This document shows, one piece after another, positions 1 through 64,000 of a stretch of DNA of 64,000 nt. How positions within the stretch are numbered: the first letter of the stretch is position 1; every line of letters begins with the position of its first letter. Made by a program: the position numbers and the translations under genes. This DNA is from an uncultured Eubacteriales bacterium (lineage in GTDB: Bacteria; Bacillota; Clostridia; Christensenellales; CALVMC01): contig CASFOZ010000005.1 of the NCBI GenBank assembly GCA_949296455.1, positions 1-64,000 on the forward strand, given 5' to 3'. Below the pieces are notes generated by a model, which was not told the origin of the DNA, did no database searches, and saw only the letters and a list, made by a program, of their open reading frames with translations.

Positions 1-92
1 CCACCTGTTCTCATACCGAACACAGAAGTTAAGCCCTTCAGCGCCGATGGTACTTAGTTGGAGACGGCTCGGGAGAGTAGGTCGTTGCCGGA
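1..92 (+). rRNA. rrf: 5S ribosomal RNA, 3' portion (5' end lies upstream of the window)
   Basis: Sequence ccgaacacagaagttaagcccttcagcgccgatggtac...gggagagtaggtcg matches the conserved 3' half of bacterial 5S rRNA (compare B. subtilis ...CCGAACACGGAAGTTAAGCTCTTCAGCGCCGATGGTAGT...GAGAGTAGG...). The exact 3' end is approximate. Confidence 0.9.
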
Positions 93-100
93 TTTTATTA

Positions 101-130
101 GAGAGAACTGTTGTTCTCTCTTTTTTATTT
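101..130 (+). terminator. Rho-independent terminator of the rrn operon
   Basis: Perfect inverted repeat gagagaac-tgtt-gttctctc followed by ttttttatttt, directly downstream of the 5S rRNA. Confidence 0.8.
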
Positions 131-159
131 TGTTAAAATTTTCGGACTGATTTCGGGAT

Positions 160-505
160 ATTTGGAGTTTACGGTTTTAAAGCAATTCAAACAAGCGAAG
201 AGTTTACAAAACTCAAATAAAAATGATTTACGGTAATTCAAAAAAGTTTTTAAAAAACAAGCGGACAGGTAACAGAAATTCAGAAAGCGAACGGCTTTCA
301 AAATTCAAATAACCGAAGGGATTGCAAAAAATTAAAAAAGCAAAAGGTTTAAGAAACGCAAACAAGTGTTTTATAGAAAATAAAGGAACGGCTTATAAAA
401 AACAGATAAGTATTTTCAAAAAAAGGCTAAAAACTCACGGAAATTCAAATACGGAAATTCAAATATCGGATGATTACAAAAAAATCAAACAGCGAACCGT
501 TTAAC
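160..505. repeat. Degenerate tandem array (~10-12 copies) of a ~26-29 nt A-rich unit, approx (A/G)GCGAA(C/G)GG-TTTaCAAAAtTCAAAtAA
   Basis: Successive units can be read by eye: ...gcgaagag tttacaaaactcaaataa..., ...agcgaacggc tttcaaaattcaaataa..., ...cggaaattcaaata cggaaattcaaata... (exact 14-nt tandem at ~436-464), ...cagcgaaccg tttaact. Units are not exact and no unique spacers are evident. Confidence 0.55.
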
Positions 506-753
506 TAATAAGTTATTTGATTTTTGATTTAAGCATAAAATAAAATCTTTTTTGTTCAGCGATTTAAAAAGGAAATATCGGCTAATTTTTCAAATTGATT
601 TTTTTAATTTTTATTAAAATCCATAAAAATAATATTTATTCTTTCGACTTAAACTTATACTTAAAAAAATAAAAAAATACCGAAAAAGACATATTAAAAC
701 ACAAAAATTCTGTCGTAAAAGGAATAATTTGGATAGAAAATAAATATCTGCTA

Positions 754-782
754 TTGACTTTAAATCTTTTTAAAGTTATAAT
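754..782 (+). promoter_or_regulatory. Sigma-A type promoter (TTGACT-17-TATAAT) for giant-protein pair 1
   Basis: ttgact at 754-759, a 17-nt spacer, tataat at 777-782. A nearly identical element (ctattgacttta...) lies upstream of the second pair. RBS aaggagag precedes the ATG at 851. Confidence 0.7.
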
Positions 783-850
783 AACCTTGTATTAAAATAT
801 TATATTTTTAGAAGTTAATGCTGCAAAGATAGTGATAAGGAGAGGTCTCT

Positions 851-3800
851 ATGAAAAAAAGCAAATTATTAACAGGCTCTGTACTTTTTGTAATAATTTC
901 TGCGATACTTGCGCTATTATTTACAAACAGTTACATTTCCGTTAAATCAACATCGAATTATATAAATTCAATCGGCGCAGAGGTTGCGGCAGGGGAAGTT
1001 TATATAAACAAAACAGGGGATACAGACAAAATATCCACAATACAAGGTAAGCAAAATTCTTATTCCTGGCTGGATATCTCTATTCCGGACGATGAGAGAC
1101 CGGAAGGAAGAGGAAACAACGACTCTCATTATATCATTGAAAATTCAGCGCAGCTCAGATGGCTTTCTCACAGGATAGGATTCGGGGGAAGCGGTTCGAA
1201 TAATAATATATATGTAGATTTAGCAGCGGATATCGATATGAGTACCGTTACAACGAAAGCAGTGGTCAATACGGCTGCTTTATCGCATAACGGTTATTAT
1301 AATACAAACGGCGTGCACAGTCCACTGAATGCCGACTATTTGGCTTGTACCGATTTTATAGATGTTGAAGTCGGCGAACAAATCGACGCTTCGGTTTATA
1401 GTTATTATCAAAAATCAAGCAGCGCTTATTTTTATACGATTTTAACTTTTGACGAACAAAAAAATTTATTACAGAATAAGATTAAAGCTTTCAACCTAAA
1501 ATATAACGGTAACGGGTCCACTCAGAGCACCTGGTTCACTGTACCCGAGGGAGTTGCCTATGTTAAATTACAAATAGGCAATACACAATCTATGCTTATC
1601 AATGAGACTGAGCTGACTTATACAATTTATAATCCCGACAGCACTCAAGAAAATACATACAACATGCATTCGTGGCTTCCGATAGGTAATGCTTCTAAGC
1701 CGTTTTCGGGATATTTCGACGGGAAAAATTATACAATTTCCAATTTAACAATCAGCACCGAAGTGCTTAATTCCGATATAAATAACTATGTAGGTTTCGG
1801 TTTATTCGGAACGGTTAAAGCCGGTGAGTTCAGAAATTTAAATATAATTAACAGCGCAATCGAAAGTTTAAATAAAACAACCGATGTTTATGTAGGCTTA
1901 TTTGCGGGACAAAGTACGGCAGGAAGCGGATTTTACGATATAACCGTAGGCTCTCAAGGTGCGGCCGGTGAAGAGTTTTCTTATGTAATAGGCGATTTTA
2001 CCTCTAATTCAAGGGTTGGCGGCGTTATAGGATACGGTAAGGGTTACTTTGCAGAAAGGCTTACAAATTATGCCCTTGTAAAGAGCGACTCTGTATTTAC
2101 GGGGGGAGTCTCGGGAGAGTTCGAAGGTCTTACGCAATATGAAACGAATGATATAAAAGTTTTAAAAAATTACGGATTGGTAACGAAAGACAGCGGCAAT
2201 CCGAACAATGGCGGCGTAATCGGTTATGCGTATCGTGTTAAAATATCTGACTGCATAAATTACGGTTCGGTAGTAGGATATACCTCGGGCGGAGTTATAG
2301 GAAGAATTTCAGACGGAACGGTATCGAGATGTGTTAACTACGGGGACTATGTCGAAGGAGCTATAGGAATAGGCGGCGTTTTAGGCAGAATACATACCGG
2401 TCAATCGGTAACGGTAAGCGAATGTTTGAATTACGGACTTATAAGGACTGCGTCTTCGGTCACCGAGCTTTCTTCAAGCACAACTTTAGGTATAGGCGGT
2501 ATAGTGGGAATAATAGACCAGGAAAGCAGTGCGACAAGGTATAAAACCGTATCCAATTGCAAGAACTACGGCGAAGTCAAAGACGAGTACAAGACAAATA
2601 CCATAAGAATGGGCGGCGTTGTAGGTCAGGCCTCTTCGGCTGATGTAAAAGAGTGTGAAAACAACGGATATATACATTCGTCAAACGCAGCCGAGGTCGG
2701 AGGAGTTTTAGGATATGCCGCAAGAACAGGAATAACAAGATGTTTTAATAACGGCGAAGTTTCCGGTGATACCTTTGTCGGCGGAATATTCGGAAATTTC
2801 GGCGGTTCGAGTTTCGACACAACCATAAGCGACTGTTATAACGAAGGAGATATAACGGCAACCGGGGCAAGCGGCAGCGGCGAAGGATACGCCAGCGCAG
2901 TAGCAGGCGGAATAGCCGGCAGGTACGATGCTTCGGGCAGGACAAACTCGACCTTTTTAAGATGCGTCAATATAGGTTCTGTCAGCGGTAACAATGCAGG
3001 CGGAATAGTAGGAAGTGCTTGGCAGTTAAATGCTAAAATGATAGATAATTATACATTAATGCAAGACTGTTACAACAAAGGCGCAGTAAACGGTGCTAAT
3101 TATGCAGGCGGTATATTCGGAACGATAATTTCGTCAAGTTATCATAAAGCGGGAACAATACTGATTAAAAATGTTTACAATTCCGGCACGGTTACATTGA
3201 ATTACGGGACGAATAAAGGAACGCTTGCAGGAAATGTATCTCTTCAAGCGGCTGACGAGCCCTTGCTCGAAGTCAGCAATTTTTATGCTTATTCAGAAGA
3301 TGGAACAACACAGAATAATGTAGGAGCGTCAAGCAGCGCAATTACCGTCACGAATTCCAATGTTAACATATCGGGTACGGTGGACGAGTCGGATTTTGCA
3401 GGTTTCGATTTCGGAGCGGACGAAACATGGGGATTGGTATCCACATATAATAACGGACTTCCTTATTTAAGAGCAATCGACGAAATTAATCTTACATTCA
3501 ACTACAACAGAAGCGGCATTGCAAGCGAGAGCATAGTAATACTGTATGGCGACGGCAATTACACGGTAAACAGCGAAGATTACAACGAAAAGGCAAATTA
3601 CAGATATCTTGTAGATTATTGGACTTTAAGCAGCGACGGTAGCGGTACGCAATACGGAGTGGAAAGCAAACTTCCGATAGAAAGGCTCAGGGATATAGAA
3701 ATATTTGCAAATTATGTTGCCGCACCTTACAGAATAAAGATAGAAGGAATAACTCAAACAATCAGCGGCGCTCTTAAAGAAACAAGCACCGATACCGAAG

Positions 3801-6157
3801 TTCCGACAAAAGAATCAAGCGAAACTTCAAAAACATATCAGGGAACATACACGATAGACAACGCTTCCTCTTACATTCTTGTGGCGTCAGGCGACAGTAC
3901 GGTAAGCGGCACTGATTACAACTTTGCAGGCTGGAATGTTTTAACTTCCGACGGAACATATTCGCCCGTCGCATACGGAAACGGAAATACGACAATATCG
4001 CTCAGCGAAGTTTTCAACAATATGATAGAAGGCTGGGATACCGACGGAGTTATAACTTTGGTTCCGAAAACCGGCAGCATTATCTACCTCGATTTTATGG
4101 TCGAAGGAGAAGAGCACGGTGCAATTCAAGTCAACGGAAGCACTATGGAGTTCGGAGGCAGAGAGTCGGCTTATGCAGGAATAAACTATATTATCAATTC
4201 TACCTTACAAAACTACTATGAAGTAGAAAAATATACTATAAGTTATCCTGAGGTTACAGGACAAGACGCAAAAGTCGAAGAGAAGACAACAAGGTCTTTC
4301 GAACTCAATTTAATTTCGGCTTACGAAGGTTCGGCAATTACAATTACGGTTAAATACAGACCTATGGATATAAGCTTTAACCTTTATGCGGTTGATTCCA
4401 ATTTGGCTTCCATAGGGAACGCAAGCGATTATGCAAGTTTGATTTCGGGAACCGTTGCAATAAACGGAATGTTTTCCGACGATATAAACATTTATGAATC
4501 GGAAAGATATAGATTTTCAGAAATGATAATAGTAAACAGAAGGACTTCCGAAAATCTCGTTTACAGCGCAGACGAACTTAATATGAGCACGGTTGAAGAT
4601 AATCCACAGTATGTGTTCGATAACGGTCTCATTACTTTCGACGAAACCAATCTTTATAATTACGCTTATAATAACGAAATCGTAATATATCTTGTCTACG
4701 AACAATACTATCTTATTAATTTTTCCGTTAATTCGGGCGGTTATGCTTTCTTATATGTAGATAACGGCTCAGGTTATACCGAAGTTTCGCTTATCGGTAT
4801 CAATATCGCAGAAGAAAATGAACCGGTAAATATTTTATACGAAGATTCCGTATATGTTAAAGGAAATTCGAGTATAAAAATCGAGGCATTTTCTTATGAC
4901 GCTTACGAGTTTTCAAACTACGATGTAATTCAGGGACCTTTGTATACAGTTATCGGTTCTCAGATGAATCTCGTAGCAAGTGAAGATGTCGAAATAGATG
5001 TTGTATTTGCCTTTGAAACTTATACTTTAAGGTATCTCGCAAAGACCGATACCGGTTCCAACATAAGTTCGATAGACGGCGGCTTCTATGTAAACGGCGA
5101 GCCCGGCAATGTGGTCAAACTCGGCGACATAGTTACTTTCGTGCTTCCCGAAGCTACAAAATATAAATTTACAGGTCTTAAAATAACTTTAAGAAACGGC
5201 GCCGAAACGGATATAGATTATAATACCTTAAAATCTTTCGAAGTGACCAACGAGTTTATCAATTCATACTTCGACAGCAAATCGGTTTCCACCGTAACCG
5301 CTACTTTTATAAGACAAAGACTTTTCAGTATCAGTACCGATTCAAAGGACGGCTCTTATGAAAGTATCAGCTGTTATGTCGTAAACGGCAGTGTGGAAAC
5401 GCCTTTCGAAGCGGTTTTAGGCGTTACTTATAATTTCGACGCAAATACCGTTATTAAAATTGTCGCAACGCCTGCAAAATATTACGAGTTTGTCGGATTC
5501 AAAGGTCAGATTGCTTCAAGCGAACTTACCGAAAACGACAATATCGTAAATATTAAATTAAATGCAGACCGTGTTATCCTTGCTTCTTTCAAAGCTACCG
5601 AATTCAATATCGAAGTTGTGGACGGTTCGGGCAAGGTTGACGGAGACTTTTCCGCAAATTCCAAAACTGCGGTAATAGGCGATAAAATCATTCTTACCTT
5701 CTCGCCTAAAACAGGCTACGCAATCGGAGATTGGACGGTTAACGGTATAGATGTAATGTCTTCCGATTTGCAGGAGAACATAGTATTTTCAGGAAATACC
5801 GTAACTATAACTCTCGATAAAAACTGGCTCGACACCTTTACCGACAATACAATAACGAGCGTCGTTAAAACTACGCTGTCGCCTCTTATCTTAGGTATCG
5901 TTATAGGAGGAAGTTTAGGAGTAGTTATCCTCGTTGCCGTTCTTATTGTGCTGATGATACTTTCTCAGAAACAGAATAAGAAAATTAAAGAAGAACTTCT
6001 CGAAGAAAACAAAGAAAAAATGAAGTTCGTCAGCGAAAGCAATATAGTAAGCAGATTAAGAGCGGGCGAAAATGTTACGCAAATCAGTGACGAAGATATA
6101 AAAGCTTTCAAAAAGGCTAAAAAGGCTGCAAAAAAAGCCGCTAAAAAAGATGAATAA
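851..6157 (+). CDS. Giant surface protein A1 (1768 aa). It has an N-terminal signal/anchor helix and a GLUG-like Cys-ladder beta-helix repeat region. Listeria-Bacteroides/InlB-B-repeat-like and Ig-like modules follow, then a C-terminal TM helix and a Lys-rich cytoplasmic tail.
   Basis: Uninterrupted 5.3-kb ORF with an RBS. The N-terminus MKKSKLLTGSVLFVIISAILALLF is hydrophobic. Motifs YIIENSAQL...DIDMS and PFSGYFDGKNYTISNLTI are present. About 10 rungs of C-x-N-Y-G-x-V-x-G...VGG(I/V)(I/L/V)G, plus FAGFDFGADETWG...NNGLPYL. The C-terminal half has repeated ~90-aa modules (V-DGSGKV...GD.I.LT.SP..GY.I..WTVNG). The C-terminus is LILGIVIGGSLGVVILVAVLIVLMIL followed by KQNKKIKEELLEENKEK...KKAKKAAKKAAKKDE. 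Confidence 0.9.
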   Translation: MKKSKLLTGSVLFVIISAILALLFTNSYISVKSTSNYINSIGAEVAAGEVYINKTGDTDKISTIQGKQNSYSWLDISIPDDERPEGRGNNDSHYIIENSAQLRWLSHRIGFGGSGSNNNIYVDLAADIDMSTVTTKAVVNTAALSHNGYYNTNGVHSPLNADYLACTDFIDVEVGEQIDASVYSYYQKSSSAYFYTILTFDEQKNLLQNKIKAFNLKYNGNGSTQSTWFTVPEGVAYVKLQIGNTQSMLINETELTYTIYNPDSTQENTYNMHSWLPIGNASKPFSGYFDGKNYTISNLTISTEVLNSDINNYVGFGLFGTVKAGEFRNLNIINSAIESLNKTTDVYVGLFAGQSTAGSGFYDITVGSQGAAGEEFSYVIGDFTSNSRVGGVIGYGKGYFAERLTNYALVKSDSVFTGGVSGEFEGLTQYETNDIKVLKNYGLVTKDSGNPNNGGVIGYAYRVKISDCINYGSVVGYTSGGVIGRISDGTVSRCVNYGDYVEGAIGIGGVLGRIHTGQSVTVSECLNYGLIRTASSVTELSSSTTLGIGGIVGIIDQESSATRYKTVSNCKNYGEVKDEYKTNTIRMGGVVGQASSADVKECENNGYIHSSNAAEVGGVLGYAARTGITRCFNNGEVSGDTFVGGIFGNFGGSSFDTTISDCYNEGDITATGASGSGEGYASAVAGGIAGRYDASGRTNSTFLRCVNIGSVSGNNAGGIVGSAWQLNAKMIDNYTLMQDCYNKGAVNGANYAGGIFGTIISSSYHKAGTILIKNVYNSGTVTLNYGTNKGTLAGNVSLQAADEPLLEVSNFYAYSEDGTTQNNVGASSSAITVTNSNVNISGTVDESDFAGFDFGADETWGLVSTYNNGLPYLRAIDEINLTFNYNRSGIASESIVILYGDGNYTVNSEDYNEKANYRYLVDYWTLSSDGSGTQYGVESKLPIERLRDIEIFANYVAAPYRIKIEGITQTISGALKETSTDTEVPTKESSETSKTYQGTYTIDNASSYILVASGDSTVSGTDYNFAGWNVLTSDGTYSPVAYGNGNTTISLSEVFNNMIEGWDTDGVITLVPKTGSIIYLDFMVEGEEHGAIQVNGSTMEFGGRESAYAGINYIINSTLQNYYEVEKYTISYPEVTGQDAKVEEKTTRSFELNLISAYEGSAITITVKYRPMDISFNLYAVDSNLASIGNASDYASLISGTVAINGMFSDDINIYESERYRFSEMIIVNRRTSENLVYSADELNMSTVEDNPQYVFDNGLITFDETNLYNYAYNNEIVIYLVYEQYYLINFSVNSGGYAFLYVDNGSGYTEVSLIGINIAEENEPVNILYEDSVYVKGNSSIKIEAFSYDAYEFSNYDVIQGPLYTVIGSQMNLVASEDVEIDVVFAFETYTLRYLAKTDTGSNISSIDGGFYVNGEPGNVVKLGDIVTFVLPEATKYKFTGLKITLRNGAETDIDYNTLKSFEVTNEFINSYFDSKSVSTVTATFIRQRLFSISTDSKDGSYESISCYVVNGSVETPFEAVLGVTYNFDANTVIKIVATPAKYYEFVGFKGQIASSELTENDNIVNIKLNADRVILASFKATEFNIEVVDGSGKVDGDFSANSKTAVIGDKIILTFSPKTGYAIGDWTVNGIDVMSSDLQENIVFSGNTVTITLDKNWLDTFTDNTITSVVKTTLSPLILGIVIGGSLGVVILVAVLIVLMILSQKQNKKIKEELLEENKEKMKFVSESNIVSRLRAGENVTQISDEDIKAFKKAKKAAKKAAKKDE

Positions 6158-6172
6158 TAAGGGGACGGTAAT

Positions 6173-9100
6173 ATGAATAAGAATTATAGTTTAAATAAGA
6201 GTTTAAGTAAAATATTATTTATTGCATTAGTTTTATTCCTTGCGGTTGCCCTTGCAGTTTGCACGGCTGTATCCGGCACGGGAAGTTTGATTGTTTCGGA
6301 AAATAAGGTAACTACAAATTCCGAAAATACTTCCACCATATACGGCGCAGATATAACGGAATACGACGGAACCGTCAGCGCAGCGGTGCAGGAAGATTTC
6401 GACGACGCTAATCTTGCAGGCCGTTGGCAGGGCACGATAGACACTGCCTACGACCCTTCTTCCGAGACGGTGAACGCAGGACAAGACGGCAGCTTTGCAA
6501 AACCGTACTATATCGAAACTGCCGAACAATTAATTAATGTTATAAACAACGCTTCTTCAAAAAGCGGCTCAGAATATACGGACGCTGCTTATAATAATGC
6601 GGACACCTACTTCATAATTAAAAATGATATCGATTTAGGCTCTAAAATGTATGCCGTTTCCGACCAGTCAAGAGCGCTATTCAATATCACCGGTTACGAT
6701 TACACGGCGCTTTCTGGCTATGAAGACTTTGCGACAAGCACAGGCTTTACCGACGGAGGAAACAATTATTCCGATACCGAAAATCCTTTTAAGGCAATTA
6801 AAAAATATCTTGACGACAAAAATATCGGAGAATCTGTTTCCGATATTCAGCAAACCGGCAACGATTTTGCAACGATATATAACTTATATATCGAACCGGA
6901 AAGCTCTTCAAACACAATAGAAGTCGGTCTCTTTAATTTATTCAACGCAAGTGCGTTAGGTATAAATATTTATAACGCTTATGCAAACAACAGTCTTGCT
7001 TTCGATAATTTCGGCTTTTTTGCAGGCGCAAGCACAACCGATGCGTATTTTGCCAAAATAAATATAAAAGGCGCTACCTTTGTTTATGGCGACTCTTATT
7101 CTTCAAGGTCAATAGGCGGTATTTTGGGAAGAGCGCAAGACGGTCATTCGGTAACTTTCGACTCGGTAGGGTTCGAAGGCGGAATAATTGCCGCAGGTAT
7201 AAGACATATCGGCGGTATGGTAGGTTATGTATATACAGGTACAAATCTCACTTTTACGGGAACCAATGAAACTTACGGTAAAATAAGCGCACAGCGGGAG
7301 AGCGGCGGTTTTGTAGGATATGTCGAGTCGAGCAATCTTGTTTTCGAATCGAATAACACCAACAATATCGATATCGACACAACCAACAATGCAGTCGGCG
7401 GCTTTGTCGGATTGCAATCTGAAGGTTCTTTGTCATTCACCGGCAGCAGTAAAAATCTCGGAACGGTAAGAGGGTATAGTTATGTAGGCGGCTTTGTAGG
7501 TTCTTTGGCTGCAAGAAATGTTACCATAACAGGCGGCGTTAACGGCTATAACGGCGGCGCTGCGGACGATACTCTTGTAGAAAAATATAACGATCCTAAT
7601 TCCGCAATAGAGGCAAGCAATATATATGTAGGCGGTTTTATCGGCCGTTTAAGAAGAGCGGAAGCGGTTTTAAGTATTACTAACTCTCATAACTATATGG
7701 TTTTAAAGAATGTTGCAGGAGTTGCGCCAAGTACGGCTTACGGCGGTATAGTCGGCGAGTTCGAGGGGGCTTCCGCAACAATTGAAAATTGCATAAACCA
7801 TGCAGATATCAATAATTTTTATAAGACAGCAGACGGGGCTCAAAGCAATGCCGTGGGCGGAATTGTCGGTAGTTTAAGAGCGGATTTTGTAATACAAAGC
7901 TGCAAAAACTACGGGGATATCAAATCTCATATGAGAGTGGGCGGTATTGCAGGTCTTGCAAACTATAACAATACTTCCGTGAAAATTTACGACAGTATAA
8001 ATTACGGAACTATTTACGCAACAGGATATGACGCAGCGGGAATATTTGCTTCGGCTTATGCAAATATTTATCCTATAAGAATAGAAAGATGCGAAAACTA
8101 CGCTTCAATTTATGTTTCGCCCACAATGAATTTGGCGGGAACCGCAAAACAGGACGGCAGTGTATACAGCGACGAAGAAGCTTTTGAGGTGACGACGGAC
8201 GACAAAAATACGAAATACAAAGATACTCCTACCGTTGCGGGCGGAATACTCGGCTACTATAAGCATTTGACAAACGAAGTAGACGGAGTTTATGTTATAG
8301 ACTGCGTCAACGGAACATCCGAAACACAAAACAAAATTAAAGTTTACGGAAGGAATGTAGGCGGTATTGTCGGAGGTAACGGAAGAAATGCCGCAAATAT
8401 AAACTTTACTATAAATCTCATAAATAATACTAACTATATGGATGTCCACTCAGGAGGCTTTGTCGGCGGTCTTTACGGATATATTACAGGCTATACAAAC
8501 CTTACTATCGGTAACCCGAGTTTCGATGAAGGGTATCAAAAAATATACGGAAACTTCGGCACGGTTTACTCTTATGTCGGCGGCGACGCAAATATAAGCG
8601 CAGATACGGGTAGTTTGATAGGTAAAATAGGCGGATACCTTAAACTTGTCGGTAAAAACGATTATATAAACGATACCGTTGTTAACAGCGAAAATGTCTG
8701 CGTAGGCGGAATTATAGGTTATATGACTTTAACATATTCCGAGTCGGTTGATTTATGCGCAAACTGGGGCAACGAAGAAACCATTAATGGTGGCAGAACC
8801 CATGTAGGTGGAATTTTAGGAGGGTACACAGGTGGCAGTGTAAAAATAACCGGTCAAATGTATAATACGGGCGAGGTTATCTGTCAATATGGAACCTCTT
8901 ATATAGGCGGACTTATTGGAAGAGCTTTAGGTGCATTAACTATAAGCGCCAAAGTTTATAATGAAGGGAATGTTTACAGTCAGCTTAAAACCACGGACGC
9001 ATCTTACGGTACAGTATCAGGCAGTATAGGCGGACTTATCGGCTCTATGGAAAACAATATTGAATTCACAGAAGGCGCCGCAGGCTCTTATAACAGCGGT

Positions 9101-12100
9101 ATAATTTACGCCAACTTTAGAAACATAGGCGGTATTATAGGTAGTTTGAATGGAACGGGATACTTCAGCGAAATTTATTCTTACGAAAATCCTTTAATAA
9201 AAGACGGTAGGGTATTAGACCTTATAATTTATGACGCACAAGGCAATAGCGAAAACATTTCTGTAAAAGAAACAATTTATGGGGAAGCTTGCGTATCCGG
9301 CTTTATAGGGTACGGCGGGAAAAACGCTAAAACTTTAATTTTTGGAAATTGCGACAATTACGCTACCTGCTATTCAACGGCTAACGATGTAGGCGGATTT
9401 ATAGGTCAAAGTACTTCTACAACTTCATTAACTATGAATAACTGCTTCAACTATGCAGACCTTACATCCGGTACAGGATTTATAGGCGGACTTGCAGGCT
9501 CTCATATTTCCGGACTTGATATTACAAATTGCGGAAATTACGGCGATATAACCGCTATATCGGGCTCCAAAGCGGGCGGTTTGTTTGCCTGGATCGGTGG
9601 CAACAATACTGTAGACGATGTTATTACGAACTGTTTTAACGAGGGGAATGTAGACTGCGCACAGGACGCAGGCGGTATAGTAGGACAAATAATAAATGTT
9701 AACGATGTCAAAATAATAAACTGTTACAATAAAGGAAATGTTTTCTATAGCAGAGATGTTTCATCGGGAACCACTACTCAGACTATCGGCGGTCTTGTAG
9801 GATATGTAACAAATGTTTACGGCGCGCTGACGGTGGATAACTGTTATGTTGAATGCGAGCAGGTGGGTAATAGTAACTCTATGTTTGTAGGTGGTCTTAT
9901 CGGGAATATATACTACACAATAAGCGATTCAAGCCTTGTAATTACAAATTGCCATACCGATATAAAAAACATTTATACATCAAGAGATGTAGGCGCAGCC
10001 GTAGGTTCTCTCAAAGCCAAATCAAATTCACAGGTAACGAACTTTACCATAACCGATTGCTATTTTATGGGAGAGACGATTACGGGTTCGGTGCTTGTAG
10101 GCGGTATCTTGGGAAATGTGGCAAATATTAAAAATCTGACGCTTAAAAGAATCGCTTTACTTGTAGACCGTATTGTACTTACCAGCAACAGCTATTCAAT
10201 AGGACTTATCGCACAGGCAATAGGCGGTTTTTCCGGGAAAATCGATATATCCGATATTTATATAACTAGCGATGCGGTTACAACTTCCGGAGCGGTGTCG
10301 TTCATTGTAAGGGATTTAAGATTCAGTTACAACAGCGCAGACCTTACCTTCCTTTTAAAGAACTATTATTACAGCGGCGATATCCGCGGTTCATACAATA
10401 ACGGCAGCGGCGAAGTAAATTTCAACGCTTCGGCGACAAACCTGTTCTCTAGAATAGACAACAGCGTTGCAAGTTCGAGTTATATGAAAACATTTTCCGT
10501 TCACAATGTTCTCATAAAACAAATTCCTTCGACAACTACTTTCAATATGGTCGGCGGCGTATTTGAAAATTCCGGAACGGGACTTCCTAATTTCAGCCCC
10601 GAAATCACTAATTCGATGGAATTTTCCTTCGGTGACGAATACGACAATAGATTCGTTACGGCTGCACAGTTGCAGGATATAGATACATTCGAAAATTGGG
10701 GTATAACAGAAGATGTCAGAAGCGGAAACGCTAATACTTCTCTCACCCCTTGGGGTATAGACCCTTCGGTAAACGAAGGAAAACCCTTCCTTATGGATAT
10801 ACTCAGAAAAGATATAGTAATTTACTATAACAACATAGGCGACGACCTCGATATATTCGATAACACCGTTATAAGAGGTAGTGACGAAATCGCAACGGAA
10901 ACCGTTGTCACTGTCATTACTTATATAACCGATACTATTACTTATAATCAGTTAACAGAAGGCGCTCAGGATTACAGCGACTACGAATACTTAAAGAAAA
11001 TCAACAGAGTAGGCTACGAGGTAACGGATTTTTATAAGGCAAGAGAAGAAGACGGTAGTTTTTTAGAAGAAAACAAATATACCGAATTCGTTAAAACCGA
11101 TTCCGGCAAAATTTACACTGTTTTCGACGATATGGTATTATATGTCGATTATGCGCTTGTTAACTATACAATTGCTCTCGATAACGGCGAAGAAATCAAG
11201 GTTATGGGAGCTGTAAACAACAGTTTCAATTTAAAATCGACCGGTATCTATATTGAAAATATCAACACTGCCGAATCGGTTGCACCTTTTGTATACTTTG
11301 CTTTAAAAGTTCCCTCAAGCGCACCCGCCGCTTTTGACGCAATCGGCGAAGATAAAATGGTTCTTATTTCGGGAGAGACTGGAACTACCAATGCAATTTA
11401 TAACTTAAGTTTCGAAAACTTTATAAATCAGCAGATTTTATACAGTTATGCAAACGGAACTACTCTTACATTCAAAGCAATGTTCGTTCCCGTTTACAAA
11501 GTCTCATTTGCTCTTTCCGACGGAACATTCCCGTCCTATCTTACCATTACCAATTCGAGCGGCGTCGCAGTCTCGTTCGGTTCGGTTATAAGTATTCAGG
11601 AAGGACAATCGGAAACTTTTACTATCTCTATCGCTAAACATTATAAGTTCGGCAATCTTTATGAGATTGACGCTGAAGGTGAAAAACATACTGTTATAGC
11701 AGGGAATTCCGATAACGGTTATTTGTACAACAATACTCTGCACACTATAACTATCTTAAACTGCACGGAAGGAGAGACATATAATTTTGAAATAAGTATT
11801 GGTGCTACCGAATATACCATTAACTACGAAATCTTAAATTCTTTCGGCGACTCTATCAATCCTTCGCAGGACGATGTAAGTCTTGCATATCCTTATCAAA
11901 GTGCTTACATAGGTAACACCGTGGCAGGTCAAAATATTTATATCAATCAGGATAGCGTTTATACTTTCGTCAAATACAGATATGCTTACATATTAAACGA
12001 TTCTATCGTTTATGAAGATATAGATACTGAAAATAATACGGCTTTAGGCGCTATTGTTTGTTCCTCGGATTTTCTGAGTAAATACGCAAACGGCAATATC

Positions 12101-13594
12101 ATTACAATTCAGATTATTCTCGAATCTAATGTAAGCGTTAATATCCAAATTTCCAATTTCACAGATTGGGACGACGATTACGGCTATGTATTGATTAATG
12201 TCTATAATGCAGATAATGTCTTGCAGAGCGAATTTACTTTGAATCAATCTTATAGTTCGTTTAACGAAACTTTCGATATAGGTTATATTATCGAAGTTAT
12301 TCCTTATGCAAATACCTATTTCGAAATTACTAAATTAATGCTTAACGGTTCCGATGCTTCTTTGTCTAGCGGCAAGATTACCTTGGTTTTGGAACAGAAC
12401 CAAACCTTGAATATCGAAATGGATTATGTTAAATTCTACGTCTCATATTCCGTTGTCGACGAGAATAATAACGAAATCGACGGCGCAAACGAAAATATGT
12501 CCGCTGGGTTGGTAAACGGTAATGATTATATTACTAAAACCGGCGATATCGTTAGAGGCTCCATGAGCGAAATTTCCGGCTTCGCCTTTAATTCTTGGGG
12601 AGTTTTAGTAGGGGATATTTACATTCCTTTCTCGTCCGATTCTTTCGCAACCGACGGAACCCTCATGAACGGAACCCTCGATATCAATATCTTAGATAAC
12701 TATTCCAACGGAAATAACGAAATCGTCGTCGTTTGTAAACTCTTTACTCTCTTTAATATTAACTTCGCTATTTCCGATACCGGCGATAATTTAGGTCAGT
12801 TCAAGGTCGAAGTATTTAACGATACTTTTAATCGTTTCGATGTTGTCAATGTCGCCGAACTCGAAGTCCTGCCGTTCAATTCAAATATCAGAATTACCGC
12901 TATCGACGGCGATTACTATGATTTCATTCAGTTTACAGGCGTTTACAGCGAAGAGGTCGACGCTCAGAATCCTTTGGTCGCACAGTTCCTTCTCACCGAA
13001 TCAAGAACGATACTTCTTCAATTCCGGGCTAAAAATATCGAAACTTCTTTAACCGAAGACCTTTCAAATGCTTCAGGTCAGCTCATTGTTTCAAGCTCTT
13101 CAGGAAGTACCGATACATGGAAAGCAGGCGATACCATTTCTTTCACCTTCGACGGCTCTTTCGGTCAGGAAATAGAGTCCTTCTCGTTAAACGGCATTGA
13201 CGCAAAGGAATTAGCTTCAACTTACGATAATATCACTTACGCTAACGGAGTTCTTACCGTTACCTTGACTATCGACTTTTTGGAAAACTTTAACCTTAAA
13301 GATTTCCAAATTTCAGTCTCTTCCGAAATCGGTACTGTTTATCTCGTTATGCTTCTCAGCATTATTATCGTTCCTATCGTGCTTACCGTGCTTATTTTGA
13401 TTTTCGTTATAATCAATATCAAGAGAAGAAAGAAAGCTATGGAAATCGTTGCTCAGAGAAAAGCTTCTATGTCGAGATTCGAAGCGTCCAGTATGGTAAG
13501 CGAACTTAAAAAAGGAACCTATCAGCAGGTGGACAGAAATGTTTCCAAAGAGGAAATAGAAAGACAGCTTAAAGCAAGAAAAGACAATAAATAA
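6173..13594 (+). CDS. Giant surface protein B1 (2473 aa). Signal peptide (possibly lipoprotein-like, ...LAVC), then a very long Cys-ladder GLUG-like beta-helix region and Ig-like C-terminal modules. It ends with a C-terminal TM helix and a basic cytoplasmic tail.
   Basis: A 7.4-kb ORF starts 15 nt after A1, with RBS aagggga. More than 20 rungs of the type NC(x)NYGDI...(V/A)GG(I/F)(I/V/A)G are visible. The motif TFENWG...PWGIDPSVNEGKPFL is related to the A-protein ETWG...NNGLPYL. The C-terminus is LVMLLSIIIVPIVLTVLILIFVIINI followed by KRRKKAMEIVAQRKAS...EIERQLKARKDNK. Confidence 0.9.
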   Translation: MNKNYSLNKSLSKILFIALVLFLAVALAVCTAVSGTGSLIVSENKVTTNSENTSTIYGADITEYDGTVSAAVQEDFDDANLAGRWQGTIDTAYDPSSETVNAGQDGSFAKPYYIETAEQLINVINNASSKSGSEYTDAAYNNADTYFIIKNDIDLGSKMYAVSDQSRALFNITGYDYTALSGYEDFATSTGFTDGGNNYSDTENPFKAIKKYLDDKNIGESVSDIQQTGNDFATIYNLYIEPESSSNTIEVGLFNLFNASALGINIYNAYANNSLAFDNFGFFAGASTTDAYFAKINIKGATFVYGDSYSSRSIGGILGRAQDGHSVTFDSVGFEGGIIAAGIRHIGGMVGYVYTGTNLTFTGTNETYGKISAQRESGGFVGYVESSNLVFESNNTNNIDIDTTNNAVGGFVGLQSEGSLSFTGSSKNLGTVRGYSYVGGFVGSLAARNVTITGGVNGYNGGAADDTLVEKYNDPNSAIEASNIYVGGFIGRLRRAEAVLSITNSHNYMVLKNVAGVAPSTAYGGIVGEFEGASATIENCINHADINNFYKTADGAQSNAVGGIVGSLRADFVIQSCKNYGDIKSHMRVGGIAGLANYNNTSVKIYDSINYGTIYATGYDAAGIFASAYANIYPIRIERCENYASIYVSPTMNLAGTAKQDGSVYSDEEAFEVTTDDKNTKYKDTPTVAGGILGYYKHLTNEVDGVYVIDCVNGTSETQNKIKVYGRNVGGIVGGNGRNAANINFTINLINNTNYMDVHSGGFVGGLYGYITGYTNLTIGNPSFDEGYQKIYGNFGTVYSYVGGDANISADTGSLIGKIGGYLKLVGKNDYINDTVVNSENVCVGGIIGYMTLTYSESVDLCANWGNEETINGGRTHVGGILGGYTGGSVKITGQMYNTGEVICQYGTSYIGGLIGRALGALTISAKVYNEGNVYSQLKTTDASYGTVSGSIGGLIGSMENNIEFTEGAAGSYNSGIIYANFRNIGGIIGSLNGTGYFSEIYSYENPLIKDGRVLDLIIYDAQGNSENISVKETIYGEACVSGFIGYGGKNAKTLIFGNCDNYATCYSTANDVGGFIGQSTSTTSLTMNNCFNYADLTSGTGFIGGLAGSHISGLDITNCGNYGDITAISGSKAGGLFAWIGGNNTVDDVITNCFNEGNVDCAQDAGGIVGQIINVNDVKIINCYNKGNVFYSRDVSSGTTTQTIGGLVGYVTNVYGALTVDNCYVECEQVGNSNSMFVGGLIGNIYYTISDSSLVITNCHTDIKNIYTSRDVGAAVGSLKAKSNSQVTNFTITDCYFMGETITGSVLVGGILGNVANIKNLTLKRIALLVDRIVLTSNSYSIGLIAQAIGGFSGKIDISDIYITSDAVTTSGAVSFIVRDLRFSYNSADLTFLLKNYYYSGDIRGSYNNGSGEVNFNASATNLFSRIDNSVASSSYMKTFSVHNVLIKQIPSTTTFNMVGGVFENSGTGLPNFSPEITNSMEFSFGDEYDNRFVTAAQLQDIDTFENWGITEDVRSGNANTSLTPWGIDPSVNEGKPFLMDILRKDIVIYYNNIGDDLDIFDNTVIRGSDEIATETVVTVITYITDTITYNQLTEGAQDYSDYEYLKKINRVGYEVTDFYKAREEDGSFLEENKYTEFVKTDSGKIYTVFDDMVLYVDYALVNYTIALDNGEEIKVMGAVNNSFNLKSTGIYIENINTAESVAPFVYFALKVPSSAPAAFDAIGEDKMVLISGETGTTNAIYNLSFENFINQQILYSYANGTTLTFKAMFVPVYKVSFALSDGTFPSYLTITNSSGVAVSFGSVISIQEGQSETFTISIAKHYKFGNLYEIDAEGEKHTVIAGNSDNGYLYNNTLHTITILNCTEGETYNFEISIGATEYTINYEILNSFGDSINPSQDDVSLAYPYQSAYIGNTVAGQNIYINQDSVYTFVKYRYAYILNDSIVYEDIDTENNTALGAIVCSSDFLSKYANGNIITIQIILESNVSVNIQISNFTDWDDDYGYVLINVYNADNVLQSEFTLNQSYSSFNETFDIGYIIEVIPYANTYFEITKLMLNGSDASLSSGKITLVLEQNQTLNIEMDYVKFYVSYSVVDENNNEIDGANENMSAGLVNGNDYITKTGDIVRGSMSEISGFAFNSWGVLVGDIYIPFSSDSFATDGTLMNGTLDINILDNYSNGNNEIVVVCKLFTLFNINFAISDTGDNLGQFKVEVFNDTFNRFDVVNVAELEVLPFNSNIRITAIDGDYYDFIQFTGVYSEEVDAQNPLVAQFLLTESRTILLQFRAKNIETSLTEDLSNASGQLIVSSSSGSTDTWKAGDTISFTFDGSFGQEIESFSLNGIDAKELASTYDNITYANGVLTVTLTIDFLENFNLKDFQISVSSEIGTVYLVMLLSIIIVPIVLTVLILIFVIINIKRRKKAMEIVAQRKASMSRFEASSMVSELKKGTYQQVDRNVSKEEIERQLKARKDNK

Positions 13595-13627
13595 TTGCTT
13601 TTAATTAAAAAATTGTATTTAGTATAT

Positions 13628-13656
13628 AGCCCGGTAGACTTACCGGGCTTTTACTT
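13628..13656 (+). terminator. Possible intrinsic terminator after B1 (weak T-run)
   Basis: Hairpin agcccggta-gact-taccgggct is followed by ttttactttaat. Confidence 0.45.
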
Positions 13657-13772
13657 TAATATGGTATATTTAATTTACCGTTTATTTTTTATCGGCTTAT
13701 TTAAATTAGTCTGTCTGAATTGTCATTTTTTTACTTATTACAATATTAATTTAACTTTAAAAAATATATAAT

Positions 13773-13794
13773 ATCGTTACAAAACGATTTTTTT
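13773..13794 (+). terminator. Intrinsic terminator after B1
   Basis: atcgtt-acaa-aacgat stem-loop followed by tttttt. Confidence 0.6.
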
Positions 13795-13854
13795 GCTTAC
13801 AAAATCTTTTTCTTTATCTTGTAATTTTTGGAATATTTTGTTTATTAGGTATCT

Positions 13855-13883
13855 ATTGACTTTATTTATAATAGATATTATAA
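13855..13883 (+). promoter_or_regulatory. Sigma-A type promoter (TTGACT-17-TATAAT) for giant-protein pair 2
   Basis: ttgact at 13855-13860, a 17-nt spacer, tataat at 13878-13883. It shares the ctattgacttta core with the 754-782 promoter. RBS aaggag precedes the ATG at 13945. Confidence 0.7.
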
Positions 13884-13944
13884 TATACTTACTGATAGTA
13901 TTGCTAAAATACTGTTATACAATTCTATATAAGGAGTTGTTATT

Positions 13945-16900
13945 ATGAGTTTAAAAAACAAACTGATATCATTATTTGTAATAACATTTATAATTATTAG
14001 TTTATTATGCATTTTGTTTTCAGGTAACAGTATTTCTTTAAACACATACCTTTCAAACGGCTCGGCGGCTAATACAGAGAGTACTGTCGATTATACAAAC
14101 AAAATGCCTACTAATAATAAGATTTCACAAATTCAGAGTTTGGCTAATCCTCTTAATTATGTCAGTATTTCCATACCCGACGATGAAAAACCTGAGGGAA
14201 GAGGAACTTATCGCGAACCGTATATAATTATGGACGCAGGCGATTTAAGATGGCTTACTAACAGGGTAGGTTACGGCGAGTCGGGTTCAAACACTAATAT
14301 ATATGTCGAACTCGGCGAAAATATAGATATGAGTAAACTTACCACAAAAGCCAGGGCACTTACAACTTCTTTGACTCACAGCGGTTATTATAAAAGCGGT
14401 TCAAGCTATGTTGCAAGAACGGCAAACTATATTGTTTGTACAGATTTTTTAGATGTAAAGGAAGGCGAACAGATAGATTCCCAGTTTTATGCTCAGTATC
14501 AGACTTCTACTTCCGATTATTTCTATACCATATTTCCTTTCGATTCCTCTGAAAAAATGATAGAGAGCGGAATTAAAGAATTTACTATAAAATACAACAC
14601 TAATGTCAGTACATGGTATACCGTTCCTGCGGGAGTTAAATATATTAAAATACAGGTGTGGAATACCGCTTCGGCAAATATAAACTCAAATAGATTGGTT
14701 TATACCAGCTATAAAAGCACAAATGCGGCAATCACTTACAACACATATTCCTGGATGCCGATAGGTAACGATATAAAGCCTTTCAGCGGTAATTTTGACG
14801 GGAAAAACCATACTATTTCGAATCTTACCATAAGCACCAACCTTTTGGCAGGCGCGGCAAGCGATTATACTATGCTGGGACTTTTCGGAAGAGTCAGCGG
14901 CGGCGAATATAAAAATGTCAATATCGTAAACAGCTGTATAGAAGGAACCTATACCGCAGGCGAAGTTCATTTAGGACTTTTTATGGGCGGCGGTACAGGC
15001 AGGGTTTCTCTCGATAACATTACGGTAGGGGCAAATGTTCCTTTGGAAGAAGAGGGATCGATTATTTCCGGTACATTCCCGCAAAACGCAAGGGTCGGCG
15101 GAGTTATAGGAAGTGCGGTAACTACAGCTCTTACCAATTTAAAGAATTATGCCTGGGTTCAAGGAAACTCTTCCTACATGGGCGGCATTGCAGGTTATGT
15201 AAGCGGACTTACAAATTTCGAATACAATAACTCTTCAAATTTATATAATTACGGAAGGGTAAAAAAGAACGACGGTTCTTCCGCCGATGCGGGAGGCATA
15301 TTCGGAACTGCCGAATATACTAATTTAGAAGATTCCGCAAATTACGGTACAGTTACCGGCGCAGTCGCAGGCGGTATTATAGGAAAACATAAAGGCGGAA
15401 CTATTTCTAGTTGCGTCAATAACGCCGTCTATGTCGAAGGAAAAGCAGGAGTAGGCGGTATCGTCGGGAATATTCTCAAAGGAGTAACGGCTTCGGTGAG
15501 CGACTGCACAAACAACGGCAGGGTTGTCACTACTCAGGAAAGTGCGGATAACGATAGCGATGTCTGCATAGGCGGTATTGTCGGAAGAATAGACGAGGAT
15601 ACCGTAGTAACAAGAAAAAAATATATTTCAGGCTGCGTAAATAACGGTCAGGTTTATGACCAATACAGAACGGCCGATACCGGCAACAACAACGCCAATG
15701 TTATAAGAATGGGCGGAATTGTAGGCGCTTCTTTCTACGCTTATATTATAGAGTGCGAAAATAACGGTGAAGTCCGTACGCCTTCTTACGAAGTAGGAGG
15801 GGTTTTAGGTTATGCTTCGGTAACCGATATCAGCAAATGCTACAATAACGGTAGGGTTCAAGGCGCAAGCAGAGTCGGCGGAATATTCGGAAATTTCGGA
15901 GGAAGAAATACGAATGTTACCGTTTCCGATTGCTTTAATCAGGGCGAAATAAGAGCAACTAAAACCAACGGCGGCTATGACGGCGCTGTCGCAGGCGGAA
16001 TAGCAGGCAGGTACGACGCCTCTTTAAAAACAAACAGTACTTTTATAAGATGTATAAACATAGGTACCGTCACAGGTAACAATGCAGGCGGTATCGCTGG
16101 CTGGGCAAAAGACCTTAACTCAAATAATTTAAACAATTATTTATTAATGGATAGCTGTTATAATGCAGGAGAGGTAAACGGCAAGAATTATGCAGGCGGT
16201 ATATTCGGCGTAATTACTTCTTCTACCGCTCACAAGACAGGCGTTATGAAAGTAATGAATGTTTATAACTCGGGACAGGTTAATTTAACGGGTAGCGGTC
16301 AGAAAGGTTCTTTTGCGGCTTTGATTTATAATAACGCTAATGCTAAGCCGGAATTAAATGTTTCTAACTTTTATGCCTATTACAGTTCGGGCACGCCTTA
16401 TTCTATTGTAAATCAAAACGGAAACGGAAGTTCATATCAGTTCAATCTTACCGGAATAAACGAAAGCACGAGCAATTTGGTAGGCTCGGTAAATCAATCG
16501 GATTTTGCAGGCTTCGATTTCGGGGCAGATGAAACCTGGGGAATCGTTCCCGGTTACAATAACGGTCTTCCTTACATAAGAGCTATTGATGAAATAGAAT
16601 TGACTTTCGATTATAATACTGTCGGAATAGAAAACGAAACTATTATTGTTCTTTACGGAACAGGCAGCTATACATTAAGCAATACAGTATATAATGAAGA
16701 CGCAAAATACGGCTATAAAGTAAGTAACTGGACTTTAAGTCAGGACGGAAGCGGTACAAGTTACGCCAACGGTGATTCCATTCCCGTTCAAAGACTCAGA
16801 GATATGGTAATATACGCAAACTATGTAGGTGCGCCTTATACTATAAAAATAGCCGGCATAACAAGTACGATAGACGGTGCGTTGACAAATGTCAGCGGCG

Positions 16901-19257
16901 GAGCGGAAGTTGCAATAAAGGAAGACAACGGAGATTCTAAAATTTATGACGGAACATTTACGATAGAAAGTTCTTCGAACTATAACATAGTGGCGTCAGG
17001 TAACAGCACTGTAAGCGGCTCTACATTTAACTTTGCAGGTTGGAATGTTTTAACTTCTGACGGAAGTTATGCGCCGGTAATTTATGGAGATACGGGAACG
17101 ACATTATCGCTATATGAAGTTTTCAGCAGAATGACCGAAGGTTGGGATTCAAACGGAGTTATAACCCTTGTTCCGAAAACAGGTAACATAATTACTTTAT
17201 CGTTTGAAGTAGATGGGGTTTCCCGTGGCGTGGTTCAGGTCAACGGCGTGTCAATGAATTTCGGCGGAAATTCCGCTGCGTATGCAGGAACGGATTATAC
17301 GGTAAGTTCAACCCTTGCAAGTTACTATGAGGTTGAAGAATATACGGTAAATTATCCTGCAGTATCAGGTATCAGCGCAAAAGAGGAAAAATACACTGCT
17401 CAGTCATTTGCGCTGTCGTTGGATTCAAGATACGAAGGAGCCGTTATAACCATAACCGTTAAATACAGGGCAATGGACTTAACATTTACGATATATGCAA
17501 TCGATACCAATCAGAACAGCATAGGCAACCCTTCGGAATTTGCAAGTTTAACAAGCGGAACTTTCAATGTAAACGGAAGATTATCGGAAAATATAGAAAT
17601 TTCCGAAACGCAAAGATACAGATTTTCCGAACTCAGAATTCTAAACAGGAGAACAAGCGAAAATTATACATTAACAAGCAACGATTTAAGTCAGGGCGAC
17701 GGATATGTTTTAAGAAACGATGCTATTTCATTGGACGAAGGCTTTTTATACAATTACAGCTATAACAACGAAGTCGTAATATATCTTGTTTATGAGGAAT
17801 ATTACCTTATAAACGTAACTTCCTCAGAGGGCGGATACCTTACCATATTCATTGACGAAGGTAACGGCTATATAGAAAGCGCTTACGCAGGTCTTGAAGA
17901 AAATACCGGAGGCGAAGGAGAAGAAGACAAAAAACCCGTAATAATAAGCACGGTATCCTTGTATCTTAAAAACGGCGTAAAAATCAGAATAGACGCTACC
18001 GCAAGCGACGCTTACAAGTTCGATACTTATTCAGTAGACGGCCCTCTTTATACAATAATCGGTACGCAGCTCAATTTTGTAGCCAGCGAAGACACCGTTG
18101 TGCTCGGTCAATTCGGTTTTGTTACCTATACAATTAAATACATTCCGAAAACCGACGGCGGTTCTACAATAGGCGTGATTGACGGCGGAATTTTCGTAAA
18201 CGGCGAAAAAACCAATATCGCAAAACTCGGCGATATCGTGACATTAGAACTTCCGCCGGTAAGTAAATATAAACTTTTAAATATTAAATTAACCTTAAAC
18301 AACGGAAGCGAAATCGAAGTCGGCTACGATGAAATAAAATCTTTTACTCTTACCAAAGATGCCGTAGTTAAATATTTCAATGAAAAAAATATCGCAACCA
18401 TTACCGCAACTTACAGCAGACAGAGAACCTTTACCGTTAATATCGACGATATTTCGTCAGGTTCCGTTGCTTGCTATATCGTCGAAGGAGACAGCGAAAC
18501 TTCGTTCGATGCGGTTATCGGTGAAACTTATATCTTTAACGCCAATACCGTTATTAAAATTGTCGCAACCCCTGCTAAATATTACGATTTTAATGAGTTT
18601 AAAGGACAGATTACAGCAAGCGAAATAACGGCGGACGATAATATCGTAAATGTAAAATTAAGTTCCGACAGAATAATACTCGTGTCTTTTACGCCTAAGG
18701 AATATTTCCTTGAAATAATAGACGCTTCCGGCGAAAATGTTAACGGTGAATTTTCCGCAAAATCAAGAAACATAAAAATAGGAGATACCGTTGTTCTGAC
18801 GTTTTCGCCAAATAACGGCTACGCTATTCGCACATGGACTATTAACGGCATAGATGTTCTTGCAGAAGATGTGCAGGATAATATCGTATTCTCCGGTAAT
18901 ACCGTCAGTATTACAATAGACAAAGATTGGCTTGACACATTTACCGACAATAAAATGACAAGTATTGTAACAACTCAGATATCGCCTCTTGTTATGGGTA
19001 TCGTTATAGGGGGCGGCGCAGGTATACTTTTGCTTGTGGCTATTTTAGTAATATTAATGGTTCTTTCGCAGAAGCAGAATAAAAAGATTAAAGAAGAACT
19101 TCTCGAAGAAAATAAAGAAAAAATGAAATTTATCGGCGAAAGTAATATCGTCGGCAGACTGAAAACAGGTGAAAATGTTACTCAGATAAAAGGCAGCGAT
19201 ATTAAAGCTGCTAAAAAAGCTAAAAAAGAAGCGAAGAAAAACGCTAAAAACAGGTAA
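13945..19257 (+). CDS. Giant surface protein A2 (1770 aa), a paralog of A1 with the same architecture
   Basis: Collinear with A1 over its whole length (e.g. SISIPDDEKPEGRG, ...DIDMSKLTTKA, PFSGNFDGKNHTISNLTIST, FAGFDFGADETWGIVPGYNNGLPYIRAIDEI, the InlB-B-like C-terminal modules). The TM and tail are almost identical to A1 (LSQKQNKKIKEELLEENKEKMKF...). Confidence 0.9.
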   Translation: MSLKNKLISLFVITFIIISLLCILFSGNSISLNTYLSNGSAANTESTVDYTNKMPTNNKISQIQSLANPLNYVSISIPDDEKPEGRGTYREPYIIMDAGDLRWLTNRVGYGESGSNTNIYVELGENIDMSKLTTKARALTTSLTHSGYYKSGSSYVARTANYIVCTDFLDVKEGEQIDSQFYAQYQTSTSDYFYTIFPFDSSEKMIESGIKEFTIKYNTNVSTWYTVPAGVKYIKIQVWNTASANINSNRLVYTSYKSTNAAITYNTYSWMPIGNDIKPFSGNFDGKNHTISNLTISTNLLAGAASDYTMLGLFGRVSGGEYKNVNIVNSCIEGTYTAGEVHLGLFMGGGTGRVSLDNITVGANVPLEEEGSIISGTFPQNARVGGVIGSAVTTALTNLKNYAWVQGNSSYMGGIAGYVSGLTNFEYNNSSNLYNYGRVKKNDGSSADAGGIFGTAEYTNLEDSANYGTVTGAVAGGIIGKHKGGTISSCVNNAVYVEGKAGVGGIVGNILKGVTASVSDCTNNGRVVTTQESADNDSDVCIGGIVGRIDEDTVVTRKKYISGCVNNGQVYDQYRTADTGNNNANVIRMGGIVGASFYAYIIECENNGEVRTPSYEVGGVLGYASVTDISKCYNNGRVQGASRVGGIFGNFGGRNTNVTVSDCFNQGEIRATKTNGGYDGAVAGGIAGRYDASLKTNSTFIRCINIGTVTGNNAGGIAGWAKDLNSNNLNNYLLMDSCYNAGEVNGKNYAGGIFGVITSSTAHKTGVMKVMNVYNSGQVNLTGSGQKGSFAALIYNNANAKPELNVSNFYAYYSSGTPYSIVNQNGNGSSYQFNLTGINESTSNLVGSVNQSDFAGFDFGADETWGIVPGYNNGLPYIRAIDEIELTFDYNTVGIENETIIVLYGTGSYTLSNTVYNEDAKYGYKVSNWTLSQDGSGTSYANGDSIPVQRLRDMVIYANYVGAPYTIKIAGITSTIDGALTNVSGGAEVAIKEDNGDSKIYDGTFTIESSSNYNIVASGNSTVSGSTFNFAGWNVLTSDGSYAPVIYGDTGTTLSLYEVFSRMTEGWDSNGVITLVPKTGNIITLSFEVDGVSRGVVQVNGVSMNFGGNSAAYAGTDYTVSSTLASYYEVEEYTVNYPAVSGISAKEEKYTAQSFALSLDSRYEGAVITITVKYRAMDLTFTIYAIDTNQNSIGNPSEFASLTSGTFNVNGRLSENIEISETQRYRFSELRILNRRTSENYTLTSNDLSQGDGYVLRNDAISLDEGFLYNYSYNNEVVIYLVYEEYYLINVTSSEGGYLTIFIDEGNGYIESAYAGLEENTGGEGEEDKKPVIISTVSLYLKNGVKIRIDATASDAYKFDTYSVDGPLYTIIGTQLNFVASEDTVVLGQFGFVTYTIKYIPKTDGGSTIGVIDGGIFVNGEKTNIAKLGDIVTLELPPVSKYKLLNIKLTLNNGSEIEVGYDEIKSFTLTKDAVVKYFNEKNIATITATYSRQRTFTVNIDDISSGSVACYIVEGDSETSFDAVIGETYIFNANTVIKIVATPAKYYDFNEFKGQITASEITADDNIVNVKLSSDRIILVSFTPKEYFLEIIDASGENVNGEFSAKSRNIKIGDTVVLTFSPNNGYAIRTWTINGIDVLAEDVQDNIVFSGNTVSITIDKDWLDTFTDNKMTSIVTTQISPLVMGIVIGGGAGILLLVAILVILMVLSQKQNKKIKEELLEENKEKMKFIGESNIVGRLKTGENVTQIKGSDIKAAKKAKKEAKKNAKNR

Positions 19258-19274
19258 CAGGAGGCAGGATAATT

Positions 19275-22200
19275 ATGAAAGGAAATTATTTTGCACATAG
19301 AAAAATATTTAAATTATCAGTAATATTATTGGTGCTTTCAATTTTAATTGCACTTTTTACAGGTGTACTGTTTGCAAATAAAGATAATTATTTTATAACA
19401 AATAATTCTTATTCGGAAATAGATACAGAAAATACCGGAACGATTTACGGTGGAAGCATTACCGAGTATAACGGAACCGTAAGTTCTGCAATTTCCAATG
19501 CTTACACTGCAGCTAAAAATGCCGGTAATTGGCAGGGTTCAATAAATACATCATACAATCCTGCAAGCGAAAGCATAAACTCGGGAAGAGCAGGAACTTT
19601 TACTCAGCCTTACTATATCGATACGGCAGATCAGCTCGTAAAAGCCATTAACAACGCTTCTACAAAAAGCGGTTCCGATTATACTTACGCAAGTTATAAT
19701 AATGCAAATACATACTTTGTTATAAGAAAAGATATTGATCTTGCTTCAAAATTATATATTGTATCCAATCAGTCAAAAGTTAATTTCAATATATCAGGTT
19801 ATGACTATACTGCAATAAGCGGATATGCAAATTTTGCTACATCGACAGGTGTGCAAAGAGACGGAAAAACATATTCTAATACAACCGATCCGCTCAGAGC
19901 AGTTAACGAATACTTAAAAGATAATAATATATTTGATAATGTATCTTCGATAAATGCGACAGGTAATACATTTAAGACTATAAGTAATTTATATTTGGGG
20001 TTTGCTTCTAATAACGGTTTGTTCAACGAATTGGAAGGGAGCGTTTTAGCATTGAATTTTTATAATGTATATTATAATGGAACAGGAAGCAATCTCAACT
20101 TTTTAGGAGCGTTAGCAGCAAAGAAATACGGGTATTCGGTAGCAAGCGTTAATGTAAGGGGGCTTACTTTTAACATAAGCGGAGGTACTTCATCTGGAAA
20201 TAGCGGATATGGCGGAATTTTAGGGTTTGCAACAAATGGCGGACTTATAGATAATTCTGGTTTCGAAGGAGGATTAATTGCAACAAGTCTAAGAAATGTA
20301 GCAGGTATTGTAGGCTTAACAGATACTAATTTTGACGGTTCTTTTGTCGACAATACAGTTTATGGAAATATTTTATCCGGTAGAGGTAATACCGGAGGTT
20401 TAGTAGGATATCTACAAGGGAATTGCGAATTTAGCGGGACTAATATCAATAATGCAGATATCGAATCGAATTCGGGCTCTTTAGGCGGTATAATTGGAAT
20501 TTTTTCGGGAAGTTCTACAAGTTTACAAATAAGCGGAAACACTAAAAATTTAGGAAATATTCGAGGAACCAGTTCGGTAGGCGGAATAATAGGAACGGTA
20601 AGAGGATATGTAATTATGTCTGATGCCGTAAACGGTTATAACGGCGGTGCCTCAGACAATAATTCAGTAGGAAATTATTGCGATCCTAATGCAAGCATTC
20701 AAGCTTCCGGAAGCGGCGTTGGTGGACTTTTTGGATATGTGTATAGCCAAATTGAAATTAGTAATTGCCATAATTTTATGGAAATCATGTCAGGGCCCAA
20801 ATACGATGTAGGAGGATTAATGGGTATAATTCAAAGCGGTAGCGTTATAGATTCCTGTGTTAACCACGCAGATATATCAATGTTCGACATTTCAAATCTG
20901 GGCGGAATAGTAGGAGTACTCTACGGAGACTCTGAAATTAAAAATAGTGTAAATTACGGAAATATTTCAGCTAAATCAAACGCAGGCGGAATAGCCGGCA
21001 TATCTTATGCTACTATAGAAAATCAAGTATTTAGTGGGTGTAAAAACTATGGAACAATTGCATGTATATCAGGAAGAGCGGCAGGAATCTTTGCTGCGGT
21101 TCATTCTACTGTTAATAATTTAATTATAGAAAACTGTTCTAATTTCGGCTCGGTTTATAACGCTTCTACTATGAACAAGGTAGGAACTGCGAAACCGGGC
21201 GGCGGCACCTACTCTTACGAAGAGGCTTTTAAAGAAAGTTCTTACTCTGCAGCAGCTGCATATGTGGCAGGCATTTTAGGTTATTACGATAATTTTAATG
21301 TAACGGGAGGGGTTACTGTACAAAACTGTACTAACGGAACCTCAGGGACAAACAGTGTGATCAAATCGTCTTATCGCTATATAGGCGGTATTGTCGGAGG
21401 TAGCGGTCTTGCGGAGGACGGAACAGGTACTTTATACGATAATTTCTTTATAACCTTAAAAAATAACACAAATTATATGGATATCTCGGGTTGCGGGTAT
21501 GCAGGCGGACTCTACGGTCATATGAGAGGAAAAATTAAACTTACCATAGGGAACCCCGATATAGATACCAAAACTTACGGAAATTTCGGAACAATAACTT
21601 CTTTTCATTCAACAAGTGCCGATATAGGTTCTATTGCAGGTTGTATAAGGGGAACTCTCGACCTTGTAGGAGACAATGCTTATAAAAATGAAGAAACAAT
21701 CGAGACAAGCGAAGCGGCTACAACCGCAGGTGGTATAATAGGATTTATAGAAGGCACGGGCAGCAATACAATAGAGCTCAGCGCCAACTGGGCAAACGAA
21801 GCCGATATCGTAACCGGCAGAAGTTATGTCGGAGGAATAATCGGCGGAACCAGCAGAGCAAACTTTGTAATTTCCGGCGCAATGTACAATACAGGAGATA
21901 TCATTTGTAAAGCGGGAACAACTTATATAGGCGGTTTGTTTGGCAGCATGGCTTTGTCTCTTAGCATAAAAGCTTATATTTATAACGAAGGTAATGTTTA
22001 CAGTCAGCTCAAAACCACTGACAGTACGGTCAGCAGTGCTTCGGGAAGCATAGGCGGAATTGTCGGAAATGTAGGCGGTAAACTTGAATTTACACAAAGC
22101 GCCGCAGGCTCTTACAACAGCGGTATAGTTTACGCCAATTTCAGAAAGGTCGGCGGTATTGCAGGTAATGTGGGCGGTACGGTATCGATGACCGGAGTTA

Positions 22201-25200
22201 TCAGTGACGAAAATGAAAAAATAAAAGATAAACAATATCCCACAATAAACATTTACAAACCGGGAAGCGATGATGCAGAAGTAGTTACAGTTCTTTCAAC
22301 GGTTTTTGCAGAAGCCTATGCCGGAGGATTTATAGGATATATGACAGGGACGACCGCAAGCTTTACGAACTGTATCAATTACGCTTCCGTTTACTGTACG
22401 GCAAACGATGTCGCAGGCTTTATCGGACAGGGTAATTCTATTACAAGTTTAAGCATGGTTAACTGCAAAAATTACGGCGATATCGCAACCCAGGCTTCGT
22501 GGGCGGGCGGTTTTACCGGTGGCGCACCTCTTGGAGTATATGTAGAAAACTGTGCAAATTACGGTAATATTTCAACTCGTATGAGTCAAAGTGCGGCAGG
22601 TTTCTTCTCGGGAATAGGTTTTAACGATAAAACAGCTTATTCGGTAACTATTAAAAACTCCTTTAACGCAGGTAACATAGCGGGCGCTCTTACAACGGGC
22701 GGACTCATAGGTTATATAAGAAACGCTGAAACCGTCGAAATTACTGACTCATACAGTACGGGCAATGTTTCTGTTGAAAGTGTCGGGACGGGTATTCAGG
22801 CTAGATCGATGGGCGGACTTATTGGTCATGCCGAAAGATTCAATTCCTTAACGCTCAGCAATTGTTATGTGGATTGCGAGAAAGTAGGCGACATAAGCTC
22901 TTTACGAATCGGAGGATTAGTCGGGTATATTTATTACGCAAAGGCGGGTACTGTAAATATCAATAACTGTTATGTGGATATCGATACCATTGTTTCATCG
23001 AGAGATGTAAGCGGAAGTATCGGGGGTATTTCATCTAACGCAAATATTGACAGCAGATTTATTATGAAAGACTGTTATTTTGCGGGCGAATCAATTACCG
23101 GTCAGACCATTGCAGGCGGAATTTTAGGTTTTACCGATGGGCTGAGAGAGATAACCGTTCAAAGAGTTGCTTGTCTTTACTTTGGAATCGAAATTACGAC
23201 AGCAGGAAAGGCTGTTTCAGCTCTTGCTCAGAGTCTTTATGATGTTTCAGGCACCGTTCTTTTCGAAGATATTTATGTAACCAGCAAATTGATTGCGGCA
23301 AACGGGACAGGAGATGTTTCATTGTTTGTAGAATATTTAGAATTTGACAATGCTTACCGAGATTTAAGCGTAACAATTAAAAATTATTATTTCAGCGGAA
23401 ATCCCCAAGATTTCGACTATTTTCAAGGAAGTGAAGATTCAAGCGCAAAAAATAATTATTATAAAGGGAATGTATCGGCAAAACACGCAAATTATTTCGG
23501 CGCAATTGACAATAACAGTAACGGAACGAGTTACAAAAAAACACTCAGTATTCACGATACCTATATAACAAAACTTTCGCAGACCATATCTTTCGACGAA
23601 ATAGGCGGTTCTTCTAATTTTTCCTCAACTTCGGCAGCTGACTTCAACCCGTCTTCAACAAATAACTGCGATTATGAGTTCGGTACGGGAACCGATAATC
23701 TGTTTGTAAATTACAGCGATTTACAAAATATCGATAATTTTAACGGATGGGGAGTTACTCAAGATGTAAGAAGCGGCAGTGCAAACACTTCTTCCACGCC
23801 GTGGGGAATCGACGCTGCCGTAAACGACGGTAAGCCCTTCCTTATCGTTGCAACGATGAAAGAGATCAATATATACTACAATAACATCGGCGACGATCTC
23901 GATATATTCGATAACTCGATTATAAGAAATGTCGATGAAAGGAATAACGAGACCGTAGTTAGTATTATAAGTTATTTTTCCGATACTTTATCTTACAATG
24001 ATATTAAAAACGGCAAACAGGACGACAGCGGTTATAGTTATATCAATGAAATAAAAAGAGTCGGTTATAATGTCAGCGAATTATATAAAGCAAGACAAGA
24101 AAACGGTTCCTATTTAGCAAGCGATAAATATACGGAAATGCCCGTTTCATCGCCGGATAAAGTAATGACATTGAGAAACGGAGCCGATATATATATTTCA
24201 TATTCTGCGATAGAATATACTATAATTATTCCTAACGGCGGTGCGGTTAATGTTGCAGGCGCTGCAAATAATAAATTTACCATAGATAATTTAAGCGGAA
24301 TTAGTATAACGAATAATAATGAAGGACAGTCTTCCTCGTTTGTATATTTTGCGTTACAGAATATAGACGGCGAATACGATTCCGTTGGCGAGAGCAGTAT
24401 GGTTCTTATTGAGGGTTCTCAGGGGACGACAAGTGCGGTATATAAATTGAATTTCGAAGCTTTTATCAACCAACAGCTCATACACAACTATGCAAAATCT
24501 TCCGGTGGTAATATGTCTCTTACCTTTAAGGCTATGTTTATCGAAGTATACGAGGTAACTTTCAATTTATCGGCTGATACCTTCCCGTCCTATGTTACCG
24601 TAATTAATTCAAGCGGAGTATCGGTAGATTTCGGAAATACGATAAGTATCGAAGCGGGAAAACAGGAAACATACACTATTATATTAACAAAGCATTACGA
24701 GCTAGAAAAAGGACCCGTAGATGAATCAACCGGTTCTCCGATAGAAGGAAATACCGCAAATTATAATTACGATAAAACAAAAATGGTTCTTACTATAACC
24801 AATACCAATGCAAACGAAAAATATAATTTTACTATCTATGTTCAGGCAATAGAATATACGGTAGAATACAAATTATATAACACTTCGGGCGAGATATTAA
24901 TGCCGGAGCCGGGCGATATAACATTGGCGACGGAAAGTGCGGTTGTTACGGTAGGAAACGTAATCAGTGCGCAGAATATTTCCATAAATCCGGACAGCGT
25001 CTATAAGTTCGTTACATACAGATACCGTTATACCGAAAACGGCAATGTTAAAACCGAAGATATAGATACGCAGGGCTCGACTGTTTTAGGAACTATTGTT
25101 TGTACTGCCGATTATCTCGATAAATATGTAACCGACGGCAAAATTGTATTTGAGATAATATTCGAGTCAGACGCAACTTTAATTTTAACTATCGGCAATA

Positions 25201-26639
25201 TTGCAGATTGGGACAATGATTACGGTTCGGTAATAATAAATATTTATGATGAAAATTATGTAATGCAGTCAACCGAAACTGTATCAAGGCTTATCAGCGA
25301 GTTCGAACAATCCTTCGACGTCGGATTTATTATAGAGATAATTCCGTGGGTTAATAATCATTTCGAAATAACTGCCTTTACATTGAACGGCGAAAATACC
25401 GAGCTTATTAACGAGAAATTAACCTTGCAGTTAGACTCAAACAAAACCGTCAATATAGAAATGGATTATATCAAGTACGGTATAAGATATTCTATAGTCG
25501 ATGAAAATCATACCGAAATCGACGGCGTTATGGATAATGTTACAATAGAGCTTGAAACAGGACTCGATTATATCACGGCAAGAGGAGACAATGTCACGGG
25601 TCAGATTAGTGAGATTGCAGGTTACGGATTCAATTCTTGGGGAATTTACTATATGGGTGAATTTATCCCATTCAGCGCAAGCGACTATTCGACGGACGGT
25701 TCTCTTAACAGTGCCGAAATAACTCTTTATATATTAGATAATTATATCGACGACAACGGCGAACTGGTAATAGCTAGCAGATTATATACTTTGTTCGATA
25801 TCGATGTTGTGCTTGCCGATATCGGAGACGATTTAGGCGAATTCGAAATCAGAATTTATAACGATATTTTAGACGAATACGGCGACCCTGTGAATATCGA
25901 AGATATCGAAAGTATGCCTTATCTTACTTTGATTAAAGTTACTGCTCTTCCCGGAGAATATTACGATTTCAGACAGTTTATCGGAATATCCGAAGATGAA
26001 ATCAATCAGGAAGATTCTAATATCGCAGAATTCTATCTTACCGAATCGAGAACGGTTATGCTGTATTTCGAAGCAAGACCTATAGCAATTTCAGTTATTG
26101 AAGATTTAACCAGTGCTTCCGGTGAATTGGTTGTTTCAAATTCAAGCGGCAACACCGACAGCTGGAAAGCAGGTGACACTTTGTCATTTACTTTCAACGG
26201 CGCTTTCGGTCAGGAAATCAAAAGCTTCAGCTTCAACGGAATGGACGCAAAAGAATTGTCAACTACTTATGAAAATATAAACTATGCTAACGGAATCCTT
26301 ACGGTTACAATGACTGCCGAATTCCTTGAAACATTGGAAAATAATGATTTCAATATATCCGTTACTTCTCAAATCGGAACGATTTATCTTATAATGTTGT
26401 TAAGCATTATAATTATTCCGATAGTACTAACTATTTTGATTTTGATTTTCGTGATAATCAACATCAAGAGAAGAAAGAAAGCTATGGAAATTGTCGCTCA
26501 AAGAAAAGCTTCAAAATCAAGATTCGAAGCTTCCAATATGGTAAGCGAACTCAGACAAGGTACTTATAAACAGGCAGACAGAAGCGTTTCCAAAGAAGAA
26601 ATCGAGCGTCAGCTTAAAGCAAGAAAAGATAATAAGTAA
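19275..26639 (+). CDS. Giant surface protein B2 (2454 aa), a paralog of B1
   Basis: Starts 17 nt after A2 with RBS aggagg. Collinear with B1 (NWQGSINTSYNPASE, the Cys-ladder rungs, NFNGWGVTQDVRSGSANTSSTPWGIDAAVNDGKPFL). The C-terminal TM plus tail (IKRRKKAMEIVAQRKASKSRFEASNMVSELRQGTYKQADRSVSKEEIERQLKARKDNK) is nearly identical to that of B1. Confidence 0.9.
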   Translation: MKGNYFAHRKIFKLSVILLVLSILIALFTGVLFANKDNYFITNNSYSEIDTENTGTIYGGSITEYNGTVSSAISNAYTAAKNAGNWQGSINTSYNPASESINSGRAGTFTQPYYIDTADQLVKAINNASTKSGSDYTYASYNNANTYFVIRKDIDLASKLYIVSNQSKVNFNISGYDYTAISGYANFATSTGVQRDGKTYSNTTDPLRAVNEYLKDNNIFDNVSSINATGNTFKTISNLYLGFASNNGLFNELEGSVLALNFYNVYYNGTGSNLNFLGALAAKKYGYSVASVNVRGLTFNISGGTSSGNSGYGGILGFATNGGLIDNSGFEGGLIATSLRNVAGIVGLTDTNFDGSFVDNTVYGNILSGRGNTGGLVGYLQGNCEFSGTNINNADIESNSGSLGGIIGIFSGSSTSLQISGNTKNLGNIRGTSSVGGIIGTVRGYVIMSDAVNGYNGGASDNNSVGNYCDPNASIQASGSGVGGLFGYVYSQIEISNCHNFMEIMSGPKYDVGGLMGIIQSGSVIDSCVNHADISMFDISNLGGIVGVLYGDSEIKNSVNYGNISAKSNAGGIAGISYATIENQVFSGCKNYGTIACISGRAAGIFAAVHSTVNNLIIENCSNFGSVYNASTMNKVGTAKPGGGTYSYEEAFKESSYSAAAAYVAGILGYYDNFNVTGGVTVQNCTNGTSGTNSVIKSSYRYIGGIVGGSGLAEDGTGTLYDNFFITLKNNTNYMDISGCGYAGGLYGHMRGKIKLTIGNPDIDTKTYGNFGTITSFHSTSADIGSIAGCIRGTLDLVGDNAYKNEETIETSEAATTAGGIIGFIEGTGSNTIELSANWANEADIVTGRSYVGGIIGGTSRANFVISGAMYNTGDIICKAGTTYIGGLFGSMALSLSIKAYIYNEGNVYSQLKTTDSTVSSASGSIGGIVGNVGGKLEFTQSAAGSYNSGIVYANFRKVGGIAGNVGGTVSMTGVISDENEKIKDKQYPTINIYKPGSDDAEVVTVLSTVFAEAYAGGFIGYMTGTTASFTNCINYASVYCTANDVAGFIGQGNSITSLSMVNCKNYGDIATQASWAGGFTGGAPLGVYVENCANYGNISTRMSQSAAGFFSGIGFNDKTAYSVTIKNSFNAGNIAGALTTGGLIGYIRNAETVEITDSYSTGNVSVESVGTGIQARSMGGLIGHAERFNSLTLSNCYVDCEKVGDISSLRIGGLVGYIYYAKAGTVNINNCYVDIDTIVSSRDVSGSIGGISSNANIDSRFIMKDCYFAGESITGQTIAGGILGFTDGLREITVQRVACLYFGIEITTAGKAVSALAQSLYDVSGTVLFEDIYVTSKLIAANGTGDVSLFVEYLEFDNAYRDLSVTIKNYYFSGNPQDFDYFQGSEDSSAKNNYYKGNVSAKHANYFGAIDNNSNGTSYKKTLSIHDTYITKLSQTISFDEIGGSSNFSSTSAADFNPSSTNNCDYEFGTGTDNLFVNYSDLQNIDNFNGWGVTQDVRSGSANTSSTPWGIDAAVNDGKPFLIVATMKEINIYYNNIGDDLDIFDNSIIRNVDERNNETVVSIISYFSDTLSYNDIKNGKQDDSGYSYINEIKRVGYNVSELYKARQENGSYLASDKYTEMPVSSPDKVMTLRNGADIYISYSAIEYTIIIPNGGAVNVAGAANNKFTIDNLSGISITNNNEGQSSSFVYFALQNIDGEYDSVGESSMVLIEGSQGTTSAVYKLNFEAFINQQLIHNYAKSSGGNMSLTFKAMFIEVYEVTFNLSADTFPSYVTVINSSGVSVDFGNTISIEAGKQETYTIILTKHYELEKGPVDESTGSPIEGNTANYNYDKTKMVLTITNTNANEKYNFTIYVQAIEYTVEYKLYNTSGEILMPEPGDITLATESAVVTVGNVISAQNISINPDSVYKFVTYRYRYTENGNVKTEDIDTQGSTVLGTIVCTADYLDKYVTDGKIVFEIIFESDATLILTIGNIADWDNDYGSVIINIYDENYVMQSTETVSRLISEFEQSFDVGFIIEIIPWVNNHFEITAFTLNGENTELINEKLTLQLDSNKTVNIEMDYIKYGIRYSIVDENHTEIDGVMDNVTIELETGLDYITARGDNVTGQISEIAGYGFNSWGIYYMGEFIPFSASDYSTDGSLNSAEITLYILDNYIDDNGELVIASRLYTLFDIDVVLADIGDDLGEFEIRIYNDILDEYGDPVNIEDIESMPYLTLIKVTALPGEYYDFRQFIGISEDEINQEDSNIAEFYLTESRTVMLYFEARPIAISVIEDLTSASGELVVSNSSGNTDSWKAGDTLSFTFNGAFGQEIKSFSFNGMDAKELSTTYENINYANGILTVTMTAEFLETLENNDFNISVTSQIGTIYLIMLLSIIIIPIVLTILILIFVIINIKRRKKAMEIVAQRKASKSRFEASNMVSELRQGTYKQADRSVSKEEIERQLKARKDNK

Positions 26640-26660
26640 TTATAGCGATTCAATAGAAAA

Positions 26661-26687
26661 ACTCCGAAAAATTCGGAGTTTTTTTAT
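26661..26687 (+). terminator. Rho-independent terminator after B2
   Basis: actccgaa-aaa-ttcggagt perfect hairpin followed by ttttttt. Confidence 0.85.
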
Positions 26688-26737
26688 TGCAAATTTTTAT
26701 TAATATAATTAAATTAATAATTTTTTTGCTTATATCT

Positions 26738-26766
26738 ATTGAAAAGATATATATTTTGTGCTAAAA
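26738..26766 (+). promoter_or_regulatory. Putative promoter (TTGAAA-17-TGcTAAAAT, extended -10) for the SPFH/zinc-ribbon gene
   Basis: ttgaaa at 26738-43, a 17-nt spacer ending in tgc, taaaat at 26761-66. RBS aaggag precedes the ATG at 26834. Confidence 0.5.
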
Positions 26767-26833
26767 TAATATCATTAATATTAGGAATTTTATTTTTATT
26801 CCTGTTTTATTAAGTTAGTTTAAGGAGCACGCT

Positions 26834-29287
26834 ATGGGGTTTTCGAAAAACCAGTTTTGTAAACATGTTGAATGGGAAGACAAGTCGTCAGACAGTATCG
26901 GTTTAAGATTTATCTCTAACGGCGATAAGGAAATCTCTAAAAATTCAAAAGTTATCGTTGAGGACAATCAACTCGCTTTATTTTATTTGGAAGGTCAAAT
27001 CACCGATGTTTTTTGGCCGGGTACTTATAAACTTTCCGATTCCGATAAGGTCGCTGTGACTTCGGAAATGTTAGGGTGGAGGCATCCTTTCGATACCCCC
27101 TATGAAGGCGATGTGTATTTTTTCAATACCGATAGTTTTTCAAAACAAAAATGGGTAACTCATTCTGCCGTAACCGTAAACGATAATGAAAGCGGTGGAG
27201 TTAAAATAAAATGTTTCGGAACTTTTTCTTATAATGTTATAAACCCCGGCAATCTTATTGCCAAAGCTTTCGGAGCAAAACCTCTTCTTAAAACCTCCGA
27301 TTTGGAAGCTTCTTTAAACGATATAATTACCAAAAATATTCCCGCTATTTTTTCGGAAAGTAAAATTTCCGTAAAAGCGGCAATTTCCGATTCAAGCGCT
27401 CTTTCCGAGACTGCTCTAAATGTCTTACAGAACGATTTTTCGGAATTAGGTTTAGAAGTAAGAGCTTTTGCTTTTGATAATATTACAAACGAGGATGAAA
27501 AGCCTACTTTAGCGGCTTACGAGGAAACGCCCGTCGAAATCAAAACCACAAAAACGGAAAATTTCCAAAATACTAACCAGCAGATACAATACCCGAATCA
27601 ACAAATGCCGCAATCAAATCAGCAGATACATTATCCGAATCAGCAGCCGCATTCTAACCAACAAATACAATATCCTAACCAACAGGCTCAGGCTTCAAGA
27701 TCGGAATCGGTTCAGTCACAACAGCAAAGACCGTCTAATCCGTCATCTTACAATAATTATCAAAATTCTTATCTTACACGCTCCCCGATGGGCGGAGCCA
27801 GCGGTGGCGGACTTGCTATAAACGACGCTTTTCTTAGAGCTAAAGGTGTTCAGCAGACAAATAAATTAGAAGAAAGAAAGGAATGTCCGAAGTGTCATAC
27901 TATGGTAAAAATTTCTTCAAGGTTTTGTCCTAACTGCGGCAGCGAAGTTAATGCGAAAAAAACTTGCAGTAATTGCGGAGCAGAAATAAACAGCAATGCC
28001 AAGTTTTGTCCTGAATGCGGAAAAACCGTTACCGATATTTTAGAATCAAAGAAAAATTGTCCCAACTGCGGTGCGGAACTCAAACCGGGAGCAAAATTCT
28101 GTCCTGAGTGCGGTACTTCTGTTTTGAATAATACTGTTTCTGCAAATATGCCTGCAAATCAGAATTCTGCCATAAACCAGAATGATTCCTTTGACGCAAA
28201 TCAGAGTGTACATGAAATTAGAGAGACGGTTGAAAATCCAAACGCTTCACAATTACGGAAAGATGAAAGCGAGGTTAATAATACTGTTTCAAGTGAAAGA
28301 CCTTTCGAAAACAATAATATTACTTCTTCCATGGACTCTTCTTCCGAAGAAAAAAAATCCGATATCTTAGAAAGCGAAAATGTTCAAGGTCAAAGTATCA
28401 AGAATTTGGAAAGCGAAAATGAAAACGATTTATCCGCAAACAGTGCTTCCGAAGAGTCGTTACAGACTGAAAGCAATAGTTTGAATGACGGTGAAAATCA
28501 CGCTCAATTCGTTGAGAACGGTTCTGTTTCGGAAGTTTTAAGTTCCGATAATAAAAAAGAAACGGCAGATTTAATCGACGAAACGAATAATGAAAATAGT
28601 GAAAATTTTAATCAGCAAAATATAGATAAGGAAGATAATAATGTTGTCGCCGAATCCGATTCGGAAGAAAAGGTAAATATAAATTTGTCTTCCGAAAATG
28701 AAGAAGTATCGCAAAACCCTATAAATAATGTTTCGGAAAATACTTCTGAATCTTCCGATTCCGATTTAAAAAATGCGGACACAAACGAAATTGAAGAAAA
28801 AAGTTCAGACAATTCTTTAAATCAAGACAGTATTAATGAAAGTAACGAAGAACGGTTTTTAAATCAGAACGAACAGATTGCTGAAAATCAAGATATTGAA
28901 GATAACTCTATTTCGGACAGCAGATACGAAAATCAATCCGTTGACGAGACTAATAATTTAAATGCTAACCTTGAAAACTTATCTCAGCAAAAAAACAGTT
29001 TTCAGAACGATATCGAAATGATGAAAAAAATAATCGTGGAAAGTGATAATGTTTCAAGAGAAAACACGGTTAAAAGTTCGGCTTTTGAAAACGATATCAA
29101 AAATATTTATCAAGGCGAGCAACCTAAAATGCCGTCGTCCGAAAATTCCGTTCCGTTTACAAACGGCGGTATGAATCAAAATCCGAATAACGATATCCAG
29201 TCAAGATTACAGCAGAATATCAATTCTTCGCAAAATAATTTCGCAGGTCAAAATGCGGAAAATTCCGAAGATGATAAAAAAAAATGA
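26834..29287 (+). CDS. SPFH-type (Band_7_1 / YdjI-like) domain protein (817 aa). It is fused to a Gln-rich tandem repeat, three double-zinc-ribbon motifs and a long acidic Ser/Asn/Glu-rich disordered tail.
   Basis: The N-terminus MGFSKNQFCKHVEWEDKSSDSIGLRFISNGDKEI...VEDNQLALFYLEGQITDVFWPGTYKLS follows the characteristic opening of Band_7_1 family proteins (MG..F....IEW.D.S.D.L.WRFP....I..G..L.V.E.Q.A.F...GQ..DVF.PG.Y.L). Three repeats of NQQIQYPNQQ. follow, then CPKCHTMVKISSRFCPNCGSEV, CSNCGAEINSNAKFCPECGKTV and CPNCGAELKPGAKFCPECGTSV. The remaining ~380 aa are low-complexity and acidic. Confidence 0.8.
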   Translation: MGFSKNQFCKHVEWEDKSSDSIGLRFISNGDKEISKNSKVIVEDNQLALFYLEGQITDVFWPGTYKLSDSDKVAVTSEMLGWRHPFDTPYEGDVYFFNTDSFSKQKWVTHSAVTVNDNESGGVKIKCFGTFSYNVINPGNLIAKAFGAKPLLKTSDLEASLNDIITKNIPAIFSESKISVKAAISDSSALSETALNVLQNDFSELGLEVRAFAFDNITNEDEKPTLAAYEETPVEIKTTKTENFQNTNQQIQYPNQQMPQSNQQIHYPNQQPHSNQQIQYPNQQAQASRSESVQSQQQRPSNPSSYNNYQNSYLTRSPMGGASGGGLAINDAFLRAKGVQQTNKLEERKECPKCHTMVKISSRFCPNCGSEVNAKKTCSNCGAEINSNAKFCPECGKTVTDILESKKNCPNCGAELKPGAKFCPECGTSVLNNTVSANMPANQNSAINQNDSFDANQSVHEIRETVENPNASQLRKDESEVNNTVSSERPFENNNITSSMDSSSEEKKSDILESENVQGQSIKNLESENENDLSANSASEESLQTESNSLNDGENHAQFVENGSVSEVLSSDNKKETADLIDETNNENSENFNQQNIDKEDNNVVAESDSEEKVNINLSSENEEVSQNPINNVSENTSESSDSDLKNADTNEIEEKSSDNSLNQDSINESNEERFLNQNEQIAENQDIEDNSISDSRYENQSVDETNNLNANLENLSQQKNSFQNDIEMMKKIIVESDNVSRENTVKSSAFENDIKNIYQGEQPKMPSSENSVPFTNGGMNQNPNNDIQSRLQQNINSSQNNFAGQNAENSEDDKKK
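27581..27712 (+). repeat. Three tandem ~40-nt repeats encoding (S/T)NQQI(Q/H)YPNQQ.. inside the SPFH/zinc-ribbon gene
   Basis: TNQQIQYPNQQMPQ / SNQQIHYPNQQPH / SNQQIQYPNQQAQAS read directly from the translation. Confidence 0.7.
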
Positions 29288-32200
29288 TTGAAGACGGAGA
29301 TGCCGTTGATTCTGATGAGTTTTTAAAAGTAAATAAAGACGATAACTATTATAATGACTCCTTTTCCGATAACGGTTCGGATAGGGAGTCTTTTTATGCA
29401 AATCAGCAAAGTACAAGTAATTTTGAAGATGAAAGTTTTTTGGGGCAATCCGATTTAGGAAATCGGCAATTTTCCGATAACGAATTCAATTCTCATTTTG
29501 AAAATCAAGCGGATAATTCAAACGGTAATGTTGATTTACATAATAATTTTAACGGTAAAGATGATTTAAATAATAATTTATATGATAACGATGTTTTAAA
29601 CACTTATAACGATAATGATTTATACGATAAAAATTTAAATTCTTATAACGATAACGATTCAATAAAAAACGATGTAAATTTATATAACCAAAATGATTTA
29701 TTCGACGATTCTGAAAATAGCGTAGATACTTTGCCGAATAATACAAACGAACAATACTATTTTGAGAATGATTTGAACGATAACGAAATCGTTGGGGAAT
29801 CGGAAAACCCGTTAAATCTTCATAACGGAAATTTTCAAAATTCTGAAAGCGACTTCGAAAATCCCGTAAAAGAATTGAAAAATTCTGAAAACGATGTTTA
29901 TAATTTCAAAAATCCAACAGAAAATCAATACGATTTTAAAAATGCCAACGGAAACGAAATGGCTGTTGATAACAAAATCGACAACGGTGAGAATATTGCA
30001 GATACAAACCCACTCTTTGGAAAAAGAGCCGAAAATTCACAAAACAACAGTGAAGAAGGAAATTTCAATTCGGATGTAGAAAGCCGATTTGTCCAAAATA
30101 CTGCAAATACAATGGACGAAAATACAACGGCTGAGAATTTTCTGAACGATACACGGACTGCTTTTCAAAACAAATTAGATAATGCCCTTTTTAAGGATTT
30201 CGATGATTTTGAGAAAAGTCAAAATACCGATGATTTTGGCGACGATAATTTCAGCGGTGCAGAGATTGCTTTGAAAAATCGAAAAGAAACAGAAGAAGAA
30301 TTTTCGAATGACACGGTAATAGAAAGGGAAACAACCGAAAAAGAATTTGAATCGAACAAAACCGTTTTCAATCCATATTTTAATGATGAAGATATAGAAG
30401 AAAAAGAAAATATCGAAAAAGCTTCTTTATCGGAAAATCATTTAAAAGAAGAAAATGAAAAAGAAATAGATTCAGAAATTAGTGAGTCGGAAAAGAAAGC
30501 TAAAGTAGAGATAGGCGAGTCGGAAAAGAAAATAAGAGTAGGAAATGATGAGTCGCAAGCAGATACAGAAGAAGAAAGCGATGAATCGATAGATGATAGG
30601 TCGTCTGATAAAGAAACAAACGACATAAAACCGACAGACGAGAAAAATCAAAATTCAGAAAACACCGAAGATTTTAACGACGGCAAAGAGGAAATAAAAA
30701 ACCGTTCTATAAATATAAATTTAACCAATCAATTTTTAAATAATTTAAGCATGGCTCAATCAAATGAGAAAATCAAACAAGAGCAGCCTATGCCGGTAGA
30801 TACCGATATAGAAAAGAAAGGGAATAAGAATATTTTAGGGAAGTATTCGGATTTTTTAGACAGCTTAAAAACTCAGGCGGGAGTAAATGATAAGAAAGAA
30901 GATAACTTAGATATTGAATCCGACGATAGCGAAAATGACGCAGATAATACGGAAAATATACAGGCTGAAAAAGAAGACCTTTCAGAAAGCGATGAATTGA
31001 ATTTTCCCGAGTCAAAAGTTTACGATAATTCAAATGCCGAAAACGAAAATATATTCAAAAATTCCGTTGACGAAAAAGAAGAGTCTGAACCTAAACAGGA
31101 GCAGCAGACTTTCGACCCCGGCGCATACCTTAAAAATGTAATAAATCAAAATCAAAATTCCGAAAATGACGCACCTAAAGAAAAAGTTAAAAGAACGATA
31201 TTTGACGAAGAAGATGATGAAGATATAAAGTCGTATAATAAAGAAGATATCAGAAAGTTATTGTTCGACGACGAAGAAGAGGACGAACAAGAAGAGATAC
31301 AAAAAGAAAATTATGTTCAAGCTAGCGAGCAAGACAAAAAGGAAGGGCAAGATAAAAGGGAAGAGCAGGTCAAACAGGAAAGTCAGCCTTTCGACGCAAG
31401 TTCTTATATTAAGAATTTAATATCTTCAAACCAAAAAGAAGTCAAGGAAGAAGAGTCGGAAAAGCAGTCGCCGAAAGCATTTGGAGAAGCTGCCGAAAAC
31501 GAAAACATATTCAAAAATTCCGTTGACGAAAAAGAAGAGTCTGAGCCTAAACAGGAGCAGCAGACTTTCGACCCCGGCGCATACCTTAAAAACATAATAA
31601 ACCAAAATCAGAATAAAGAAAATAAAGATTTAAACAATGAAATAAAAAAAGATAATTTGTTTGCCGATTTATCGAAAAACAATATTTCCGATAATTCAGA
31701 GTCCGATGCCGAAGACGCAAGTGATGGCGAAATGATTTCGAAAATAATGTTCCGAAAAATGGGTATAGAAGATATCGAAGACGATGAAGAGGATGAGAGC
31801 GAAAATGTTTCGGATAGAAAAATCGATTCTTCGGTTGCAGAAAGTCAGAAATTTTTATCGGATAACGAAGCCGTCAAAGATTCAGACAGAGAAACAAGGC
31901 CTAAGGTAAAAACAATTTTCGACGACGATGATGAAGAAGAGCCCGATAAAACTCCCCGTGGGGATTCTTTTGCCGAACAGTTGCTGCGAAAAATGCAGGC
32001 TATGAAAGAGGAAAGGGAGAAAGGCAAAAGAAATTTCGATACAAACGAAGCAAGATATAATCCTTTGTCCGAATACGGAAGCGGACGCAATTATTCAAGC
32101 AGGACGAACGAAAAAGCAAATAACGACGACAGAACTAATTTTGAAAGCAAACAGGAAATAAAAGAAACCGTTCAAGAAGAGCCGGTAAAGCAAAGTATTT

Positions 32201-32553
32201 CTCAAGAGATAAAATCGGATTCGTTTAAAGAAAGCGAAACACGCAAAGACGACATTTCTCTAAATACCGATATTTCAAGCAAAACCGGTGCGGATAATTT
32301 AAATACAAAATCCGAAAACAATAACGGATATGCAAAAGCTCAGCCGACCGGATATTCCCATTCTTTTGTCGATAATATTCTTACATACGGATACGGATGG
32401 GACGATGTGTATTCGTTCAATCAGGAAATTTCGGACGAAGAAGGACTTCTCAACGCATTCGGAGTGTCGAACAAAAGTTATGAAAATGCAGGTTTAAATC
32501 AGCCGTTGAGTTACGATAACGACGACCCGTTAAAAAACATAAAAAAGCCTTAA
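29284..32553 (+). CDS. Hyper-acidic low-complexity protein (1089 aa; Asp/Glu/Asn/Ser/Lys-rich, predicted disordered), with no TM segment or signal peptide
   Basis: A 3.3-kb ORF whose ATG overlaps the stop of the upstream gene (aaaaaaaaATGA). The composition is dominated by D/E/N/S/K and contains an internal duplicated block ENENIFKNSVDEKEESEPKQEQQTFDPGAYLKN(V/I)INQNQN. The coding potential is supported only by ORF length and codon continuity, and low-complexity ORFs can be overcalled. Confidence 0.65.
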   Translation: MIEDGDAVDSDEFLKVNKDDNYYNDSFSDNGSDRESFYANQQSTSNFEDESFLGQSDLGNRQFSDNEFNSHFENQADNSNGNVDLHNNFNGKDDLNNNLYDNDVLNTYNDNDLYDKNLNSYNDNDSIKNDVNLYNQNDLFDDSENSVDTLPNNTNEQYYFENDLNDNEIVGESENPLNLHNGNFQNSESDFENPVKELKNSENDVYNFKNPTENQYDFKNANGNEMAVDNKIDNGENIADTNPLFGKRAENSQNNSEEGNFNSDVESRFVQNTANTMDENTTAENFLNDTRTAFQNKLDNALFKDFDDFEKSQNTDDFGDDNFSGAEIALKNRKETEEEFSNDTVIERETTEKEFESNKTVFNPYFNDEDIEEKENIEKASLSENHLKEENEKEIDSEISESEKKAKVEIGESEKKIRVGNDESQADTEEESDESIDDRSSDKETNDIKPTDEKNQNSENTEDFNDGKEEIKNRSININLTNQFLNNLSMAQSNEKIKQEQPMPVDTDIEKKGNKNILGKYSDFLDSLKTQAGVNDKKEDNLDIESDDSENDADNTENIQAEKEDLSESDELNFPESKVYDNSNAENENIFKNSVDEKEESEPKQEQQTFDPGAYLKNVINQNQNSENDAPKEKVKRTIFDEEDDEDIKSYNKEDIRKLLFDDEEEDEQEEIQKENYVQASEQDKKEGQDKREEQVKQESQPFDASSYIKNLISSNQKEVKEEESEKQSPKAFGEAAENENIFKNSVDEKEESEPKQEQQTFDPGAYLKNIINQNQNKENKDLNNEIKKDNLFADLSKNNISDNSESDAEDASDGEMISKIMFRKMGIEDIEDDEEDESENVSDRKIDSSVAESQKFLSDNEAVKDSDRETRPKVKTIFDDDDEEEPDKTPRGDSFAEQLLRKMQAMKEEREKGKRNFDTNEARYNPLSEYGSGRNYSSRTNEKANNDDRTNFESKQEIKETVQEEPVKQSISQEIKSDSFKESETRKDDISLNTDISSKTGADNLNTKSENNNGYAKAQPTGYSHSFVDNILTYGYGWDDVYSFNQEISDEEGLLNAFGVSNKSYENAGLNQPLSYDNDDPLKNIKKP
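31035..31165 (+). repeat. Intragenic direct repeat, copy 1 (~130 bp)
   Basis: gccgaaaacgaaaatatattcaaaaattccgttgacgaaaaagaagagtctgaacctaaacaggagcagcagactttcgaccccggcgcataccttaaaaatgtaataaatcaaaatc... Confidence 0.8.
31492..31622 (+). repeat. Intragenic direct repeat, copy 2 (~130 bp, near-identical to copy 1)
   Basis: gccgaaaacgaaaacatattcaaaaattccgttgacgaaaaagaagagtctgagcctaaacaggagcagcagactttcgaccccggcgcataccttaaaaacataataaaccaaaatc... Only a handful of substitutions relative to copy 1. Confidence 0.8.
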
Positions 32554-32635
32554 AATTAATTTTAAGATAAAATTTTCAGGTCAATAAAACCCAAAAAACA
32601 GTAAAAAATTTTTAAAAAATTTCTTTGTAAAATGT

Positions 32636-32664
32636 TTGACAAGGAAATTTTTTTATTATAGAAT
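32636..32664 (+). promoter_or_regulatory. Sigma-A promoter (TTGACA-17-TAGAAT) of the S10 ribosomal protein operon
   Basis: ttgaca at 32636-41, a 17-nt spacer, tagaat at 32659-64, about 215 nt upstream of rpsJ. Confidence 0.7.
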
Positions 32665-32878
32665 ATAAAAGCTGCACAAAAAAGGATGATGCGGAAGGTT
32701 ACCTACGGGATAGTTTTCGCGGACTAGTTTAAATAATTAAACGACCGGAAAGGGGAAACCCTTTTTTAAAAAGCGGGCAGCGACACACACGAACGAGTGA
32801 ACGGCAAGTCCTTTATATATAAGACAAGCTCTCACAAGTCAACCGCTATCCGGGTATAAACAGGAGGATTGAACACCT
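32665..32878 (+). promoter_or_regulatory. S10 operon leader with an attenuator-like hairpin plus T-run (candidate L4 autoregulatory leader)
   Basis: The ~215-nt untranslated leader contains GGGG-AAA-CCC followed by tttttt at 32752-32767, and further GC-rich stems (gcgggcagcgac, cgaccggaaagg). The long structured leader position is analogous to the E. coli/Bacillus S10 leader. Confidence 0.45.
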
Positions 32879-33187
32879 ATGGCAGGTCAAAAAATCAGAA
32901 TCAAGCTTAAAGCTTACGACCACAACTTAATCGACAGTTCCGCTGAAAGAATAGTGGAAACCGTTAAAAGAACCGGTATCAAAGTTTCCGGTCCTATTCC
33001 TCTTCCGACCGAAAAGGAAGTTGTAACAATTCTCAGAGCTCCTCATAAATACAAGGACAGCAGAGAACAGTTCGAACTCAGAACTCATAAAAGATTAATC
33101 GATATTTATAATCCTACTTCTAAGACAGTCGATTCTTTAATGAAACTCGATTTGCCCGCAGGCGTGGATATAAAAATAAAACTGTAA
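32879..33187 (+). CDS. rpsJ: 30S ribosomal protein S10
   Basis: [21 protein letters not shown]...[12 protein letters not shown]... is unmistakable S10. RBS aggagg. Confidence 0.97.
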
Positions 33188-33214
33188 TAAAAAAGCGGAG
33201 GATGAACTTTATTT

Positions 33215-33844
33215 ATGAATAAAGCAATCATTGGAAAAAAGCTCGGTATGAGCCAAATCTTCAAAGAAGACGGCATTATGATTCCGGTTACCGTTATAGA
33301 AGCCGGTCCTTGCCCAATCGTTCAGAAGAAGACCGTCGATAAAGACGGATACGATGCCGTTCAGGTTGCCTTCGGCACCGTTAAGGAAAAGAATGTAACA
33401 AAACCGATTAAAGGTCAGTATGAAAAGGCTAAGGTTACGCCTTGCAGATTTTTAAGAGAACTCAAACTCGACGATTGCTCTGCCTACGAAGTCGGACAGG
33501 AAATCAAATGTTCGGTTTTCAGTGCAGGCGATAAAGTGGATATTACCGGAACATCTAAAGGTAGAGGTTTTTCGGGAACCATTCAGAGATGGAACACCCA
33601 CAGAGGCCCTATGGCTCACGGTTCGGGTTATCACAGGGGAGTAGGTTCGCTTTCTGCAAACTCCGACCCTTCGAGAGTATTCAAAAATAAAAAGATGCCC
33701 GGTCAGTACGGTAACGAACAGGTAACTGTTCAGAACCTCGAAATCGTCAAAATCGACGAAGGAAGAAATCTCCTTCTCGTAAAAGGCGCAGTGCCCGGAG
33801 CCAAAGGCGGCTTGCTTATCGTTAAGCAGTCCGTGAAGGCGTAA
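33215..33844 (+). CDS. rplC: 50S ribosomal protein L3
   Basis: GKKLGMSQIF...VTVIEAGPC...GTSKGRGFSG is an L3 signature. Confidence 0.97.
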   Translation: MNKAIIGKKLGMSQIFKEDGIMIPVTVIEAGPCPIVQKKTVDKDGYDAVQVAFGTVKEKNVTKPIKGQYEKAKVTPCRFLRELKLDDCSAYEVGQEIKCSVFSAGDKVDITGTSKGRGFSGTIQRWNTHRGPMAHGSGYHRGVGSLSANSDPSRVFKNKKMPGQYGNEQVTVQNLEIVKIDEGRNLLLVKGAVPGAKGGLLIVKQSVKA

Positions 33845-33855
33845 GGAGGCTTAAA

Positions 33856-34482
33856 ATGAGTATGAAAGTTAAAGTATATGATAAAAACGCCAATGTTGTA
33901 GGTTCGATGCAGCTTAAAAGCGAAGTGTTCGAACGTGAATATAACGAATCTCTCATTCATCAGGTTGTCGTAGCTCAGCTCGCTAACAAAAGACAGGGAA
34001 CAAAATCCACTTTAACGAGAAGCGAAGTAAGAGGCGGCGGCGCAAAGCCCTGGCGTCAAAAAGGTACGGGAAGAGCCCGTCAAGGTTCTATCCGTTCCCC
34101 GCAATGGATAAAGGGCGGCGTGGTTTTCGCTCCCAAGCCGAGAGATTTTTCTCAGAAAATCAATAAGAAAATGAAAAAGGCGGCTTTGGTCAGCGCTCTT
34201 TCCAAAAAACTTGCAGACGGAGATATTCTTGTTATCGACTCTTTTGCAATAGAAGAAGCTAAAACTAAAAATATAGCCGCAATATTAAAGGCTTTCGGTT
34301 TCGACAAAAAGACCCTTTTCGTTCTCGAAAACGACGACGAAAATGTTTTAAGAGCTTCCAAAAATATCGAAGAACTTACCACTCTCAATGTCGATTCCAT
34401 AAATGTGTATGACCTCGTGCGCAACGCAAAATGCGTTATCTCAAAAGAGGCTATCAAAAAAATTCAGGAGGTCTACGCTTAA
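33856..34482 (+). CDS. rplD: 50S ribosomal protein L4
   Basis: ...[33 protein letters not shown]... is an L4 signature. Confidence 0.97.
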
Positions 34483-34772
34483 TGAATTCTTACGATATAA
34501 TTATTAAACCCGTTCTTTCGGAAAAAAGTTATTCGGGTATCGCCGAAAAGAGATATACTTTCAAAGTTATTCCGTCGGCAACGAAAACGCAGATAAAGAC
34601 CGCCGTCGAAGAAATATTCGGCGTTAAAGTGGCTAAGGTCAATACAATAAACTGCGAGGGTAAACTTAAAAGACAAGGTAAATACGAGGGCAGACGCCCG
34701 AATTTCAAAAAAGCTGTCGTTCAGCTTACTAAGGAGAGCAAGGCAATCGAGTTCTTCGAGAGTCTGGCATAA
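34482..34772 (+). CDS. rplW: 50S ribosomal protein L23
   Basis: [16 protein letters not shown]... The start is chosen at the ATG overlapping the L4 stop (taATG). The longer upstream ORF in the track (34431) is an in-frame read-through of the L4 3' end. Confidence 0.92.
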
Positions 34773-34786
34773 AGGAGGATTAAAAA

Positions 34787-35614
34787 ATGGCTGTTAAAAG
34801 ATATAAACCTACTTCTCCTGCCCGTCGTTTCTACACGACTTCGACTTATTCGGAAATTACTACCGACAAGCCTTGTAAAAGCCTTCTCGTTTCCAAGTCC
34901 AAATCGGGCGGCAGAAACGCCAAAGGCAGAATTACCGTAAGGCATATAGGCGGCGGAAACAGACAGAAGTACAGAATTATAGATTTCAAAAGAAATAAGG
35001 ATAACATACCCGCAAAGGTTGTTTCCATAGAATACGACCCGAACCGTACCGCAAACATTGCTTTATTAAACTATGCCGACGGCGAAAAGAGATATATTCT
35101 CGCTCCCGTAGGTCTTAATAAAGGCGATATCATAACAAGCGGTGAAAATGCGGATATTAAAGTAGGAAATTGTCTTCCGCTTGCAAATATCCCCGTAGGT
35201 ACCATGGTTCACAATATAGAACTTAACCCGGGAAGGGGCGGTCAGATTGCAAGGTCTGCCGGTATCGAAGCTCAGCTTATGGCAAAAGAAGGTAAGTACG
35301 CTATCATAAGAATGCCGAGCGGCGAAATGCGTTACATACTCATTAATTGCAGAGCCACGATAGGACAGGTCGGAAATATCGAAAACGAAATTATCTCTCT
35401 CGGCAAAGCCGGAAGAAAACGCCATATGGGTATAAGACCTTCCGTAAGAGGTGTCGTTATGAACCCGTGCGACCACCCGCACGGCGGCGGAGAAGGCAAG
35501 TCTCCTGTCGGTATGGCAGGCCCTGTTTCTCCCTGGGGTAAACCTACTTTGGGTTACAAGACCAGAAAGAAAAAGAATAACACTGATAAGTATATTATCA
35601 AGCGTGTCAATTAA
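34787..35614 (+). CDS. rplB: 50S ribosomal protein L2
   Basis: [14 protein letters not shown]...GGGEGK... is an L2 signature. Confidence 0.97.
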
Positions 35615-35627
35615 TTGGAGGATATAA

Positions 35628-35906
35628 ATGAGCAGGTCTGTTAAAAAAGGTCCTTTCGTGCAAGAAAGCCTTATGAAAAAAATAAACGAAATGAACGAGA
35701 AGAACGAAAAGAAGGTTATTAAAACCTGGTCACGTTCGTCTACGATATTTCCCGAAATGGTCGGCCATACAATAGCCGTTCACGACGGAAGAAAACATGT
35801 GCCCGTTTATATCACCGAAGATTTGGTAGGATATAAACTCGGGGAGTTCGCTCCCACAAGAACCTTTAAAGGTCACGCCGGTGAAAAAACCACGGGCAAG
35901 AAGTAA
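35628..35906 (+). CDS. rpsS: 30S ribosomal protein S19
   Basis: [11 protein letters not shown]...[13 protein letters not shown]... Confidence 0.97.
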
Positions 35907-35918
35907 TAGGAGGATAAA

Positions 35919-36308
35919 ATGGCTACAAGAATCAGAGAAAAAGCCGCTCAGCGTAAAGCCAATGCGGACAAAAGACCAAAAGCTGTCGCTAAATATGTCA
36001 GAATTTCTCCTTATAAAGTGAGAATAGTCCTCGATATCATAAGAGGCGCTAAGTATACCGACGCCGTCGCTATACTCAAGAATACTCCCAAAGCTGCTTC
36101 CGAACCCGTGCTTAAATTGGTTAACTCGGCTGCGGCTAATGCGGAGAACAATATGAACCTCAGCAAAAGCGATTTATTTATAGCCGAAGCTTTCTGCGAC
36201 CAGGGTCCGATACTCAAACGTATCAATCCCGTTTCTCACGGCAGAGCGCACAGAATAAATAAAAGAACAAGTCATATTACCGTTATACTCGATACGGTAA
36301 ACGCCTAA
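35919..36308 (+). CDS. rplV: 50S ribosomal protein L22
   Basis: ...[17 protein letters not shown]... is L22 with a short basic N-terminal extension. Confidence 0.95.
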
Positions 36309-36318
36309 GGAGGACAGA

Positions 36319-36996
36319 ATGGGACAGAAAGTTAATCCGCACGGTTTAAGAGTAGGCATAATTAAAGATTGGGATACTCAATGGTATGCTTCGAAAAAGG
36401 ATTTTTCGGCAAATCTTATAGAAGATTACAATATCAGAAAATTCCTTAAAAAGAAATATTATCAGTCGGGTATTTCCAAAATCACCATTGACAGAGCCGC
36501 TAACAAACTCAATGTTAATATTTATACGGCTCGTCCGGGTGTGGTTATAGGAAAAGCCGGCGCAGGCGTTGAAATAATCAAAAAAGAAGTCGGCGCAATG
36601 TGCAAAGATAAAAACGTTAACATTAATATTCACGAGGTTAAAAGACCGGATATCGACGCTCAGCTTGTAGCGGAAAATATCGCTTCACAGCTTGAAAAGA
36701 GGGCTTCTTTCAGAAGGTCCATGAAACAGGCAATGTCCAAAGCCATGAAAGGCGGGGCTAAAGGTATTAAAACCATGGTGTCCGGAAGACTCGACGGCGC
36801 TGAAATCGCAAGGTCCGAACACTATCACGAAGGGTCTATTCCTCTTCAAACTTTAAGAGCCGATATCGATTACGGATTTGCAGAAGCTCTTACCACTTTC
36901 GGTATTATCGGCGTCAAAGTTTGGATTTATAAAGGTGAAATTTTCACTAAGGCTGAAAAGAAAGTCGAAGGAGGTAATGCAAATGTTAATGCCTAA
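36319..36996 (+). CDS. rpsC: 30S ribosomal protein S3
   Basis: [20 protein letters not shown]... shows the KH and S3-C domains. Confidence 0.97.
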
Positions 36997-37432
36997 AAGA
37001 GTTAAAAGAAGACGTGTTCACCGTGGCAGAATGAAAGGCCGTGCGACAAAAGGCAACATTATTGCTTACGGCGAAATAGGCTTAGTCGCAACAGAACCCG
37101 GTTGGCTTACCTCTAATCAGATAGAAGCTGCCCGTATCGCTATGACCAGATACACTAAAAGAGGCGGTAAAGTATGGATAGACATATTCCCGCATAAACC
37201 GGTTACCAAAAAACCTGCCGAAACCCGTATGGGTAGCGGTAAAGGCGCTCCCGAATATTGGGTTGCGGTTGTCAAACCGGGAAGGGTGCTCTTCGAAATG
37301 GCAGGAGTCTCCGAGGAAATCGCAAGAGAAGCTTTAAGACTTGCTTCCCATAAACTCGGAATAGGAACAAAAATTATGCTCAGAGACGAGCAGAACAAAC
37401 TCGATGCGGACACCGTAGGAGGTAACGTCTGA
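36983..37432 (+). CDS. rplP: 50S ribosomal protein L16
   Basis: [19 protein letters not shown]... The start at 36983 is favoured by the ggagg RBS at 36970-74. In-frame ATGs at 36977 and 36989 are alternatives. The ORF in the track (36878) is too long. Confidence 0.9.
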
Positions 37433-37665
37433 TGAAAACCAAAGAAATATTCGAAATGAACAACGAAGAATTAGCGGTAAAATTGGGCGCATTGAAACAG
37501 GAACTTTTCAATCTCCGCTTCAAACACGCAACCGGTCAGCTTACTAACGGAAATCAGCTTTCACAGTGTAAAAAGGATATAGCGAGAGTTAAAACCGTTA
37601 TTCGTCAAAGAGAGTTGAATATTGCCAAAGAGCCGTCCAAAAAAACGGCCAGAAAGGCTAAGTAG
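37432..37665 (+). CDS. rpmC: 50S ribosomal protein L29
   Basis: ...[25 protein letters not shown]... The start overlaps the rplP stop (TGATG). Confidence 0.95.
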
Positions 37666-37676
37666 GAGGCAGGAAA

Positions 37677-37946
37677 ATGGCAGAAAACAATGTGCAGAGA
37701 AATCTGAGAAAAACGAGAGTCGGCCTTGTGGTCAGCGATAAAATGGATAAAACCATTGTAGTTGCTATAGCCGAAAAGGTAAGACATCCGTTATATAAAA
37801 AGACAATCAACAGAACCAAAAAGCTTAAAGCTCACGACGAGCAGAATGCTTGCGGTATCGGCGATAAGGTTTTAATAGCCGAAACAAGACCTTTAAGCAA
37901 AGACAAATGCTGGCGCCTTGTAGAAATTATCGAAAAGGCTAAATAG
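37677..37946 (+). CDS. rpsQ: 30S ribosomal protein S17
   Basis: ...[19 protein letters not shown]...HPLYKK... is an S17 signature. Confidence 0.96.
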
Positions 37947-37957
37947 GAGGAAGGATT

Positions 37958-38326
37958 ATGATACAACCACAAACAAGACTCAATGTAGCCGATAATACCG
38001 GCGCCAAAGAACTTATGTGTATCAGAGTGCTTGGCGGTTCTTTCAGAAGAAGCGGCAACATAGGCGATGTTATCGTAGCTTCCGTTAAATCCGCTTCTCC
38101 CGGCGGCGTAGTAAAAAAAGGCGATGTCGTAAAGGCTGTTATCGTCAGAACTAGTAAGGGGATAGGAAGACCCGACGGTTCTCATATCAGATTCGACGAC
38201 AATGCCGCAGTTATTATAGATAACCAGAAAATGCCGAGAGGAACCCGTATCTTCGGGCCTATCGCAAGGGAACTCAGAGAGAAAGATTATATGAAAATTA
38301 TCTCTCTTGCGCCCGAAGTGCTTTAA
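37958..38326 (+). CDS. rplN: 50S ribosomal protein L14
   Basis: [17 protein letters not shown]... Confidence 0.97.
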
Positions 38327-38338
38327 TGGAGGAGTAAA

Positions 38339-38881
38339 ATGAATTATAGTATTAAAAAAGGCGACGCCGTTAAAGTTATAAGCGGTAAGGATAAAGGTAA
38401 ATCGGGACAAGTTATTGCCGTTCTTAAAGACCAGCACCGTGTTGTCGTAGAAGGCGTCAATATCGTTTCAAAACACACAAAGCCCAGAAACGCTCAGCAG
38501 AAAGGCGGAATCGTCAAAAGAGAAGGTTCTATCGACATTTCCAATGTAATGCTTGTTTGCGCAAGCTGCGGCAAACCTACGAGAGTAGGTCATAAAATCG
38601 AAAATAACGACGGAAAAGAAAATAAAGTCAGGGTATGCGTAAAATGCGGTTCGGTTATTGCCGAAAACAAAGCAAAAGCAGCCGTTAAAAAGGCTAAAAA
38701 GGCAGTAAAGAAAACCGACGGTAAAGAAGCAGAAGCTTCCGAACCCGTAAAAAAGAACGCTCCCAAAAAGAAAACTTCGGTAGCAGAAAATACAACCGAA
38801 GTCAAAACCGAAGTTAAAACCACAGTAAAAAAGAGGACGGCGGCCGACGCCGATAAAACCTCAGACGGAGGTAATGAATAG
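38339..38881 (+). CDS. rplX: 50S ribosomal protein L24 carrying an unusual Cys4 motif and a ~75-aa Lys/Ala/Thr/Glu-rich C-terminal extension
   Basis: The KOW core [45 protein letters not shown]...[17 protein letters not shown] is L24. It is followed by [13 protein letters not shown]...[11 protein letters not shown] (C-x2-C...C-x2-C) and then [38 protein letters not shown]... Confidence 0.9.
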
Positions 38882-39915
38882 TGGCTGAAAATAAAGTTCA
38901 GGTTGCTAAGGAAACTGCAACCGAAAAAGAAAAAGCTAAAAAGACAACCGAAAGCAAGCCTTCTGCGGAAAAGAAAACTGCCGCAAAAACGGCAACCGAA
39001 AAGAGTGCTTCCGCAAAAACGGTAAACGAGAAAAGCGAAACCGTTAAAAAGACCGCTGCTTCTAAAACAATTGCTTCCAAAACGGCAGCTGAAAAGAAAA
39101 CTTCTGCAAGCAAAACGGAAACCGTAAAGAAACCTGCTGCAAGCAAATCTGCCGATGCGGACAAAACCGCAAAAGCAACTGCCGCAAGCAAAACAACCGC
39201 AAAAACAGCGGCTAATAAAAGCGCTGCTTCTGCAAAATCTGTTTCCGGAACCGCTTCGACAGGAGCAGAGAAAAAAGCTCCCGAAAAAACCGAGAGCAAA
39301 ACTTCTGCCGCTCCCAAAAAAGCCGTAGCCGAAAAAAAGGCTCCCGCAAAACAGATCGAAGCAGAACAAAGCAGATTAAAGCTTCATTATAAAAATACCG
39401 TTGTTCCCGCTCTTATCAAAAAATTCGGATATAAAAACATAAATCAGGTTCCGAAGCTTGAAAAGATTGTCCTTAATATGGGACTCGGAGATGTCAAAGA
39501 CAATTCAAAAAGCGTTCAGATGGCTATCGACGAATTAAAAATGATTGCAGGGCAGAAACCCATTCCGACAAAAGCCAAAAAGAGCGTTGCAAACTTCAAA
39601 CTCAGACAGGGCGCAGTTATCGGTGCGAAAGTAACTCTGAGAGGCGGAAGAATGTACGATTTCCTCGATAAATTTATTTCAATAGCTTTACCGAGAGTAA
39701 GAGACTTCAGAGGTCTTTCGGATAAGTCTTTCGACGGCAGAGGAAATTACGCTACCGGTATCAAGGAACAGCTTATTTTCCCCGAAATATCTTATGACCA
39801 GATTGAAAAAATAAGAGGTTTCGATATCTGCTTCGTAACTACCGCTAAAAACGACGAAGAAGCAAAAGAGTTTCTTAAACTTTTAGGTCTTCCCTTCGTC
39901 AAAAAGGAGGCTTAA
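38881..39915 (+). CDS. rplE: 50S ribosomal protein L5 with a ~165-aa Ala/Lys/Thr/Ser-rich N-terminal extension
   Basis: The C-terminal 180 aa ([42 protein letters not shown]...[28 protein letters not shown]...) are canonical L5. The ORF opens with GTG overlapping the L24 stop (taGTG) and has no internal ATG before the L5 core. The extension reads [23 protein letters not shown]... and is histone-H1-like low complexity. Confidence 0.85.
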
Positions 39916-39918
39916 TTT

Positions 39919-40104
39919 ATGGCTAAAAAAGCAATGATAATGAAACAGCAAAGAGCTCCCAAATATTCTACAAGAGCATATACAAGATGCAAAATTTGCG
40001 GAAGACCTCATTCCGTGCTCAGAAAATACGGCATTTGCAGAATATGTTTCAGAGAATTATGTTACAAAGGGCAGATACCCGGCGTAAGGAAGTCAAGCTG
40101 GTAA
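39919..40104 (+). CDS. rpsZ: 30S ribosomal protein S14 type Z (zinc-binding)
   Basis: A 61-aa protein with C-x2-C...C-x2-C ([21 protein letters not shown]) that sits between rplE and rpsH. Confidence 0.95.
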
Positions 40105-40120
40105 GGAGGATATAAATATT

Positions 40121-40519
40121 ATGGCAGTAACCGACCAAATTGCAGATATGCTTACCCGCATCAGAAATGCGCTGACTGCAAAACACGAAACAGTTGAAGT
40201 ACCCGCCTCTAAAACAAAAAAGGCAATTGCCGATATCCTTGTCAGCGAGGGCTACATAGAAAGCGCAGAACTCGTGGAAGACGGCGTTCAGGGTAAAATA
40301 GTTATTAAACTTAAATACAGCAGCAAAGGCGAAAAAGTTGTGAACGGACTCAAAAGAATAAGTAAACCGGGTCTCAGAGTTTACGCAAATTGCGATAAAC
40401 TTCCTACCGTTCTTAACGGACTCGGTATAGCGATAATTTCCACTTCAAAGGGAATTATGACAAATAAGCAGGCCAAAGCCGAAAATGTCGGCGGTGAAGT
40501 TCTCGCTTATATCTGGTAA
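40121..40519 (+). CDS. rpsH: 30S ribosomal protein S8
   Basis: [17 protein letters not shown]... is an S8 signature. Confidence 0.97.
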
Positions 40520-40529
40520 GGAGGGTATT

Positions 40530-41069
40530 ATGTCAAGAATAGGTAGATTAGCAATAAAAATACCCGCAGGTACCACAGTTACCGTTCAGGACAGTATCGT
40601 CACTGTTAAAGGACCTTTGGGTGAACTTAAACAAAATTATAAAGCTCCTATCTCGGTTAATGTAGAAGGAGACGAAATTCACGTTACGAGGGGAGAAGAA
40701 ACAAAAGAAGCAAAATCTCTCCACGGTCTCTACCGTGCGTTAATTCAAAATATGGTTAACGGCGTTACAAAAGGTTACGAAAAAGGACTCGTTGTAAACG
40801 GCGTAGGTTACAAAGTCGCTATGAGCGGTAAAAAACTCGTTTTGAACCTCGGATTTTCCCATCCTATCGAAATGGAAACTCCCGCAGGTATTACCATTAC
40901 TTGCCCGAGCGCAACCGAAATTACCGTTAAAGGTATTGATAAAGAAGCGGTAGGTCAATGTGCCGCAAATATCAAAGCCCTTAAAAAGCCCGAACCTTAT
41001 CACGGTTACGGTATTCGTTACAACGACGAAGTTATCGAAAGAAAAGAAGGCAAGACGGCCGGTAAATAA
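40530..41069 (+). CDS. rplF: 50S ribosomal protein L6
   Basis: [19 protein letters not shown]... The start at 40530 follows the ggaggg RBS. The upstream ORF in the track (40485) overlaps the rpsH 3' end and was rejected. Confidence 0.93.
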
Positions 41070-41080
41070 AGGAGTTAATT

Positions 41081-41449
41081 ATGTTTAATAAAGTTGATAA
41101 AAATCTTGTCAGAAAGGACAGACATAAAAGAATCAGAAGCAAAATTAACGGTACCGCCGAAATGCCGAGACTTTGCGTTTACAGAAGCAACGCTCATATC
41201 TATGCTCAGCTCATCGACGATAATGCCGGTAAAACTTTGATTTCCGCTTCCACTACCGAAAAGGCTCTTTCGGAAAAGGTTTCCGGTAAAACCAAAAGCG
41301 AAGCCGCTTTCATGGTCGGAGAACTTATCGGTAAAAAAGCAGTTAAAAAAGGTATTAAACAAGTTGTTTTCGACAGAGGCGGCTACATTTACACCGGCAG
41401 AGTTCAGCAAGTTGCCGAAGGCGCTCGTAAAGCCGGCCTGGAATTTTAA
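41081..41449 (+). CDS. rplR: 50S ribosomal protein L18
   Basis: ...[34 protein letters not shown]... Confidence 0.96.
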
Positions 41450-41460
41450 GGAGGACTATT

Positions 41461-41973
41461 ATGGTTAAAAGAGATGACAGAGCTCAGAAATCCGACAGCG
41501 ATATAGCAAAAAAAGTCGTTGCAGTCAACAGAGTTACCAAAGTCGTTAAAGGCGGTAGAACTATGAGATTTGCAGCCCTTGTCGTTGTAGGTGACGAGAA
41601 CGGTAAAGTCGGCGTAGGTACGGGTAAGGCTTCGGAAGTTGCGGAATCCATAGAAAAAGCTACCAATGCCGCTAAAAAGAATATGTTCAGTTTCCCGATT
41701 ACAGGTACGAGTATCCCTCATGAAGTCGTAGGTATTTTCGGAAGAGGCAAGGTTTTAATGTTCCCCGCTTCCGCAGGTACCGGCGTTATCGCAGGCGGTG
41801 CGGTAAGAAGTCTTCTCGAAGTTTCGGGTATTAAGGATATCAGAACCAAATCTATCGGTTCCAACAATCCTATTAACAGCATTAAGGCGACTGTTGACGC
41901 TCTTAAACAGCTTAAAACTATCGAGGAAATTGCCGCTCTTCGCGGTAAAACCCCCGACGAAATCAGAGGTTAA
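41461..41973 (+). CDS. rpsE: 30S ribosomal protein S5
   Basis: ...[39 protein letters not shown]... Confidence 0.97.
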
Positions 41974-41980
41974 GTGAATT

Positions 41981-42178
41981 ATGGCAAAAAAATCCGATAA
42001 CAAAAAAGTTAAAGTTACACTCGTGAAAAGCACTATCGGCTGCGTTAAAAAACAAAAGGATACAGTAGCCGCTTTAGGGCTCGATAAAATTAATTCATTT
42101 AAAATTCACGACGATACCGCTACCTTAAGAGGTATGATTAGCGTTGTTAATCACTTGGTTAAAGTCGAGGAAGTTTAA
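41981..42178 (+). CDS. rpmD: 50S ribosomal protein L30
   Basis: ...[26 protein letters not shown]... in the expected position. Confidence 0.93.
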
Positions 42179-42189
42179 CGGAGGGTTAT

Positions 42190-42633
42190 ATGAAATTACA
42201 TAATATGTCGCCCGCTCCCGGAGCTAAAACCAATGCTAAAAGACTCGGTAGAGGTATCGGTTCGGGCTTAGGTAAAACCAGCGGTAAAGGTCACAAAGGT
42301 CAATGGGCAAGAAGCGGAGGCGGAGTAAGGCCCGGCTTCGAAGGCGGTCAGATGCCCCTTATCAGAAAGGTTCCTAAAAGAGGTTTTACCAATATATTCA
42401 AAAAAGAGTATACTATCGTAAATCTCGAACAACTTAACGCTTTCGACGACGGCGCTGTCGTTAATGCGGAAAAACTTCTCAAAAAAGGTATTGTTTCCAA
42501 AATCGAACCCTATGGTTTGAAAATTCTCGGCGACGGAAAGCTTACTAAAAAACTTACCGTCAAAGCAAATAAATTTTCCGAATCGGCGGCAAAAGCTATC
42601 GAAAAGGCCGGCGGTAAGGCTGAGGTGCTCTGA
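42190..42633 (+). CDS. rplO: 50S ribosomal protein L15
   Basis: ...[38 protein letters not shown]... TGA stop overlapping the secY ATG. Confidence 0.96.
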
Positions 42634-43949
42634 TGTTCCATACATTGGTAAACGCTTTTAAAGACAGAGACGTAAGAAGAAAAATACTTCTTACATTTCT
42701 GTTTATAGTGATTTTCAGAATTGGATGTTATATCCCCGTCCCCGGACTCGATATCGACGCCGTTCAAGGTCTTTTCAGCGGTGAAAATGCAGGCTTCGAT
42801 TTCTTTTCCGTTATGGCGACAATAACCGGCGGTTCTTTAAGTAACGGCACGCTGTTTGCTTTGGGTATCGTACCGTATATCAACTCTTTCATTATAATGC
42901 AGCTTTTGACTCTCGTTATTCCTCCGCTCGAAAGACTTTCCAAGGGCGGTGAAGAAGGCAGAGCTAAAATGGTTCAGATTACAAGATATGTCGCTATTGT
43001 TCTCGGTATAGTTCAGGCTATCGGTATTGTTATTTCATGGAATAACAGCGGCGCTATAAGAGATGTTTTCACAAACGGCGAGACCTTGGGTACCGTATTT
43101 ACTATGATTATGGTTATCATTATTCTTACGGGCGGTTCGGTCGGCGTTATGTGGATTGCCGAAAAAATTACCGAATACGGTATCTCTAACGGTACTTCAA
43201 TTATTATCTTTGTCGGTATTATTGCAACGGCAGGAACAAACTTCATAAGCGCTTTCCAGACCGCAACTTCCGATACTACCGTTATATGGTATATCTTAGG
43301 TTACATTCTTATAGTTATTGCAGTTTTCGCTTTGATAGTTTTTGTAGACTTATCGGAAAGAAGAATTACCGTAGTTTACGCTAAACAAGTCAAAGGAAAC
43401 AAAATGTACGGAGGACAGTCTTCGAATATTCCGATAAGGGTAAACGCTTCCGGCGTTATGCCGATTATATTCGCTTCTTCCTTCCTTATGTTTCCGCAGA
43501 TGATTGCCTCTTTCTGGCCTGAAAGCGATTTCTATATTTGGTATTCGCAGTATCTCGGAACGGGTACCTGGGCTTATTCGGTTCTTATGTTTCTGCTTAT
43601 AATATTCTTCTCTTACTTCTATGCGCAGATACAATTTAACCCCGACGATATCGCAAGAAACATACAGCAGTATGCAGGTTCTATTCCGGGTATCAGACCA
43701 GGCAAACCTACAAGCGATTACCTCAGAAGAATCAATAACAGAATCACGCTTTTCGGCGCTCTGTTCCTTGCCTTTGTCGCTCTTATCCCGAGTTTGATTT
43801 TTACGGCAATAGGACAGAAATCAGGTACGGCTCTTTACAATGCTTTCTCTGCAACCGGTATGTTAATCGTAGTCAGCGTTGCTCTCGAACTCAACAAAAA
43901 GTTAGAGTCTCAGATTATGATGAAGCATTACAAAGGTTTCTTGAAATAA
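42633..43949 (+). CDS. secY: Preprotein translocase subunit SecY
   Basis: A 438-aa polytopic membrane protein in the canonical position after rplO, with conserved SecY segments (GIVPYINSFIIMQLLT..., ...NIPIRVNASGVMPIIFASS...). Confidence 0.96.
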   Translation: MFHTLVNAFKDRDVRRKILLTFLFIVIFRIGCYIPVPGLDIDAVQGLFSGENAGFDFFSVMATITGGSLSNGTLFALGIVPYINSFIIMQLLTLVIPPLERLSKGGEEGRAKMVQITRYVAIVLGIVQAIGIVISWNNSGAIRDVFTNGETLGTVFTMIMVIIILTGGSVGVMWIAEKITEYGISNGTSIIIFVGIIATAGTNFISAFQTATSDTTVIWYILGYILIVIAVFALIVFVDLSERRITVVYAKQVKGNKMYGGQSSNIPIRVNASGVMPIIFASSFLMFPQMIASFWPESDFYIWYSQYLGTGTWAYSVLMFLLIIFFSYFYAQIQFNPDDIARNIQQYAGSIPGIRPGKPTSDYLRRINNRITLFGALFLAFVALIPSLIFTAIGQKSGTALYNAFSATGMLIVVSVALELNKKLESQIMMKHYKGFLK

Positions 43950-44331
43950 AAAGTAAATTGAATACAAGTTACTTGAAATAAAGTTAAGTTTTATTAAATA
44001 ATCGATGGAAATAAGACTGAATAAATTGCCGACCAAGGTAATTCGGATGAATTAATATCTGTCGTAAAAAATTAATAAAATCAAAAAAACGAAAGTCTGA
44101 AAAAATAATTATTTCTTAAATATCGGTAACTGCAATTGCCTATTAAATCGAGAGATAAAAGGACAGGCTGCCGATTTAAAAGAAAAACCGAATTATAACA
44201 ATACGGTAAAGGGCAGGCAGCTTTTAAAAGCAAGTATGTTCATTAATAATCTTAATAGAACATAGACATAAAAATTTCCGTAAATGCGGAAACAGGGCAA
44301 CCCAAAAGAGATTTATAAAAAGGAGATAAAA

Positions 44332-44949
44332 ATGAAAGTTATATTTTTAGGCGCACCCGGCGCAGGTAAGGGTACTCAGGCTGAGATAATTTGCGATAAA
44401 CTTTCAATACCCCATATCTCGACAGGGGATATATTAAGAAAAAATATCAAGGAAGAAACCGAACTCGGTAAACTTGCCAAAAGTTATATCGACAGCGGAA
44501 AGCTCGTTCCCGACGAAGTGGTTATAGGTCTTATGAAAAACAGACTTCAAGAGAGCGATTGCAAAAAAGGTTATCTTCTCGACGGCTTCCCGAGAACGGT
44601 AGTACAGGCTCAGGAACTCGATAAATTCGCCTCAATAGATAAAGTCGTAAATATCGATATCGATACCGCTCTTTTAACAGCCCGTATAACAGGCAGAAGA
44701 ATGTGTCAGTGCGGAGCAAGCTATCATATTTCAACGCACAGTTCCGATATATGCGACAAGTGCGGTGCAAAACTTTATCAGAGAGACGACGATAAGGAAG
44801 AAACTGTTAAAAACAGAATTTCCGTTTATAATCAGCAGACAAAACCTTTAATCGACTACTATGATAAACAAGGTAAACTTGTCACCGTAGACGGGAGCGC
44901 CGAAATTAACAAACTTTCCGAAATTATCTTAAAAGAGCTTAGTAAATGA
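44332..44949 (+). CDS. adk: Adenylate kinase (zinc-binding lid variant)
   Basis: MKVIFLGAPGAGKGTQA... is a P-loop, and the lid carries CQCG...CDKCG. The start at 44332 follows the aaaaggag RBS. The longer ORF in the track from 44284 was rejected. Confidence 0.95.
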   Translation: MKVIFLGAPGAGKGTQAEIICDKLSIPHISTGDILRKNIKEETELGKLAKSYIDSGKLVPDEVVIGLMKNRLQESDCKKGYLLDGFPRTVVQAQELDKFASIDKVVNIDIDTALLTARITGRRMCQCGASYHISTHSSDICDKCGAKLYQRDDDKEETVKNRISVYNQQTKPLIDYYDKQGKLVTVDGSAEINKLSEIILKELSK

Positions 44950-45689
44950 TGATTGTTAAAACGGCAGAGCAAATCGAAAGAATGCGTGAGCCTTGCCTTA
45001 TTGTCAGAGATTTACTGAAAATGATAGAAAGCGAAATCAGACCGGGCATAACTACCAAAAAACTCGATTTACTGATTTTCGATTTTATAAAAAAACACGG
45101 AGCCGTACCTTCCTTTCTCGGCTATAACGGTTATCCCGCTTCGGCTTGTATATCCGTTGAAGACGAGGTTGTGCACGGAATTCCTTCGGACAGAATTTTG
45201 CACGAAGGCGAAATAGTCAGTATAGATGTAGGAGCCTATAAAAACTCTTTCCATTCAGACGCAGCAAGAACCTTCCCGGTAGGAAGAATAAGCCCTTTGA
45301 AAGAAAAACTTATCAAGGTTACCGAAGAATGTTTCTTTAAAGGTTTTGATATTTTGAAAGACGGAGTAAGACTCGGCGATTTAGGTTATGCTATTCAAAG
45401 CCATGCGGAAAATAACGGCTTCTCCGTCGTAAGGTCTCTTGTAGGACACGGTGTGGGACTCAATCTTCACGAAGACCCTAATATCCCAAACTACGGTAAG
45501 CCGGGAAGAGGACTCAGACTCAGAGCCGGTATGACCGTCGCTATCGAACCTATGATTAATGCGGGCGTTTACGAAGTCAATGTTTTAGACGACGGCTGGA
45601 CGATAGTTACGGCAGATTCGAAACCTTCCGCCCATTACGAAAATACCGTTCTTATTACGGAAGACGGTGCGGAAATTCTGACACTGTGA
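44946..45689 (+). CDS. map: Methionine aminopeptidase type I
   Basis: ...HGIPSDRILHEGEIVSIDVGAYKNSFHSDAARTF...GHGVG..LHEDP... ATGA overlap with adk. Confidence 0.95.
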   Translation: MMIVKTAEQIERMREPCLIVRDLLKMIESEIRPGITTKKLDLLIFDFIKKHGAVPSFLGYNGYPASACISVEDEVVHGIPSDRILHEGEIVSIDVGAYKNSFHSDAARTFPVGRISPLKEKLIKVTEECFFKGFDILKDGVRLGDLGYAIQSHAENNGFSVVRSLVGHGVGLNLHEDPNIPNYGKPGRGLRLRAGMTVAIEPMINAGVYEVNVLDDGWTIVTADSKPSAHYENTVLITEDGAEILTL

Positions 45690-45696
45690 GGCTCGT

Positions 45697-45936
45697 ATGA
45701 TTATAGGTGATATAGTTCTTTCAAAATCGGGCAGAGATAAAGGGTGCAGATATATGGTCGCAGATATCATTAACGAGAAATTCATTCTCGTGTGCGACGG
45801 AAAACACCACTCGATTCAAAGTCCGAAAACCAAGAATGTAAAGCATGTCGTAAAATTATCGGACGGTAACCCCGATTATCTTTCGGATAAACCAGGGTCG
45901 GATAAAAAGCTGTATAAATACTTAAACAGCGATTAG
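45697..45936 (+). CDS. KOW-domain RNA-binding protein (ybzG-like), the typical Firmicutes gene between map and infA
   Basis: A 79-aa protein reading MIIGDIVLSKSGRDKGCRYMV...FILVCDGKHH (KOW motif). Position and size match the conserved map-KOW-infA arrangement of Bacilli/Clostridia. Confidence 0.8.
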   Translation: MIIGDIVLSKSGRDKGCRYMVADIINEKFILVCDGKHHSIQSPKTKNVKHVVKLSDGNPDYLSDKPGSDKKLYKYLNSD

Positions 45937-45948
45937 GAGGTAAATGTT

Positions 45949-46170
45949 TTGTCAAAAGACGATGTTATCGAAGCCGAAGGCAAAGTCGTGGAAGTACTGC
46001 CTAACGCTAACTTTAAAGTAAAACTTTCAAACGACAGAGTTATTCTCGCTTACCTTTCGGGAAAGCTCAGAATGAACTATATTAAAATTCTCGAAGGCGA
46101 TAATGTCACGGTCGAAATGAGTCCTTACGACTTGACCAAAGGCAGAATCGTTTGGAGAAGTAAAAATTAA
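45949..46170 (+). CDS. infA: Translation initiation factor IF-1
   Basis: [72 protein letters not shown] start 8 nt after the aggagg RBS. Confidence 0.95.
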
Positions 46171-46228
46171 TTTACAATTTTCGGTTTTTCTTTGATTAAA
46201 GATTTACCGCTATCAATGGAGGATAAAT

Positions 46229-46345
46229 ATGAAAGTAAGACCATCTGTAAAGCCTATGTGCGATAAATGTAAAATCATTAAAAGACACGGCAATGTTATG
46301 GTTATATGTCCTAAAAGCAAAAGCCATAAACAAAAACAAGGTTAA
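46229..46345 (+). CDS. rpmJ: 50S ribosomal protein L36 (38 aa, not in the ORF track because it is under 60 aa)
   Basis: [38 protein letters not shown], read manually. RBS ggagga. Confidence 0.93.
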
Positions 46346-46394
46346 AGTTAATTCGGTTTTTATATTAAAATCGTTTGTTAATTAATTTTCTTTG

Positions 46395-46403
46395 TGTTAT
46401 AAT
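46395..46403 (+). promoter_or_regulatory. Extended -10 element (TGtTATAAT), candidate internal promoter for the alpha operon
   Basis: tgttataat lies ~130 nt upstream of rpsM in a 190-nt non-coding gap. No good -35 is present. Confidence 0.4.
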
Positions 46404-46534
46404 AATGTTCTGTTAAATTCCCGTATATGAAGCGGCTGAGCCTGTATCATTCCGATTTCATACAGGTGCAAGTATCGGGTGTTTATATATTACTAACAGG
46501 GTAATAACCCGCAAAACCTAACGGAGGTATTTTA

Positions 46535-46906
46535 ATGGCTCGTATAGCTGGTGTAGATTTACCACGCGAAAAGAGAGTGGAAATCGGTTTAACCTACATT
46601 TACGGTGTAGGCAGAGTAACCTCGAATAAAGTGCTCGAAGCTACCGGTATTAATCCCGATACAAGAGTCAAGGACCTTACGGAAGAGCAGATTTCGGCTA
46701 TCCGTGAATACCTTGAAAAGCACGTTACCGTCGAGGGCGATTTAAAAAGAGAAGTAATGTTAAATATCAAAAGGCTTAATGAAATAGGCTGCTACAGGGG
46801 TGTTCGTCACAGAAAACACCTTCCTTGCCGTGGCCAAAGCACTAAGCAAAACGCTAGAACCTGCAAAGGTCCCAAGCGCACGGTTAGCCGTAAAAAAAGC
46901 AAGTAG
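46535..46906 (+). CDS. rpsM: 30S ribosomal protein S13
   Basis: [26 protein letters not shown]... Confidence 0.97.
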
Positions 46907-46916
46907 GAGGTAGAAT

Positions 46917-47312
46917 ATGGCAGCAGCAGCTAAAAGCACAGCTAAAAAGCGTAAAGATTCCAAGCGTGTTGACAAAGGTATTGTACATATTCATTCTTCC
47001 TTCAACAACACAATAGTAACTATAAGTGATACTTTCGGCAATGTTCTTTCTTGGTCCAGCGCCGGAAAACTTAAACTTTCAGGTTCAAGAAAGGGTACGC
47101 CGTTTGCAGCTCAGATGGCAGCAGAAGACGCAGCCAAAAGAGCAAAAGAATACGGACTCCGTTCAGTCGAAGTCTATGTAAAAGGACCCGGTAACGGTAG
47201 AGAATCCGCTATCCGTGCCCTTCAAACAGCTGAACTCGAAGTAACTTTAATTAAAGATGTTTCGCCGATACCCCATAACGGGTGCCGTCCCCCGAAACGC
47301 AGAAGACTGTAA
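46917..47312 (+). CDS. rpsK: 30S ribosomal protein S11
   Basis: ...[30 protein letters not shown]... Confidence 0.97.
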
Positions 47313-47323
47313 GGAGGTTATAT

Positions 47324-47947
47324 ATGTCTAAATATACAGGTCCCGATTGTCGTCAGTGCAGAAGGGAAGGCGCTAAACTCTTCCTTAAAGGCGACAGATG
47401 TTATTCGGCAAAATGCGCATTAGTTAAAAGAAGTTCTGTTCCCGGTCAGCACGGCGTAAGCAGAAAAAAAATTACCGACTACGGTCAACAGCTTCGTGAA
47501 AAACAAAAAACCAAAAGAATTTACGGCCTCGGAGAAAAACAGTTCCATAACTATTACCTTAAAGCTGAAAAAATGCGCGGAGTTACAGGTACGAATATGC
47601 TTGTTCTCTTAGAGCGCAGACTCGATAACGTAGTTTACAGATTAGGTCTCGGAACTTCCCGTGCTCAGGCAAGACAAATAGTAAATCACGGTTTAATTAC
47701 CGTAAACGGCAAAAAAGTCAACATACCTTCTTATCTTGTCAGCGTCGGCGACATTATAGCCGTTAAAGAAAATAAACAGGAAAAGATGAATTTCAAAGAA
47801 CTCAAAAGTGCCAAACCCACTCCCACTTTGAAATGGCTCACTTTCGACAACGCTAAGCTCAGCGGTACGGTCACCGCTTTGCCTGAAAGAGAAGATATCG
47901 ACCCGACAATTGCCGAACATATGATTGTCGAGCTCTATTCCAAATAA
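47324..47947 (+). CDS. rpsD: 30S ribosomal protein S4
   Basis: [26 protein letters not shown]... The start at 47324 follows the aaggagg RBS. The ORF in the track (47282) overlaps rpsK and was rejected. Confidence 0.94.
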
Positions 47948-47962
47948 GACAGGAGGATTCAA

Positions 47963-48940
47963 ATGATAGAAATTATCAAACCGAAAATTGTCTGTGAGGA
48001 AAGCGTAAAAGACAAATCCGCTAAATTCGTTATCGAACCTTTGGAAAGAGGTTTCGGAACAACTTTGGGGAACGCTTTAAGGCGTATTCTTCTTTCCGCT
48101 CTTCCCGGCGCTGCCGCTCTCGGCATTAAAATCAACGGGGTAAGCCACGAATTTTCTACTATCCCCAATGTAAGAGAAGATGTTTCGGAAATAATTCTCA
48201 ACATTAAAAGTCTTGCTCTTAAAATCAATTCGCCCGAACTTAACGAAGTTAACTATTCCGATAACGATTATACAAAAACCGTTTATATCAGAAAAAATAC
48301 TCCGGGCGATGTTACCGCAAAAGATATCGAACACGATTCCGAAGTCGAAATTAAAAATCCCGACCTTTATATCTGTCATTTGGATGAAGGCGCTAAACTC
48401 GATATGGAAATCGTTTTAGGCGTAGGCAGAGGTTATGTTTCCGCCGATAACAATAAATCGGTTAAACAGCCTATCGGTTATATTCCAATCGATTCTATCT
48501 TTACTCCCGTAGAAAGCGCAAGCTATGCGGTTGAGGGAACCCGTGTCGGTCAGAGCATGAACTATGATAAACTTACTCTCGAAGTTTCCACTAACGGCGC
48601 TTCCACTCCTAAGGAAGTTGTAAGCCTTGCTTCGAGAATTATGGAAGACCACCTCAAATTGTTTGTTAATCTCGTCGATATGATGAGCGGCTACGAAATT
48701 ATTATTAATACCGATAACGATAAACAGCATAAGATTCTCGATAAAAATATCGAAGATTTGGATTTATCCGTTCGTTCTTATAACTGTCTTAAAAGAGCCG
48801 CTATTCATACCGTAAAAGATTTAACTAAACTTTCGGAAGACGATATGCTTAAAGTCAGAAATCTCGGCAGGAAATCACTTGACGAGGTTATTCAGAAACT
48901 TAACGCACTCGGACTCAATTTACGAAATAAGGACGAGTAA
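47963..48940 (+). CDS. rpoA: DNA-directed RNA polymerase subunit alpha
   Basis: ...[24 protein letters not shown]... and the C-terminal domain ...[22 protein letters not shown]... Confidence 0.97.
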
Positions 48941-48952
48941 GGAGAAAAAACA

Positions 48953-49459
48953 ATGGCTAAAAAATTAGGCAGACCTACCGACCAGAGAATGGCTATTATT
49001 AAAAATCAGGCTTCAGAACTTCTTTGGTACGGAAGAATAGAAACAACCGTCGACAGAGCAAAGGCTATCGGCAGATATGCCGAAAAAATGCTTACTCTTG
49101 CAATCAATTCCTATGACGATGTCGCTACGGCAACGAAAAAGAAAGTAAACCTTAAAGGTAATGCCGTTAATGTTAAATTTGAAAACGACGGCGTTAAAAA
49201 GCTTAATGCAAGACGCAGACTTATGGCAGGACTTGTCGACCTTAAACCGGTCAAGAGCAAGGACCAGTCCAAAAGCGAATACCGTAACGAAAACAAGGAT
49301 GTCAATCACCCTCTCATTGAAAAGATATTCAGAGAATACGCTCCCAAATATGCAAAGCGTAATCAGGAAAACGGAAAGGGCGGCGGTTATACAAGAGTTA
49401 TAAAATTAGGTCAAAGAAGAGGCGACGCCGCTGAAATGGCTATCGTAGAACTTGTATAA
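48953..49459 (+). CDS. rplQ: 50S ribosomal protein L17 (168 aa, with an internal insertion relative to typical ~120-aa L17)
   Basis: ...GRPTDQRMAIIKNQASELLWYGRIETTVDRAKA... and the C-terminal ...GGGYTRVIKLGQRRGDAAEMAIVELV. Confidence 0.94.
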   Translation: MAKKLGRPTDQRMAIIKNQASELLWYGRIETTVDRAKAIGRYAEKMLTLAINSYDDVATATKKKVNLKGNAVNVKFENDGVKKLNARRRLMAGLVDLKPVKSKDQSKSEYRNENKDVNHPLIEKIFREYAPKYAKRNQENGKGGGYTRVIKLGQRRGDAAEMAIVELV

Positions 49460-49485
49460 TCAATAAATCCTTTAAAGAAAAAAGA

Positions 49486-49510
49486 AAACAGCTTTAAAAG
49501 CTGTTTTTTT
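49486..49510. terminator. Bidirectional intrinsic terminator between rplQ (+) and ispDF (-)
   Basis: aaacagcttt-a-aaagctgttt palindrome is flanked by an A-run on one side and ttttttt on the other. Confidence 0.8.
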
Positions 49511-49553
49511 ATTTTATTAAATTTACTTAATATAAGTTATAGAATGTAGAATT

Positions 49554-50696
49554 TCAATAAATGATAAGACTGCAAGTTGCCGAAACACTTATTGCTTTCT
49601 GTCTTCCGACGCTTCCCATACCTTCGGTAGTCGTTGCGGATATGCAGACTGCGCTTTCATTGATATTGAGTATGTCTGCAATTTTTTTGCACATTTTAGG
49701 TATATGCGGAGAAAGACGAGGTCTTTCGGCAAGAATTACGGCGGAAACATTATTTACTATAAAGTTTTTCTTTTCCACCTTTTCGTAAACCCTTTTTAAA
49801 AGTTCTATGCTCGATATATCTTTAAACCTCGGGTCGTTATCCGGGAACTGTACTCCTATATCTCTTTCGCCGCAAGCGGAAAGCAAACTGTCCATAATTG
49901 CGTGAAGAAGAACATCTGCGTCGCTGTGACCTTCGAGTCCCAAATAATGCTCTATTTCCACACCGCCTAAAATAAGTTTTCTTCCGGCAACGAGTTTATG
50001 GGTATCGAACCCGACTCCGACGGTGTAATTTCTCGGAATAAATCTGCATATATCCACAGGAGTTGTGATTTTAATGTTTTCGCTGTCACCTTCAACAATA
50101 TCGACAGGCCCTACGAATTTTTCGTAAACCGAACTGTCATCGGTAAAATCTCCGTCCGCTTTGTTGTACGCTTCTATAAGCGCCTGCTTTTTAAATGCCT
50201 GAGGGGTTTGAGCAAAATAGTATTTGCTTCTGTCCTCGCTTTTTATTATCTTTCCGTCTTTGACTACTTTTACCGTATCGGTGACGGGGATAGCCGCCGC
50301 GCAGGCTCCCGTTTCTTTTGCTTTCTTTATACAGTTATTTATTATCTTTTGCGATACGAAAGGTCTTGCGCCGTCGTGTACCATAACTATATCGGCATCG
50401 TCGTCTATGTAGAACATTGCTTTTTTAATCGATTCGAATCTTGTTTTGCCGCCTTCCGAAAGCACTATTTCTTTTTCCTTTCCGGTAGTAAAATATTTAA
50501 TATAAGGTAAATCCGAAGGCGCATAAGTTATTATTATTTTAGAAATGTTTTCATTGTAAATAAAGGGTGCAAGACTCCTTTCAAAGACGGTTAATCCGCC
50601 CACTCTCAAAAGCAGTTTATTGATTCCGAGTCCCATTCTTTTTCCCGACCCTGCGCAAGCAAGTATAACGTTAGTTTTTACCATTTTCATCTCCAA
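49554..50696 (-). CDS. ispDF: Bifunctional 2-C-methyl-D-erythritol 4-phosphate cytidylyltransferase / 2-C-methyl-D-erythritol 2,4-cyclodiphosphate synthase (IspD-IspF fusion)
   Basis: The N-terminal half VILACAGSGKRMG... matches the IspD motif. The C-terminal half GVGFDTHKL..GRKLILGGVEIEHYLGLEGHSDADVLLHAI.DSLL matches the IspF metal-binding signature. The exact start (MEMKM/MVKTNV) is uncertain. Confidence 0.88.
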   Translation of the reverse strand: MEMKMVKTNVILACAGSGKRMGLGINKLLLRVGGLTVFERSLAPFIYNENISKIIITYAPSDLPYIKYFTTGKEKEIVLSEGGKTRFESIKKAMFYIDDDADIVMVHDGARPFVSQKIINNCIKKAKETGACAAAIPVTDTVKVVKDGKIIKSEDRSKYYFAQTPQAFKKQALIEAYNKADGDFTDDSSVYEKFVGPVDIVEGDSENIKITTPVDICRFIPRNYTVGVGFDTHKLVAGRKLILGGVEIEHYLGLEGHSDADVLLHAIMDSLLSACGERDIGVQFPDNDPRFKDISSIELLKRVYEKVEKKNFIVNNVSAVILAERPRLSPHIPKMCKKIADILNINESAVCISATTTEGMGSVGRQKAISVSATCSLIIY

Positions 50697-50925
50697 GTAT
50701 TTCGTATGCCGAACTTTCTTTCTGGTTCAGGTTTTCCGTTTTCAGTACCTTAACTTTCAGCATTTTGGTGCCGAAATCTATTTCTATTATATCTCCCTCT
50801 TTTACGGCAGCGCAGGCTTTTGCCGTTCTGCCGTTGAGATATACTCTTCCGTTATCGGCAGCCCCGTTTGCCACCGTTCTTCTCTTTATTATTCCCGTTA
50901 CTTTCAAATATTTATCTATTCTCAT
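50671..50925 (-). CDS. Small S4-domain RNA-binding protein (Hsp15/YabO-like)
   Basis: MRIDKYLKVTGIIKRRTVANGAADNGRVYLNGRTAKA...GDIIEI is an S4 RNA-binding fold motif. 84 aa. Its 3' end overlaps the ispDF start. Confidence 0.75.
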   Translation of the reverse strand: MRIDKYLKVTGIIKRRTVANGAADNGRVYLNGRTAKACAAVKEGDIIEIDFGTKMLKVKVLKTENLNQKESSAYEILGDENGKN

Positions 50926-51066
50926 ATCATACCGTTATATAAACTTAAAAGAAAATTTTTTTACTCTTATCGTTTAGTCGCAAGATTTTATTTAAGTCTT
51001 TAATGTTTAATAGTCGCAAGGCTTAGAGCCTTTAACGTTCATTGTGTTTTTTGATTTCCTTTTATA

Positions 51067-51768
51067 TTATTTCATTTGCTTTATCGTTTCCGAAAGCATA
51101 CTGAAATCTTTGCAGTAGTAAGGATAATCATACAAGTTATCTTTGCGGACGAGTATTCCTTTTATTCCCGCTTTTAATGCACCCAGTATATCCGCTTGAT
51201 AATTGTCGCCTATCATAAGAGAATTTTCGGCTTTTGCTCCGCATTCTTTCAATGCGTATTCGAATATCTTTATGTTAGGCTTCTCGTATTCGTACTCCGA
51301 CGAAAATATCATTTTGTCAAAGTAAATGTCGAGTTTAAGTTCTTTCGCAATTTCTCTTGCTTCGGGTACATGGTTGGATAATATAAAAAGTTTATATCCT
51401 TCCTTTTTAAGTTTTTCAAGGGTAGGAACGGTATCCTCGAATACCCGCCAATATTTTATGTCGCAATACCTTTTCGGAAAAGCTTCCGCTACTCTTTCAG
51501 CCGTTTCGTAAGGGTATTTTTCGGAAAGCTTTTTAACGATATATCTTTTGACGAACTCCCACCATTCTATGCCCTTAAAAAATTCCGTATGAGAAAGGTC
51601 GCTTCTTGCCCACGGATATTTTCGGTCTTTCAGAAAATCGGGACAGTCTGTTTTTTTGGCTTTAATGTTTTCTTCCGACAGAAGTTCTCTTACCGTGTCC
51701 CGCCACATTTTTAAACGATAGGCGAGAGTCATATCGAAGTCGAAAAACAAATTGCCAAAATTTACCAT
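51067..51768 (-). CDS. HAD-superfamily hydrolase
   Basis: The N-terminal FDFDMTL motif (DxDxT) and the ...ILSNH... / ...IGDNYQADILGA... motifs match the HAD fold. Confidence 0.8.
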   Translation of the reverse strand: MVNFGNLFFDFDMTLAYRLKMWRDTVRELLSEENIKAKKTDCPDFLKDRKYPWARSDLSHTEFFKGIEWWEFVKRYIVKKLSEKYPYETAERVAEAFPKRYCDIKYWRVFEDTVPTLEKLKKEGYKLFILSNHVPEAREIAKELKLDIYFDKMIFSSEYEYEKPNIKIFEYALKECGAKAENSLMIGDNYQADILGALKAGIKGILVRKDNLYDYPYYCKDFSMLSETIKQMK

Positions 51769-52258
51769 ATTTTTATTTTAACACAATAAATATTTAAGGG
51801 CAATAGTTTTTCGAATTTATTCGACACAATTAAAAGATATTGTATTCATAATTTTACCGTTTCAAAAGGAATTGTATTTAATGATTAACCGTCTTTTGAA
51901 GTAAACCCAAAATCCTTTCTGTTTTAAATTTGTTGAGAACACTTTTTTATTTATTCGTTAAGAACAAGTTTTTATTTGTCTTTAAGTGCATTATCGTACT
52001 TGAGTCTCTTACTTCAAGTTGCTGAATCAGGTTTTTACCGAAATAAAAATTAATAAAAAAAATAGGCGATAATGACTTTTATATCCTTTACAAAATACGA
52101 TAAATGTTGTATCCTATTTAAAATTAATCTTTAAGCGCAGTACAGAGATACTCGTAAGATTTAAAATAATTTCAAAATACCCTTGCGGGTGTTTTCAATA
52201 TCTTTTTAAGTCTTGCTACGAGTCCGTGTAAGACTTTATTTATACAAAGGAGGTTTAA

Positions 52259-53335
52259 ATGGCTTATTTAACTCTTGTTGACGGAACTATTTTTGAAGGT
52301 GCGTCTTTCGGATATGAAGGCGATGTTATAGGCGAAGTCGTTTTCAATACGGGAATGACAGGTTATCAGGAACTTCTTACCGACCCTTCCTATGTAGGAC
52401 AGATTGTCAATATGACCTATCCGCTCATAGGCAATTACGGAGTAAACTCTAACGATACCGAATCGGATTCTCCTAAGGTAAGGGGCTTTATAGTAAGGGA
52501 TTACTGCGAAGCGCCGAGCAACTGGCACTGCGAAAACACTCTCGACAGTTATCTGAAAGAAAATAAAATAGTCGCTTTGCGCTCTATCGATACCCGTGCT
52601 TTAACGAGAAAAATCAGAGAAATGGGCACAATGATGGGAATTATTTCCCAAAAACTTCCTACAGCGAAGCAACTTCTCGAAGTTCAGAATTATAAAATAG
52701 AAAAGTCCGTTCAGTCGGTTACCACTCAGAAAAAATACACCGTGCCTTTGAAAAACGGACTGAAAGCCGCAGTTATAGATTACGGTCTTAAAAGAAACAT
52801 TTTGGACTCTTTAACAAGAAACGGATTCGAGTCCACGGTCTATCCTTGTTTTACCAAAGCCGAAGATATTTTAAAAGACAATCCCGACGCCATTATGCTG
52901 ACAAACGGTCCCGGCAACCCCAAAGACAACGAGTTCGAAATAGAACAGATAAAAAAACTTGTCGGCAAAAAACCACTTTTCGGAATATGTTTAGGCCATC
53001 AGCTTCTTGCCCTTGCGCACGGTGCGGACACTTATAAACTTAAATACGGTCACAGGGGTTCCAACCACCCGGTAAAAGATATTGACAGCGGTAAGGTTTT
53101 CATAACAAGTCAGAACCACGGTTATGCCGTTGACGAAAATACCGTAAAAGGATTCGGCAGGGTTTCCCATACCAACTGGAACGACAGAAGCGTCGAAGGT
53201 ATTATTTATAACGACGGAATAAGTTTTTCCGTTCAGTTCCACCCCGAAGCAAGCCCGGGTCCAAACGACACCGAACACCTTTTCGGCAAGTTCAACAGAC
53301 TTGCAAGAGAATTCAAGCAAGGGGGTAAAAAATAA
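52259..53335 (+). CDS. carA: Carbamoyl-phosphate synthase small (glutamine amidotransferase) subunit
   Basis: MAYLTLVDGTIFEGASFGYEG...GEVVFNTGMTGYQE... The GATase catalytic region is GICLGHQLL. Confidence 0.96.
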   Translation: MAYLTLVDGTIFEGASFGYEGDVIGEVVFNTGMTGYQELLTDPSYVGQIVNMTYPLIGNYGVNSNDTESDSPKVRGFIVRDYCEAPSNWHCENTLDSYLKENKIVALRSIDTRALTRKIREMGTMMGIISQKLPTAKQLLEVQNYKIEKSVQSVTTQKKYTVPLKNGLKAAVIDYGLKRNILDSLTRNGFESTVYPCFTKAEDILKDNPDAIMLTNGPGNPKDNEFEIEQIKKLVGKKPLFGICLGHQLLALAHGADTYKLKYGHRGSNHPVKDIDSGKVFITSQNHGYAVDENTVKGFGRVSHTNWNDRSVEGIIYNDGISFSVQFHPEASPGPNDTEHLFGKFNRLAREFKQGGKK

Positions 53336-56300
53336 TGCCAAAAGATAAATCCATAAAAAAGGTTCTTATTATCGGAAGCGGTCCTATCGCAATAGGACAG
53401 GCGGCTGAGTTCGACTATGCGGGAACTCAGGCTTGTAAGGCTCTCAAAGAGGAAGGTATAGAAACCGTTCTTGTAAACAGCAACCCCGCAACCATTATGA
53501 CCGATAAAAATATGGCGGATAAAGTATATCTCGAACCGCTTACGGTAGAAGTCATAAAGAATATTATTATCAAAGAAAAACCCGACAGCATTCTTCCCAC
53601 TCTCGGCGGACAAACCGGACTTAATCTTGCATGCGAAATTGCAGAAAGCGGTTTTTTAGAAGAACATAACGTAAAACTTCTCGGCACCACCGTCGAGTCC
53701 ATAAAAAAATCGGAAGACAGAGAGCTTTTCAAAAAGACTATGGAAGAAATCGGCGAGCCTTGTATCGAGAGCGTTATAGTTCATAAAGTAGAAGAGGCTT
53801 TGGAATTTTCCGAAAAGGCAGGATTCCCTCTTATCGTAAGACCTGCTTACACTCTGGGCGGTACCGGCGGCGGTATGGCGGATAACCGTAAGGAACTTGA
53901 AGAAATCTGCAAAGCCGGTCTTAAAGCAAGCCGTGTAGGTCAATGCCTTATAGAGAAATCCGTTGCAGGCTGGAAGGAAATAGAATACGAAGTAATGAGA
54001 GATTCGGCAGGGAATGTTATTACTATCTGTAATATGGAAAATCTCGACCCGGTAGGAATACATACCGGCGACAGCATAGTTCTTGCACCTTCTCAGACTT
54101 TAAGAGAAAAAGAATATCAGATGCTCAGAACGGCAAGTTTAAATATTATTTCCGCCCTTAAAATCTGCGGCGGCTGTAACGTGCAGTTTGCTCTCGATAC
54201 CGAGAGTATGAAATATGCCGTTATAGAAGTTAATCCCCGTGTTTCCCGCTCTTCCGCTCTTGCAAGCAAAGCAACGGGATATCCTATCGCAAGGGTGGCT
54301 TCTCTTGTTGCGGTAGGGTACTGTCTTGACGAAATTAAAAATATGGTTACGGGTAAAACTTATGCTTGTTTCGAGCCTACGATAGATTATGTCGTTTGTA
54401 AATTTCCACGCTGGCCTTTCGATAAATTCACGGCTGCAAATAAAACTCTCGGAACGAGAATGAAAGCCACGGGCGAAGTTATGTCGATAGGAAGCAACTT
54501 CGAATCGGCTCTTTTAAAATCTTTAAGGTCACTCGAACTCGGCTACTACTCGACCGAAAGCAAGAAGTTTTTAGAGATGAGCGATAAGGAAGTCAAGGAA
54601 AATCTTAAAATCAAGAACGACGAAAGACTCTTTTGCGTCTGCGAAGCTTTAAGAAGAAAAATAGATATTTCCTTTATCAATAAAGTTACTCAGATAGATA
54701 AATGGTTTTTAACAAAACTCAACAATATTGTTCAACTCGAAGAAAAGGTCAAAAAGGAAAAATTAGACTGTCTCGACGCTCACACTCTTAAAAAACTGAA
54801 ACAGACGGGATTTTCCGATAAAGCCATTGCAGGCTGGTGCGGAATCGACGAAAGATATATAAGAAATTTAAGAAAACAGTTCAATGTTATGCCGGTTTAT
54901 AAAATGGTGGATACATGCGGTGCGGAATTCGAAGCGGTAAGTCCATACTACTATTCGACATACGAGCAGGAAAACGAAAGCGTTCCCGACCATTCCAAAA
55001 AAACCGTCGTTGTTCTCGGAAGCGGTCCTATAAGAATAGGTCAGGGCGTGGAATTCGATTACTGTTCGGTTCACTGTATATGGGCTCTCAAAAAACTCGG
55101 ATATCAGGCTGTAATTATAAATAACAACCCTGAAACTGTTTCAACCGATTTCGATACATCGGACAAACTTTACTTCGAGCCTTTGACAAGCGAAGAAGTA
55201 TGGAATATTCTCGAACTCGAAAAACCCGAAGGAGTAATAGTTCAGTTCGGCGGGCAGACCGCAATCAAACTTGCCGAAGCCGTGGAAAAGGGCGGATTCA
55301 AAATTCTCGGGACAAGCGTTAAATCAATAAACGACGCAGAAGATAAGGAAGCCTTTGACGAACTTTTGGAAAAACTGAATATTTCCCGCCCCAAAGGTCT
55401 TACCGTATTCAATAAAGAAGAGGCAGTCAAAGCCGCAGAAGAATTAGGGTACCCCGTGCTCGTCAGACCTTCTTATGTTCTCGGCGGTCAGGGTATGGAA
55501 ATCGCCTACAAGAGTTCGGATATAGAAGAGTATATGGATATTATCTGTATGCATAAGCAGGAACACCCCGTGCTTGTAGATAAGTATATCTCGGGTATGG
55601 AACTCGAAGTGGACGCAATCTGCGACGGTAAAGATATTTTGATTCCGGGAATTATGCAGCATATAGAAAGAACGGGCGTCCACAGCGGCGACAGCATAAG
55701 CGTTTATCCTCCCGTAGGTCTTTCTGAAAAAACAATAGATAAAATCGTAAAAATGACAAAAGAACTCGCTTTCGGTACCGGTACGATAGGATTAATCAAT
55801 ATACAGTATATTCTCAAAGACGAAGACCTTTATGTAATAGAAGTCAATCCCCGTTCGTCAAGAACCGTTCCTTATATCAGTAAGGTAACGGATATTCCTA
55901 TGGTTCAGCTCGCTACCCGCTGCTGTTTAGGCGAAAAATTAAAATCAATGGGCTGCGGTACGGGACTTCACAAGGCTTCAAAGGTTTATGCAATCAAAGT
56001 TCCGGTATTCAGCAACGATAAAATTCCCGACCTCGAAATATCTTTAAGTCCCGAAATGAAATCGACGGGAGAGGTTTTGGGACTTTCGGAAAATTACAGC
56101 GAAGCCCTTCTTAAAGGACTTTTTGCAAGCGGTCTTAAAGTCGTTAAGGGCGGCGGAGTATTCGTTTCGGTTTCTGACAACTGCAAGGAAGAAGCGGCTC
56201 CTCTCGTTAAAAGCCTTGCCGATATGGGATTTACGATTTATGCAACGGGAGGGACTTCCGCATACCTTAAAGAAAAAGGAATTAATTCCGTTACCGTTAA

Positions 56301-56574
56301 AAAACTGCACGAGTCGGACGATATTTCCGATTTAATAAAATCGGGTAAAGTCAAAGTCATAATCAATACTCCGACAAAAGGAAGAAATTCAAACAGAGAC
56401 GGTTTCAAAATCCGCCGTATGGGAGTAGAACAGGGTGCAACCTGCTTCACTTCGCTCGATACCGTAGGCGCTTTCGTCAATGCTTTGAAAATAAATAAAA
56501 GCGATAAGGACCTTAAACTCTGTTCTCTTCAGGATGTGGAAAAAATCAACGGAAAGGTTAAAATAAAAGGTTAA
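53335..56574 (+). CDS. carB: Carbamoyl-phosphate synthase large subunit
   Basis: 1079 aa, with ...KVLIIGSGPIAIGQAAEFDYAGTQAC... and duplicated ATP-grasp halves. Its start overlaps the carA stop. Confidence 0.97.
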   Translation: MPKDKSIKKVLIIGSGPIAIGQAAEFDYAGTQACKALKEEGIETVLVNSNPATIMTDKNMADKVYLEPLTVEVIKNIIIKEKPDSILPTLGGQTGLNLACEIAESGFLEEHNVKLLGTTVESIKKSEDRELFKKTMEEIGEPCIESVIVHKVEEALEFSEKAGFPLIVRPAYTLGGTGGGMADNRKELEEICKAGLKASRVGQCLIEKSVAGWKEIEYEVMRDSAGNVITICNMENLDPVGIHTGDSIVLAPSQTLREKEYQMLRTASLNIISALKICGGCNVQFALDTESMKYAVIEVNPRVSRSSALASKATGYPIARVASLVAVGYCLDEIKNMVTGKTYACFEPTIDYVVCKFPRWPFDKFTAANKTLGTRMKATGEVMSIGSNFESALLKSLRSLELGYYSTESKKFLEMSDKEVKENLKIKNDERLFCVCEALRRKIDISFINKVTQIDKWFLTKLNNIVQLEEKVKKEKLDCLDAHTLKKLKQTGFSDKAIAGWCGIDERYIRNLRKQFNVMPVYKMVDTCGAEFEAVSPYYYSTYEQENESVPDHSKKTVVVLGSGPIRIGQGVEFDYCSVHCIWALKKLGYQAVIINNNPETVSTDFDTSDKLYFEPLTSEEVWNILELEKPEGVIVQFGGQTAIKLAEAVEKGGFKILGTSVKSINDAEDKEAFDELLEKLNISRPKGLTVFNKEEAVKAAEELGYPVLVRPSYVLGGQGMEIAYKSSDIEEYMDIICMHKQEHPVLVDKYISGMELEVDAICDGKDILIPGIMQHIERTGVHSGDSISVYPPVGLSEKTIDKIVKMTKELAFGTGTIGLINIQYILKDEDLYVIEVNPRSSRTVPYISKVTDIPMVQLATRCCLGEKLKSMGCGTGLHKASKVYAIKVPVFSNDKIPDLEISLSPEMKSTGEVLGLSENYSEALLKGLFASGLKVVKGGGVFVSVSDNCKEEAAPLVKSLADMGFTIYATGGTSAYLKEKGINSVTVKKLHESDDISDLIKSGKVKVIINTPTKGRNSNRDGFKIRRMGVEQGATCFTSLDTVGAFVNALKINKSDKDLKLCSLQDVEKINGKVKIKG

Positions 56575-56601
56575 TTGATTTTAAGATATCGATTTTGTTT
56601 C

Positions 56602-56640
56602 AAAGACTTATCTTTTTCGGATAAGTCTTTTTATTTTTTT
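56602..56640 (+). terminator. Rho-independent terminator after carB
   Basis: aaagacttatc-tttttcg-gataagtcttt hairpin followed by ttattttttt. Confidence 0.85.
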
Positions 56641-56685
56641 AAAATTTTAAATTTTGAAAAAATTTTATTAATTTGTTAAAAATAC

Positions 56686-56714
56686 TTTACACCTTTACAA
56701 ATTTAAGTTATAAT
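56686..56714 (+). promoter_or_regulatory. Sigma-A promoter (TTTACA-17-TATAAT) upstream of rpoB
   Basis: tttaca at 56686-91, a 17-nt spacer, tataat at 56709-14. The ~130-nt leader contains a cccgca...tgcggg hairpin. Confidence 0.6.
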
Positions 56715-56846
56715 CTATACTTGCATTATTATGTGGTAATATCCCCTTTTTGTATCCCGCAGGGCAATTTTTGCGGGTAAGGGGCGGTTTTTAAAGATTG
56801 AAAACGGTTCATCGGCCTTTCAAATAAATTTAAGGAGAGTGACAAA

Positions 56847-59800
56847 ATGTCTCAAAGAATTCATAAGGTAAAATTCGGAAATACTGACAGATACAGCTTC
56901 TCGCAAATAAAAGAGACGCTGGAAATTCCGTATTTTATCGAAGTGCAAAAGGAATCTTATAAGAATTTCCTTAAGTACGGAATCAAGGAAGTACTCGACC
57001 AGATTTCTCCGATACAGGATTTCGGCGGAAGAATGGAAATACATTTCCTCGATTACACTTTAACGGGCGAGCCTAAGTACGATGTCAAAGAGTGCAAGGA
57101 CAGAGATGCTACCTATGCTCTTCCGCTCAGAGTCAAGGTTCGTCTTATAAACAAGGAAACAAACGAGCATATCGACCAGGAAGTTTTTATGGGTGATATT
57201 CCTTTGATGACCGAAAGCGGTTCTTTCGTTATTAACGGAGCCGAAAGGGTCATTGTCAGCCAGCTTGTAAGAAGCCCCGGCGTTTACTCCGCAAAAGAGT
57301 ACGACAAAAACGGTATTTACAGATATCAGACCACCGTTATGCCGAACAGGGGAGCTTGGCTTGAATTCGAGCAGGACGCAAATAACTTGCTCTGGGTACA
57401 TGTCGACAGAACAAGAAAAATTACCGCTACCGTTCTTTTAAGAGCCTTAGGATTCGGAACGGACGAAGAGCTTATGACTCTTTTCGGCGGCGACAATATG
57501 ATTGCAAAAACCATAGAAAAAGACGTGGTTAAAAATTGCGAAGAAGCAAAAGTCGAACTCTATAAAAGACTCAGACCGGGCGAAGTTCCGACTGTAGAAG
57601 GCGTAGATTTGCTTATAAAAAACATTTTCTTCGACCCGAGAAGATACGACCTTGCAAGGGTAGGAAGGTTCAAGTTCAATTCCAAACTTTCCCTTGCCGA
57701 CAGAATTAACGGTCAGGTTCTCGAAGAAGACGCAGTTAGCCCTTTAACCGGTGAAATTCTCGCTAAAAAAGGCGACAAAATAACTTTTGAAAAGGCTTGG
57801 GAAATACAGAACAGCGGCCTTAACGAAGTATGGGTTAAAGCTCCGACCGGTATTCCTTTCAAAATGATAGGTAACGCAACCGTGGATATCGAAAAGGTTT
57901 TAGACTGCAACGCAGAAGAACTCGGCATAAAAGAACTTGTTTATTTTCCATTCCTGTCAAAGTTAATGCAGGAGTTTACAGATAAAAAATCTCTTTTGAA
58001 AGCCATAGAAATGAATGTCGACAATCTCGTCGTTAAACATGTTACGGTTGAAGATATCGTCGCTTCCGTTTCCTATAACCTTTCTTTGTCTCAAGGCTTC
58101 GGTATGGTTGACAATATCGACCATTTGAGCAACAGAAGGGTTCGTTCGGTTGGCGAACTTTTACAAAATCAGTTCAGAATAGGTATGATAAGACTCGAAA
58201 GAGTTATTAAGGAAAGAATGAGCGTTGCTCAGGATTTGAGCGCAATAAGCCCTCAAAGCCTTATCAATATAAGACCTATTACAAGCGCTATAAGAGAGTT
58301 CTTCGGTTCTTCTCAGCTTTCGCAGTTTATGGACCAGCCCAACCCGATTGCAGAACTTACTCATAAAAGAAAACTTTCCGCACTCGGTCCCGGCGGTCTC
58401 AACAGAGAAAGAGCAAGTTTCGACGTGCGTGACGTTCACCACTCCCATTACGGTCGTATGTGTCCTATCGAAACGCCGGAAGGTCAGAATATCGGTCTTA
58501 TAACTTCTCTTTCAACCTATGCGAAAATAAACGAATACGGTTTTATCGAATCCCCTTACAGAAAGGTAGATAAGGAAAAAGGTATCGTTACCGATAAAGT
58601 AGAATATCTTACCGCAGAAGAAGAGGACAGATATGTTGTCGCTCAGGCTAACGTTCCGCTTGACGAAAACGGCAGATTCCTCGAAGACCGTGTAACTTGC
58701 AGAAGAAGGGAAGAAATCGTAGAGGTAAACTCTTCCGAAGTCGATTATATGGACGTTTCGCCCAAACAGCTTATTTCCGTTGCGACTTCTCTTATTCCCT
58801 TCCTTGAAAACGACGATACCAACCGTGCTCTCATGGGTTCTAACATGCAGAGACAGGCTGTTCCTCTTTTAAGACCGGAAGCTCCGATTATCGGAACAGG
58901 TATGGAACATAAGGTAGCATACGACAGCGGTGTTATGGTTATCGCAAAAAGAGGCGGTACCGTTGTAAAGGCTTCCGACACAAGTATCGTAATAGATACG
59001 GGTAAAGAAAAAGACGTTTACAGACTCAAAAAATTCGAAAGAAGTAATCAGGGAACATGCGTTAATCAGAAACCTATCGTAAAAATAGGGCAGATTGTAA
59101 AAGAAGGCGACGTTCTTGCCGACGGACAGTCAACCGACGGCGGCGAACTTGCCCTCGGAAGAAACATACTCGTAGGTTTTATGTCTTGGGAAGGTTATAA
59201 CTTCGAGGACGCAATTCTCATAAGCGAAGACCTTGTCAAAGACGATGTGTTTACTTCAATCCATATAGAAGAATACGAACTCGAAGCAAGAGATACAAAA
59301 CTCGGCGAAGAAATCATAACAAGAGATATTCCGAATCTCGGCGACGACGTTCTCAGAAATCTCGACGAAAACGGTATCGTTATGATAGGTGCGGAAGTTT
59401 CGAGCGGCGATATCCTTGTAGGTAAGGTTACCCCTAAGGGCGAAACCGAACTTACTCCCGAAGAAAGACTTCTCCGTGCTATTTTCGGCGATAAAGCAAG
59501 AGAGGTTCGTGACACCTCTTTAAGAGTTCCTCACGGCGAAGGCGGTATTGTCGTTGACGTCAAGGAATTTACAAGAGAAAACAAAGACGAACTTCCCCCT
59601 AGCGTAAACAGACTTGTCAGAGTTTATATCGCTCAGAAAAGAAAAATATCCGTCGGAGATAAAATGGCGGGTCGTCACGGAAACAAGGGCGTTATTTCCC
59701 GTGTTCTTCCCAAAGAAGATATGCCGTTCCTTCCCGACGGAACACCTTTACAGATTGTTTTAAACCCGTTAGGCGTTCCTTCCCGTATGAATATCGGGCA

Positions 59801-60596
59801 GGTTCTCGAAGTGCATTTGGGTCTTGTCGCTAAACTGTTGGGCTGGAAAGTCGCAACCCCCGTTTTCGACGGCGCAAACGAAACGGATATAAGACAACTC
59901 TTTATCGAAAACGGACTTCCCGAAAACGGTAAAATGCAACTCTACGACGGAAGAACGGGCGAACCTTTCGAAAACAAGGTTACCGTAGGTTATATGTATA
60001 TGCTTAAACTCGTTCACTTGGTCGACGATAAAATTCACGCCCGTTCGACAGGTCCTTACAGCCTTGTTACGCAGCAGCCTCTCGGCGGTAAAGCGCAGTT
60101 CGGCGGTCAGCGTTTCGGTGAAATGGAAGTTTGGGCTCTCGAAGCTTACGGTGCGGCTAATTTGCTTCAAGAAATACTTACCGTTAAGTCCGACGACGTG
60201 GTAGGCAGAGTTAAAACCTACGAGTCAATCGTCAAGGGCGTTAATATAAGCGAACCCGGTATTCCCGAATCCTTTAAGGTTCTTATCAAAGAAATGCAGA
60301 GCCTTGCTCTCGATGTAAAAGTCCTTACCGAAAGCAAGGAAGAAATCGGCCTTAAAGACCTTATCGACGAAGACCGTGACAACGATGTCGTTGTTAAAAA
60401 GGATAAAGACCTTACCGAAATCGATATCAACTTTAACGACGACGAAGAAGAAAAAGGAGAAGAAGGTTCCATTTTTGAAATCTTCGGCTCCGAAGACGGT
60501 ATCAGCGAAGACCTTAAACTTTTCGATGACGACGACGAAAATACCGTTTCGCTTTCCATCACCGACAGCGGCGATGACGACGAGGATTTAGATTAG
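56847..60596 (+). CDS. rpoB: DNA-directed RNA polymerase subunit beta (1249 aa) with a ~70-aa acidic C-terminal tail
   Basis: Conserved rpoB blocks are present (…NIGLITSL…, …[45 protein letters not shown]…). The C-terminus reads [35 protein letters not shown]...[10 protein letters not shown]. Confidence 0.97.
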
Positions 60597-60607
60597 GAGG
60601 GTAATCG

Positions 60608-64000
<3,393 letters not shown>

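Follow-up and report, generated by a model that had tools for sequence, protein, structure and literature searches.

A duplicated pair of giant beta-helix genes with a conserved membrane anchor and tail, coding for putative fibrillar adhesin-like surface proteins in an uncultured Eubacteriales bacterium

Genes, signals and domains of the locus

Four very large genes follow one another on the + strand in the order A1-B1-A2-B2, coding for proteins of 1768, 2473, 1770 and 2454 aa. Their positions and lengths had been called correctly in a preliminary description of this DNA, and the frames are free of internal stops. The genes lie in a window of 64,000 nucleotides (the whole stretch that was analysed), where they take up 25.8 kb between an rrn operon, seen as the 3' part of the 5S rRNA at positions 1-93, and the S10 ribosomal operon. 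The next operon in the window codes for an SPFH scaffold-type protein. The features are listed below.

754..782, +, promoter-like site P1 (TTGACT-17-TATAAT) 5' of A1; consensus pattern match only, 11/12
851..6157, +, A1, 1768 aa: signal/anchor, cap, beta-sandwich insert, beta-helix, stalk, TM helix, tail
866..931, +, A1 N-terminal hydrophobic segment, aa ~6-27, either a Sec signal peptide or a signal anchor that stays uncleaved; KD19 maximum 2.69
1253..1660, +, A1 inserted beta-sandwich domain, aa ~135-270, CBM/lectin-like (suggestive only); predicted model, pLDDT ~70-80
1688..3400, +, A1 right-handed beta-helix, aa ~280-850, ~12-14 rungs with GG-h-h-G and C-x-N-x-G
3428..3469, +, A1 helix-end cap motif WGLVSTYNNGLPYL; invariant throughout the A family
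3473..5860, +, A1 stalk, aa ~875-1670, chain of all-beta, Ig/pilin-like domains, with matches to Flg_new_2 (InlB B-repeat) among them
5879..5965, +, A1 C-terminal TM helix, aa 1677-1705
5966..6154, +, A1 cytoplasmic tail, aa 1706-1768, A-type motif; from alignment and a tail-only HMM (E 1.1e-16)
6173..13594, +, B1, 2473 aa: signal/anchor, long beta-helix, stalk, TM helix, tail; zero Pfam domains
7070..10732, +, B1 beta-helix region, aa ~300-1520, 27 rungs by count of GG-h-h-G; fold predicted by homology to A and P0012
10751..10792, +, B1 cap motif WGIDPSVNEGKPFL
10793..13312, +, B1 stalk, aa ~1541-2380, collinear with the A stalk in the A1/B1 alignment
13328..13417, +, B1 C-terminal TM helix, aa 2386-2415
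13418..13591, +, B1 cytoplasmic tail, aa 2416-2473
13628..13649, +, terminator-like hairpin 3' of B1
13856..13884, +, promoter-like site P2 (TTGACT-17-TATAAT) 5' of A2; consensus match only, 11/12
13945..19257, +, A2, 1770 aa, A1 paralog; TM helix 18982-19068, tail 19069-19254
19275..26639, +, B2, 2454 aa, B1 paralog; TM helix 26373-26462, tail 26463-26636
26651..26689, +, terminator-like hairpin 3' of B2

The gaps between A and B are 15 and 17 nt and the B starts are preceded by the ribosome-binding sites AAGGGGA and AGGAGG, which bears out the proposal that the genes form two A-B operons. A promoter for each pair and terminators after each pair had also been claimed; the corresponding sites are found at the expected places, as consensus matches only. 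The -35 and -10 of P1 and ~330 nt upstream are kept in another strain. Repeats of AAATTCAAAT upstream of A1 were set aside, their frequency across the window being no higher than chance.

The head of the A proteins was modelled as a right-handed parallel beta-helix resembling the N-domain of IgA1 protease, the closest fold matches being the non-catalytic N-domains of IgA1 proteases and 3n6z. The beta-helix head proposed earlier is thereby supported for A, and by homology for B. There are ~12-14 rungs in A and a predicted ~30 in B. Each A protein has 12 copies of GG-h-h-G and each B protein 21-27; for C-x-N-x-G the counts are 8-9 (A) and 6-9 (B). The shared W-G...N-G motif that had been pointed out was recovered as a cap (W..N-G-x-P-[YF]-[LI]), present once in each of the four proteins. 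The rungs had been called GLUG-like, a description that holds for the fold and for distant homologs, in which the Pfam GLUG model (PF07581) is present, but not for the four proteins themselves: the model has zero matches in them at E<=0.1, or in their segments at E<=10. A search of PDB sequences with A1 and B1 gave nothing at E<=1. The beta-sandwich insert is found in the A proteins only; its Foldseek matches (CBM22, CBM4, CBM6, CBM86 and lectinolysin; probability 0.7-0.9, E 0.02-0.2, non-significant) make a CBM/lectin-like nature suggestive only. No curated adhesive domain was matched by either the beta-helix head or this insert.

The stalk comprises ~800 aa and is of matched length in A and B. 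The preliminary description had named Flg_new and InlB B-repeat domains for checking, and PF18998 (Flg_new_2) was indeed found above its gathering cut-off of 23.6 bits in A1 (26.5 bits; 38.3 bits on the A1 segment alone) and A2 (27.1 bits), with no match in B1 or B2. At E<=10, the stalk and N-terminal segments gave PF18998 in A1 and no other Pfam match. Proteins with the Listeria-Bacteroides repeat (Flg_new, Flg_new_2) include adhesin-like proteins of gut methanogens. An iterated HMM search for internal stalk repeats, seeded with the last domain, recovered only the orthologous last domain of each protein. The model of A is of low confidence for the first ~230 stalk residues and for the TM helix and tail.

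Age of the duplication and variation between strains

A1 and A2 align end to end with 53-54% amino acid identity, and B1 and B2 with 46-48%, as expected of the collinear paralogs they had been taken for. The ectodomains are nevertheless less alike than the two-thirds identity estimated previously by eye, the computed values being 46-54%. A and B are distant paralogs of each other, also as proposed, with 21-22% identity across ~1600 aa (E 1e-53 to 1e-61). The alignment of A1 317-1761 with B1 968-2473 is collinear from the helix to the C-terminus, with the C-terminal part of the B1 beta-helix aligned to the A helix.

Between the copies, synonymous sites are saturated (pS 0.71-0.72), nucleotide identity is 57-61%, and the best local stretches found in a repeat search reach 69-78% over <=300 nt. 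In the last 95 codons pS is 0.64, yet amino acid identity is 72% (A) and 85% (B). Since synonymous sites are saturated everywhere, tails included, the duplication of the A-B pair is judged to be ancient. Recent gene conversion as a source of the similar tails was rejected on this pS value and on the low identity and short length of the best repeats; because the synonymous sites of the tails are as diverged as the rest of the gene, it is purifying selection that has kept them. Identity is 18/29 (A1/A2) and 26/30 (B1/B2) in the TM helix, and 49/62 and 51/58, respectively, in the tail. The TM helices and tails, described before as almost identical between duplicates, are thus more conserved than the ectodomain, and the wording suits B alone. 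It had further been suggested that variation and recombination could draw on the duplicate. This did not hold up: recombination between copies only 57-61% identical in nucleotides is unlikely, and the four-gene order is fixed in other assemblies spanning the locus. The two pairs may have diverged enough for their binding specificities to differ.

The order A1-B1-A2-B2 was found in independent assemblies (L004/L006 in ERZ16268189 and L005/L007 in ERR10610581), in agreement with the tandem arrangement, and all four genes have intact frames in 10-14 strain variants each. When two strains were compared, the giants were 87.5-93.6% identical with dN/dS of 0.19-0.26, and L2/L3/L4 were 99.5-100% identical; RpoB variants of the species are 98-100% identical to RpoB of the window, and the nearest RpoB with a name, from a Christensenellaceae MAG, is 74% identical. 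Across the orthologs (10-14 for each gene), conservation at the C-terminus is 98-100%, and variation is greatest in the N-terminal and helix windows, where B2 drops to 65-76%. The four giants are present in every strain seen. By these comparisons the four genes are judged to be real and to evolve like surface proteins. With 25.8 kb of genes and heads diversifying between strains, the four giants are likely the main interface of the cell with its surroundings, be it host, diet, phage or neighbouring cells.

Membrane anchor, tail and two-gene pairing

By hydropathy, each of the four proteins has just two hydrophobic segments, one N-terminal and one C-terminal, with a lysine-rich tail after the latter. 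This is consistent with the single C-terminal TM anchor and cytoplasmic tail proposed at the outset, the topology being deduced from the profile. With a cleaved N-terminal signal the topology would be of type I; if the segment is uncleaved, the proteins would be tethered at both ends. No wall-anchor signature had been noticed earlier, and none came to light here: there is no LPxTG-type motif within the last 150 aa of the four proteins, SLH, choline-binding and autotransporter domains have zero Pfam matches in them, and NCBIfam sorting domains gave no match. The N-terminus of B1 (LAVC) was rejected by eye as a lipoprotein signal, on account of Val at -1 and of the missing Cys in B2. Matches to TMEM154, Myc_target_1, RIFIN and AuxB fall far under their cut-offs, on the TM helix and basic tail, and were read as compositional.

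The C-terminal module consists of the last beta domain, a W-[LI]-x-x juxtamembrane motif, the TM helix, a K/R cluster and a tail of 40-65 aa with the motif h-h-x-x-L-[RK]-x-G-(K)-x-V-(G)-Q-[VI]-[TS]-x-[ED]-[DE]-[VI]-K ... K-[RK]-K. The tails of A1 and A2 match the tail-only HMM (E 1e-16 and 2e-14) and could be aligned to 15 distant members; B1 and B2 are alignable along the module but score under the A-type tail HMM. With a profile built on the last 190 aa, 1631 representatives were matched at E<=1e-3, 434 of them also at E<=1e-10. Among the 145 top representatives, 63 have a C-terminal TM helix with a tail of 20-110 aa, and 30 are matched by the tail-only HMM, at the extreme C-terminus in 28 of them. 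The last-domain profile also matches many multi-repeat Flg_new proteins. The module occurs in many 50%-identity clusters of large metagenome proteins and in many other uncultured bacteria, and a metagenome scan with a 5-sequence tail alignment yielded 6 loci. No model covering the last domain, TM helix and tail exists in Pfam or NCBIfam, tblastn against plasmids gave no match to the tail module, and the cluster records hold no names for the four proteins or the distant carriers of the module. Judged by these profiles, anchor and tail are a widespread and so far undescribed module. The conservation of the tail despite saturated synonymous divergence points to a cytoplasmic partner.

In other uncultured bacteria the anchor and tail recur mostly in two-gene pairs of this kind. 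In eight other, unrelated loci (L008, L009, L011, L015, L016, L018, L019 and L021) a short-tail, B-type gene is followed by a gene with an A-type tail, with a gap of -8 to 77 nt. In the window the order is the opposite, with A ahead of B, and P0266 (at L017), a member of the family, is without a partner gene. On this recurrence, heterotypic pairing is regarded as the conserved unit. In one clade (L008, L009, L010/L016 and L018) an identical set of five genes comes after the B-A pair, one of them for a ParM/Alp-type actin-like protein, and the cluster is kept in three different flanking contexts.

Proposed function and comparison with known systems

The locus probably holds two anciently duplicated copies of a heterotypic A/B pair of fibrillar adhesin-like surface proteins. 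Such a reading had been put forward as a candidate, and the overall architecture fits it, the term adhesin being taken from architecture alone. The proteins would be exported via Sec by the N-terminal signal or signal anchor and retained in the cytoplasmic membrane by the C-terminal TM helix and lysine-rich stop-transfer stretch that hydropathy reveals. The stalk, modelled as Ig/pilin-like and InlB-B-repeat-like domains, may span the Gram-positive wall and carry at its tip the beta-helix of the IgA1-protease N-domain/GLUG type, as modelled for A, which is the probable ligand-binding head. A and B would be co-transcribed, each pair from its own promoter, and probably act together. Selection holds the ~60-aa tail motif while the distal head diversifies between strains, and through this motif the pair may bind a conserved partner in the cytoplasm or membrane that would position or retain it or couple force and signals.

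It is unlikely that the giants are surface-displayed enzymes, i.e. beta-helix lyases, hydrolases or depolymerases, or a protease-associated trap, acting at the tip of a stalk on dietary or host glycans or the envelopes of neighbours with binding only secondary. Among beta-helices with this fold, enzymes (lyases, hydrolases and depolymerases) are as common as binders. However, sequence identity to the enzymes is 6-10% with active-site residues unalignable, and the closest folds are the non-catalytic N-domains and 3n6z mentioned above. Peptidase and other catalytic families have no Pfam or NCBIfam match in the four proteins, and HExxH is absent from all of them. A repetitive ladder of Cys, Asn and Gly is what structural helices of the GLUG type typically show.

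A transmembrane coupler, in which adhesion is half of the function and the tails link attachment outside to a cytoplasmic filament or scaffold (for motility, junctions, shape or envelope, or mechanosensing), is quite improbable. It would account for the specific conservation of the tails in distant lineages under purifying selection, and for the actin-like gene cluster behind the B-A pair in one clade; CorM, a chromosomal ParM repurposed as a cytoskeleton, provides a precedent for a ParM-derived cytoskeleton (bioRxiv 10.1101/2025.06.27.661541). In the window itself, an SPFH scaffold-type protein is encoded in the next operon. Yet the actin-like cluster has no homolog within the 64-kb window and is missing at L015, L017, L019 and L021, its actin-like protein also matches a partition protein of phages and plasmids (PHROG 691), so that lineage synteny could explain the linkage, and the SPFH operon was not found beside the distant pairs. 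The most specific form of this reading, equally doubtful, is a short-/long-tail fibre pair engaging a ParM-derived filament in one clade, and possibly SPFH here, as an integrin-like or gliding-type link that would join the cell exterior to a bacterial cytoskeleton in Clostridia.

A structural envelope, such as an S-layer-like or wall-spanning protective coat without a specific ligand, is very unlikely. Very large genes with strong consensus promoter-like sites, their core position between the rrn and S10 operons and their presence in every strain seen would suit it, and fast evolution of the head also fits phage or immune pressure; on the other hand, SLH and other S-layer domains are absent by Pfam, a stalk with a head is typical of projecting fibres rather than lattices, and one lattice would be hard to build from two diverged heterotypic pairs. 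An assembly artefact or decaying pseudogenes, conceivable for a metagenome-assembled source and genes with internal repeats, can practically be dismissed given the repeated gene order, the intact frames and the dN/dS values, and because an assembler cannot collapse or chimerise copies this diverged in DNA.

The adhesin-like pairs can be set against several known systems. In contrast to type V autotransporters, the giants have a single TM helix and lysine-rich tail and no match to a C-terminal beta-barrel. They resemble the tripartite sorting signals (LPXTG/sortase, PEP-CTERM, GlyGly-CTERM) in having a C-terminal hydrophobic helix followed by basic residues, but have no signature motif before the helix and no NCBIfam sorting-domain match, and their tail of 40-65 aa has its own conserved motif where sorting signals have a few basic residues; hence, the tail looks like part of a permanent anchor and not of a cleaved signal. 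InlB B-repeat proteins share the PF18998 matches in the A stalk, although only one or two stalk domains match, B has none, and head and anchor differ. In gut Clostridia, giant surface proteins of the beta-helix and Flg_new kinds are common, and most of them lack annotation. With the GLUG/Peptidase_M26_N beta-helix proteins of Firmicutes and Bacteroidota (7uvk, 7jgj, 3n6z) the right-handed helix fold is shared, but the giants fall below the Pfam GLUG model, are without the M26 catalytic domain, use a TM helix and long tail instead of LPxTG, and are encoded as heterotypic pairs.

By definition, a fibrillar adhesin combines an adhesive tip with a stalk and an anchor (PMC9210967). Flg_new is used in stalks, tips with a beta-solenoid are predicted, and the anchor is in many cases still unknown (PMC9210967), a known one being present in only about half of a set of known fibrillar adhesins (Monzon et al., PMC9210967). 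The giants are like them (PMC9210967, PMC8286594) in length, N-terminal distal head, Ig-like/Flg_new-type stalk, C-terminal anchor and fast evolution. They differ in having no sortase motif or known anchor domain, in stalk domains too diverged from one another for repeat detection, in the conserved ~60-aa cytoplasmic tail and in their co-transcribed heterotypic pairs. The anchor-tail module and the rule of a short followed by a long tail could provide family models for thousands of metagenomic giants now called hypothetical, and the cytoplasmic partner of the tails can be sought directly; should it prove to be cytoskeletal or a scaffold, the significance would be considerably higher.

Gene integrity and setting of the locus

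The four long open reading frames were found exactly at the coordinates of the preliminary description, whose account of the locus proved accurate.

Features of the giant-gene region (window coordinates)
1-93: 5S rRNA, 3' part
754-782: TTGACT-17-TATAAT promoter-like site (consensus scan, 11/12 matches)
851-6157, + strand: A1, open reading frame of 1768 aa
6173-13594, + strand: B1, open reading frame of 2473 aa
13628-13649: terminator-like hairpin (consensus scan)
13856-13884: TTGACT-17-TATAAT promoter-like site (consensus scan, 11/12 matches)
13945-19257, + strand: A2, open reading frame of 1770 aa
19275-26639, + strand: B2, open reading frame of 2454 aa
26651-26689: terminator-like hairpin (consensus scan)

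The A-B intergenic gaps are 15 nt and 17 nt, and AAGGGGA and AGGAGG are found upstream of the B starts. By pattern, the genes appear to form two units delimited by promoter and terminator, these sites being pattern matches that do not prove function; the first promoter region, ahead of A1, is kept in another strain. Between the rrn terminator (100-121) and A1 lies a 750-nt A+T-rich spacer (94-850) with short direct repeats, namely AAATTCAAAT (exact at 301, 441 and 455), a 26-nt unit present twice at 276-329 and a 14-nt unit repeated 2.4 times at 437-470. The frequency of AAATTCAAAT across the whole window is not above chance, and only the proximal ~330 nt of the spacer are conserved in another strain. 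An antisense frame of 208 aa with a TTG start (21609-22235, - strand) lies inside the G-rich region of B2 that encodes the rungs (beta-helix turns), and is probably a chance product of the repeat-coding strand.

The order A1-B1-A2-B2 is the same in the independent assemblies ERZ16268189 and ERR10610581, and the frames are intact in the 10-14 full-length variants found per gene in the collection; hence, an assembly artefact is excluded. Compared with strain ERZ16268189, ribosomal proteins L2, L3 and L4 are 99.5-100% identical and the giants 87.5% (A1), 88.6% (B1), 93.0% (A2) and 93.6% (B2), with dN/dS of 0.19-0.26. The giants are four intact genes under selection. Among the orthologs compared, the TM and tail end is conserved at 98-100%, and variation is greatest in the N-terminal and helix windows (B2 down to 65-76%). 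The head diversifies at strain level and the tail is conserved, the pattern expected of a protein whose exposed head diversifies and whose anchor is conserved. The locus is carried by the GTDB species representative 'uncultured Clostridia bacterium BRZ_DF__bin54'; RpoB variants of the species are 98-100% identical to that of the window, and outside the species cluster identity falls to 91%, 77% and then 73-74%, the last group including a Christensenellaceae MAG. None of the four giants is named in any source.

Downstream of the giants are an SPFH/zinc-ribbon gene, a gene for an acidic disordered protein, the S10/spc ribosomal operon, secY, carAB and rpoB. The first two form an operon (26834-32553), in which the gene for an 817-aa SPFH (Band_7_1) protein overlaps by 4 nt that for a 1089-aa acidic disordered protein. 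The SPFH protein has several zinc ribbons and ends in a long stretch that is acidic and disordered. The 1089-aa protein has no Pfam match, and about 45 aa are duplicated within it (AENENIFKNSVDEKEESEPKQEQQTFDPGAYLKN.INQNQN, twice). Between strains, both proteins change quickly (84.5% and 68.4% aa identity; dN/dS 0.20 and 0.38, respectively), and the adjoining ribosomal proteins are identical between the same strains.

Paralogy and architecture of the giants

A1 and A2 are collinear over their full length with 53-54% aa and 61% nt identity, and B1 and B2 share 46-48% aa and 57% nt identity; the earlier estimate of about two-thirds for the ectodomains was too high. Synonymous sites are saturated throughout (synonymous-site divergence pS 0.71 and 0.72; windows 0.53-0.91), and the best stretches that a repeat search found between the copies reach 69-78% identity across no more than 300 nt, so the duplication is old. 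Homologous recombination between the copies, for which they had been proposed as a substrate, is accordingly not expected. In the last 95 codons, protein identity rises to 72% (A) and 85% (B) with pS still at 0.64; the similarity of the tails is therefore due to purifying selection, and gene conversion was ruled out as its source. The suggestion that A and B are distant paralogs was borne out by 21-22% identity across about 1600 aa (E 1e-53 to 1e-61). Because A1 317-1761 aligns with B1 968-2473, B is essentially A plus about 650 N-terminal helix residues, A having an extra insert near its N-terminus.

Hydropathy analysis showed just two hydrophobic segments in each giant, one N-terminal and the other C-terminal; beyond the second come a K/R cluster and about 60 aa of tail. 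The C-terminus is a single hydrophobic helix with a basic, motif-bearing tail. The head of A is predicted to be a beta-helix and its stalk to be Ig-like, and the earlier structural reading was largely right. Stalk length is matched at about 800 aa in A and B alike, and stalk domains were too diverged to be detected as repeats of one another. The rung motif GG-h-h-G occurs 12 times in each A and 21-27 times in B, C-x-N-x-G 8-9 times in A and 6-9 times in B, and the end cap W..N-G-x-P-[YF]-[LI] once in each of the four. The sole Pfam match was Flg_new_2 (InlB B-repeat) in the A stalks, with none in B1 or B2; the proposed check against GLUG (PF07581) gave no match in the four giants. NCBIfam yielded nothing meaningful, and a PDB sequence search with A1 and B1 gave no match. 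The A-specific segment at about aa 135-270 is a predicted beta-sandwich (pLDDT about 70-80), whose Foldseek neighbours (CBM22, CBM4, CBM6, CBM86 and a lectin domain; E-values non-significant) are no more than suggestive of a CBM/lectin-like fold.

Distribution of the anchor-tail module and of pairing

Full-length relatives of the giants are strain orthologs only; the remaining matches, to GLUG and Flg_new giants, are partial and at 25-35%. The whole plan of the giants, down to the C-terminal end, recurs in three distant proteins (P0009, P0012 and P0015). A-family patterns recovered just two further GTDB species representatives, both matching at the start of the helix alone: a Bacteroidales MAG from the rumen (L002:10001-13117; 30% identity over A1 residues 285-771) and one of Mariniplasma (L003:10001-10204; 43% over 282-353). 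The helix type therefore crosses phyla.

A profile of the C-terminal 190 aa (last domain, TM and tail), run against 1.84 billion cluster representatives, gave 1631 matches at E<=1e-3, 434 at E<=1e-10 and 30 at E<=1e-30, many of which rest solely on repeated Flg_new-type domains. A C-terminal TM helix with a 20-110 aa tail was present in 63 of the 145 best new representatives, and a tail-only HMM matched 30 of the 145 (protein lengths 320-2027 aa), 28 of them at the very C-terminus. A-type tails have the consensus ...K-Y-K-x-x-T-S-S-F-I-x-D-L-R-E-G-K-[DN]-V-G-Q-V-T-D-E-D-V-K-x-E-M-K-[RK]-R-K-K (in A1, MKFVSESNIVSRLRAGENVTQISDEDIKAFKKAKK). In most lineages, B-type tails are shorter (N-N-K-K-K-A ... 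F-G-L-x-x-x-x-F-L-x-x-L), B1 and B2 carrying a fuller version (SRFEASSMVSELKKGTYQQVDRNVSKEEIERQLKARK). Eight distant carriers yielded no Pfam or NCBIfam model for the module.

Pairing was surveyed at eight loci from different assemblies (L008, L009, L011, L015, L016, L018, L019, counted together with its near-duplicate L020, and L021). In all eight, a short-tail protein is followed by an A-type-tail protein with a gap of -8 to 77 nt, the sizes ranging from about 700 + 700 aa up to 2271 + 1664 aa; in the window the order is reversed both times, with A ahead of B. In L008 and L009, the upstream protein best matches B and the downstream one A, over the full length. One family member, P0266 (L017), has no partner. 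The pairs tend to lie among core translation and other housekeeping genes and not in obvious mobile elements. The giants lie among the rrn and S10 operons (window 1-33000), and other pairs among S4-rpoA-L17 (L015:2794-14787), rimM-trmD and L19 (L019:3005-15986) and secG-rnr-smpB (L021:512-15736); the L017 singleton, unlike the pairs, adjoins an integrase, a DNA methylase and an SNF2 helicase. The anchor-tail module and pairing are widely distributed, and the locus belongs to a larger family that lacks annotation. What this analysis adds to the preliminary description is the module and the pairing rule.

At L008, L009, L010/L016 and L018, in three flanking contexts, the B-A pair is followed by a common block of five genes.

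Positions of the five-gene block
L008:17409-21148
L009:21517-25124
L010:4202-7475
L016:15015-18507
L018:14859-18465

The genes encode a protein of ~205-226 aa, a TM protein whose tail is K/E-rich, a protein of ~155 aa, a ParM/Alp-type actin-like protein and a P/Q-rich protein. The actin-like protein is 77-80% identical between loci and matches PHROG 691 'partition protein' (E 3e-41) and, weakly, CorM (E 9e-4) and Alp12 (E 4e-3) in the PDB. CorM is a chromosomal ParM turned cytoskeleton (bioRxiv 10.1101/2025.06.27.661541). None of the five genes has a homolog in the window, and the block is absent from L015, L017, L019 and L021; it serves to generate hypotheses and is no evidence on the window's locus.

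Possible roles and known systems

We infer that the giants would be exported by Sec with the ectodomain facing outside and a reach that spans the wall. The head would bind a ligand, A would cooperate with B, and the tails may have a cytoplasmic partner. Rival readings are that the giants are surface-displayed enzymes (a search for HExxH found none in the four), a transmembrane coupler or a structural coat. Among known classes the best fit is with the fibrillar adhesins, whose definition combines an adhesive tip with a stalk and an anchor (PMC9210967); the giants differ from these by their unusual anchor and two-gene organisation.

Follow-up and report, generated by a model that had tools for sequence, protein, structure and literature searches.

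A conserved C-terminal membrane anchor and tail, possibly a cytoplasmic docking or assembly handle, on paired giant surface proteins of uncultured Clostridia

The conserved 3' ends of two duplicated genes for giant surface proteins, here called A and B, encode a C-terminal module common to a whole protein family, which is held by purifying selection while the ectodomains diverge fast. Its parts are a short motif ahead of the membrane, a transmembrane (TM) helix containing Gly/Pro, a basic helix next to the membrane and a helix-loop-helix. We propose, with a probability of roughly 0.6, that it is a handle, so far undescribed, for the cytoplasmic docking or the assembly of a surface complex of two subunits in uncultured Clostridia.

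In the window (the whole 64-kb stretch of DNA that was analysed) an operon of two genes, A followed by B, occurs twice in tandem (Table 1). The gene models and coordinates proposed earlier from the sequence alone proved correct, and the peptides quoted with them were found. The promoter-like sites upstream of A1 and A2 have identical hexamers and spacing. The A and B products are predicted to be giant surface proteins in which an N-terminal signal is followed by a beta-solenoid built of GGxxG (GLUG-like) repeats, a stalk made up of Ig-like domains of the InlB-B-repeat type, a single C-terminal TM helix and a basic tail of 59–64 residues. In A1 an N-terminal signal or anchor precedes the GGxxG-repeat beta-solenoid, the InlB-B-repeat-type stalk and the C-terminal TM helix and tail; the architecture of B1 is broadly the same, and the two proteins are related in the repeat region (BLASTP of A1 against B1, E = 7e-12). 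The A1 tail, which agrees with the family A-class consensus, comprises in order a juxtamembrane helix, the helix NIVSRLRA, the loop GENVTQIS and the helix DEDIKAFKKAKK... A cluster of K/R residues directly follows every TM helix; by the positive-inside rule a basic cluster beside a TM helix marks the cytoplasmic side, and the tail is therefore placed inside the cell.

Table 1. Positions of the A and B genes and of associated features in the window
Feature	Position	Strand	Length	Remarks
Promoter-like site 5' of A1	754..782	+		TTGACT-17-TATAAT; consensus match only
A1 gene	851..6157	+	1768 aa	
A1 transmembrane helix	5876..5962	+		LSPLILGIVIGGSLGVVILVAVLIVLMIL; read from sequence
A1 cytoplasmic tail	5963..6154	+	64 aa	
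B1 gene	6173..13594	+	2473 aa	starts 15 nt past A1
B1 transmembrane helix	13331..13414	+		GTVYLVMLLSIIIVPIVLTVLILIFVII; proline at centre
B1 cytoplasmic tail	13415..13591	+	59 aa	NIKRRKKAMEIVAQRKASMSRFEASSMVSELKKGTYQQVDRNVSKEEIERQLKARKDNK
Terminator-like hairpin 3' of B1	13628..13649	+		
Promoter-like site 5' of A2	13856..13884	+		TTGACT-17-TATAAT
A2 gene	13945..19257	+	1770 aa	paralog of A1, 54% identical
A2 transmembrane helix	18979..19065	+		
A2 cytoplasmic tail	19066..19254	+	63 aa	
B2 gene	19275..26639	+	2454 aa	starts 17 nt past A2; paralog of B1, 48% identical
B2 transmembrane helix	26376..26459	+		
B2 cytoplasmic tail	26460..26636	+	59 aa	
Terminator-like hairpin 3' of B2	26651..26689	+		
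SPFH/Band_7_1 gene downstream of B2	26834-29287			

The asymmetry towards the 3' ends noticed in the sequence-only reading is borne out by alignment of the paralogs. Over the final 65 aligned residues identity is 78% (A) and 89% (B), compared to 54% and 48% for the whole proteins, and this stretch is the most conserved window in both pairs (earlier 65-residue windows reach at most 74% in A and 75% in B; column-shuffle p = 5e-5 for A and < 5e-5 for B). The estimate of about seven differences over the last ~60 residues of the B type was accurate, as exactly 7 of the 60 are different between B1 and B2, while the ectodomains, said to differ at about one residue in three, in fact differ at about one in two, making the contrast with the tail greater than originally stated. 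The description of the tails as nearly invariant suits the B type and the juxtamembrane stretch of the A type (SQKQNKKIKEELLEENKEKMKF is identical in both paralogs) but not the whole A tail, in which 14 of 65 residues differ. Similarly, the tails are type-specific only in part, since those of A and B can be aligned with each other and have a common core ([KR]F-x3-S-x-[IM]V-x-x-L-[RK]-x-G ... V/I-S-[DK]-E-[DE]-I). Conservation climbs gradually, the 135 residues preceding the anchor being already 60% (A) and 68% (B) identical. Independent replicates come from the A-class proteins of loci L007 and L008, which are 38% identical overall and 76% identical in the last 45 aa, and from locus L029, where another pair was separately duplicated in tandem and the paralogs are 35% and 45% identical overall but 68% and up to 90% identical in the TM helix plus tail. 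B-class tails are far less conserved across lineages (L7B and L8B are 42% identical in the tail and 39% overall), so that constraint of this strength on the B tail may be confined to the lineage of the window.

Two explanations of the asymmetry had been offered, purifying selection and gene conversion confined to the 3' ends, and only the former is supported by the paralog dN/dS, the pN/pS windows and the between-strain counts. Over the last 65 codons dN/dS is 0.058 in both paralog pairs, compared to 0.195 (A) and 0.215 (B) elsewhere in the genes, and pN in the tail is the lowest of all 65-codon windows in both A1/A2 and B1/B2. Between strains the tails display 96 synonymous and 10 nonsynonymous differences and the ectodomains 3841 and 4123 (pooled Fisher p = 5e-20, although the pairs are not independent); omega is 0–0.07 in the tails and 0.17–0.32 in the ectodomains, with similar dS. 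The B2 tail has accumulated no amino-acid change among three strains, with 14, 18 and 5 synonymous changes. Ribosomal proteins compared between the same strains display omega of 0–0.03 (L3, L4, L2) and 0.18 (S10), thus the tail module, judged by these substitution rates, is constrained as strongly as ribosomal proteins. This pattern of selection is observed directly, and purifying selection, not gene conversion, is the cause of the conserved tails. It very probably acts on an anchor and tail domain that is family-wide.

The distribution of the module across the family is likewise a direct observation. Among 1.84 billion representatives, a TM-plus-tail profile matched 112 protein clusters at E <= 1e-3, including three evident false positives, and nearly all matches sit at the extreme C-terminus of host proteins of 300–6448 aa. 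The host organisms are uncultured Clostridia from gut and fermenter. The family core is Φ-Φ-x-x-L-[RK]-x-G (Φ hydrophobic), often followed by VGQVTDEDVK; the motif L[RK]xG..V[TS]x[ED][DE][VI]K is present in at least 59 of the profile matches, and 23 diverse tails show little or no variation at the L, G, F, K, V, T, D and M positions. We define the A class by a C-terminal TM helix, a basic cluster, x-I-K-A-x-L, about 10 residues, a core motif (hydrophobic-hydrophobic-x-x-L-[RK]-x-G-x(2-6)-[VI]-[TS]-x-[ED]-[DE]-[VI]-K) and a K-rich end. A1 fits the corresponding regular expression (LRAGENVTQISDEDIK), A2, B1 and B2 fit it with one or two deviations, and the A1, A2 and B tails can all be aligned to the family profile. 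One subgroup extends 110–140 residues past the tail, and those extensions that were read consist of a Pro-rich linker and a repeat domain. Every tail-bearing protein examined falls within a single superfamily of repeat proteins, so the tail is an anchor of this family rather than a signal common to unrelated proteins. An AF2 model of the 65-residue tail, based on 54 short sequences and of moderate confidence only (pLDDT 75), has helices at residues 3–23, 26–35 and 44–64. A search seeded with the tail alignment returned two fragments only, a contig scan with the last 900 aa of the B type returned three species only, and a contig scan with low-complexity Lys-rich patterns confirmed no match.

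The tail has no match in Pfam, NCBIfam or PDB sequences (the best PDB match to the tail profile, a uL29 segment at E = 0.36, is not significant), and literature searches on the tails of GLUG proteins and on actin-like proteins with surface proteins brought up nothing on the tail family. By eye there is a likeness to SHOCT (PF09851; G-x-[IV]-T-x-E-[ED]-[FV], compared to G-Q-V-T-D-E-D-V in the tail), a short, mostly C-terminal element of ~30 aa with two amphipathic helices and conserved Gly and acidic residues, whose function is likewise not established (PMC3581485). However none of 54 tails matches SHOCT at E <= 10, hhalign against the published SHOCT peptide gives a probability of 0.2%, and the tail loop has four extra residues compared to SHOCT, which is described as indel-free (PMC3581485); we therefore reject this assignment. 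The product of the SPFH/Band_7_1 gene downstream of B2 was considered as a partner of the tail because SHOCT occurs most often on Band_7_1 proteins (PMC3581485), and was rejected since the gene is unlinked to tail-bearing genes in any other lineage and the link through SHOCT failed.

Tail-bearing genes nearly always lie in adjacent pairs, and wherever a locus includes upstream sequence its A-class gene lies directly 3' of a partner with a B-class tail (L007, L008, L012, L013, L019, L024, L026, L027, L028, L029 (twice) and L030). This obligate pairing is directly observed. In the window the partners are also adjacent (spacings in Table 1), with the gene order, A then B, reversed compared to the 11 other loci examined. 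In seven related loci, and in three different arrangements, a ParM-like actin (ALP) gene and small companion genes adjoin the tail-bearing genes (L007/L011, L008, L019, L021, L024, L028 and L032). There the ALP gene precedes a gene whose product has a helical domain at the N-terminus, a linker rich in Pro/Gln and a conserved ParR-like C-terminal peptide (...GRDYLLxLL); the module resembles CorM and ALP12 only weakly (E = 9e-4 and 4e-3, respectively). No ALP module was found in L012, L026, L027, L029 and L030 within the sequence available, nor in the 64-kb window, where tblastn with all module proteins gave nothing at E < 0.02. The MamK/MamJ system is a repurposed cytoskeleton of the ParM/ParR type. 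CorMR of Anabaena provides a precedent for ParM systems acting at the membrane on non-DNA cargo (bioRxiv 10.1101/2025.06.27.661541). The resemblance to CorMR and MamK/MamJ lies in a chromosomal ParM-like actin gene with, after it, a gene whose product has a conserved C-terminal peptide, an arrangement present in the related tail-gene loci only; the module is not in the window, and its link to the tail comes from gene neighbourhood alone. We consider it unlikely that the link to an actin module holds for the organism of the window.

Gene conversion or concerted evolution acting on the 3' ends only, which could have held the paralog tails alike, gains some credit from the B pair, in which synonymous divergence of the tail is below the gene average (dS 0.96 compared to 2.24; pS 0.54, the second lowest of 37 windows, compared to a mean of 0.73, sd 0.10) and the same codon is used at 0.71 of identical residues, compared to 0.48 expected at saturation. 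However even in the B tail 54% of synonymous sites differ, and in the A tail such sites have reached the same saturation as elsewhere in the gene (pS 0.72 compared to a mean of 0.71, dS >= 2.4). Among the three strains the tails are grouped by paralog, with paralog-specific residues fixed in each strain, the nucleotide distance between paralogs is equal within and between strains (0.26–0.28 for A, 0.16–0.20 for B), and similarity stops a few bases past the stop codon, the flanks being unalignable. In addition, orthologous comparisons, which are immune to conversion between paralogs, give the same nonsynonymous deficit, and the tail motif is kept in lineages with only ~25% identity in the ectodomain. 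Conversion limited to the 3' ends, unsupported by synonymous divergence, grouping by paralog and flank divergence alike, is thus very improbable, although the somewhat reduced synonymous divergence of the B tail means that an old, partial conversion may have contributed to its likeness. A constraint on the nucleotide sequence rather than the protein, e.g. an RNA element, an overlapping gene or a terminator-associated structure, could be suspected as the B1 and B2 tails lie just 5' of terminator-like hairpins, but the A tails run directly into the B genes with no terminators, the opposite strand over the tails has no ORF >= 100 aa and the only Rfam match in the window is 5S rRNA. Third positions vary freely while the amino acids are fixed, and this synonymous and nonsynonymous pattern effectively refutes a nucleotide-level constraint.

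The TM helix and tail might also be a C-terminal sorting signal, recognised and perhaps removed by a dedicated enzyme or insertion pathway. Like LPXTG (sortase), PEP-CTERM and GlyGly-CTERM signals, the module combines a motif (T-x-[ML]-N/K-x-[ST] before the TM helix), a hydrophobic span, here with conserved prolines and glycines (IPSxxIPLL), and a basic cluster after it, and it closes many surface proteins of widely varied ectodomain length. In established sorting signals the tail comprises a few basic residues, whereas here 45–60 tail residues are conserved, conservation peaks 30–45 residues from the membrane, and the cytoplasmic part of 45–64 residues is the best-conserved element. In place of LPXTG the pre-TM sequences are TTLSPLIL and SSEIGTVY, with tails of 59–64 aa, and when five tails and four full-length family members were compared by hmmscan to the NCBIfam sorting models (PEP-CTERM, PEF-CTERM, GlyGly-CTERM, GG_III-CTERM and others) none scored above the curated cut-off. 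Neighbour clustering over 18 loci revealed no sortase-, exosortase- or rhombosortase-like gene, hence no linked processing enzyme, and some members have further domains past the tail, all of which makes a sorting signal improbable. It is equally doubtful that the constraint is purely biophysical, with the tail serving for stop-transfer, membrane retention or as an amphipathic helix on the inner leaflet and having no specific partner. The tails are rich in K, R and E and predicted to be helical, and B-class tails vary considerably between lineages, as this would allow; however a hydrophobic span and a few basic residues suffice for generic anchoring, and neither the near-invariant G, V, T, D and M in the distal helix-loop-helix of > 50 clusters nor omega as low as in ribosomal proteins would be explained.

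The ectodomains are of a more familiar construction. A1 is the only window protein above a Pfam cut-off, matching Flg_new_2 (PF18998, InlB B-repeat) at residues 1528–1583 (26.5 bits compared to a cut-off of 23.6); B1 has no Pfam match, and neither A1 nor B1 matches GLUG (PF07581) at E <= 0.01. Distant homologs of A and B carry PF07581, PF05342, PF09479 and PF18998, with PF07581 carried only by those at 25–35% identity. The GGxxG repeats and the beta-solenoid core of the A1 AF2 model (pLDDT 85–95) nonetheless suggest that A and B are likely to be related, though divergent, to GLUG proteins. A Foldseek search with the A1 ectodomain model gave nothing at E <= 1e-3; the best neighbours, all weak, are M26 IgA1 proteases (3n6z, 7uvk; E = 0.01–0.04), and the weak beta-helix neighbours agree among themselves. 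M26 IgA1 proteases join an HExxH Zn-metallopeptidase to an N-terminal beta-helix, and Pfam shows no peptidase family here. The window proteins thus resemble Firmicutes surface proteins of the GLUG or M26 IgA1-protease beta-helix and InlB-B-repeat (Flg_new) types in ectodomain construction, but have no peptidase domain or cell-wall anchor, with the TM-plus-tail anchor instead.

From the topology and the family-wide conservation we infer, reasonably in our view, that the constraint on the tail reflects an intracellular interaction. The A and B subunits may associate via their TM helices and tails, and/or bind a conserved cytoplasmic factor that would position, cluster or regulate the complex, for which the best candidates would be the products of the ALP module, seen in relatives only. 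Since about a hundred related groups of proteins end in this undescribed tail, its probable role is to dock the pair to an intracellular component; the narrower assignment of a specific cytoplasmic or inter-subunit docking handle is tentative, its chances falling a little short of even. Constraint of ribosomal strength, paired genes and repeated adjacency to ALP genes together suggest a two-subunit transmembrane device signalling to the cytoplasm, rather than a simple tethered adhesin.

A parallel can be drawn with the adhesin 'Nap' complexes of Mycoplasma pneumoniae (P1 with P40/P90) and M. genitalium (P140 with P110), in which adjacent co-transcribed genes code for two large type-I membrane proteins that function together. 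These have a variable ectodomain and a conserved membrane-proximal end, and their tails are thought to be coupled to an internal cytoskeleton. The window proteins have in common with them the adjacent genes, the single C-terminal TM helix and the conserved cytoplasmic tail. However the Nap hosts are wall-less Mollicutes with a terminal organelle while those of the tail family are uncultured Clostridia, and A and B have a beta-solenoid, Ig-like repeats and an unrelated tail motif, with no sequence or fold relationship found. It is conceivable, although quite improbable, that A and B form an integrin-like heterodimer whose tails are held by the adaptor encoded after the ALP gene, and that this adaptor links the complex to a dynamic filament of ParM-like actin. 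Machinery for plasmid partition would in that case have taken on a new task in Clostridia, that of positioning, clustering or moving giant surface adhesins, and in the lineage of the window the module would be encoded elsewhere or replaced.

A conserved anchor on variable surface proteins is a familiar pattern, but this anchor itself is uncatalogued, a TM-plus-tail domain of ~100 residues that closes about a hundred clusters of large proteins. If the tail serves only for assembly of the pair, its definition is a useful annotation and nothing beyond; if the partner is the actin module, it would represent a new use for a DNA-partition cytoskeleton. The domain definition provides a search handle for the whole family, and the tail a short, well-defined peptide with which to seek an intracellular partner.

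Four large genes, A1, B1, A2 and B2, fill the window's first 27 kb, and in both pairs A and B are separated by 15-17 nt. Each A-B pair is bracketed by a separate promoter-like site and terminator-like hairpin (see table), so the block is a two-gene operon duplicated in tandem. It is flanked on one side by the end of a 5S rRNA gene and on the other by genes for an SPFH/zinc-ribbon protein and an acidic disordered protein, followed by the S10 ribosomal-protein operon. The 750 bp spacer before A1 is AT-rich and contains short imperfect repeats. The SPFH/Band_7_1 protein has three zinc ribbons and a long disordered tail rich in Q/N/S/E, and its gene shares 4 nt with the beginning of that for the acidic, repeat-rich protein; both are fast-evolving between strains (omega 0.20 and 0.38; identity 85% and 68%), and the adjoining ribosomal proteins are 98-100% identical. 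Unusual extensions occur in uL24 (a C-terminal Cys-x2-Cys ... Cys-x2-Cys segment and Lys-rich tail) and uL5 (~165 N-terminal residues rich in Lys, Ala, Thr and Glu), and RpoB has a ~90-residue acidic C-terminal extension including DDDDEN…DDDEDLD.

Coordinates of genes, signals and modules in the window and in related loci
Feature	Sequence	Positions	Strand	Detail
5S rRNA gene, 3' part	window	1-93		
Spacer, 5S rRNA terminator to A1	window	94-850		
5S rRNA terminator	window	100-121		
Imperfect repeat	window	276-329		26-nt unit
Imperfect repeat	window	437-470		ACGGAAATTCAAAT
Promoter-like site, A1-B1	window	754-782		TTGACT-17-TATAAT
A1 gene	window	851-6157	+	1768 aa
Tandem repeat in A1 tail	window	6116-6149		GCTAAAAAAGCC, 12 nt, 2.8 copies
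B1 gene	window	6173-13594	+	2473 aa
Terminator-like hairpin, A1-B1	window	13628-13649		
Promoter-like site, A2-B2	window	13856-13884		TTGACT-17-TATAAT
A2 gene	window	13945-19257	+	1770 aa
B2 gene	window	19275-26639	+	2454 aa
Terminator-like hairpin, A2-B2	window	26651-26689		
SPFH/Band_7_1 gene	window	26834-29287		
Acidic protein gene	window	29284-32553		1089 aa
uL24 ORF (region)	window	38339-39915		180 aa
uL5 ORF (region)	window	38339-39915		344 aa
RpoB	window	56847-60596		
Duplicated B-class/A-class pair	L029	2124-12030		1015+546 aa and 1097+547 aa
Actin module	L007	21517-25124		
Actin module	L008	17409-21148		
Actin module	L019	291-2673		
Actin module	L021	4208-7477		
Actin module	L024	11413-14659		
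Actin module	L028	2-2959		
Actin module	L032	1936-5982		

Each A or B protein starts at its N-terminus with a hydrophobic signal or anchor, continues with a long GGxxG-repeat region and a stalk of Ig-like repeats, and ends in one TM helix and a basic tail of 59-64 residues. Only A1 passed a Pfam cut-off (Flg_new_2, InlB B-repeat); GLUG, Peptidase_M26_N and Flg_new domains occur in distant homologs (25-35% identity), and A1 and B1 are akin in the repeat region (BLAST, E = 7e-12). Residues 60-900 of A1 were modelled by AlphaFold as a beta-solenoid (core pLDDT 85-95) with weak Foldseek neighbours (best at E = 0.002-0.04), a phage tailspike ranking top, then IgA1-protease beta-helices (3n6z, 7uvk), with tailspikes and depolymerases lower. 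The A1 tail is predicted to form three helices (3-23, 26-35 and 44-64; pLDDT 75). Length variation of the tail between copies and strains is confined to its KKAKKAAKKAAKK end, which a tandem repeat encodes.

Identity is 54% between A1 and A2 and 48% between B1 and B2, compared to 78% and 89% over the last 65 aligned residues (column-shuffle p <= 5e-5); the best earlier 65-residue windows reach 74% (A) and 75% (B), and conservation climbs already across the last 200 residues. The elevated tail identity proposed by the sequence-only reading is thus borne out by the sliding-window comparison. Its count of about seven differences between the B tails is exact (7 positions in the last 60); near-invariance holds for the B pair but was overstated for the A tails, and its estimate that the ectodomains differ at one residue in three understated a measured divergence of one in two.

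That reading had offered either strong purifying selection or gene conversion confined to the 3' ends as the cause. Paralog dN/dS (Nei-Gojobori) is 0.058 over the last 65 codons of both pairs, compared to 0.195 (A1/A2) and 0.215 (B1/B2) elsewhere. Among non-overlapping 65-codon windows, tail pN is the lowest in both pairs (of 26 in A, 37 in B), and tail pS in A (0.72) is level with the gene mean (0.71). In B, tail pS is the second lowest (0.54; gene mean 0.73, sd 0.10), and old conversion may have made a small contribution there. The same four genes, recovered from two further strains (L001/L003 and L005/L006), gave omega of 0-0.07 in the tails compared to 0.17-0.32 in the ectodomains at comparable dS, with 96 synonymous and 10 nonsynonymous differences in tails and 3841 and 4123, respectively, in ectodomains; the B2 tails of the window strain and the strain labelled S3 differ at 18 synonymous and no nonsynonymous sites. 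Constraint on the tails is thus similar to that on ribosomal proteins L3, L4 and L2, whose omega between the same strains is 0-0.03 (S10, 0.18). Tails cluster by paralog rather than strain, their nucleotide distances between paralogs (A 0.26-0.28, B 0.16-0.20) being equal within and between strains and those between orthologs 0.01-0.10; the copies do not align 3' of the stop codon and share little upstream except AT-richness and promoter hexamers. Recent or ongoing conversion of the tails is therefore excluded, and strong purifying selection acts on them. Constraint at the nucleotide level is likewise excluded, as third positions are free.

In the comparison with strain L003, dS between strains is 0.13-0.50 across the surface-gene block (851-32553) compared to 0.05-0.13 in the adjacent ribosomal-protein genes (32879-35614), and the B2 ectodomain of S3 shares 77-78% identity with those of the remaining two strains, against 93% between the latter. 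These observations suggest that the locus has old alleles or has recombined.

The tails of A and B can be aligned with each other and with those of proteins ~25% identical to them in the ectodomain. Among 1.84 billion representative proteins, a TM-plus-tail profile (alignment A4) matched 112 at E <= 1e-3, three of them evident false positives; nearly all matches lie at the extreme C-terminus, in proteins of 300-6448 aa. At least 59 carry an 'A-class' tail, with the consensus n-x-K-K-K-x-I-K-A-x-L, ~10 residues, then N-x-G-x-F-I-x-D-L-R-E-G-K-x-V-G-Q-V-T-D-E-D-V-K-x-A-M-K-x-x-K. Most of the others show a shorter tail of 'B-class' type (T-M-M-N-S-T-Y-F, TM, N-N-K-K-K-A ... F-G-L-N-Q-x-x-F-x-x-x-L) or an intermediate form, R-K-F-N-I-S-S-L-I-S-D-L-K-S-G-K, which is nearest to the window's own tails. 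Common to all classes is hydrophobic-hydrophobic-x-x-L-[RK]-x-G, ~25 residues past the membrane. The window tails are thus instances of a C-terminal TM-plus-tail domain found family-wide, which has no match in NCBIfam, Pfam or PDB sequences. A relationship to SHOCT, suggested by resemblance, was rejected (PF09851 matched by 0/54 tails even at E <= 10; hhalign against the published SHOCT peptide, probability 0.2%). In nine proteins (P0120, P0146, P0152, P0158, P0165, P0174, P0200, P0202 and P0219) the TM and tail are internal; what comes after them, in the members examined, is a linker rich in Pro and then a C-terminal domain built of ...DG[ST]I... repeats, which in P0120 has no Pfam match.

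Tail-bearing proteins are encoded as obligate pairs. At all related loci with enough upstream sequence (L007, L008, L012, L013, L019, L024, L026, L027, L028, L029 (twice) and L030), an A-class gene directly follows one for a similar or larger B-class-tailed protein; L032 has a lone gene with an intermediate tail. By BLAST, the second gene of these pairs is the counterpart of the window's A and the first that of B, so that gene order is inverted in the window lineage. Other lineages show the contrast between tail and ectodomain too: identity between the L007 and L008 A-class proteins is 76% in the last 45 residues and 38% overall; their B-class partners show no enrichment (42% compared to 39%). 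In L029, a B-class/A-class pair has been duplicated in tandem independently, giving paralogs with 35% and 45% identity overall, and 68% and up to 90% in the TM and tail.

The positive-inside rule and the subgroup with further C-terminal domains indicate that the tail is probably cytoplasmic. Since its best-conserved residues lie 30-45 residues from the membrane, where they are not needed for generic anchoring, we infer that it would act in docking or assembly as a specific handle, joining the two subunits or binding a cytoplasmic factor. Cleavage of the tail as a sorting signal is less likely, given the length of the conserved tail and the lack of a linked enzyme at the loci compared or a match to any model, and a purely biophysical constraint is also less likely in view of the invariant distal residues.

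Clustering of neighbouring ORFs at the related loci yielded a single recurrent gene set, a ParM-like actin module, which adjoins the tail-bearing giant genes in seven loci and three arrangements (downstream of the pair in L007/L011, L008, L021 and L024; upstream in L019, L028 and L032), in contexts of chromosomal appearance. The actin protein matches Pfam ALP_N (7.7e-17) and the PHROG 'partition protein' (3e-41), with weak PDB matches to CorM and ALP12. Directly after its gene comes one for a protein of 210-270 aa, in which an N-terminal helical domain is joined through a Pro/Gln-rich linker to a conserved C-terminal peptide, ...GRDY[LI]LxLL; other members encode ~200-aa and 155-aa proteins and a small Lys- and Glu-rich TM protein, which could be recognised from its sequence in three loci. 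Identity is 62-84% among the actin proteins and ~25-40% among the giant proteins. The module was not found in the available sequence of L012, L026, L027, L029 and L030, nor in the 64-kb window; its link to the tails, based on synteny in related loci, is suggestive. CorMR of Anabaena provides a precedent for a chromosomal ParMR system repurposed for a membrane-associated, non-DNA role (bioRxiv 10.1101/2025.06.27.661541).

A conserved anchor combined with a variable ectodomain is an ordinary pattern. Judging by Pfam, NCBIfam, PDB and such literature as could be searched, the tail domain is previously undescribed, as are the strict pairing of its bearers and their repeated association with an actin-like module.

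Follow-up and report, generated by a model that had tools for sequence, protein, structure and literature searches.

A divergent YdjI/SamI-type SPFH protein with three zinc ribbons and a long acidic tail in an uncultured Clostridia bacterium

Background

What kind of protein begins with an SPFH domain, continues through a series of zinc ribbons and ends in several hundred acidic residues, and is such a combination as unusual as it looks? The question is raised by a gene (ORF1) of an uncultured bacterium that, as placed by its RpoA, branches deeply among the Clostridia and is a relative of Christensenellales. The gene lies in a 64-kb stretch of DNA that was analysed as a whole and is referred to below as the window. 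The initial annotation of this gene described an unusual fusion, in which zinc ribbons that would normally be supplied by a partner in trans are attached in cis to the SPFH domain, and suggested a link to the giant surface-protein genes lying immediately upstream.

A related system has been studied in B. subtilis, where YdjI/SamI consists of an SPFH domain, a stretch of low complexity and one C-terminal zinc finger. It is a soluble protein that YdjG/YdjH bring to the membrane, and the formation of PspA foci depends on it (PMC8581546; PMC11237479; bioRxiv 10.64898/2026.02.06.704340).

Results and discussion

Domain architecture of ORF1

The features of the locus and their coordinates are given in Table 1. 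The N-terminal part of ORF1 belongs to the Band_7_1 family of SPFH domains (PF13421; E = 3.9e-41, 141.4 bits against a Pfam gathering cut-off of 24), with residues 31-221 aligned to positions 8-197 of the 211 positions of the model. In the AlphaFold2 prediction the SPFH core (residues ~10-222) was mostly modelled at pLDDT >90, apart from a low-confidence loop near residues 71-90, and a Foldseek search with this model matched HflK/C, stomatin, prohibitin, flotillin and erlin (probability 1.00, E ~1e-7). A sequence search of solved structures with ORF1 gave only spurious zinc-ribbon matches, e.g. to ribosomal protein L32, and Pfam gave no flotillin or coiled-coil match in ORF1. No transmembrane segment was detected in the protein, the maximum 19-residue Kyte-Doolittle mean being 0.69.

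Table 1 Coordinates of the features of the ORF1 locus (positions in the window)
Feature	Position	Strand	Remarks
Intrinsic terminator hairpin	26651..26689	+	Stem of 18 pairs, then a T run; ends the upstream giant surface-protein gene
Promoter-like site	26739..26767	+	TTGAAA-17-TAAAAT with TG-extended -10; 10/12 matches; consensus match only
Shine-Dalgarno AAGGAG	26822..26827	+	6 nt 5' of the ORF1 ATG
ORF1	26834..29287	+	ATG start, 817 aa; YdjI/SamI-type SPFH-zinc-ribbon protein with acidic tail
SPFH (Band_7_1) domain	26834..27508	+	Residues 1-225; Pfam, AlphaFold2, Foldseek
Gln/Asn-rich linker, disordered	27509..27868	+	Residues 226-345; holds the NQQIQYPNQQ tandem repeat
Zinc ribbon 1	27884..27937	+	C351, C354, C365, C368; invariant Cys columns in the family alignment
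Zinc ribbon 2	27965..28018	+	C378, C381, C392, C395; Pfam, CxxC motifs, conserved Cys columns, AlphaFold2
Zinc ribbon 3	28058..28111	+	C409, C412, C423, C426; Pfam, CxxC motifs, AlphaFold2
Acidic Asn/Ser/Glu/Asp-rich tail, disordered	28130..29284	+	Residues 433-817; orphan sequence
A9 run and overlapping stop/start ATGA	29276..29287	+	ORF2 in the -1 frame relative to ORF1
ORF2	29284..32553	+	1089 aa, acidic orphan, net charge -155; fills the slot of the relatives' YdjG-like anchor
Promoter-like site upstream of the S10 ribosomal operon	32636..32664	+	TTGACA-17-TAGAAT; marks the 3' neighbourhood

The linker that follows the SPFH domain (20% Q and 12% N over residues 226-345) plots as disordered relative to the charge-hydropathy boundary and was predicted at pLDDT <50 between residues 233 and 344. 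What is left in it of the family's post-SPFH helix and Gly-rich segment is degenerate. The Gln-rich repeat noted in the initial annotation was found as three copies of NQQI[QH]YPNQQ, at residues 248, 262 and 275, and at the DNA level Tandem Repeats Finder reported a repeat array at positions 27573-27684 with periods of 21 and 39.

Six CxxC motifs, at residues 351, 365, 378, 392, 409 and 423, make up three CxxC-x10-CxxC pairs, which Pfam recognizes as Zn_Ribbon_1 (PF13240; three stretches, 79.3 bits against a threshold of 25) and DZR (PF12773; two stretches, 66.2 bits against 27.3). AlphaFold2 modelled the ribbons mostly at pLDDT ~80-90, in a predicted zinc-ribbon geometry. The ribbons are not terminal, as 385 residues follow the third one. 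This tail contains 19% N, 16% S, 14% E and 7% D, carries a net charge of -55 and is classed as disordered by the charge-hydropathy criterion. The SPFH domain, the zinc ribbons and the acidic disordered tail of ~380 residues that had been read from the sequence initially were thus all recovered, the first two as confidently modelled domains on either side of a disordered linker. Neither of the two outcomes named at the outset as speaking against that reading, a missing SPFH-family match or Cys pairs not predicted as zinc ribbons, was observed.

Transcription of ORF1

As had been noted at first, giant surface-protein genes precede ORF1; there are four of them. The proteins that they encode end in a transmembrane helix and a basic cytoplasmic tail. 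The suggested link between these genes and ORF1 was not borne out; judging from the signals in the DNA, ORF1 appears not to be co-transcribed with them because a strong terminator hairpin, which is the 5' boundary of the ORF1 transcription unit, and a promoter-like site of its own lie between.

Comparison with homologous proteins

A total of 2057 homologs were found, and the counts of ribbons and the lengths given here cover the best 120 of these. Three CxxC...CxxC ribbons are present in 80 of the 120 and two in 39, the family members are 343-396 residues long, and the protein ends only 4-9 residues past the last cysteine in 117. The three exceptions are the tailed sibling proteins P0001 and P0002, and P0003, a frameshifted fragment without ribbons. 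One such homolog bears the database name 'stomatin/prohibitin family, contains C-terminal Zn-ribbon domain'; a literature search under the name 'COG4260' returned no papers. Since the best homologs carry their ribbons in cis and YdjI/SamI has been published with the same layout, the fusion of SPFH domain and ribbons in ORF1 is not unusual. An SPFH domain with a low-complexity linker after it and then two or three zinc ribbons is the standard, widespread and already published architecture, and as regards architecture it is only the 385-residue tail that is unusual for the family.

At the level of sequence ORF1 is nevertheless an outlier. In an alignment of 55 sequences, 79 columns were at least 90% conserved, and ORF1 retains 48 of them and departs from the family at 31, compared with 11 departures in the next most divergent sequence and a median of 1. 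Retention is uneven along the protein: 27 of the 51 conserved columns in the SPFH domain and seven of 13 in the linker are kept, compared with 14 of 15 in the ribbons, where all 12 cysteines are present. The KWGT and NPIMMRD motifs have been lost. Because these conserved columns have changed and the post-SPFH helical segment is degenerate, oligomerisation and partner binding of ORF1 may differ from those of the family.

Comparison between strains gave an omega of 0.05-0.08 (≈ 0.06) for the SPFH domain, indicating strong purifying selection, and values of 0.06-0.16 for the ribbons, 0.10-0.25 for the linker and 0.37-0.68 for the tail. The tail has a dN of ~0.11-0.13 as opposed to ~0.02 in the domains, a difference of about fivefold. 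The linker varies between strains by indels of 3, 18 and 21 nt.

The partner gene and its absence from the locus

We clustered 876 neighbouring ORFs from 77 family loci. In 34 other genomes the SPFH gene is adjoined downstream, at a median spacing of +16 nt, by a gene for a YdjG-like membrane anchor with two zinc ribbons, a YpeB/NTF2-like domain and a C-terminal transmembrane helix. This YdjG-like partner is the only recurrent Firmicute neighbour among the 77 loci, and no PspA-like cluster was found among the 876 ORFs. The zinc-ribbon partner to which the initial annotation pointed (YdjG) exists alongside the ribbons in cis and does not replace them. Clostridial family loci form a conserved two-gene module of SPFH gene and YdjG-like anchor that PspA and YdjH do not adjoin, which points to the YdjI-YdjG pair as the core of the B. 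subtilis system. In Acidobacteriota the family loci show recurrent ATP-synthase genes and a small membrane protein, which look like lineage synteny.

The YdjG-like partner is absent from the 64-kb window: an HMM built from 34 partner sequences and run over all six frames, with its filters switched off, found nothing better than E = 0.58. No YdjG-, YdjH- or PspA-like gene was found in the window, where Pfam annotation shows no PspA or TPM, and no NfeD or FtsH partner occurs near ORF1. A comparison was made with the relative L002, whose ribosomal proteins are 67-84% identical to those of the window. There the SPFH gene is followed by the partner, a DUF1858 gene and the S10 operon, and in the window the tailed SPFH gene is followed by ORF2 and then the S10 operon, with no terminator predicted between ORF2 and rpsJ.

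ORF2 has neither Cys-pair ribbons nor a transmembrane segment and gave no match in Pfam, NCBIfam or PADLOC. The possibility that it is a diverged YdjG-like partner was considered and rejected, as BLASTP found no better match to the L002 partner than one at E = 0.28, in low-complexity sequence, and the partner HMM had no match in the reading frame of ORF2 itself. A defence-system identity for ORF1 and ORF2 was likewise rejected, neither protein matching any PADLOC-DB defence-system model at E <= 0.01.

The acidic tail

The tail is a fast-evolving, species-specific add-on. A search of 1.84 billion proteins returned a single match to it, from a sibling strain. It is intact in the window, L001 and L088. 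Two of four strains have a shortened tail: in L086 a deletion of 13 nt shifts the frame, and in L087 a TAG codon interrupts it. The tail and ORF2 show an omega of ~0.5-0.7 and many indels. The frames of both (385 and 1089 codons) contain no stops, as opposed to 15-130 in the other frames. Similarity between the tail and ORF2 was found only in composition, the best E being 6.6.

Proposed function and alternative explanations

We consider it likely that ORF1 represents a divergent form, specific to this lineage, of the YdjI/SamI type, probably a soluble sub-membrane scaffold, to which a weakly constrained disordered tail has been added. By analogy with YdjI/SamI of B. subtilis, ORF1 would most likely self-oligomerise at the inner face of the membrane, with the SPFH domain forming the oligomer, the flexible linker providing the spacing and a membrane-anchored partner docking onto the three ribbons. 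For most Clostridia this partner would be the YdjG-like protein encoded directly downstream; here a docking partner is putative. Three changes set this lineage apart. The SPFH domain has diverged strongly with purifying selection still acting on it, the adjacent anchor gene is missing from the locus, and a polyanionic disordered tail of 385 residues has been gained after the ribbons, probably through in-frame repeat expansion. The tail may best be seen as a tolerated or modulatory appendage, such as an entropic bristle or a cation-binding brush, and not as a new catalytic or binding domain.

The junction of the two genes allows for another explanation, namely that ORF1 and ORF2 are made, at least in part, as a fusion of ~1900 residues. 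This could come about by -1 ribosomal frameshifting on A_AAA_AAA or by transcriptional slippage on the A9 run before the ORF1 stop, and the SPFH-ribbon module would then bear a polyanionic disordered region of ~1470 residues. The ORF2 start codon overlaps the ORF1 stop (ATGA) directly after the A9 run, and a -1 slip or one extra A enters the ORF2 frame; runs of at least eight A occur only four times on the + strand of the 64-kb window, although a Lys-rich C-terminus in an AT-rich genome readily yields such a run. L001, L086 and L088 have exactly the same junction. It lies within a block of 47 nt, the longest without a mismatch in an alignment of 667 columns whose overall identity is 83.5%, and ORF2 has no Shine-Dalgarno sequence of its own, unlike ORF1. 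However, an ATGA overlap is a classic arrangement for translational coupling, and ordinary coupling alone suffices to explain both the conserved junction and the missing Shine-Dalgarno sequence. The similar composition of the tail and ORF2 would fit a single product, but no stimulatory element was identified for the slip site, and L086, with its frameshift further upstream in the tail, could not produce the fusion by translation from the annotated start. On balance we regard such a fusion as unlikely.

A further possibility is that the polyanionic tail and ORF2 now serve in place of the missing YdjG-like anchor, or of some other partner, and represent a real functional innovation. The SPFH scaffold might for example be tethered electrostatically via divalent cations, polyamines or the basic cytoplasmic tails of envelope proteins. 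ORF2 lies in the exact syntenic slot of the anchor gene and is tightly coupled to ORF1 across the conserved junction, but no homology to the anchor was detected, and neither the tail nor ORF2 has a transmembrane segment or a strong amphipathic helix. Short hydrophobic/amphipathic motifs in the distal tail, NSFQNDIEMMKKII (residues 721-734), are conserved in P0373, and omega of the distal tail is 0.16 against L088. The low value is due to a high dS and not to a low dN, however, and the distal tail is lost in two strains together with its motifs, within a region that evolves fast and is rich in indels. Other observations that could be accommodated are the 133-nt repeated unit of ORF2, which encodes a '...FDPGAYLKNxINQ' motif, the basic cytoplasmic tails that follow the transmembrane helices of the giant surface proteins nearby, and the repeated connection of Band-7/PspA operons with polyamine metabolism (PMC11237479). 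The idea is wholly inferential, and in our judgement improbable.

Elements of both explanations could be combined, with the tail and the coupled ORF2 forming a polyanionic module of ~1470 residues that replaces the YdjG-like anchor and is possibly joined in part by frameshifting or slippage. We think this very unlikely. If it were true, the positioning or regulation of a bacterial SPFH scaffold would depend on a giant polyelectrolyte brush with cations, polyamines or basic protein tails as its ligands.

Finally, a decaying locus, in which the anchor has been lost, the SPFH gene is turning into a pseudogene and both tail and ORF2 represent read-through or junk coding sequence without a function, might be suspected from the outlying sequence (31 of 79 conserved columns changed), the missing partner, the nearly neutral, indel-rich tail and ORF2 (omega ~0.5-0.7) and a tail that is an orphan and truncated in two of four strains, but is highly improbable in view of the strong purifying selection on SPFH domain and ribbons in the species group (omega 0.05-0.16), the retention of every one of the 12 cysteines in the ribbons and of 14 of their 15 conserved columns, the confident AlphaFold2 model, the good promoter-like site and Shine-Dalgarno sequence, and the stop-free frames of 385 and 1089 codons where other frames hold 15-130 stops.

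The preferred reading thus remains that of a divergent YdjI/SamI-type scaffold under purifying selection with a loosely constrained appendage. The open frames, the distal-tail omega of 0.16 and the conserved junction hint at a function of the tail and ORF2 beyond that of a tolerated appendage. With the anchor gone, the SPFH domain shifted and polyanionic sequences newly present, the lineage offers a natural experiment on the roles of ribbons and anchor.

Comparison with known systems

The classical SPFH cage proteins (HflK/C, stomatin, prohibitin, the flotillins FloA/FloT and QmcA) share the alpha/beta fold with ORF1 (Foldseek E 1e-7 to 1e-4), but sequence identity is only 10-16%. ORF1 is without their N-terminal transmembrane segment or hairpin, it lacks the long C-terminal coiled coil with which they build the cage, no long helix being modelled beyond residue 222, and it has zinc ribbons instead.

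YdjI/SamI of B. subtilis, encoded in the pspA-ydjGHI (= pspA-samGHI) operon, resembles residues 1-432 of ORF1 in layout, to go by its published description: a Band-7/SPFH domain with no membrane anchor, next a low-complexity region and then a zinc finger or ribbon. YdjI is described with one zinc finger, whereas ORF1 has three ribbons and adds the 385-residue acidic tail, and pspA, ydjG and ydjH are absent from the 64-kb window.

The nearest sequence family is the clostridial module of an SPFH protein with three zinc ribbons and a YdjG-like partner, whose members are annotated in MAGs as 'SPFH domain-containing protein' and 'hypothetical protein'. The window locus differs from this module in having lost the partner and gained the tail and ORF2, and in the degenerate post-SPFH helix. 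In contrast, the domain order and the three ribbons are shared, identity is ~30-36% over residues 1-433, and in the relative L002 the module occupies the same chromosomal position as ORF1, upstream of the S10 operon.

Domain organization of ORF1

ORF1 begins and ends exactly where the initial annotation placed it, and the SPFH domain, the three zinc ribbons, the Gln-rich repeat and the Ser/Asn/Glu/Asp-rich tail of about 380 aa described there were all recovered. Six CxxC motifs (residues 351, 365, 378, 392, 409 and 423) form three CxxC-x10-CxxC ribbons. The linker before them is 20% Gln and carries three copies of NQQI[QH]YPNQQ, and the tail (residues 433-817; 19% N, 16% S, 14% E, 7% D) has a net charge of -55. 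No TM-like segment was found in ORF1. An AlphaFold2 model, with a 55-sequence alignment as input, reached pLDDT values above 90 in most of the SPFH core and mostly 80-90 in the ribbons, with residues 233-344 below 50; Foldseek against PDB matched it to HflK/C, stomatin, prohibitin, erlin and flotillin at E of about 1e-7.

Coordinates of ORF1, ORF2 and associated features (nucleotide positions refer to the window, residues to ORF1)
Feature	Position	Strand	Details
ORF1	26834..29287	+	ATG start, 817 aa
SPFH Band_7_1 (PF13421)	residues 31-221		Pfam E = 3.9e-41
Three Zn_Ribbon_1 and two DZR stretches	residues ~349-429		Pfam, all well over gathering scores
Linker tandem repeat DNA array	27573-27684
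ORF2	29284-32553	+	1089 aa, net charge -155
A9 run, then ATGA overlap of ORF1 stop and ORF2 start	29276-29287		junction also in sibling strains L001, L086 and L088
ORF2 133-nt direct repeat	31035-31167 and 31491-31623		copies 93% identical
Predicted terminator	26651-26689		between surface-protein genes and ORF1
Promoter-like site, extended -10 element	26739-26767		5' of ORF1

Only within its own species cluster does RpoA of the source organism reach 96-99% identity; the next best matches (66-67%) are to 'Candidatus Ornithoclostridium' (Christensenellales) and other Clostridia MAGs, a gap that points to an uncultured, fairly isolated Clostridia lineage. Upstream of ORF1, four consecutive giant ORFs (851-26639; 1768, 2473, 1770 and 2454 aa) abound in Gly/Ile/Asn repeat motifs, the last ending in a TM helix and a basic tail. 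A Pfam scan of three of the four (all but 13945-19257) gave one match above 0.001, a weak Flg_new_2/InlB B-repeat in the first ORF; they are probably surface adhesin-like proteins. No terminator was predicted between ORF2 and the S10 operon, which has a promoter-like site of its own.

Family architecture and the partner gene

A homolog search with ORF1 residues 1-433 found 2057 proteins. Three CxxC...CxxC ribbons occur in 80 of the best 120 of these, and two in 39. Lengths are 343-396 aa, with the C-terminus 4-9 residues past the final Cys, apart from P0001 and P0002, the siblings with a tail, and P0003, a frameshifted fragment without ribbons. The family ranges over Clostridia, Christensenellales, Acholeplasmatales and Acidobacteriota, and NCBI names one homolog 'stomatin/prohibitin family, contains C-terminal Zn-ribbon domain'. 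The published layout of the B. subtilis SPFH protein YdjI/SamI is the same (PMC8581546, PMC11237479, bioRxiv 10.64898/2026.02.06.704340), and residues 1-432 therefore have a textbook YdjI/SamI-type layout. The cis fusion that the initial annotation considered unusual is thus already explained by a known, common family architecture, and what is left over is a lineage-specific variant whose acidic tail is an orphan, whose SPFH sequence has shifted and which lacks the anchor next to it.

In 34 of 77 family loci, essentially the non-Acidobacteriota ones (L006-L085 among them), the same gene lies directly downstream of the SPFH gene, on the same strand with a median gap of +16 nt. Its product (about 350-385 aa) has four CxxC motifs, one C-terminal TM helix and a confident AlphaFold2 model (pLDDT 88.6, pTM 0.81), and is annotated in databases only as 'hypothetical protein' (428 clusters, all named 'hypothetical'). 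The partner in L002, a locus from a relative (7193-8311), has a weak, sub-threshold match to PF08271 TF_Zn_Ribbon, precomputed PF08271 annotation is carried by many partner homologs, and YdjG is likewise reported to belong to PF08271 (PMC9239133). Clostridia and relatives have in this an unannotated conserved pair in which SPFH-ZnR precedes a 2xZnR, YpeB/NTF2-like, C-terminal-TM protein whose central domain has no Pfam model; neither PspA nor YdjH was found near the pair, and no PspA-like neighbour recurred among the 77 loci.

L002 also encodes the closest short-form homolog (P0004), and the ribosomal proteins of its source are 67-84% identical to those of the window. Its gene order is SPFH-ZnR, YdjG-like partner, DUF1858 and S10 operon; at the same chromosomal place, the window has SPFH-ZnR with tail, ORF2 and S10 operon. 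A partner HMM run over every frame of the 64 kb with filters off found no YdjG-like partner (best E 0.58), and ORF2, considered as a candidate, shows no similarity to it. The SPFH-ZnR gene likewise lacks a YdjG-like partner in Acidobacteriota/Pyrinomonadaceae loci (L015, L023, L028-L032, L037-L043 and others); its 5' side carries the ATP synthase operon and, in 21 loci, a multi-TM protein of ~166 aa, and its 3' side often a ~430-aa protein, beta-ketoacyl synthase-like by eye. These neighbours are probably lineage synteny.

ORF2 and its junction with ORF1

ORF2 has no Cys-pair ribbons, TM segment or family match, and a 15-billion-protein collection does not contain its exact sequence. Between strains it shows 66% aa identity and many indels, with flanking genes about 97% identical; against L086, ω is 0.62 (370 gap columns vs. 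306 aligned codons), in contrast to 0.08 for the flanking surface-protein gene. The tail and ORF2 frames are fully open (15-130 stops in the other five frames), and the charge-hydropathy criterion classes both as disordered. ORF2 thus evolves and behaves as the tail does. Its direct repeat encodes a repeated '...EPKQEQQTFDPGAYLKNxINQNQN' motif. A functional replacement of the anchor by the polyanionic tail together with ORF2 seems improbable.

Window and L088 align at 83.5% identity overall, and no identical stretch of that alignment is longer than the one that holds the junction (47 nt). ORF2 lies in the -1 frame relative to ORF1, A_AAA_AAA matches a slippery heptamer perfectly, and no Shine-Dalgarno sequence precedes ORF2 (ORF1 has AAGGAG). 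The junction could represent plain translational coupling, or a frameshift/slippage site fusing both ORFs; we regard such a fusion as unlikely.

Selection and strain variation

Against the sibling strain L087, ω is 0.05 for SPFH, 0.23 for the linker, 0.06 for the ribbons and 0.68 for the tail; against L088 the values are 0.06 (95% CI 0.02-0.12), 0.10, 0.16 and 0.37 (95% CI 0.26-0.56), with dN about 0.11 in the tail and 0.022 in the folded domains. The ω of 0.16 for the distal 117 tail residues against L088 stems from high dS (0.73), dN not being low, and is therefore not read as strong constraint. A decaying locus is improbable; the low ω of the domains speaks against it.

Of 79 family columns with conservation of 90% or more, 31 differ from the consensus in the window protein, compared with 11 in the next most divergent member and a median of 1. 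The changes affect 24 of 51 such columns in SPFH but a single one of 15 in the ribbons. The post-SPFH segment conserved in the family ('ENISLPEEVEKALDxRT...') is here degenerate and broken by the Gln-rich insertion. So many changed SPFH columns, together with strong present-day purifying selection, look like a past functional shift, not decay.

With phmmer against 1.84 billion representative proteins, the tail had a single match, the 826-aa sibling P0373 (tail intact, 84% identical overall). Two of four sampled strains, both metagenome assemblies, have shortened tails, through a 13-nt deletion and frameshift at codon ~562 (L086) or a TCC-to-TAG change giving a stop at codon ~711 (L087); the tail thus appears dispensable in part. 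Linker repeat number differs among strains through in-frame indels, tandem repeat periods in the region are without exception multiples of 3, and the strain variation is driven by repeats. Several database entries for this gene are truncated or frameshifted (P0002, 577 aa; P0003, 295 aa, its C-terminus out of frame; P0001, 710 aa), which marks the low-complexity and repeat stretches as prone to errors or mutations in assemblies. L086 (2840-5400) is 98-100% identical to the window in ribbons and tail, 93.6% in SPFH and 87% in the linker (the comparison also took in L087 555-2770 against window 26834-29287), and dS along the gene against L088 ranges from 0.14 to 0.73, suggesting recombination within the ORF1 gene among strains.

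Comparison with the B. subtilis system

The best-supported reading, which we consider likely, is that ORF1 is a soluble YdjI/SamI-type SPFH scaffold with a weakly constrained tail. The analysis directly supports the fold, the domain layout, the partner gene of relatives and the selection regimes. By analogy with the B. subtilis work, the SPFH domain would oligomerise and the ribbons would dock onto a membrane-anchored partner, YdjG-like in relatives; the tail may be a polyanionic disordered appendage under weak constraint, produced by repeat expansion. The SPFH-ZnR and partner pair of relatives resembles a minimal YdjI-YdjG core, and in B. subtilis, too, the zinc-ribbon partner YdjG comes on top of the cis ribbons of YdjI/SamI.

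What the first reader, a model, noticed from the sequence alone, without database searches (positions are those of the whole stretch)
29271..29290. A9 homopolymer at the stop/start overlap of the SPFH and acidic genes: possible -1 slippage or phase-variable fusion
The SPFH-ZnR gene ends ...GAT GAT AAA AAA AAA TGA and the acidic-protein gene starts at the ATG inside aaaaaaaaATGA. A -1 ribosomal slip on the A-run, or loss of a single A from the 9-A tract (29276-29284), puts the upstream frame directly into the downstream ORF. The result would be one ~1900-aa protein, namely the SPFH/zinc ribbons followed by an extremely long acidic tail. Homopolymeric A tracts of this length are classic sites for slipped-strand phase variation, for sequencing error, and for programmed -1 frameshifting (A AAA AAN heptamers). 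The ATGA overlap could alternatively indicate simple translational coupling.
Basis: seen in the sequence. Interest (0 to 1): 0.5.

Follow-up and report, generated by a model that had tools for sequence, protein, structure and literature searches.

The report
Conserved A9 run at gene overlap
Two neighbouring genes of an uncultured gut Clostridia bacterium overlap by four bases (ATGA) at the end of a nine-A run that is identical in every related strain found, so it is neither a sequencing error nor an on/off switch; it is most likely an ordinary coupled gene junction that may also leak, or deliberately make, a minority of a 1,906-residue fused protein.

Summary
A9 lies at 29276-29284. ORF1 (SPFH domain, three zinc ribbons, acidic tail; 817 aa) ends AAA AAA AAA TGA. 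ORF2 (acidic orphan; 1089 aa) starts at the ATG of ATGA. One frame claim is wrong: losing one A gives ...KKND*, not a fusion. Fusion needs a -1 ribosomal slip, one extra A (A10) or loss of two (A7).

All 16 related loci (15 contigs, 11 local haplotypes, 80-98% nucleotide identity) carry exactly A9 inside a 47-nt invariant block. No fused protein exists in the databases. This argues against phase variation and against assembly error.

ORF2's ATG has no Shine-Dalgarno in an SD-rich genome. The adk/map pair in the same window uses an equally SD-poor ATGA overlap, so termination-reinitiation coupling is enough to explain ORF2 expression.

This genome purges A runs of 8 or more from coding sequence (2 seen, 13.8 expected), and this is its only A9. 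In Clostridium thermocellum an A9 run gave about 15% A10 transcripts. Some fused product is therefore likely, but whether it is selected for is untested. No stimulatory RNA structure was found.

Verdict: an ordinary coupled junction and a credible but unproven candidate for transcriptional-slippage recoding.

The parts
26739..26767 (+). Promoter-like site (TTGAAA-17-TAAAAT with upstream TG) ahead of ORF1. It follows a terminator-like hairpin at 26651-26689 that closes the preceding giant gene.
   Evidence: This is a consensus match only. No terminator-like site and no better-than-chance promoter match lies between ORF1 and ORF2, so the two are read as one transcription unit (inferred).
26834..29287 (+). 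ORF1, 817 aa. It comprises an SPFH/Band_7_1 domain (residues 31-221, nt 26924-27496), a Q-rich linker, three zinc ribbons (about residues 349-429, nt 27878-28120) and an N/S/E-rich acidic tail (residues 441-817, nt 28154-29284, net charge -55) ending ...SEDDKKK.
   Evidence: It has a strong SD (aaggag, -7.4 kcal/mol) before its ATG. Relatives at 83-87% identity all end ...SEDDKKK.
29254..29300 (+). 47-nt block that is invariant in all haplotypes. It spans the last 10 codons of ORF1, the A9 run, the ATGA overlap and the first 5 codons of ORF2.
   Evidence: it is the second longest invariant run in 3 kb; under codon-column shuffling a pre-specified site falls in such a run with P of about 0.0008, and a run of 47 or more occurs anywhere with P = 0.026.
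29272..29277 (+). TGA (29272-29274) and TAA (29275-29277) in ORF2's frame, immediately before the A run. They limit any ORF1-to-ORF2 frame change to the run itself.
29276..29284 (+). A9 run, which forms the three AAA codons (KKK) that end ORF1. Its last A is the A of ORF2's ATG. A AAA AAA (29278-29284) is a formal -1 slippery heptamer, and nine A is the length at which RNA-polymerase slippage becomes appreciable.
   Evidence: It is identical in 16 of 16 related loci. It is the only A run of 9 or more in the window and one of only two runs of 8 or more in its coding sequence. The four other KKK triplets in the window are all interrupted by AAG.
29284..29287 (+). ATGA stop/start overlap: ORF2 ATG at 29284-29286 and ORF1 TGA at 29285-29287.
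   Evidence: Gene callers placed the same 4-nt overlap in every related contig.
29289..29291 (+). TGA in the third frame. It is the stop met by ORF1 on an A8 template or transcript, giving ...KKND*.
29293..29307 (+). Small hairpin (GACGG-loop-CCGTT; -4.8 kcal/mol here and -5.7 in other strains) that starts 8 nt after the run. It is too weak to count as a frameshift stimulator.
   Evidence: The 100 nt downstream of the run fold no better than shuffled sequence (z = 0.00). There is no Rfam match.
29284..32553 (+). ORF2, 1089 aa, strongly acidic (net charge about -155), N/D/E-rich and lineage-specific. No SD precedes its ATG, and no alternative start with an SD occurs in the first 350 codons. It contains a 133-nt direct repeat (31035-31167 and 31491-31623).
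   Evidence: Only 9 homologues were found, all in the same clade, 634-1220 aa long and all starting MIEDG. Its C-terminal 240 aa have no relative outside its own cluster among 1.84 billion representatives.

Best explanation
This is a conserved two-gene junction in one transcription unit. In standard decoding the ribosome reads KKK on the A9 run and stops at UGA, releasing the 817-aa SPFH/zinc-ribbon protein. The 1089-aa acidic protein is then started at the AUG that overlaps this stop (AUGA), by termination-reinitiation coupling and without help from a Shine-Dalgarno sequence. The two proteins are therefore made separately and in a linked ratio.

The start and stop sit at the end of an A9 run. 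A minority of decoding events, from transcripts carrying a tenth A or from a -1 slip of tRNA-Lys, should therefore read straight through and give a 1906-aa fusion. That fusion is at least tolerated.

Shown here: the anatomy, the frame arithmetic, the invariance of the run, the lack of an SD, the lack of a stimulatory structure, and the genome-wide avoidance of long A runs. Inferred: coupling as the main route, and the existence and size of the fused fraction.
For: The ATGA overlap is present and is called identically in every related contig. No terminator-like site or above-chance promoter match lies between the ORFs.

Internal control: adenylate kinase and methionine aminopeptidase, which are unquestionably separate proteins, overlap by ATGA at 44946-44949 with an equally poor SD (-2.1 against -3.2 kcal/mol). 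SD-poor ATGA coupling therefore operates in this genome.

No fused ORF of about 1900 aa appears among hits to either ORF in 5.8 billion proteins. No homologue outside the clade joins the two parts. No significant RNA structure flanks the run.

A run at the last three codons of a gene is where slippage costs least: A8 only changes KKK to KKND. This explains why this run can survive in a genome that otherwise purges A runs of 8 or more.

Literature: ATGA overlaps mediate tight coupling by termination-reinitiation, and the SD is often important but not always essential (PMC6728339).
Against: Firmicutes normally use strong SDs for reinitiation at overlaps as well. Removing the SD cut reinitiation by 60-90% in three of five E. 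coli pairs and abolished it in a fourth (PMC6728339). Nearly every other gene in the window has a GGAGG-type SD of -7 to -13 kcal/mol, so coupling here may be inefficient.

A single synonymous AAA-to-AAG change would remove the slippery run while keeping KKK and ATGA. None of 11 haplotypes has made that change, whereas the other A6-A8 runs in the same genes vary between strains and the four other KKK triplets in the window are all broken by AAG.

The junction block is more conserved than its surroundings. The composition of ORF1's tail continues smoothly into ORF2.
Confidence: 0.55

Rival explanations
1. Programmed recoding. The conserved A9 is kept because it sets a fixed ratio of two useful products: the 817-aa SPFH/zinc-ribbon protein and a 1906-aa version carrying the whole acidic ORF2 as its tail. 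The most likely route is RNA-polymerase slippage that adds one A, as in mxiE, tssM1 and IS1447. A -1 slip of tRNA-Lys on A AAA AAA next to the UGA is less likely.
For: Adding one A, or a -1 shift, joins two long ORFs exactly. The run and the ORF arrangement are conserved in 11 non-identical haplotypes at 80-98% nucleotide identity, which meets the comparative criterion of Baranov et al. (PMC1088944). The genome selects against A runs of 8 or more in coding sequence (2 observed against 13.8 expected; 9 or more: 1 against 5.4, P = 0.002), yet keeps this one invariant while other A6-A8 runs drift. ORF2 has no SD and no alternative start. The 47-nt block is invariant. The acidic N-rich composition is continuous across the junction. 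In Clostridium thermocellum an A9 run gave 8 of 52 cDNA clones with A10 and 9 of 52 with A8 (PMC6211511). An A11 run just before a stop gives 20-25% full-length TssM1 (PMC4256274).
Against: All comparative support comes from one species-level clade, so conservation may simply reflect shallow divergence or recombination tracts. No relative encodes the fusion as one ORF. An AUG sits exactly at the junction, and the adk/map control shows that SD-poor ATGA coupling works here. No hairpin abuts the run, and neither flank folds significantly better than shuffled sequence. A_AAA_AAA is a comparatively poor ribosomal shift site in E. coli (PMC5009743). A run in the last three codons of a gene is also where neutral tolerance is expected.
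Confidence: 0.3
2. Phase variation. Slipped-strand mispairing during replication changes the tract length and switches the locus between separate and fused states in subpopulations.
For: A9 is within the length range of known contingency tracts (general knowledge). Consensus assemblies cannot exclude low-frequency variants within a sample.
Against: The tract is A9 in 16 of 16 loci from many samples and 11 haplotypes. No fused or A8-type gene product was found in the databases. A change of +/-1 would not switch either gene off. A pattern scan allowing A6-A12 found nothing further in JGI metagenomes, but the organism appears to be absent from that collection.
Confidence: 0.05
3. Artefact. The two ORFs are really one gene, and A9 is a homopolymer miscall of A10.
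For: Homopolymers are error-prone on some sequencing platforms (general knowledge).
Against: Independent assemblies made by different pipelines (ENA metagenome assemblies, Logan, an NCBI MAG) from many samples all give A9.
Confidence: 0.02

Closest known systems
ATGA stop/start overlaps with translational coupling by termination-reinitiation (Huber et al. 2019, PMC6728339)
   Same: Two co-directional genes with a 4-nt ATGA overlap in one transcription unit. The downstream start has no independent strong ribosome-binding site, so its translation would depend on ribosomes finishing the upstream gene.
   Different: In Firmicutes such overlaps usually carry a strong SD inside the upstream gene, and this one does not. 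The overlap is also embedded in a slippage-prone A9 run, so the two frames can be joined.
Citrobacter rodentium tssM1 and Yersinia tssM3 poly-A transcriptional frameshifting (PMC4256274)
   Same: A poly-A run made of AAA lysine codons lies close to a premature stop in a non-mobile chromosomal gene. Extra A residues in the mRNA give a long form alongside the short form, with 20-25% long form in tssM1.
   Different: tssM1 has A11 lying 28 nt before the stop, and its long form is the canonical protein known from other species. Here the run is A9 and abuts the stop, the downstream ORF has its own AUG, and no single-ORF homologue exists.
IS1447 of Clostridium thermocellum (IS3 family) A9 slippage (PMC6211511), and the 9A sites of IS elements and S. 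aureus mapW in Baranov et al. 2005 (PMC1088944)
   Same: An A9 run at the 3' end of the first ORF in a member of the Clostridia. Transcripts with A10 and A8 each made up about 16%. One of the two indel classes fuses OrfA and OrfB. The run and the ORF arrangement are conserved among homologues.
   Different: In IS1447 the fusion needs the opposite frame change, a stem-loop precedes the run, and the element is mobile. Here the genes are chromosomal and not mobile, and no adjoining stem-loop is evident.
dnaX: Thermus thermophilus A9 transcriptional slippage and E. coli A_AAA_AAG -1 ribosomal frameshift (PMC1088944, PMC5009743)
   Same: A lysine-codon A run is used to make two products in a set ratio, and the heptamer geometry (A AAA AAN) is the same.
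   Different: In dnaX the recoded product is the shorter one. The E. coli site has an upstream SD-like stimulator and a strong downstream hairpin, and neither is present here.
Shigella flexneri mxiE (as cited in PMC1088944)
   Same: Two overlapping ORFs are joined by transcriptional insertion of one non-templated nucleotide in a run of nine, producing the longer protein.
   Different: mxiE uses a T/U run and its first ORF is very short. Here both ORFs are long, and the second can in principle start on its own.

Membership tests
ATGA-overlap translational coupling (termination-reinitiation) | Co-directional genes whose stop and start codons overlap (ATGA) | tested here: met
   The overlap is the same in all related contigs.
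ATGA-overlap translational coupling (termination-reinitiation) | Both genes lie on one transcript, with no terminator or promoter between them | tested here: inconclusive
   The consensus scan found no terminator-like site and only chance-level promoter matches near the junction. No transcript data are available.
ATGA-overlap translational coupling (termination-reinitiation) | SD motif for the downstream gene inside the upstream gene (typical of Firmicutes, not strictly required) | tested here: not met
   The best duplex with the anti-SD is -3.2 kcal/mol, against -7 to -13 for most genes in the window. The adk/map overlap is similarly poor at -2.1.
ATGA-overlap translational coupling (termination-reinitiation) | Translation of the downstream gene depends on translation of the upstream gene | not testable with these tools
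   This needs a reporter construct with a premature stop in ORF1.
Programmed transcriptional slippage (dnaX of Thermus, mxiE, tssM1, IS1447) | Homopolymeric A or T run of about 9 or more in the coding strand | tested here: met
   A9 at 29276-29284.
Programmed transcriptional slippage (dnaX of Thermus, mxiE, tssM1, IS1447) | A one-nucleotide indel in the run joins two long ORFs | tested here: met
   A10 gives a 1906-aa product and A8 does not.
Programmed transcriptional slippage (dnaX of Thermus, mxiE, tssM1, IS1447) | Run and ORF organisation conserved in non-identical homologues (criterion of PMC1088944) | tested here: met
   16 loci and 11 haplotypes at 80-98% nucleotide identity. All belong to one clade, so the depth of comparison is shallow.
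Programmed transcriptional slippage (dnaX of Thermus, mxiE, tssM1, IS1447) | The host genome otherwise avoids such runs in coding sequence, implying that its polymerase slips on them | tested here: met
   A runs of 8 or more: 2 observed against 13.8 expected. Runs of 9 or more: 1 against 5.4, P = 0.002, from 500 codon shuffles of 29 genes. Only 64 kb was sampled.
Programmed transcriptional slippage (dnaX of Thermus, mxiE, tssM1, IS1447) | A homologue elsewhere encodes the fused product as a single ORF | tested here: not met
   No such protein was found.
Programmed transcriptional slippage (dnaX of Thermus, mxiE, tssM1, IS1447) | The mRNA population is heterogeneous in run length, and the fused protein is detectable and needed | not testable with these tools
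   This needs cDNA sequencing, proteomics and an AAG mutant.
-1 programmed ribosomal frameshifting (E. coli dnaX / IS3 type) | X XXY YYZ heptamer in the zero frame | tested here: met
   A AAA AAA at 29278-29284. It was reported to be less shift-prone than A_AAA_AAG in E. coli (PMC5009743).
-1 programmed ribosomal frameshifting (E. coli dnaX / IS3 type) | Stable hairpin or pseudoknot 5-9 nt downstream of the heptamer | tested here: not met
   Only a 5-6 bp hairpin of -4.8 to -5.7 kcal/mol is present at the right spacing. The downstream 100 nt give z = 0.00. The flanking 101 nt give z = -1.88, with 11 of 200 shuffles folding as well.
-1 programmed ribosomal frameshifting (E. coli dnaX / IS3 type) | SD-like stimulator about 10-14 nt upstream of the shift site | tested here: not met
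   No SD-like pairing better than -3.2 kcal/mol occurs in the 25 nt upstream.
Phase-variable contingency locus (slipped-strand mispairing) | Tract length differs between strains or samples | tested here: not met
   A9 in 16 of 16 loci. Heterogeneity within a sample cannot be tested.
Phase-variable contingency locus (slipped-strand mispairing) | A length change of +/-1 switches a gene on or off | tested here: not met
   A8 leaves both ORFs intact (ORF1 ends KKND*), and A10 fuses them.

The most novel reading that the evidence does not exclude
The A9 run is a selected recoding site in a non-mobile chromosomal operon of an uncultured gut Clostridia lineage. RNA-polymerase slippage (+1 A), possibly aided by a -1 tRNA-Lys slip next to the UGA, makes a fixed fraction of a 1906-aa SPFH/zinc-ribbon protein carrying an acidic tail of about 1,470 residues, alongside the 817-aa form. 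If SD-less reinitiation is inefficient, this fusion could even be the main source of ORF2-encoded polypeptide.
Probability: 0.3. Interest if true: 0.55.

Novelty: new member of a known kind. Interest (0 to 1): 0.3.

Why it matters
If the junction is only a coupled overlap, it is routine. Its practical value is then for annotation. The two ORFs should stay separate and should not be 'corrected' into one gene or flagged as a frameshifted pseudogene.

If the fusion is a selected product, it would add a rare non-mobile, non-viral example of poly-A recoding in Firmicutes. It would also show an SPFH scaffold protein made in two forms, one with and one without a very large acidic disordered tail.

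The case also illustrates a general point. In a genome that visibly purges A runs of 8 or more from genes, the few survivors are good places to look for recoding.

Tried and rejected
1. I looked for a Rosetta-stone fused homologue. ORF1 and ORF2 were each searched against 5.8 billion proteins, and ORF2's C-terminal 240 aa against 1.84 billion representatives. No fused form was found and ORF2 has no relative outside the clade.

2. I looked for orthologues at intermediate distance to see whether the junction varies. ORF1 hits fall from 83% straight to 25% identity. The GTDB genome scan found one species representative, an uncultured Clostridia MAG.

3. I scanned JGI metagenomes for tract-length variants (A6-A12). 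There were no matches at all, so the organism seems absent from that collection.

4. I looked for a frameshift-stimulating RNA structure or a known RNA family. Downstream z = 0.00, flanking z = -1.88, only weak hairpins, and no credible Rfam match (the one hit lies elsewhere, far below its gathering score). Covariation analysis was not attempted because the block is invariant.

5. I looked for an alternative SD-led start for ORF2. None occurs in the first 350 codons.

6. I tested for homology between ORF1's tail and ORF2, which might indicate one gene split in two. They share composition only; the best BLASTP E-value was 6.3.

7. I checked whether the split ORF2 in L011 was a homopolymer error. 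It is not: it is a 17-nt deletion in the repeat zone.

8. NCBIfam and PDB sequence searches added nothing beyond the zinc ribbons. No tRNA genes lie in the window, so the number of tRNA-Lys species could not be judged.
Full report
**1. What is in the sequence**

Direct reading shows ...gaa gat gat AAA AAA AAA TGA ttgaagac... The nine A's lie at 29276-29284, the TGA at 29285-29287 and an ATG at 29284-29286.

The ORF list gives ORF1 at 26834-29287 (817 aa) and ORF2 at 29284-32553 (1089 aa), overlapping by ATGA.
- ORF1 has an SPFH/Band_7_1 domain (E = 4e-41) and three zinc ribbons. A Q-rich linker lies between them, and an N/S/E-rich tail with net charge -55 follows.
- ORF2 matches no Pfam or NCBIfam family. 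It is strongly acidic throughout, with net charge about -155.
- The S10 ribosomal-protein operon lies downstream. Upstream lie two tandem pairs of giant genes.
- The nearest named genome is an uncultured Clostridia MAG from a metagenome.

**2. Frame arithmetic**

ORF2 is in the -1 frame of ORF1. I edited the run in silico:

| Run length | Result |
|---|---|
| A9 | ...SEDDKKK* (817 aa) |
| A10 | 1906-aa fusion, ...SEDDKKKMIEDG... |
| A7 | 1905-aa fusion |
| A8 | ...SEDDKKND* (818 aa), no fusion |

ORF2's frame is closed by TGA and TAA at 29272-29277, immediately before the run, so the run is the only place where the frames can be joined. The ATG is an automatic consequence of an A run followed by TGA and is not independent evidence.

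**3. Is the run more than chance?**

From composition alone an A9 is not surprising. A first-order Markov model expects about 9 in the window.

The more relevant test keeps the 29 proteins of the window and redraws synonymous codons according to usage. Runs of 8 or more: 2 observed against 13.8 expected. Runs of 9 or more: 1 observed against 5.4 expected (P = 0.002).

This genome therefore removes long A runs from genes. Baranov et al. interpret that pattern as selection against polymerase slippage, with the threshold often at nine (PMC1088944). The junction run is the only A9 in the window. The four other KKK triplets are each broken by AAG.

**4. Related strains**

ORF1 has close relatives at 83-87% protein identity, and all end ...SEDDKKK.

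I retrieved 16 related loci (15 distinct contigs) from ENA assemblies, Logan assemblies and an NCBI MAG. Every one reads GAAGATGAT-A9-TGAT. They represent 11 local haplotypes, and the 3-kb region around the junction is 80-98% identical between them.

- The junction sits in a 47-nt invariant block (29254-29300), the second longest in 3 kb. Under codon-column shuffling a pre-chosen site falls in such a run with P of about 0.0008.
- Other A6-A8 runs in the same genes vary between strains. The A8 at 28350, for example, is present in only 2 of 8.
- No hit to either ORF is a fused protein of about 1900 aa.

These results exclude an assembly or sequencing artefact. They also argue strongly against phase variation at the level of strain consensus. 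In any case a +/-1 change would not switch either gene off.

**5. How is ORF2 expressed?**

Nearly all genes in the window have a GGAGG-type SD, with duplex energies of -7 to -13 kcal/mol. ORF2's ATG has -3.2, and no alternative start with an SD exists in its first 350 codons.

No terminator-like site or convincing promoter lies between the ORFs. ORF2 polypeptide must therefore come from reinitiation at the AUGA overlap, from read-through by frame change, or from both.

Huber et al. report that Firmicutes normally use strong SDs at overlaps. They also report that deleting the SD cuts reinitiation by 60-90% in three of five E. coli pairs and abolishes it in a fourth, although the SD is not always essential (PMC6728339).

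The window contains an internal control. Adenylate kinase (44284-44949) and methionine aminopeptidase (44946-45689) overlap by ATGA with an equally poor SD of -2.1 kcal/mol. SD-poor ATGA coupling is therefore used here for ordinary, separate proteins.

**6. Evidence bearing on recoding**

*Ribosomal -1 shift.* A AAA AAA is a formal heptamer. It was reported to be much less shift-prone than A_AAA_AAG in E. coli (PMC5009743). The sequence downstream folds no better than shuffled sequence (z = 0.00). Only a hairpin of -4.8 to -5.7 kcal/mol sits at the right spacing. No SD-like stimulator lies upstream and there is no credible Rfam match.

*Transcriptional slippage.* A9 is the classic length (PMC1088944). 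In Clostridium thermocellum, IS1447 cDNA from an A9 run gave 8 of 52 clones with A10 and 9 of 52 with A8, against 0 of 30 from genomic DNA (PMC6211511). In Citrobacter rodentium tssM1, an A11 run just before a stop gives 20-25% of a long form (PMC4256274).

If this organism's polymerase behaves similarly, roughly one transcript in seven would encode the 1906-aa fusion. A8 transcripts would still give both separate proteins. This is an inference by analogy, not a result.

The comparative criterion of Baranov et al. (conserved run plus conserved ORF arrangement in non-identical homologues) is formally met, but only within one shallow clade. No single-ORF homologue exists.

ORF1's tail and ORF2 share composition but no detectable homology.

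**7. Verdict**

The most economical reading (confidence about 0.55) is an ordinary coupled bicistronic junction. Its position at the last three codons of ORF1 makes an otherwise disfavoured A9 tolerable. A minority fused product is a likely by-product.

The main rival (about 0.3) is that the run is kept because the fusion is useful. Supporting this are the invariance of the run while other A runs drift, the genome-wide avoidance of A runs of 8 or more, the missing SD and the unusually conserved junction block.

Phase variation (about 0.05) and artefact (about 0.02) are effectively set aside.

Whichever reading is right, the mechanism belongs to known kinds. The case is a new instance in an uncultured lineage, involving an orphan acidic protein. 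It is moderately interesting as a candidate for experimental test and is not a new principle.

**8. Limits**

- No read-level, transcript or protein data could be examined.
- Only 64 kb of the genome was available for the run-depletion statistics.
- All comparative data come from one clade.
- The 16S 3' tail of this organism was assumed to be canonical for the SD calculations.

Noticed in passing
window 851-6157, 6173-13594, 13945-19257, 19275-26639: Two tandem pairs of giant genes (1768 + 2473 aa and 1770 + 2454 aa). The pairs are paralogous (A1/A2 53% identical, B1/B2 46%). Each protein has an N-terminal hydrophobic anchor and a lysine-rich C-terminus. There is no Pfam or NCBIfam family apart from a weak Flg_new_2 match.
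   Followed up: partly
window 31035-31167 and 31491-31623; L011 7897 and 8265: ORF2 carries a 133-nt direct repeat spaced 456 nt apart. Its length varies from 908 to 1220 aa between strains through in-frame repeat gain and loss. In L011 a 17-nt deletion in this zone splits ORF2 into 634 + 597 aa; this may be a real lesion or a repeat mis-assembly.
   Followed up: partly
window 44946-44949: Adenylate kinase and methionine aminopeptidase overlap by ATGA (followed by a second ATG) with a very weak SD. This is a second SD-poor coupled junction in an otherwise SD-rich genome.
   Followed up: partly
window, all coding sequences; 28350-28357: A runs drop sharply from length 7 (21 runs of 7 or more) to length 8 (2 runs of 8 or more) in coding sequence, against 39 and 14 expected from codon shuffling. 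Both survivors lie in ORF1. The A8 at 28350 is present in only 2 of 8 strain haplotypes.
   Followed up: yes
window 27776-30780 (ORF1 tail and ORF2): Between strains the three codon positions vary almost equally (for example 0.22, 0.24 and 0.25 in ORF2 30380-30780). Residue identity is therefore barely constrained, yet the reading frame is always kept. This is typical of a disordered, composition-selected protein.
   Followed up: partly
window 27524-27700 (ORF1 residues about 231-290): A Q-rich 'NQQIQYPNQQ' repeat region lies between the SPFH domain and the zinc ribbons. Its copy number and sequence vary between strains (ORF1 is 810-832 aa).
   Followed up: no
window 32554-32878: A 325-nt gap separates ORF2 from rpsJ (S10). 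It contains a near-consensus promoter-like site (TTGACA-17-TAGAAT at 32636-32664). No terminator-like site was found after ORF2.
   Followed up: no
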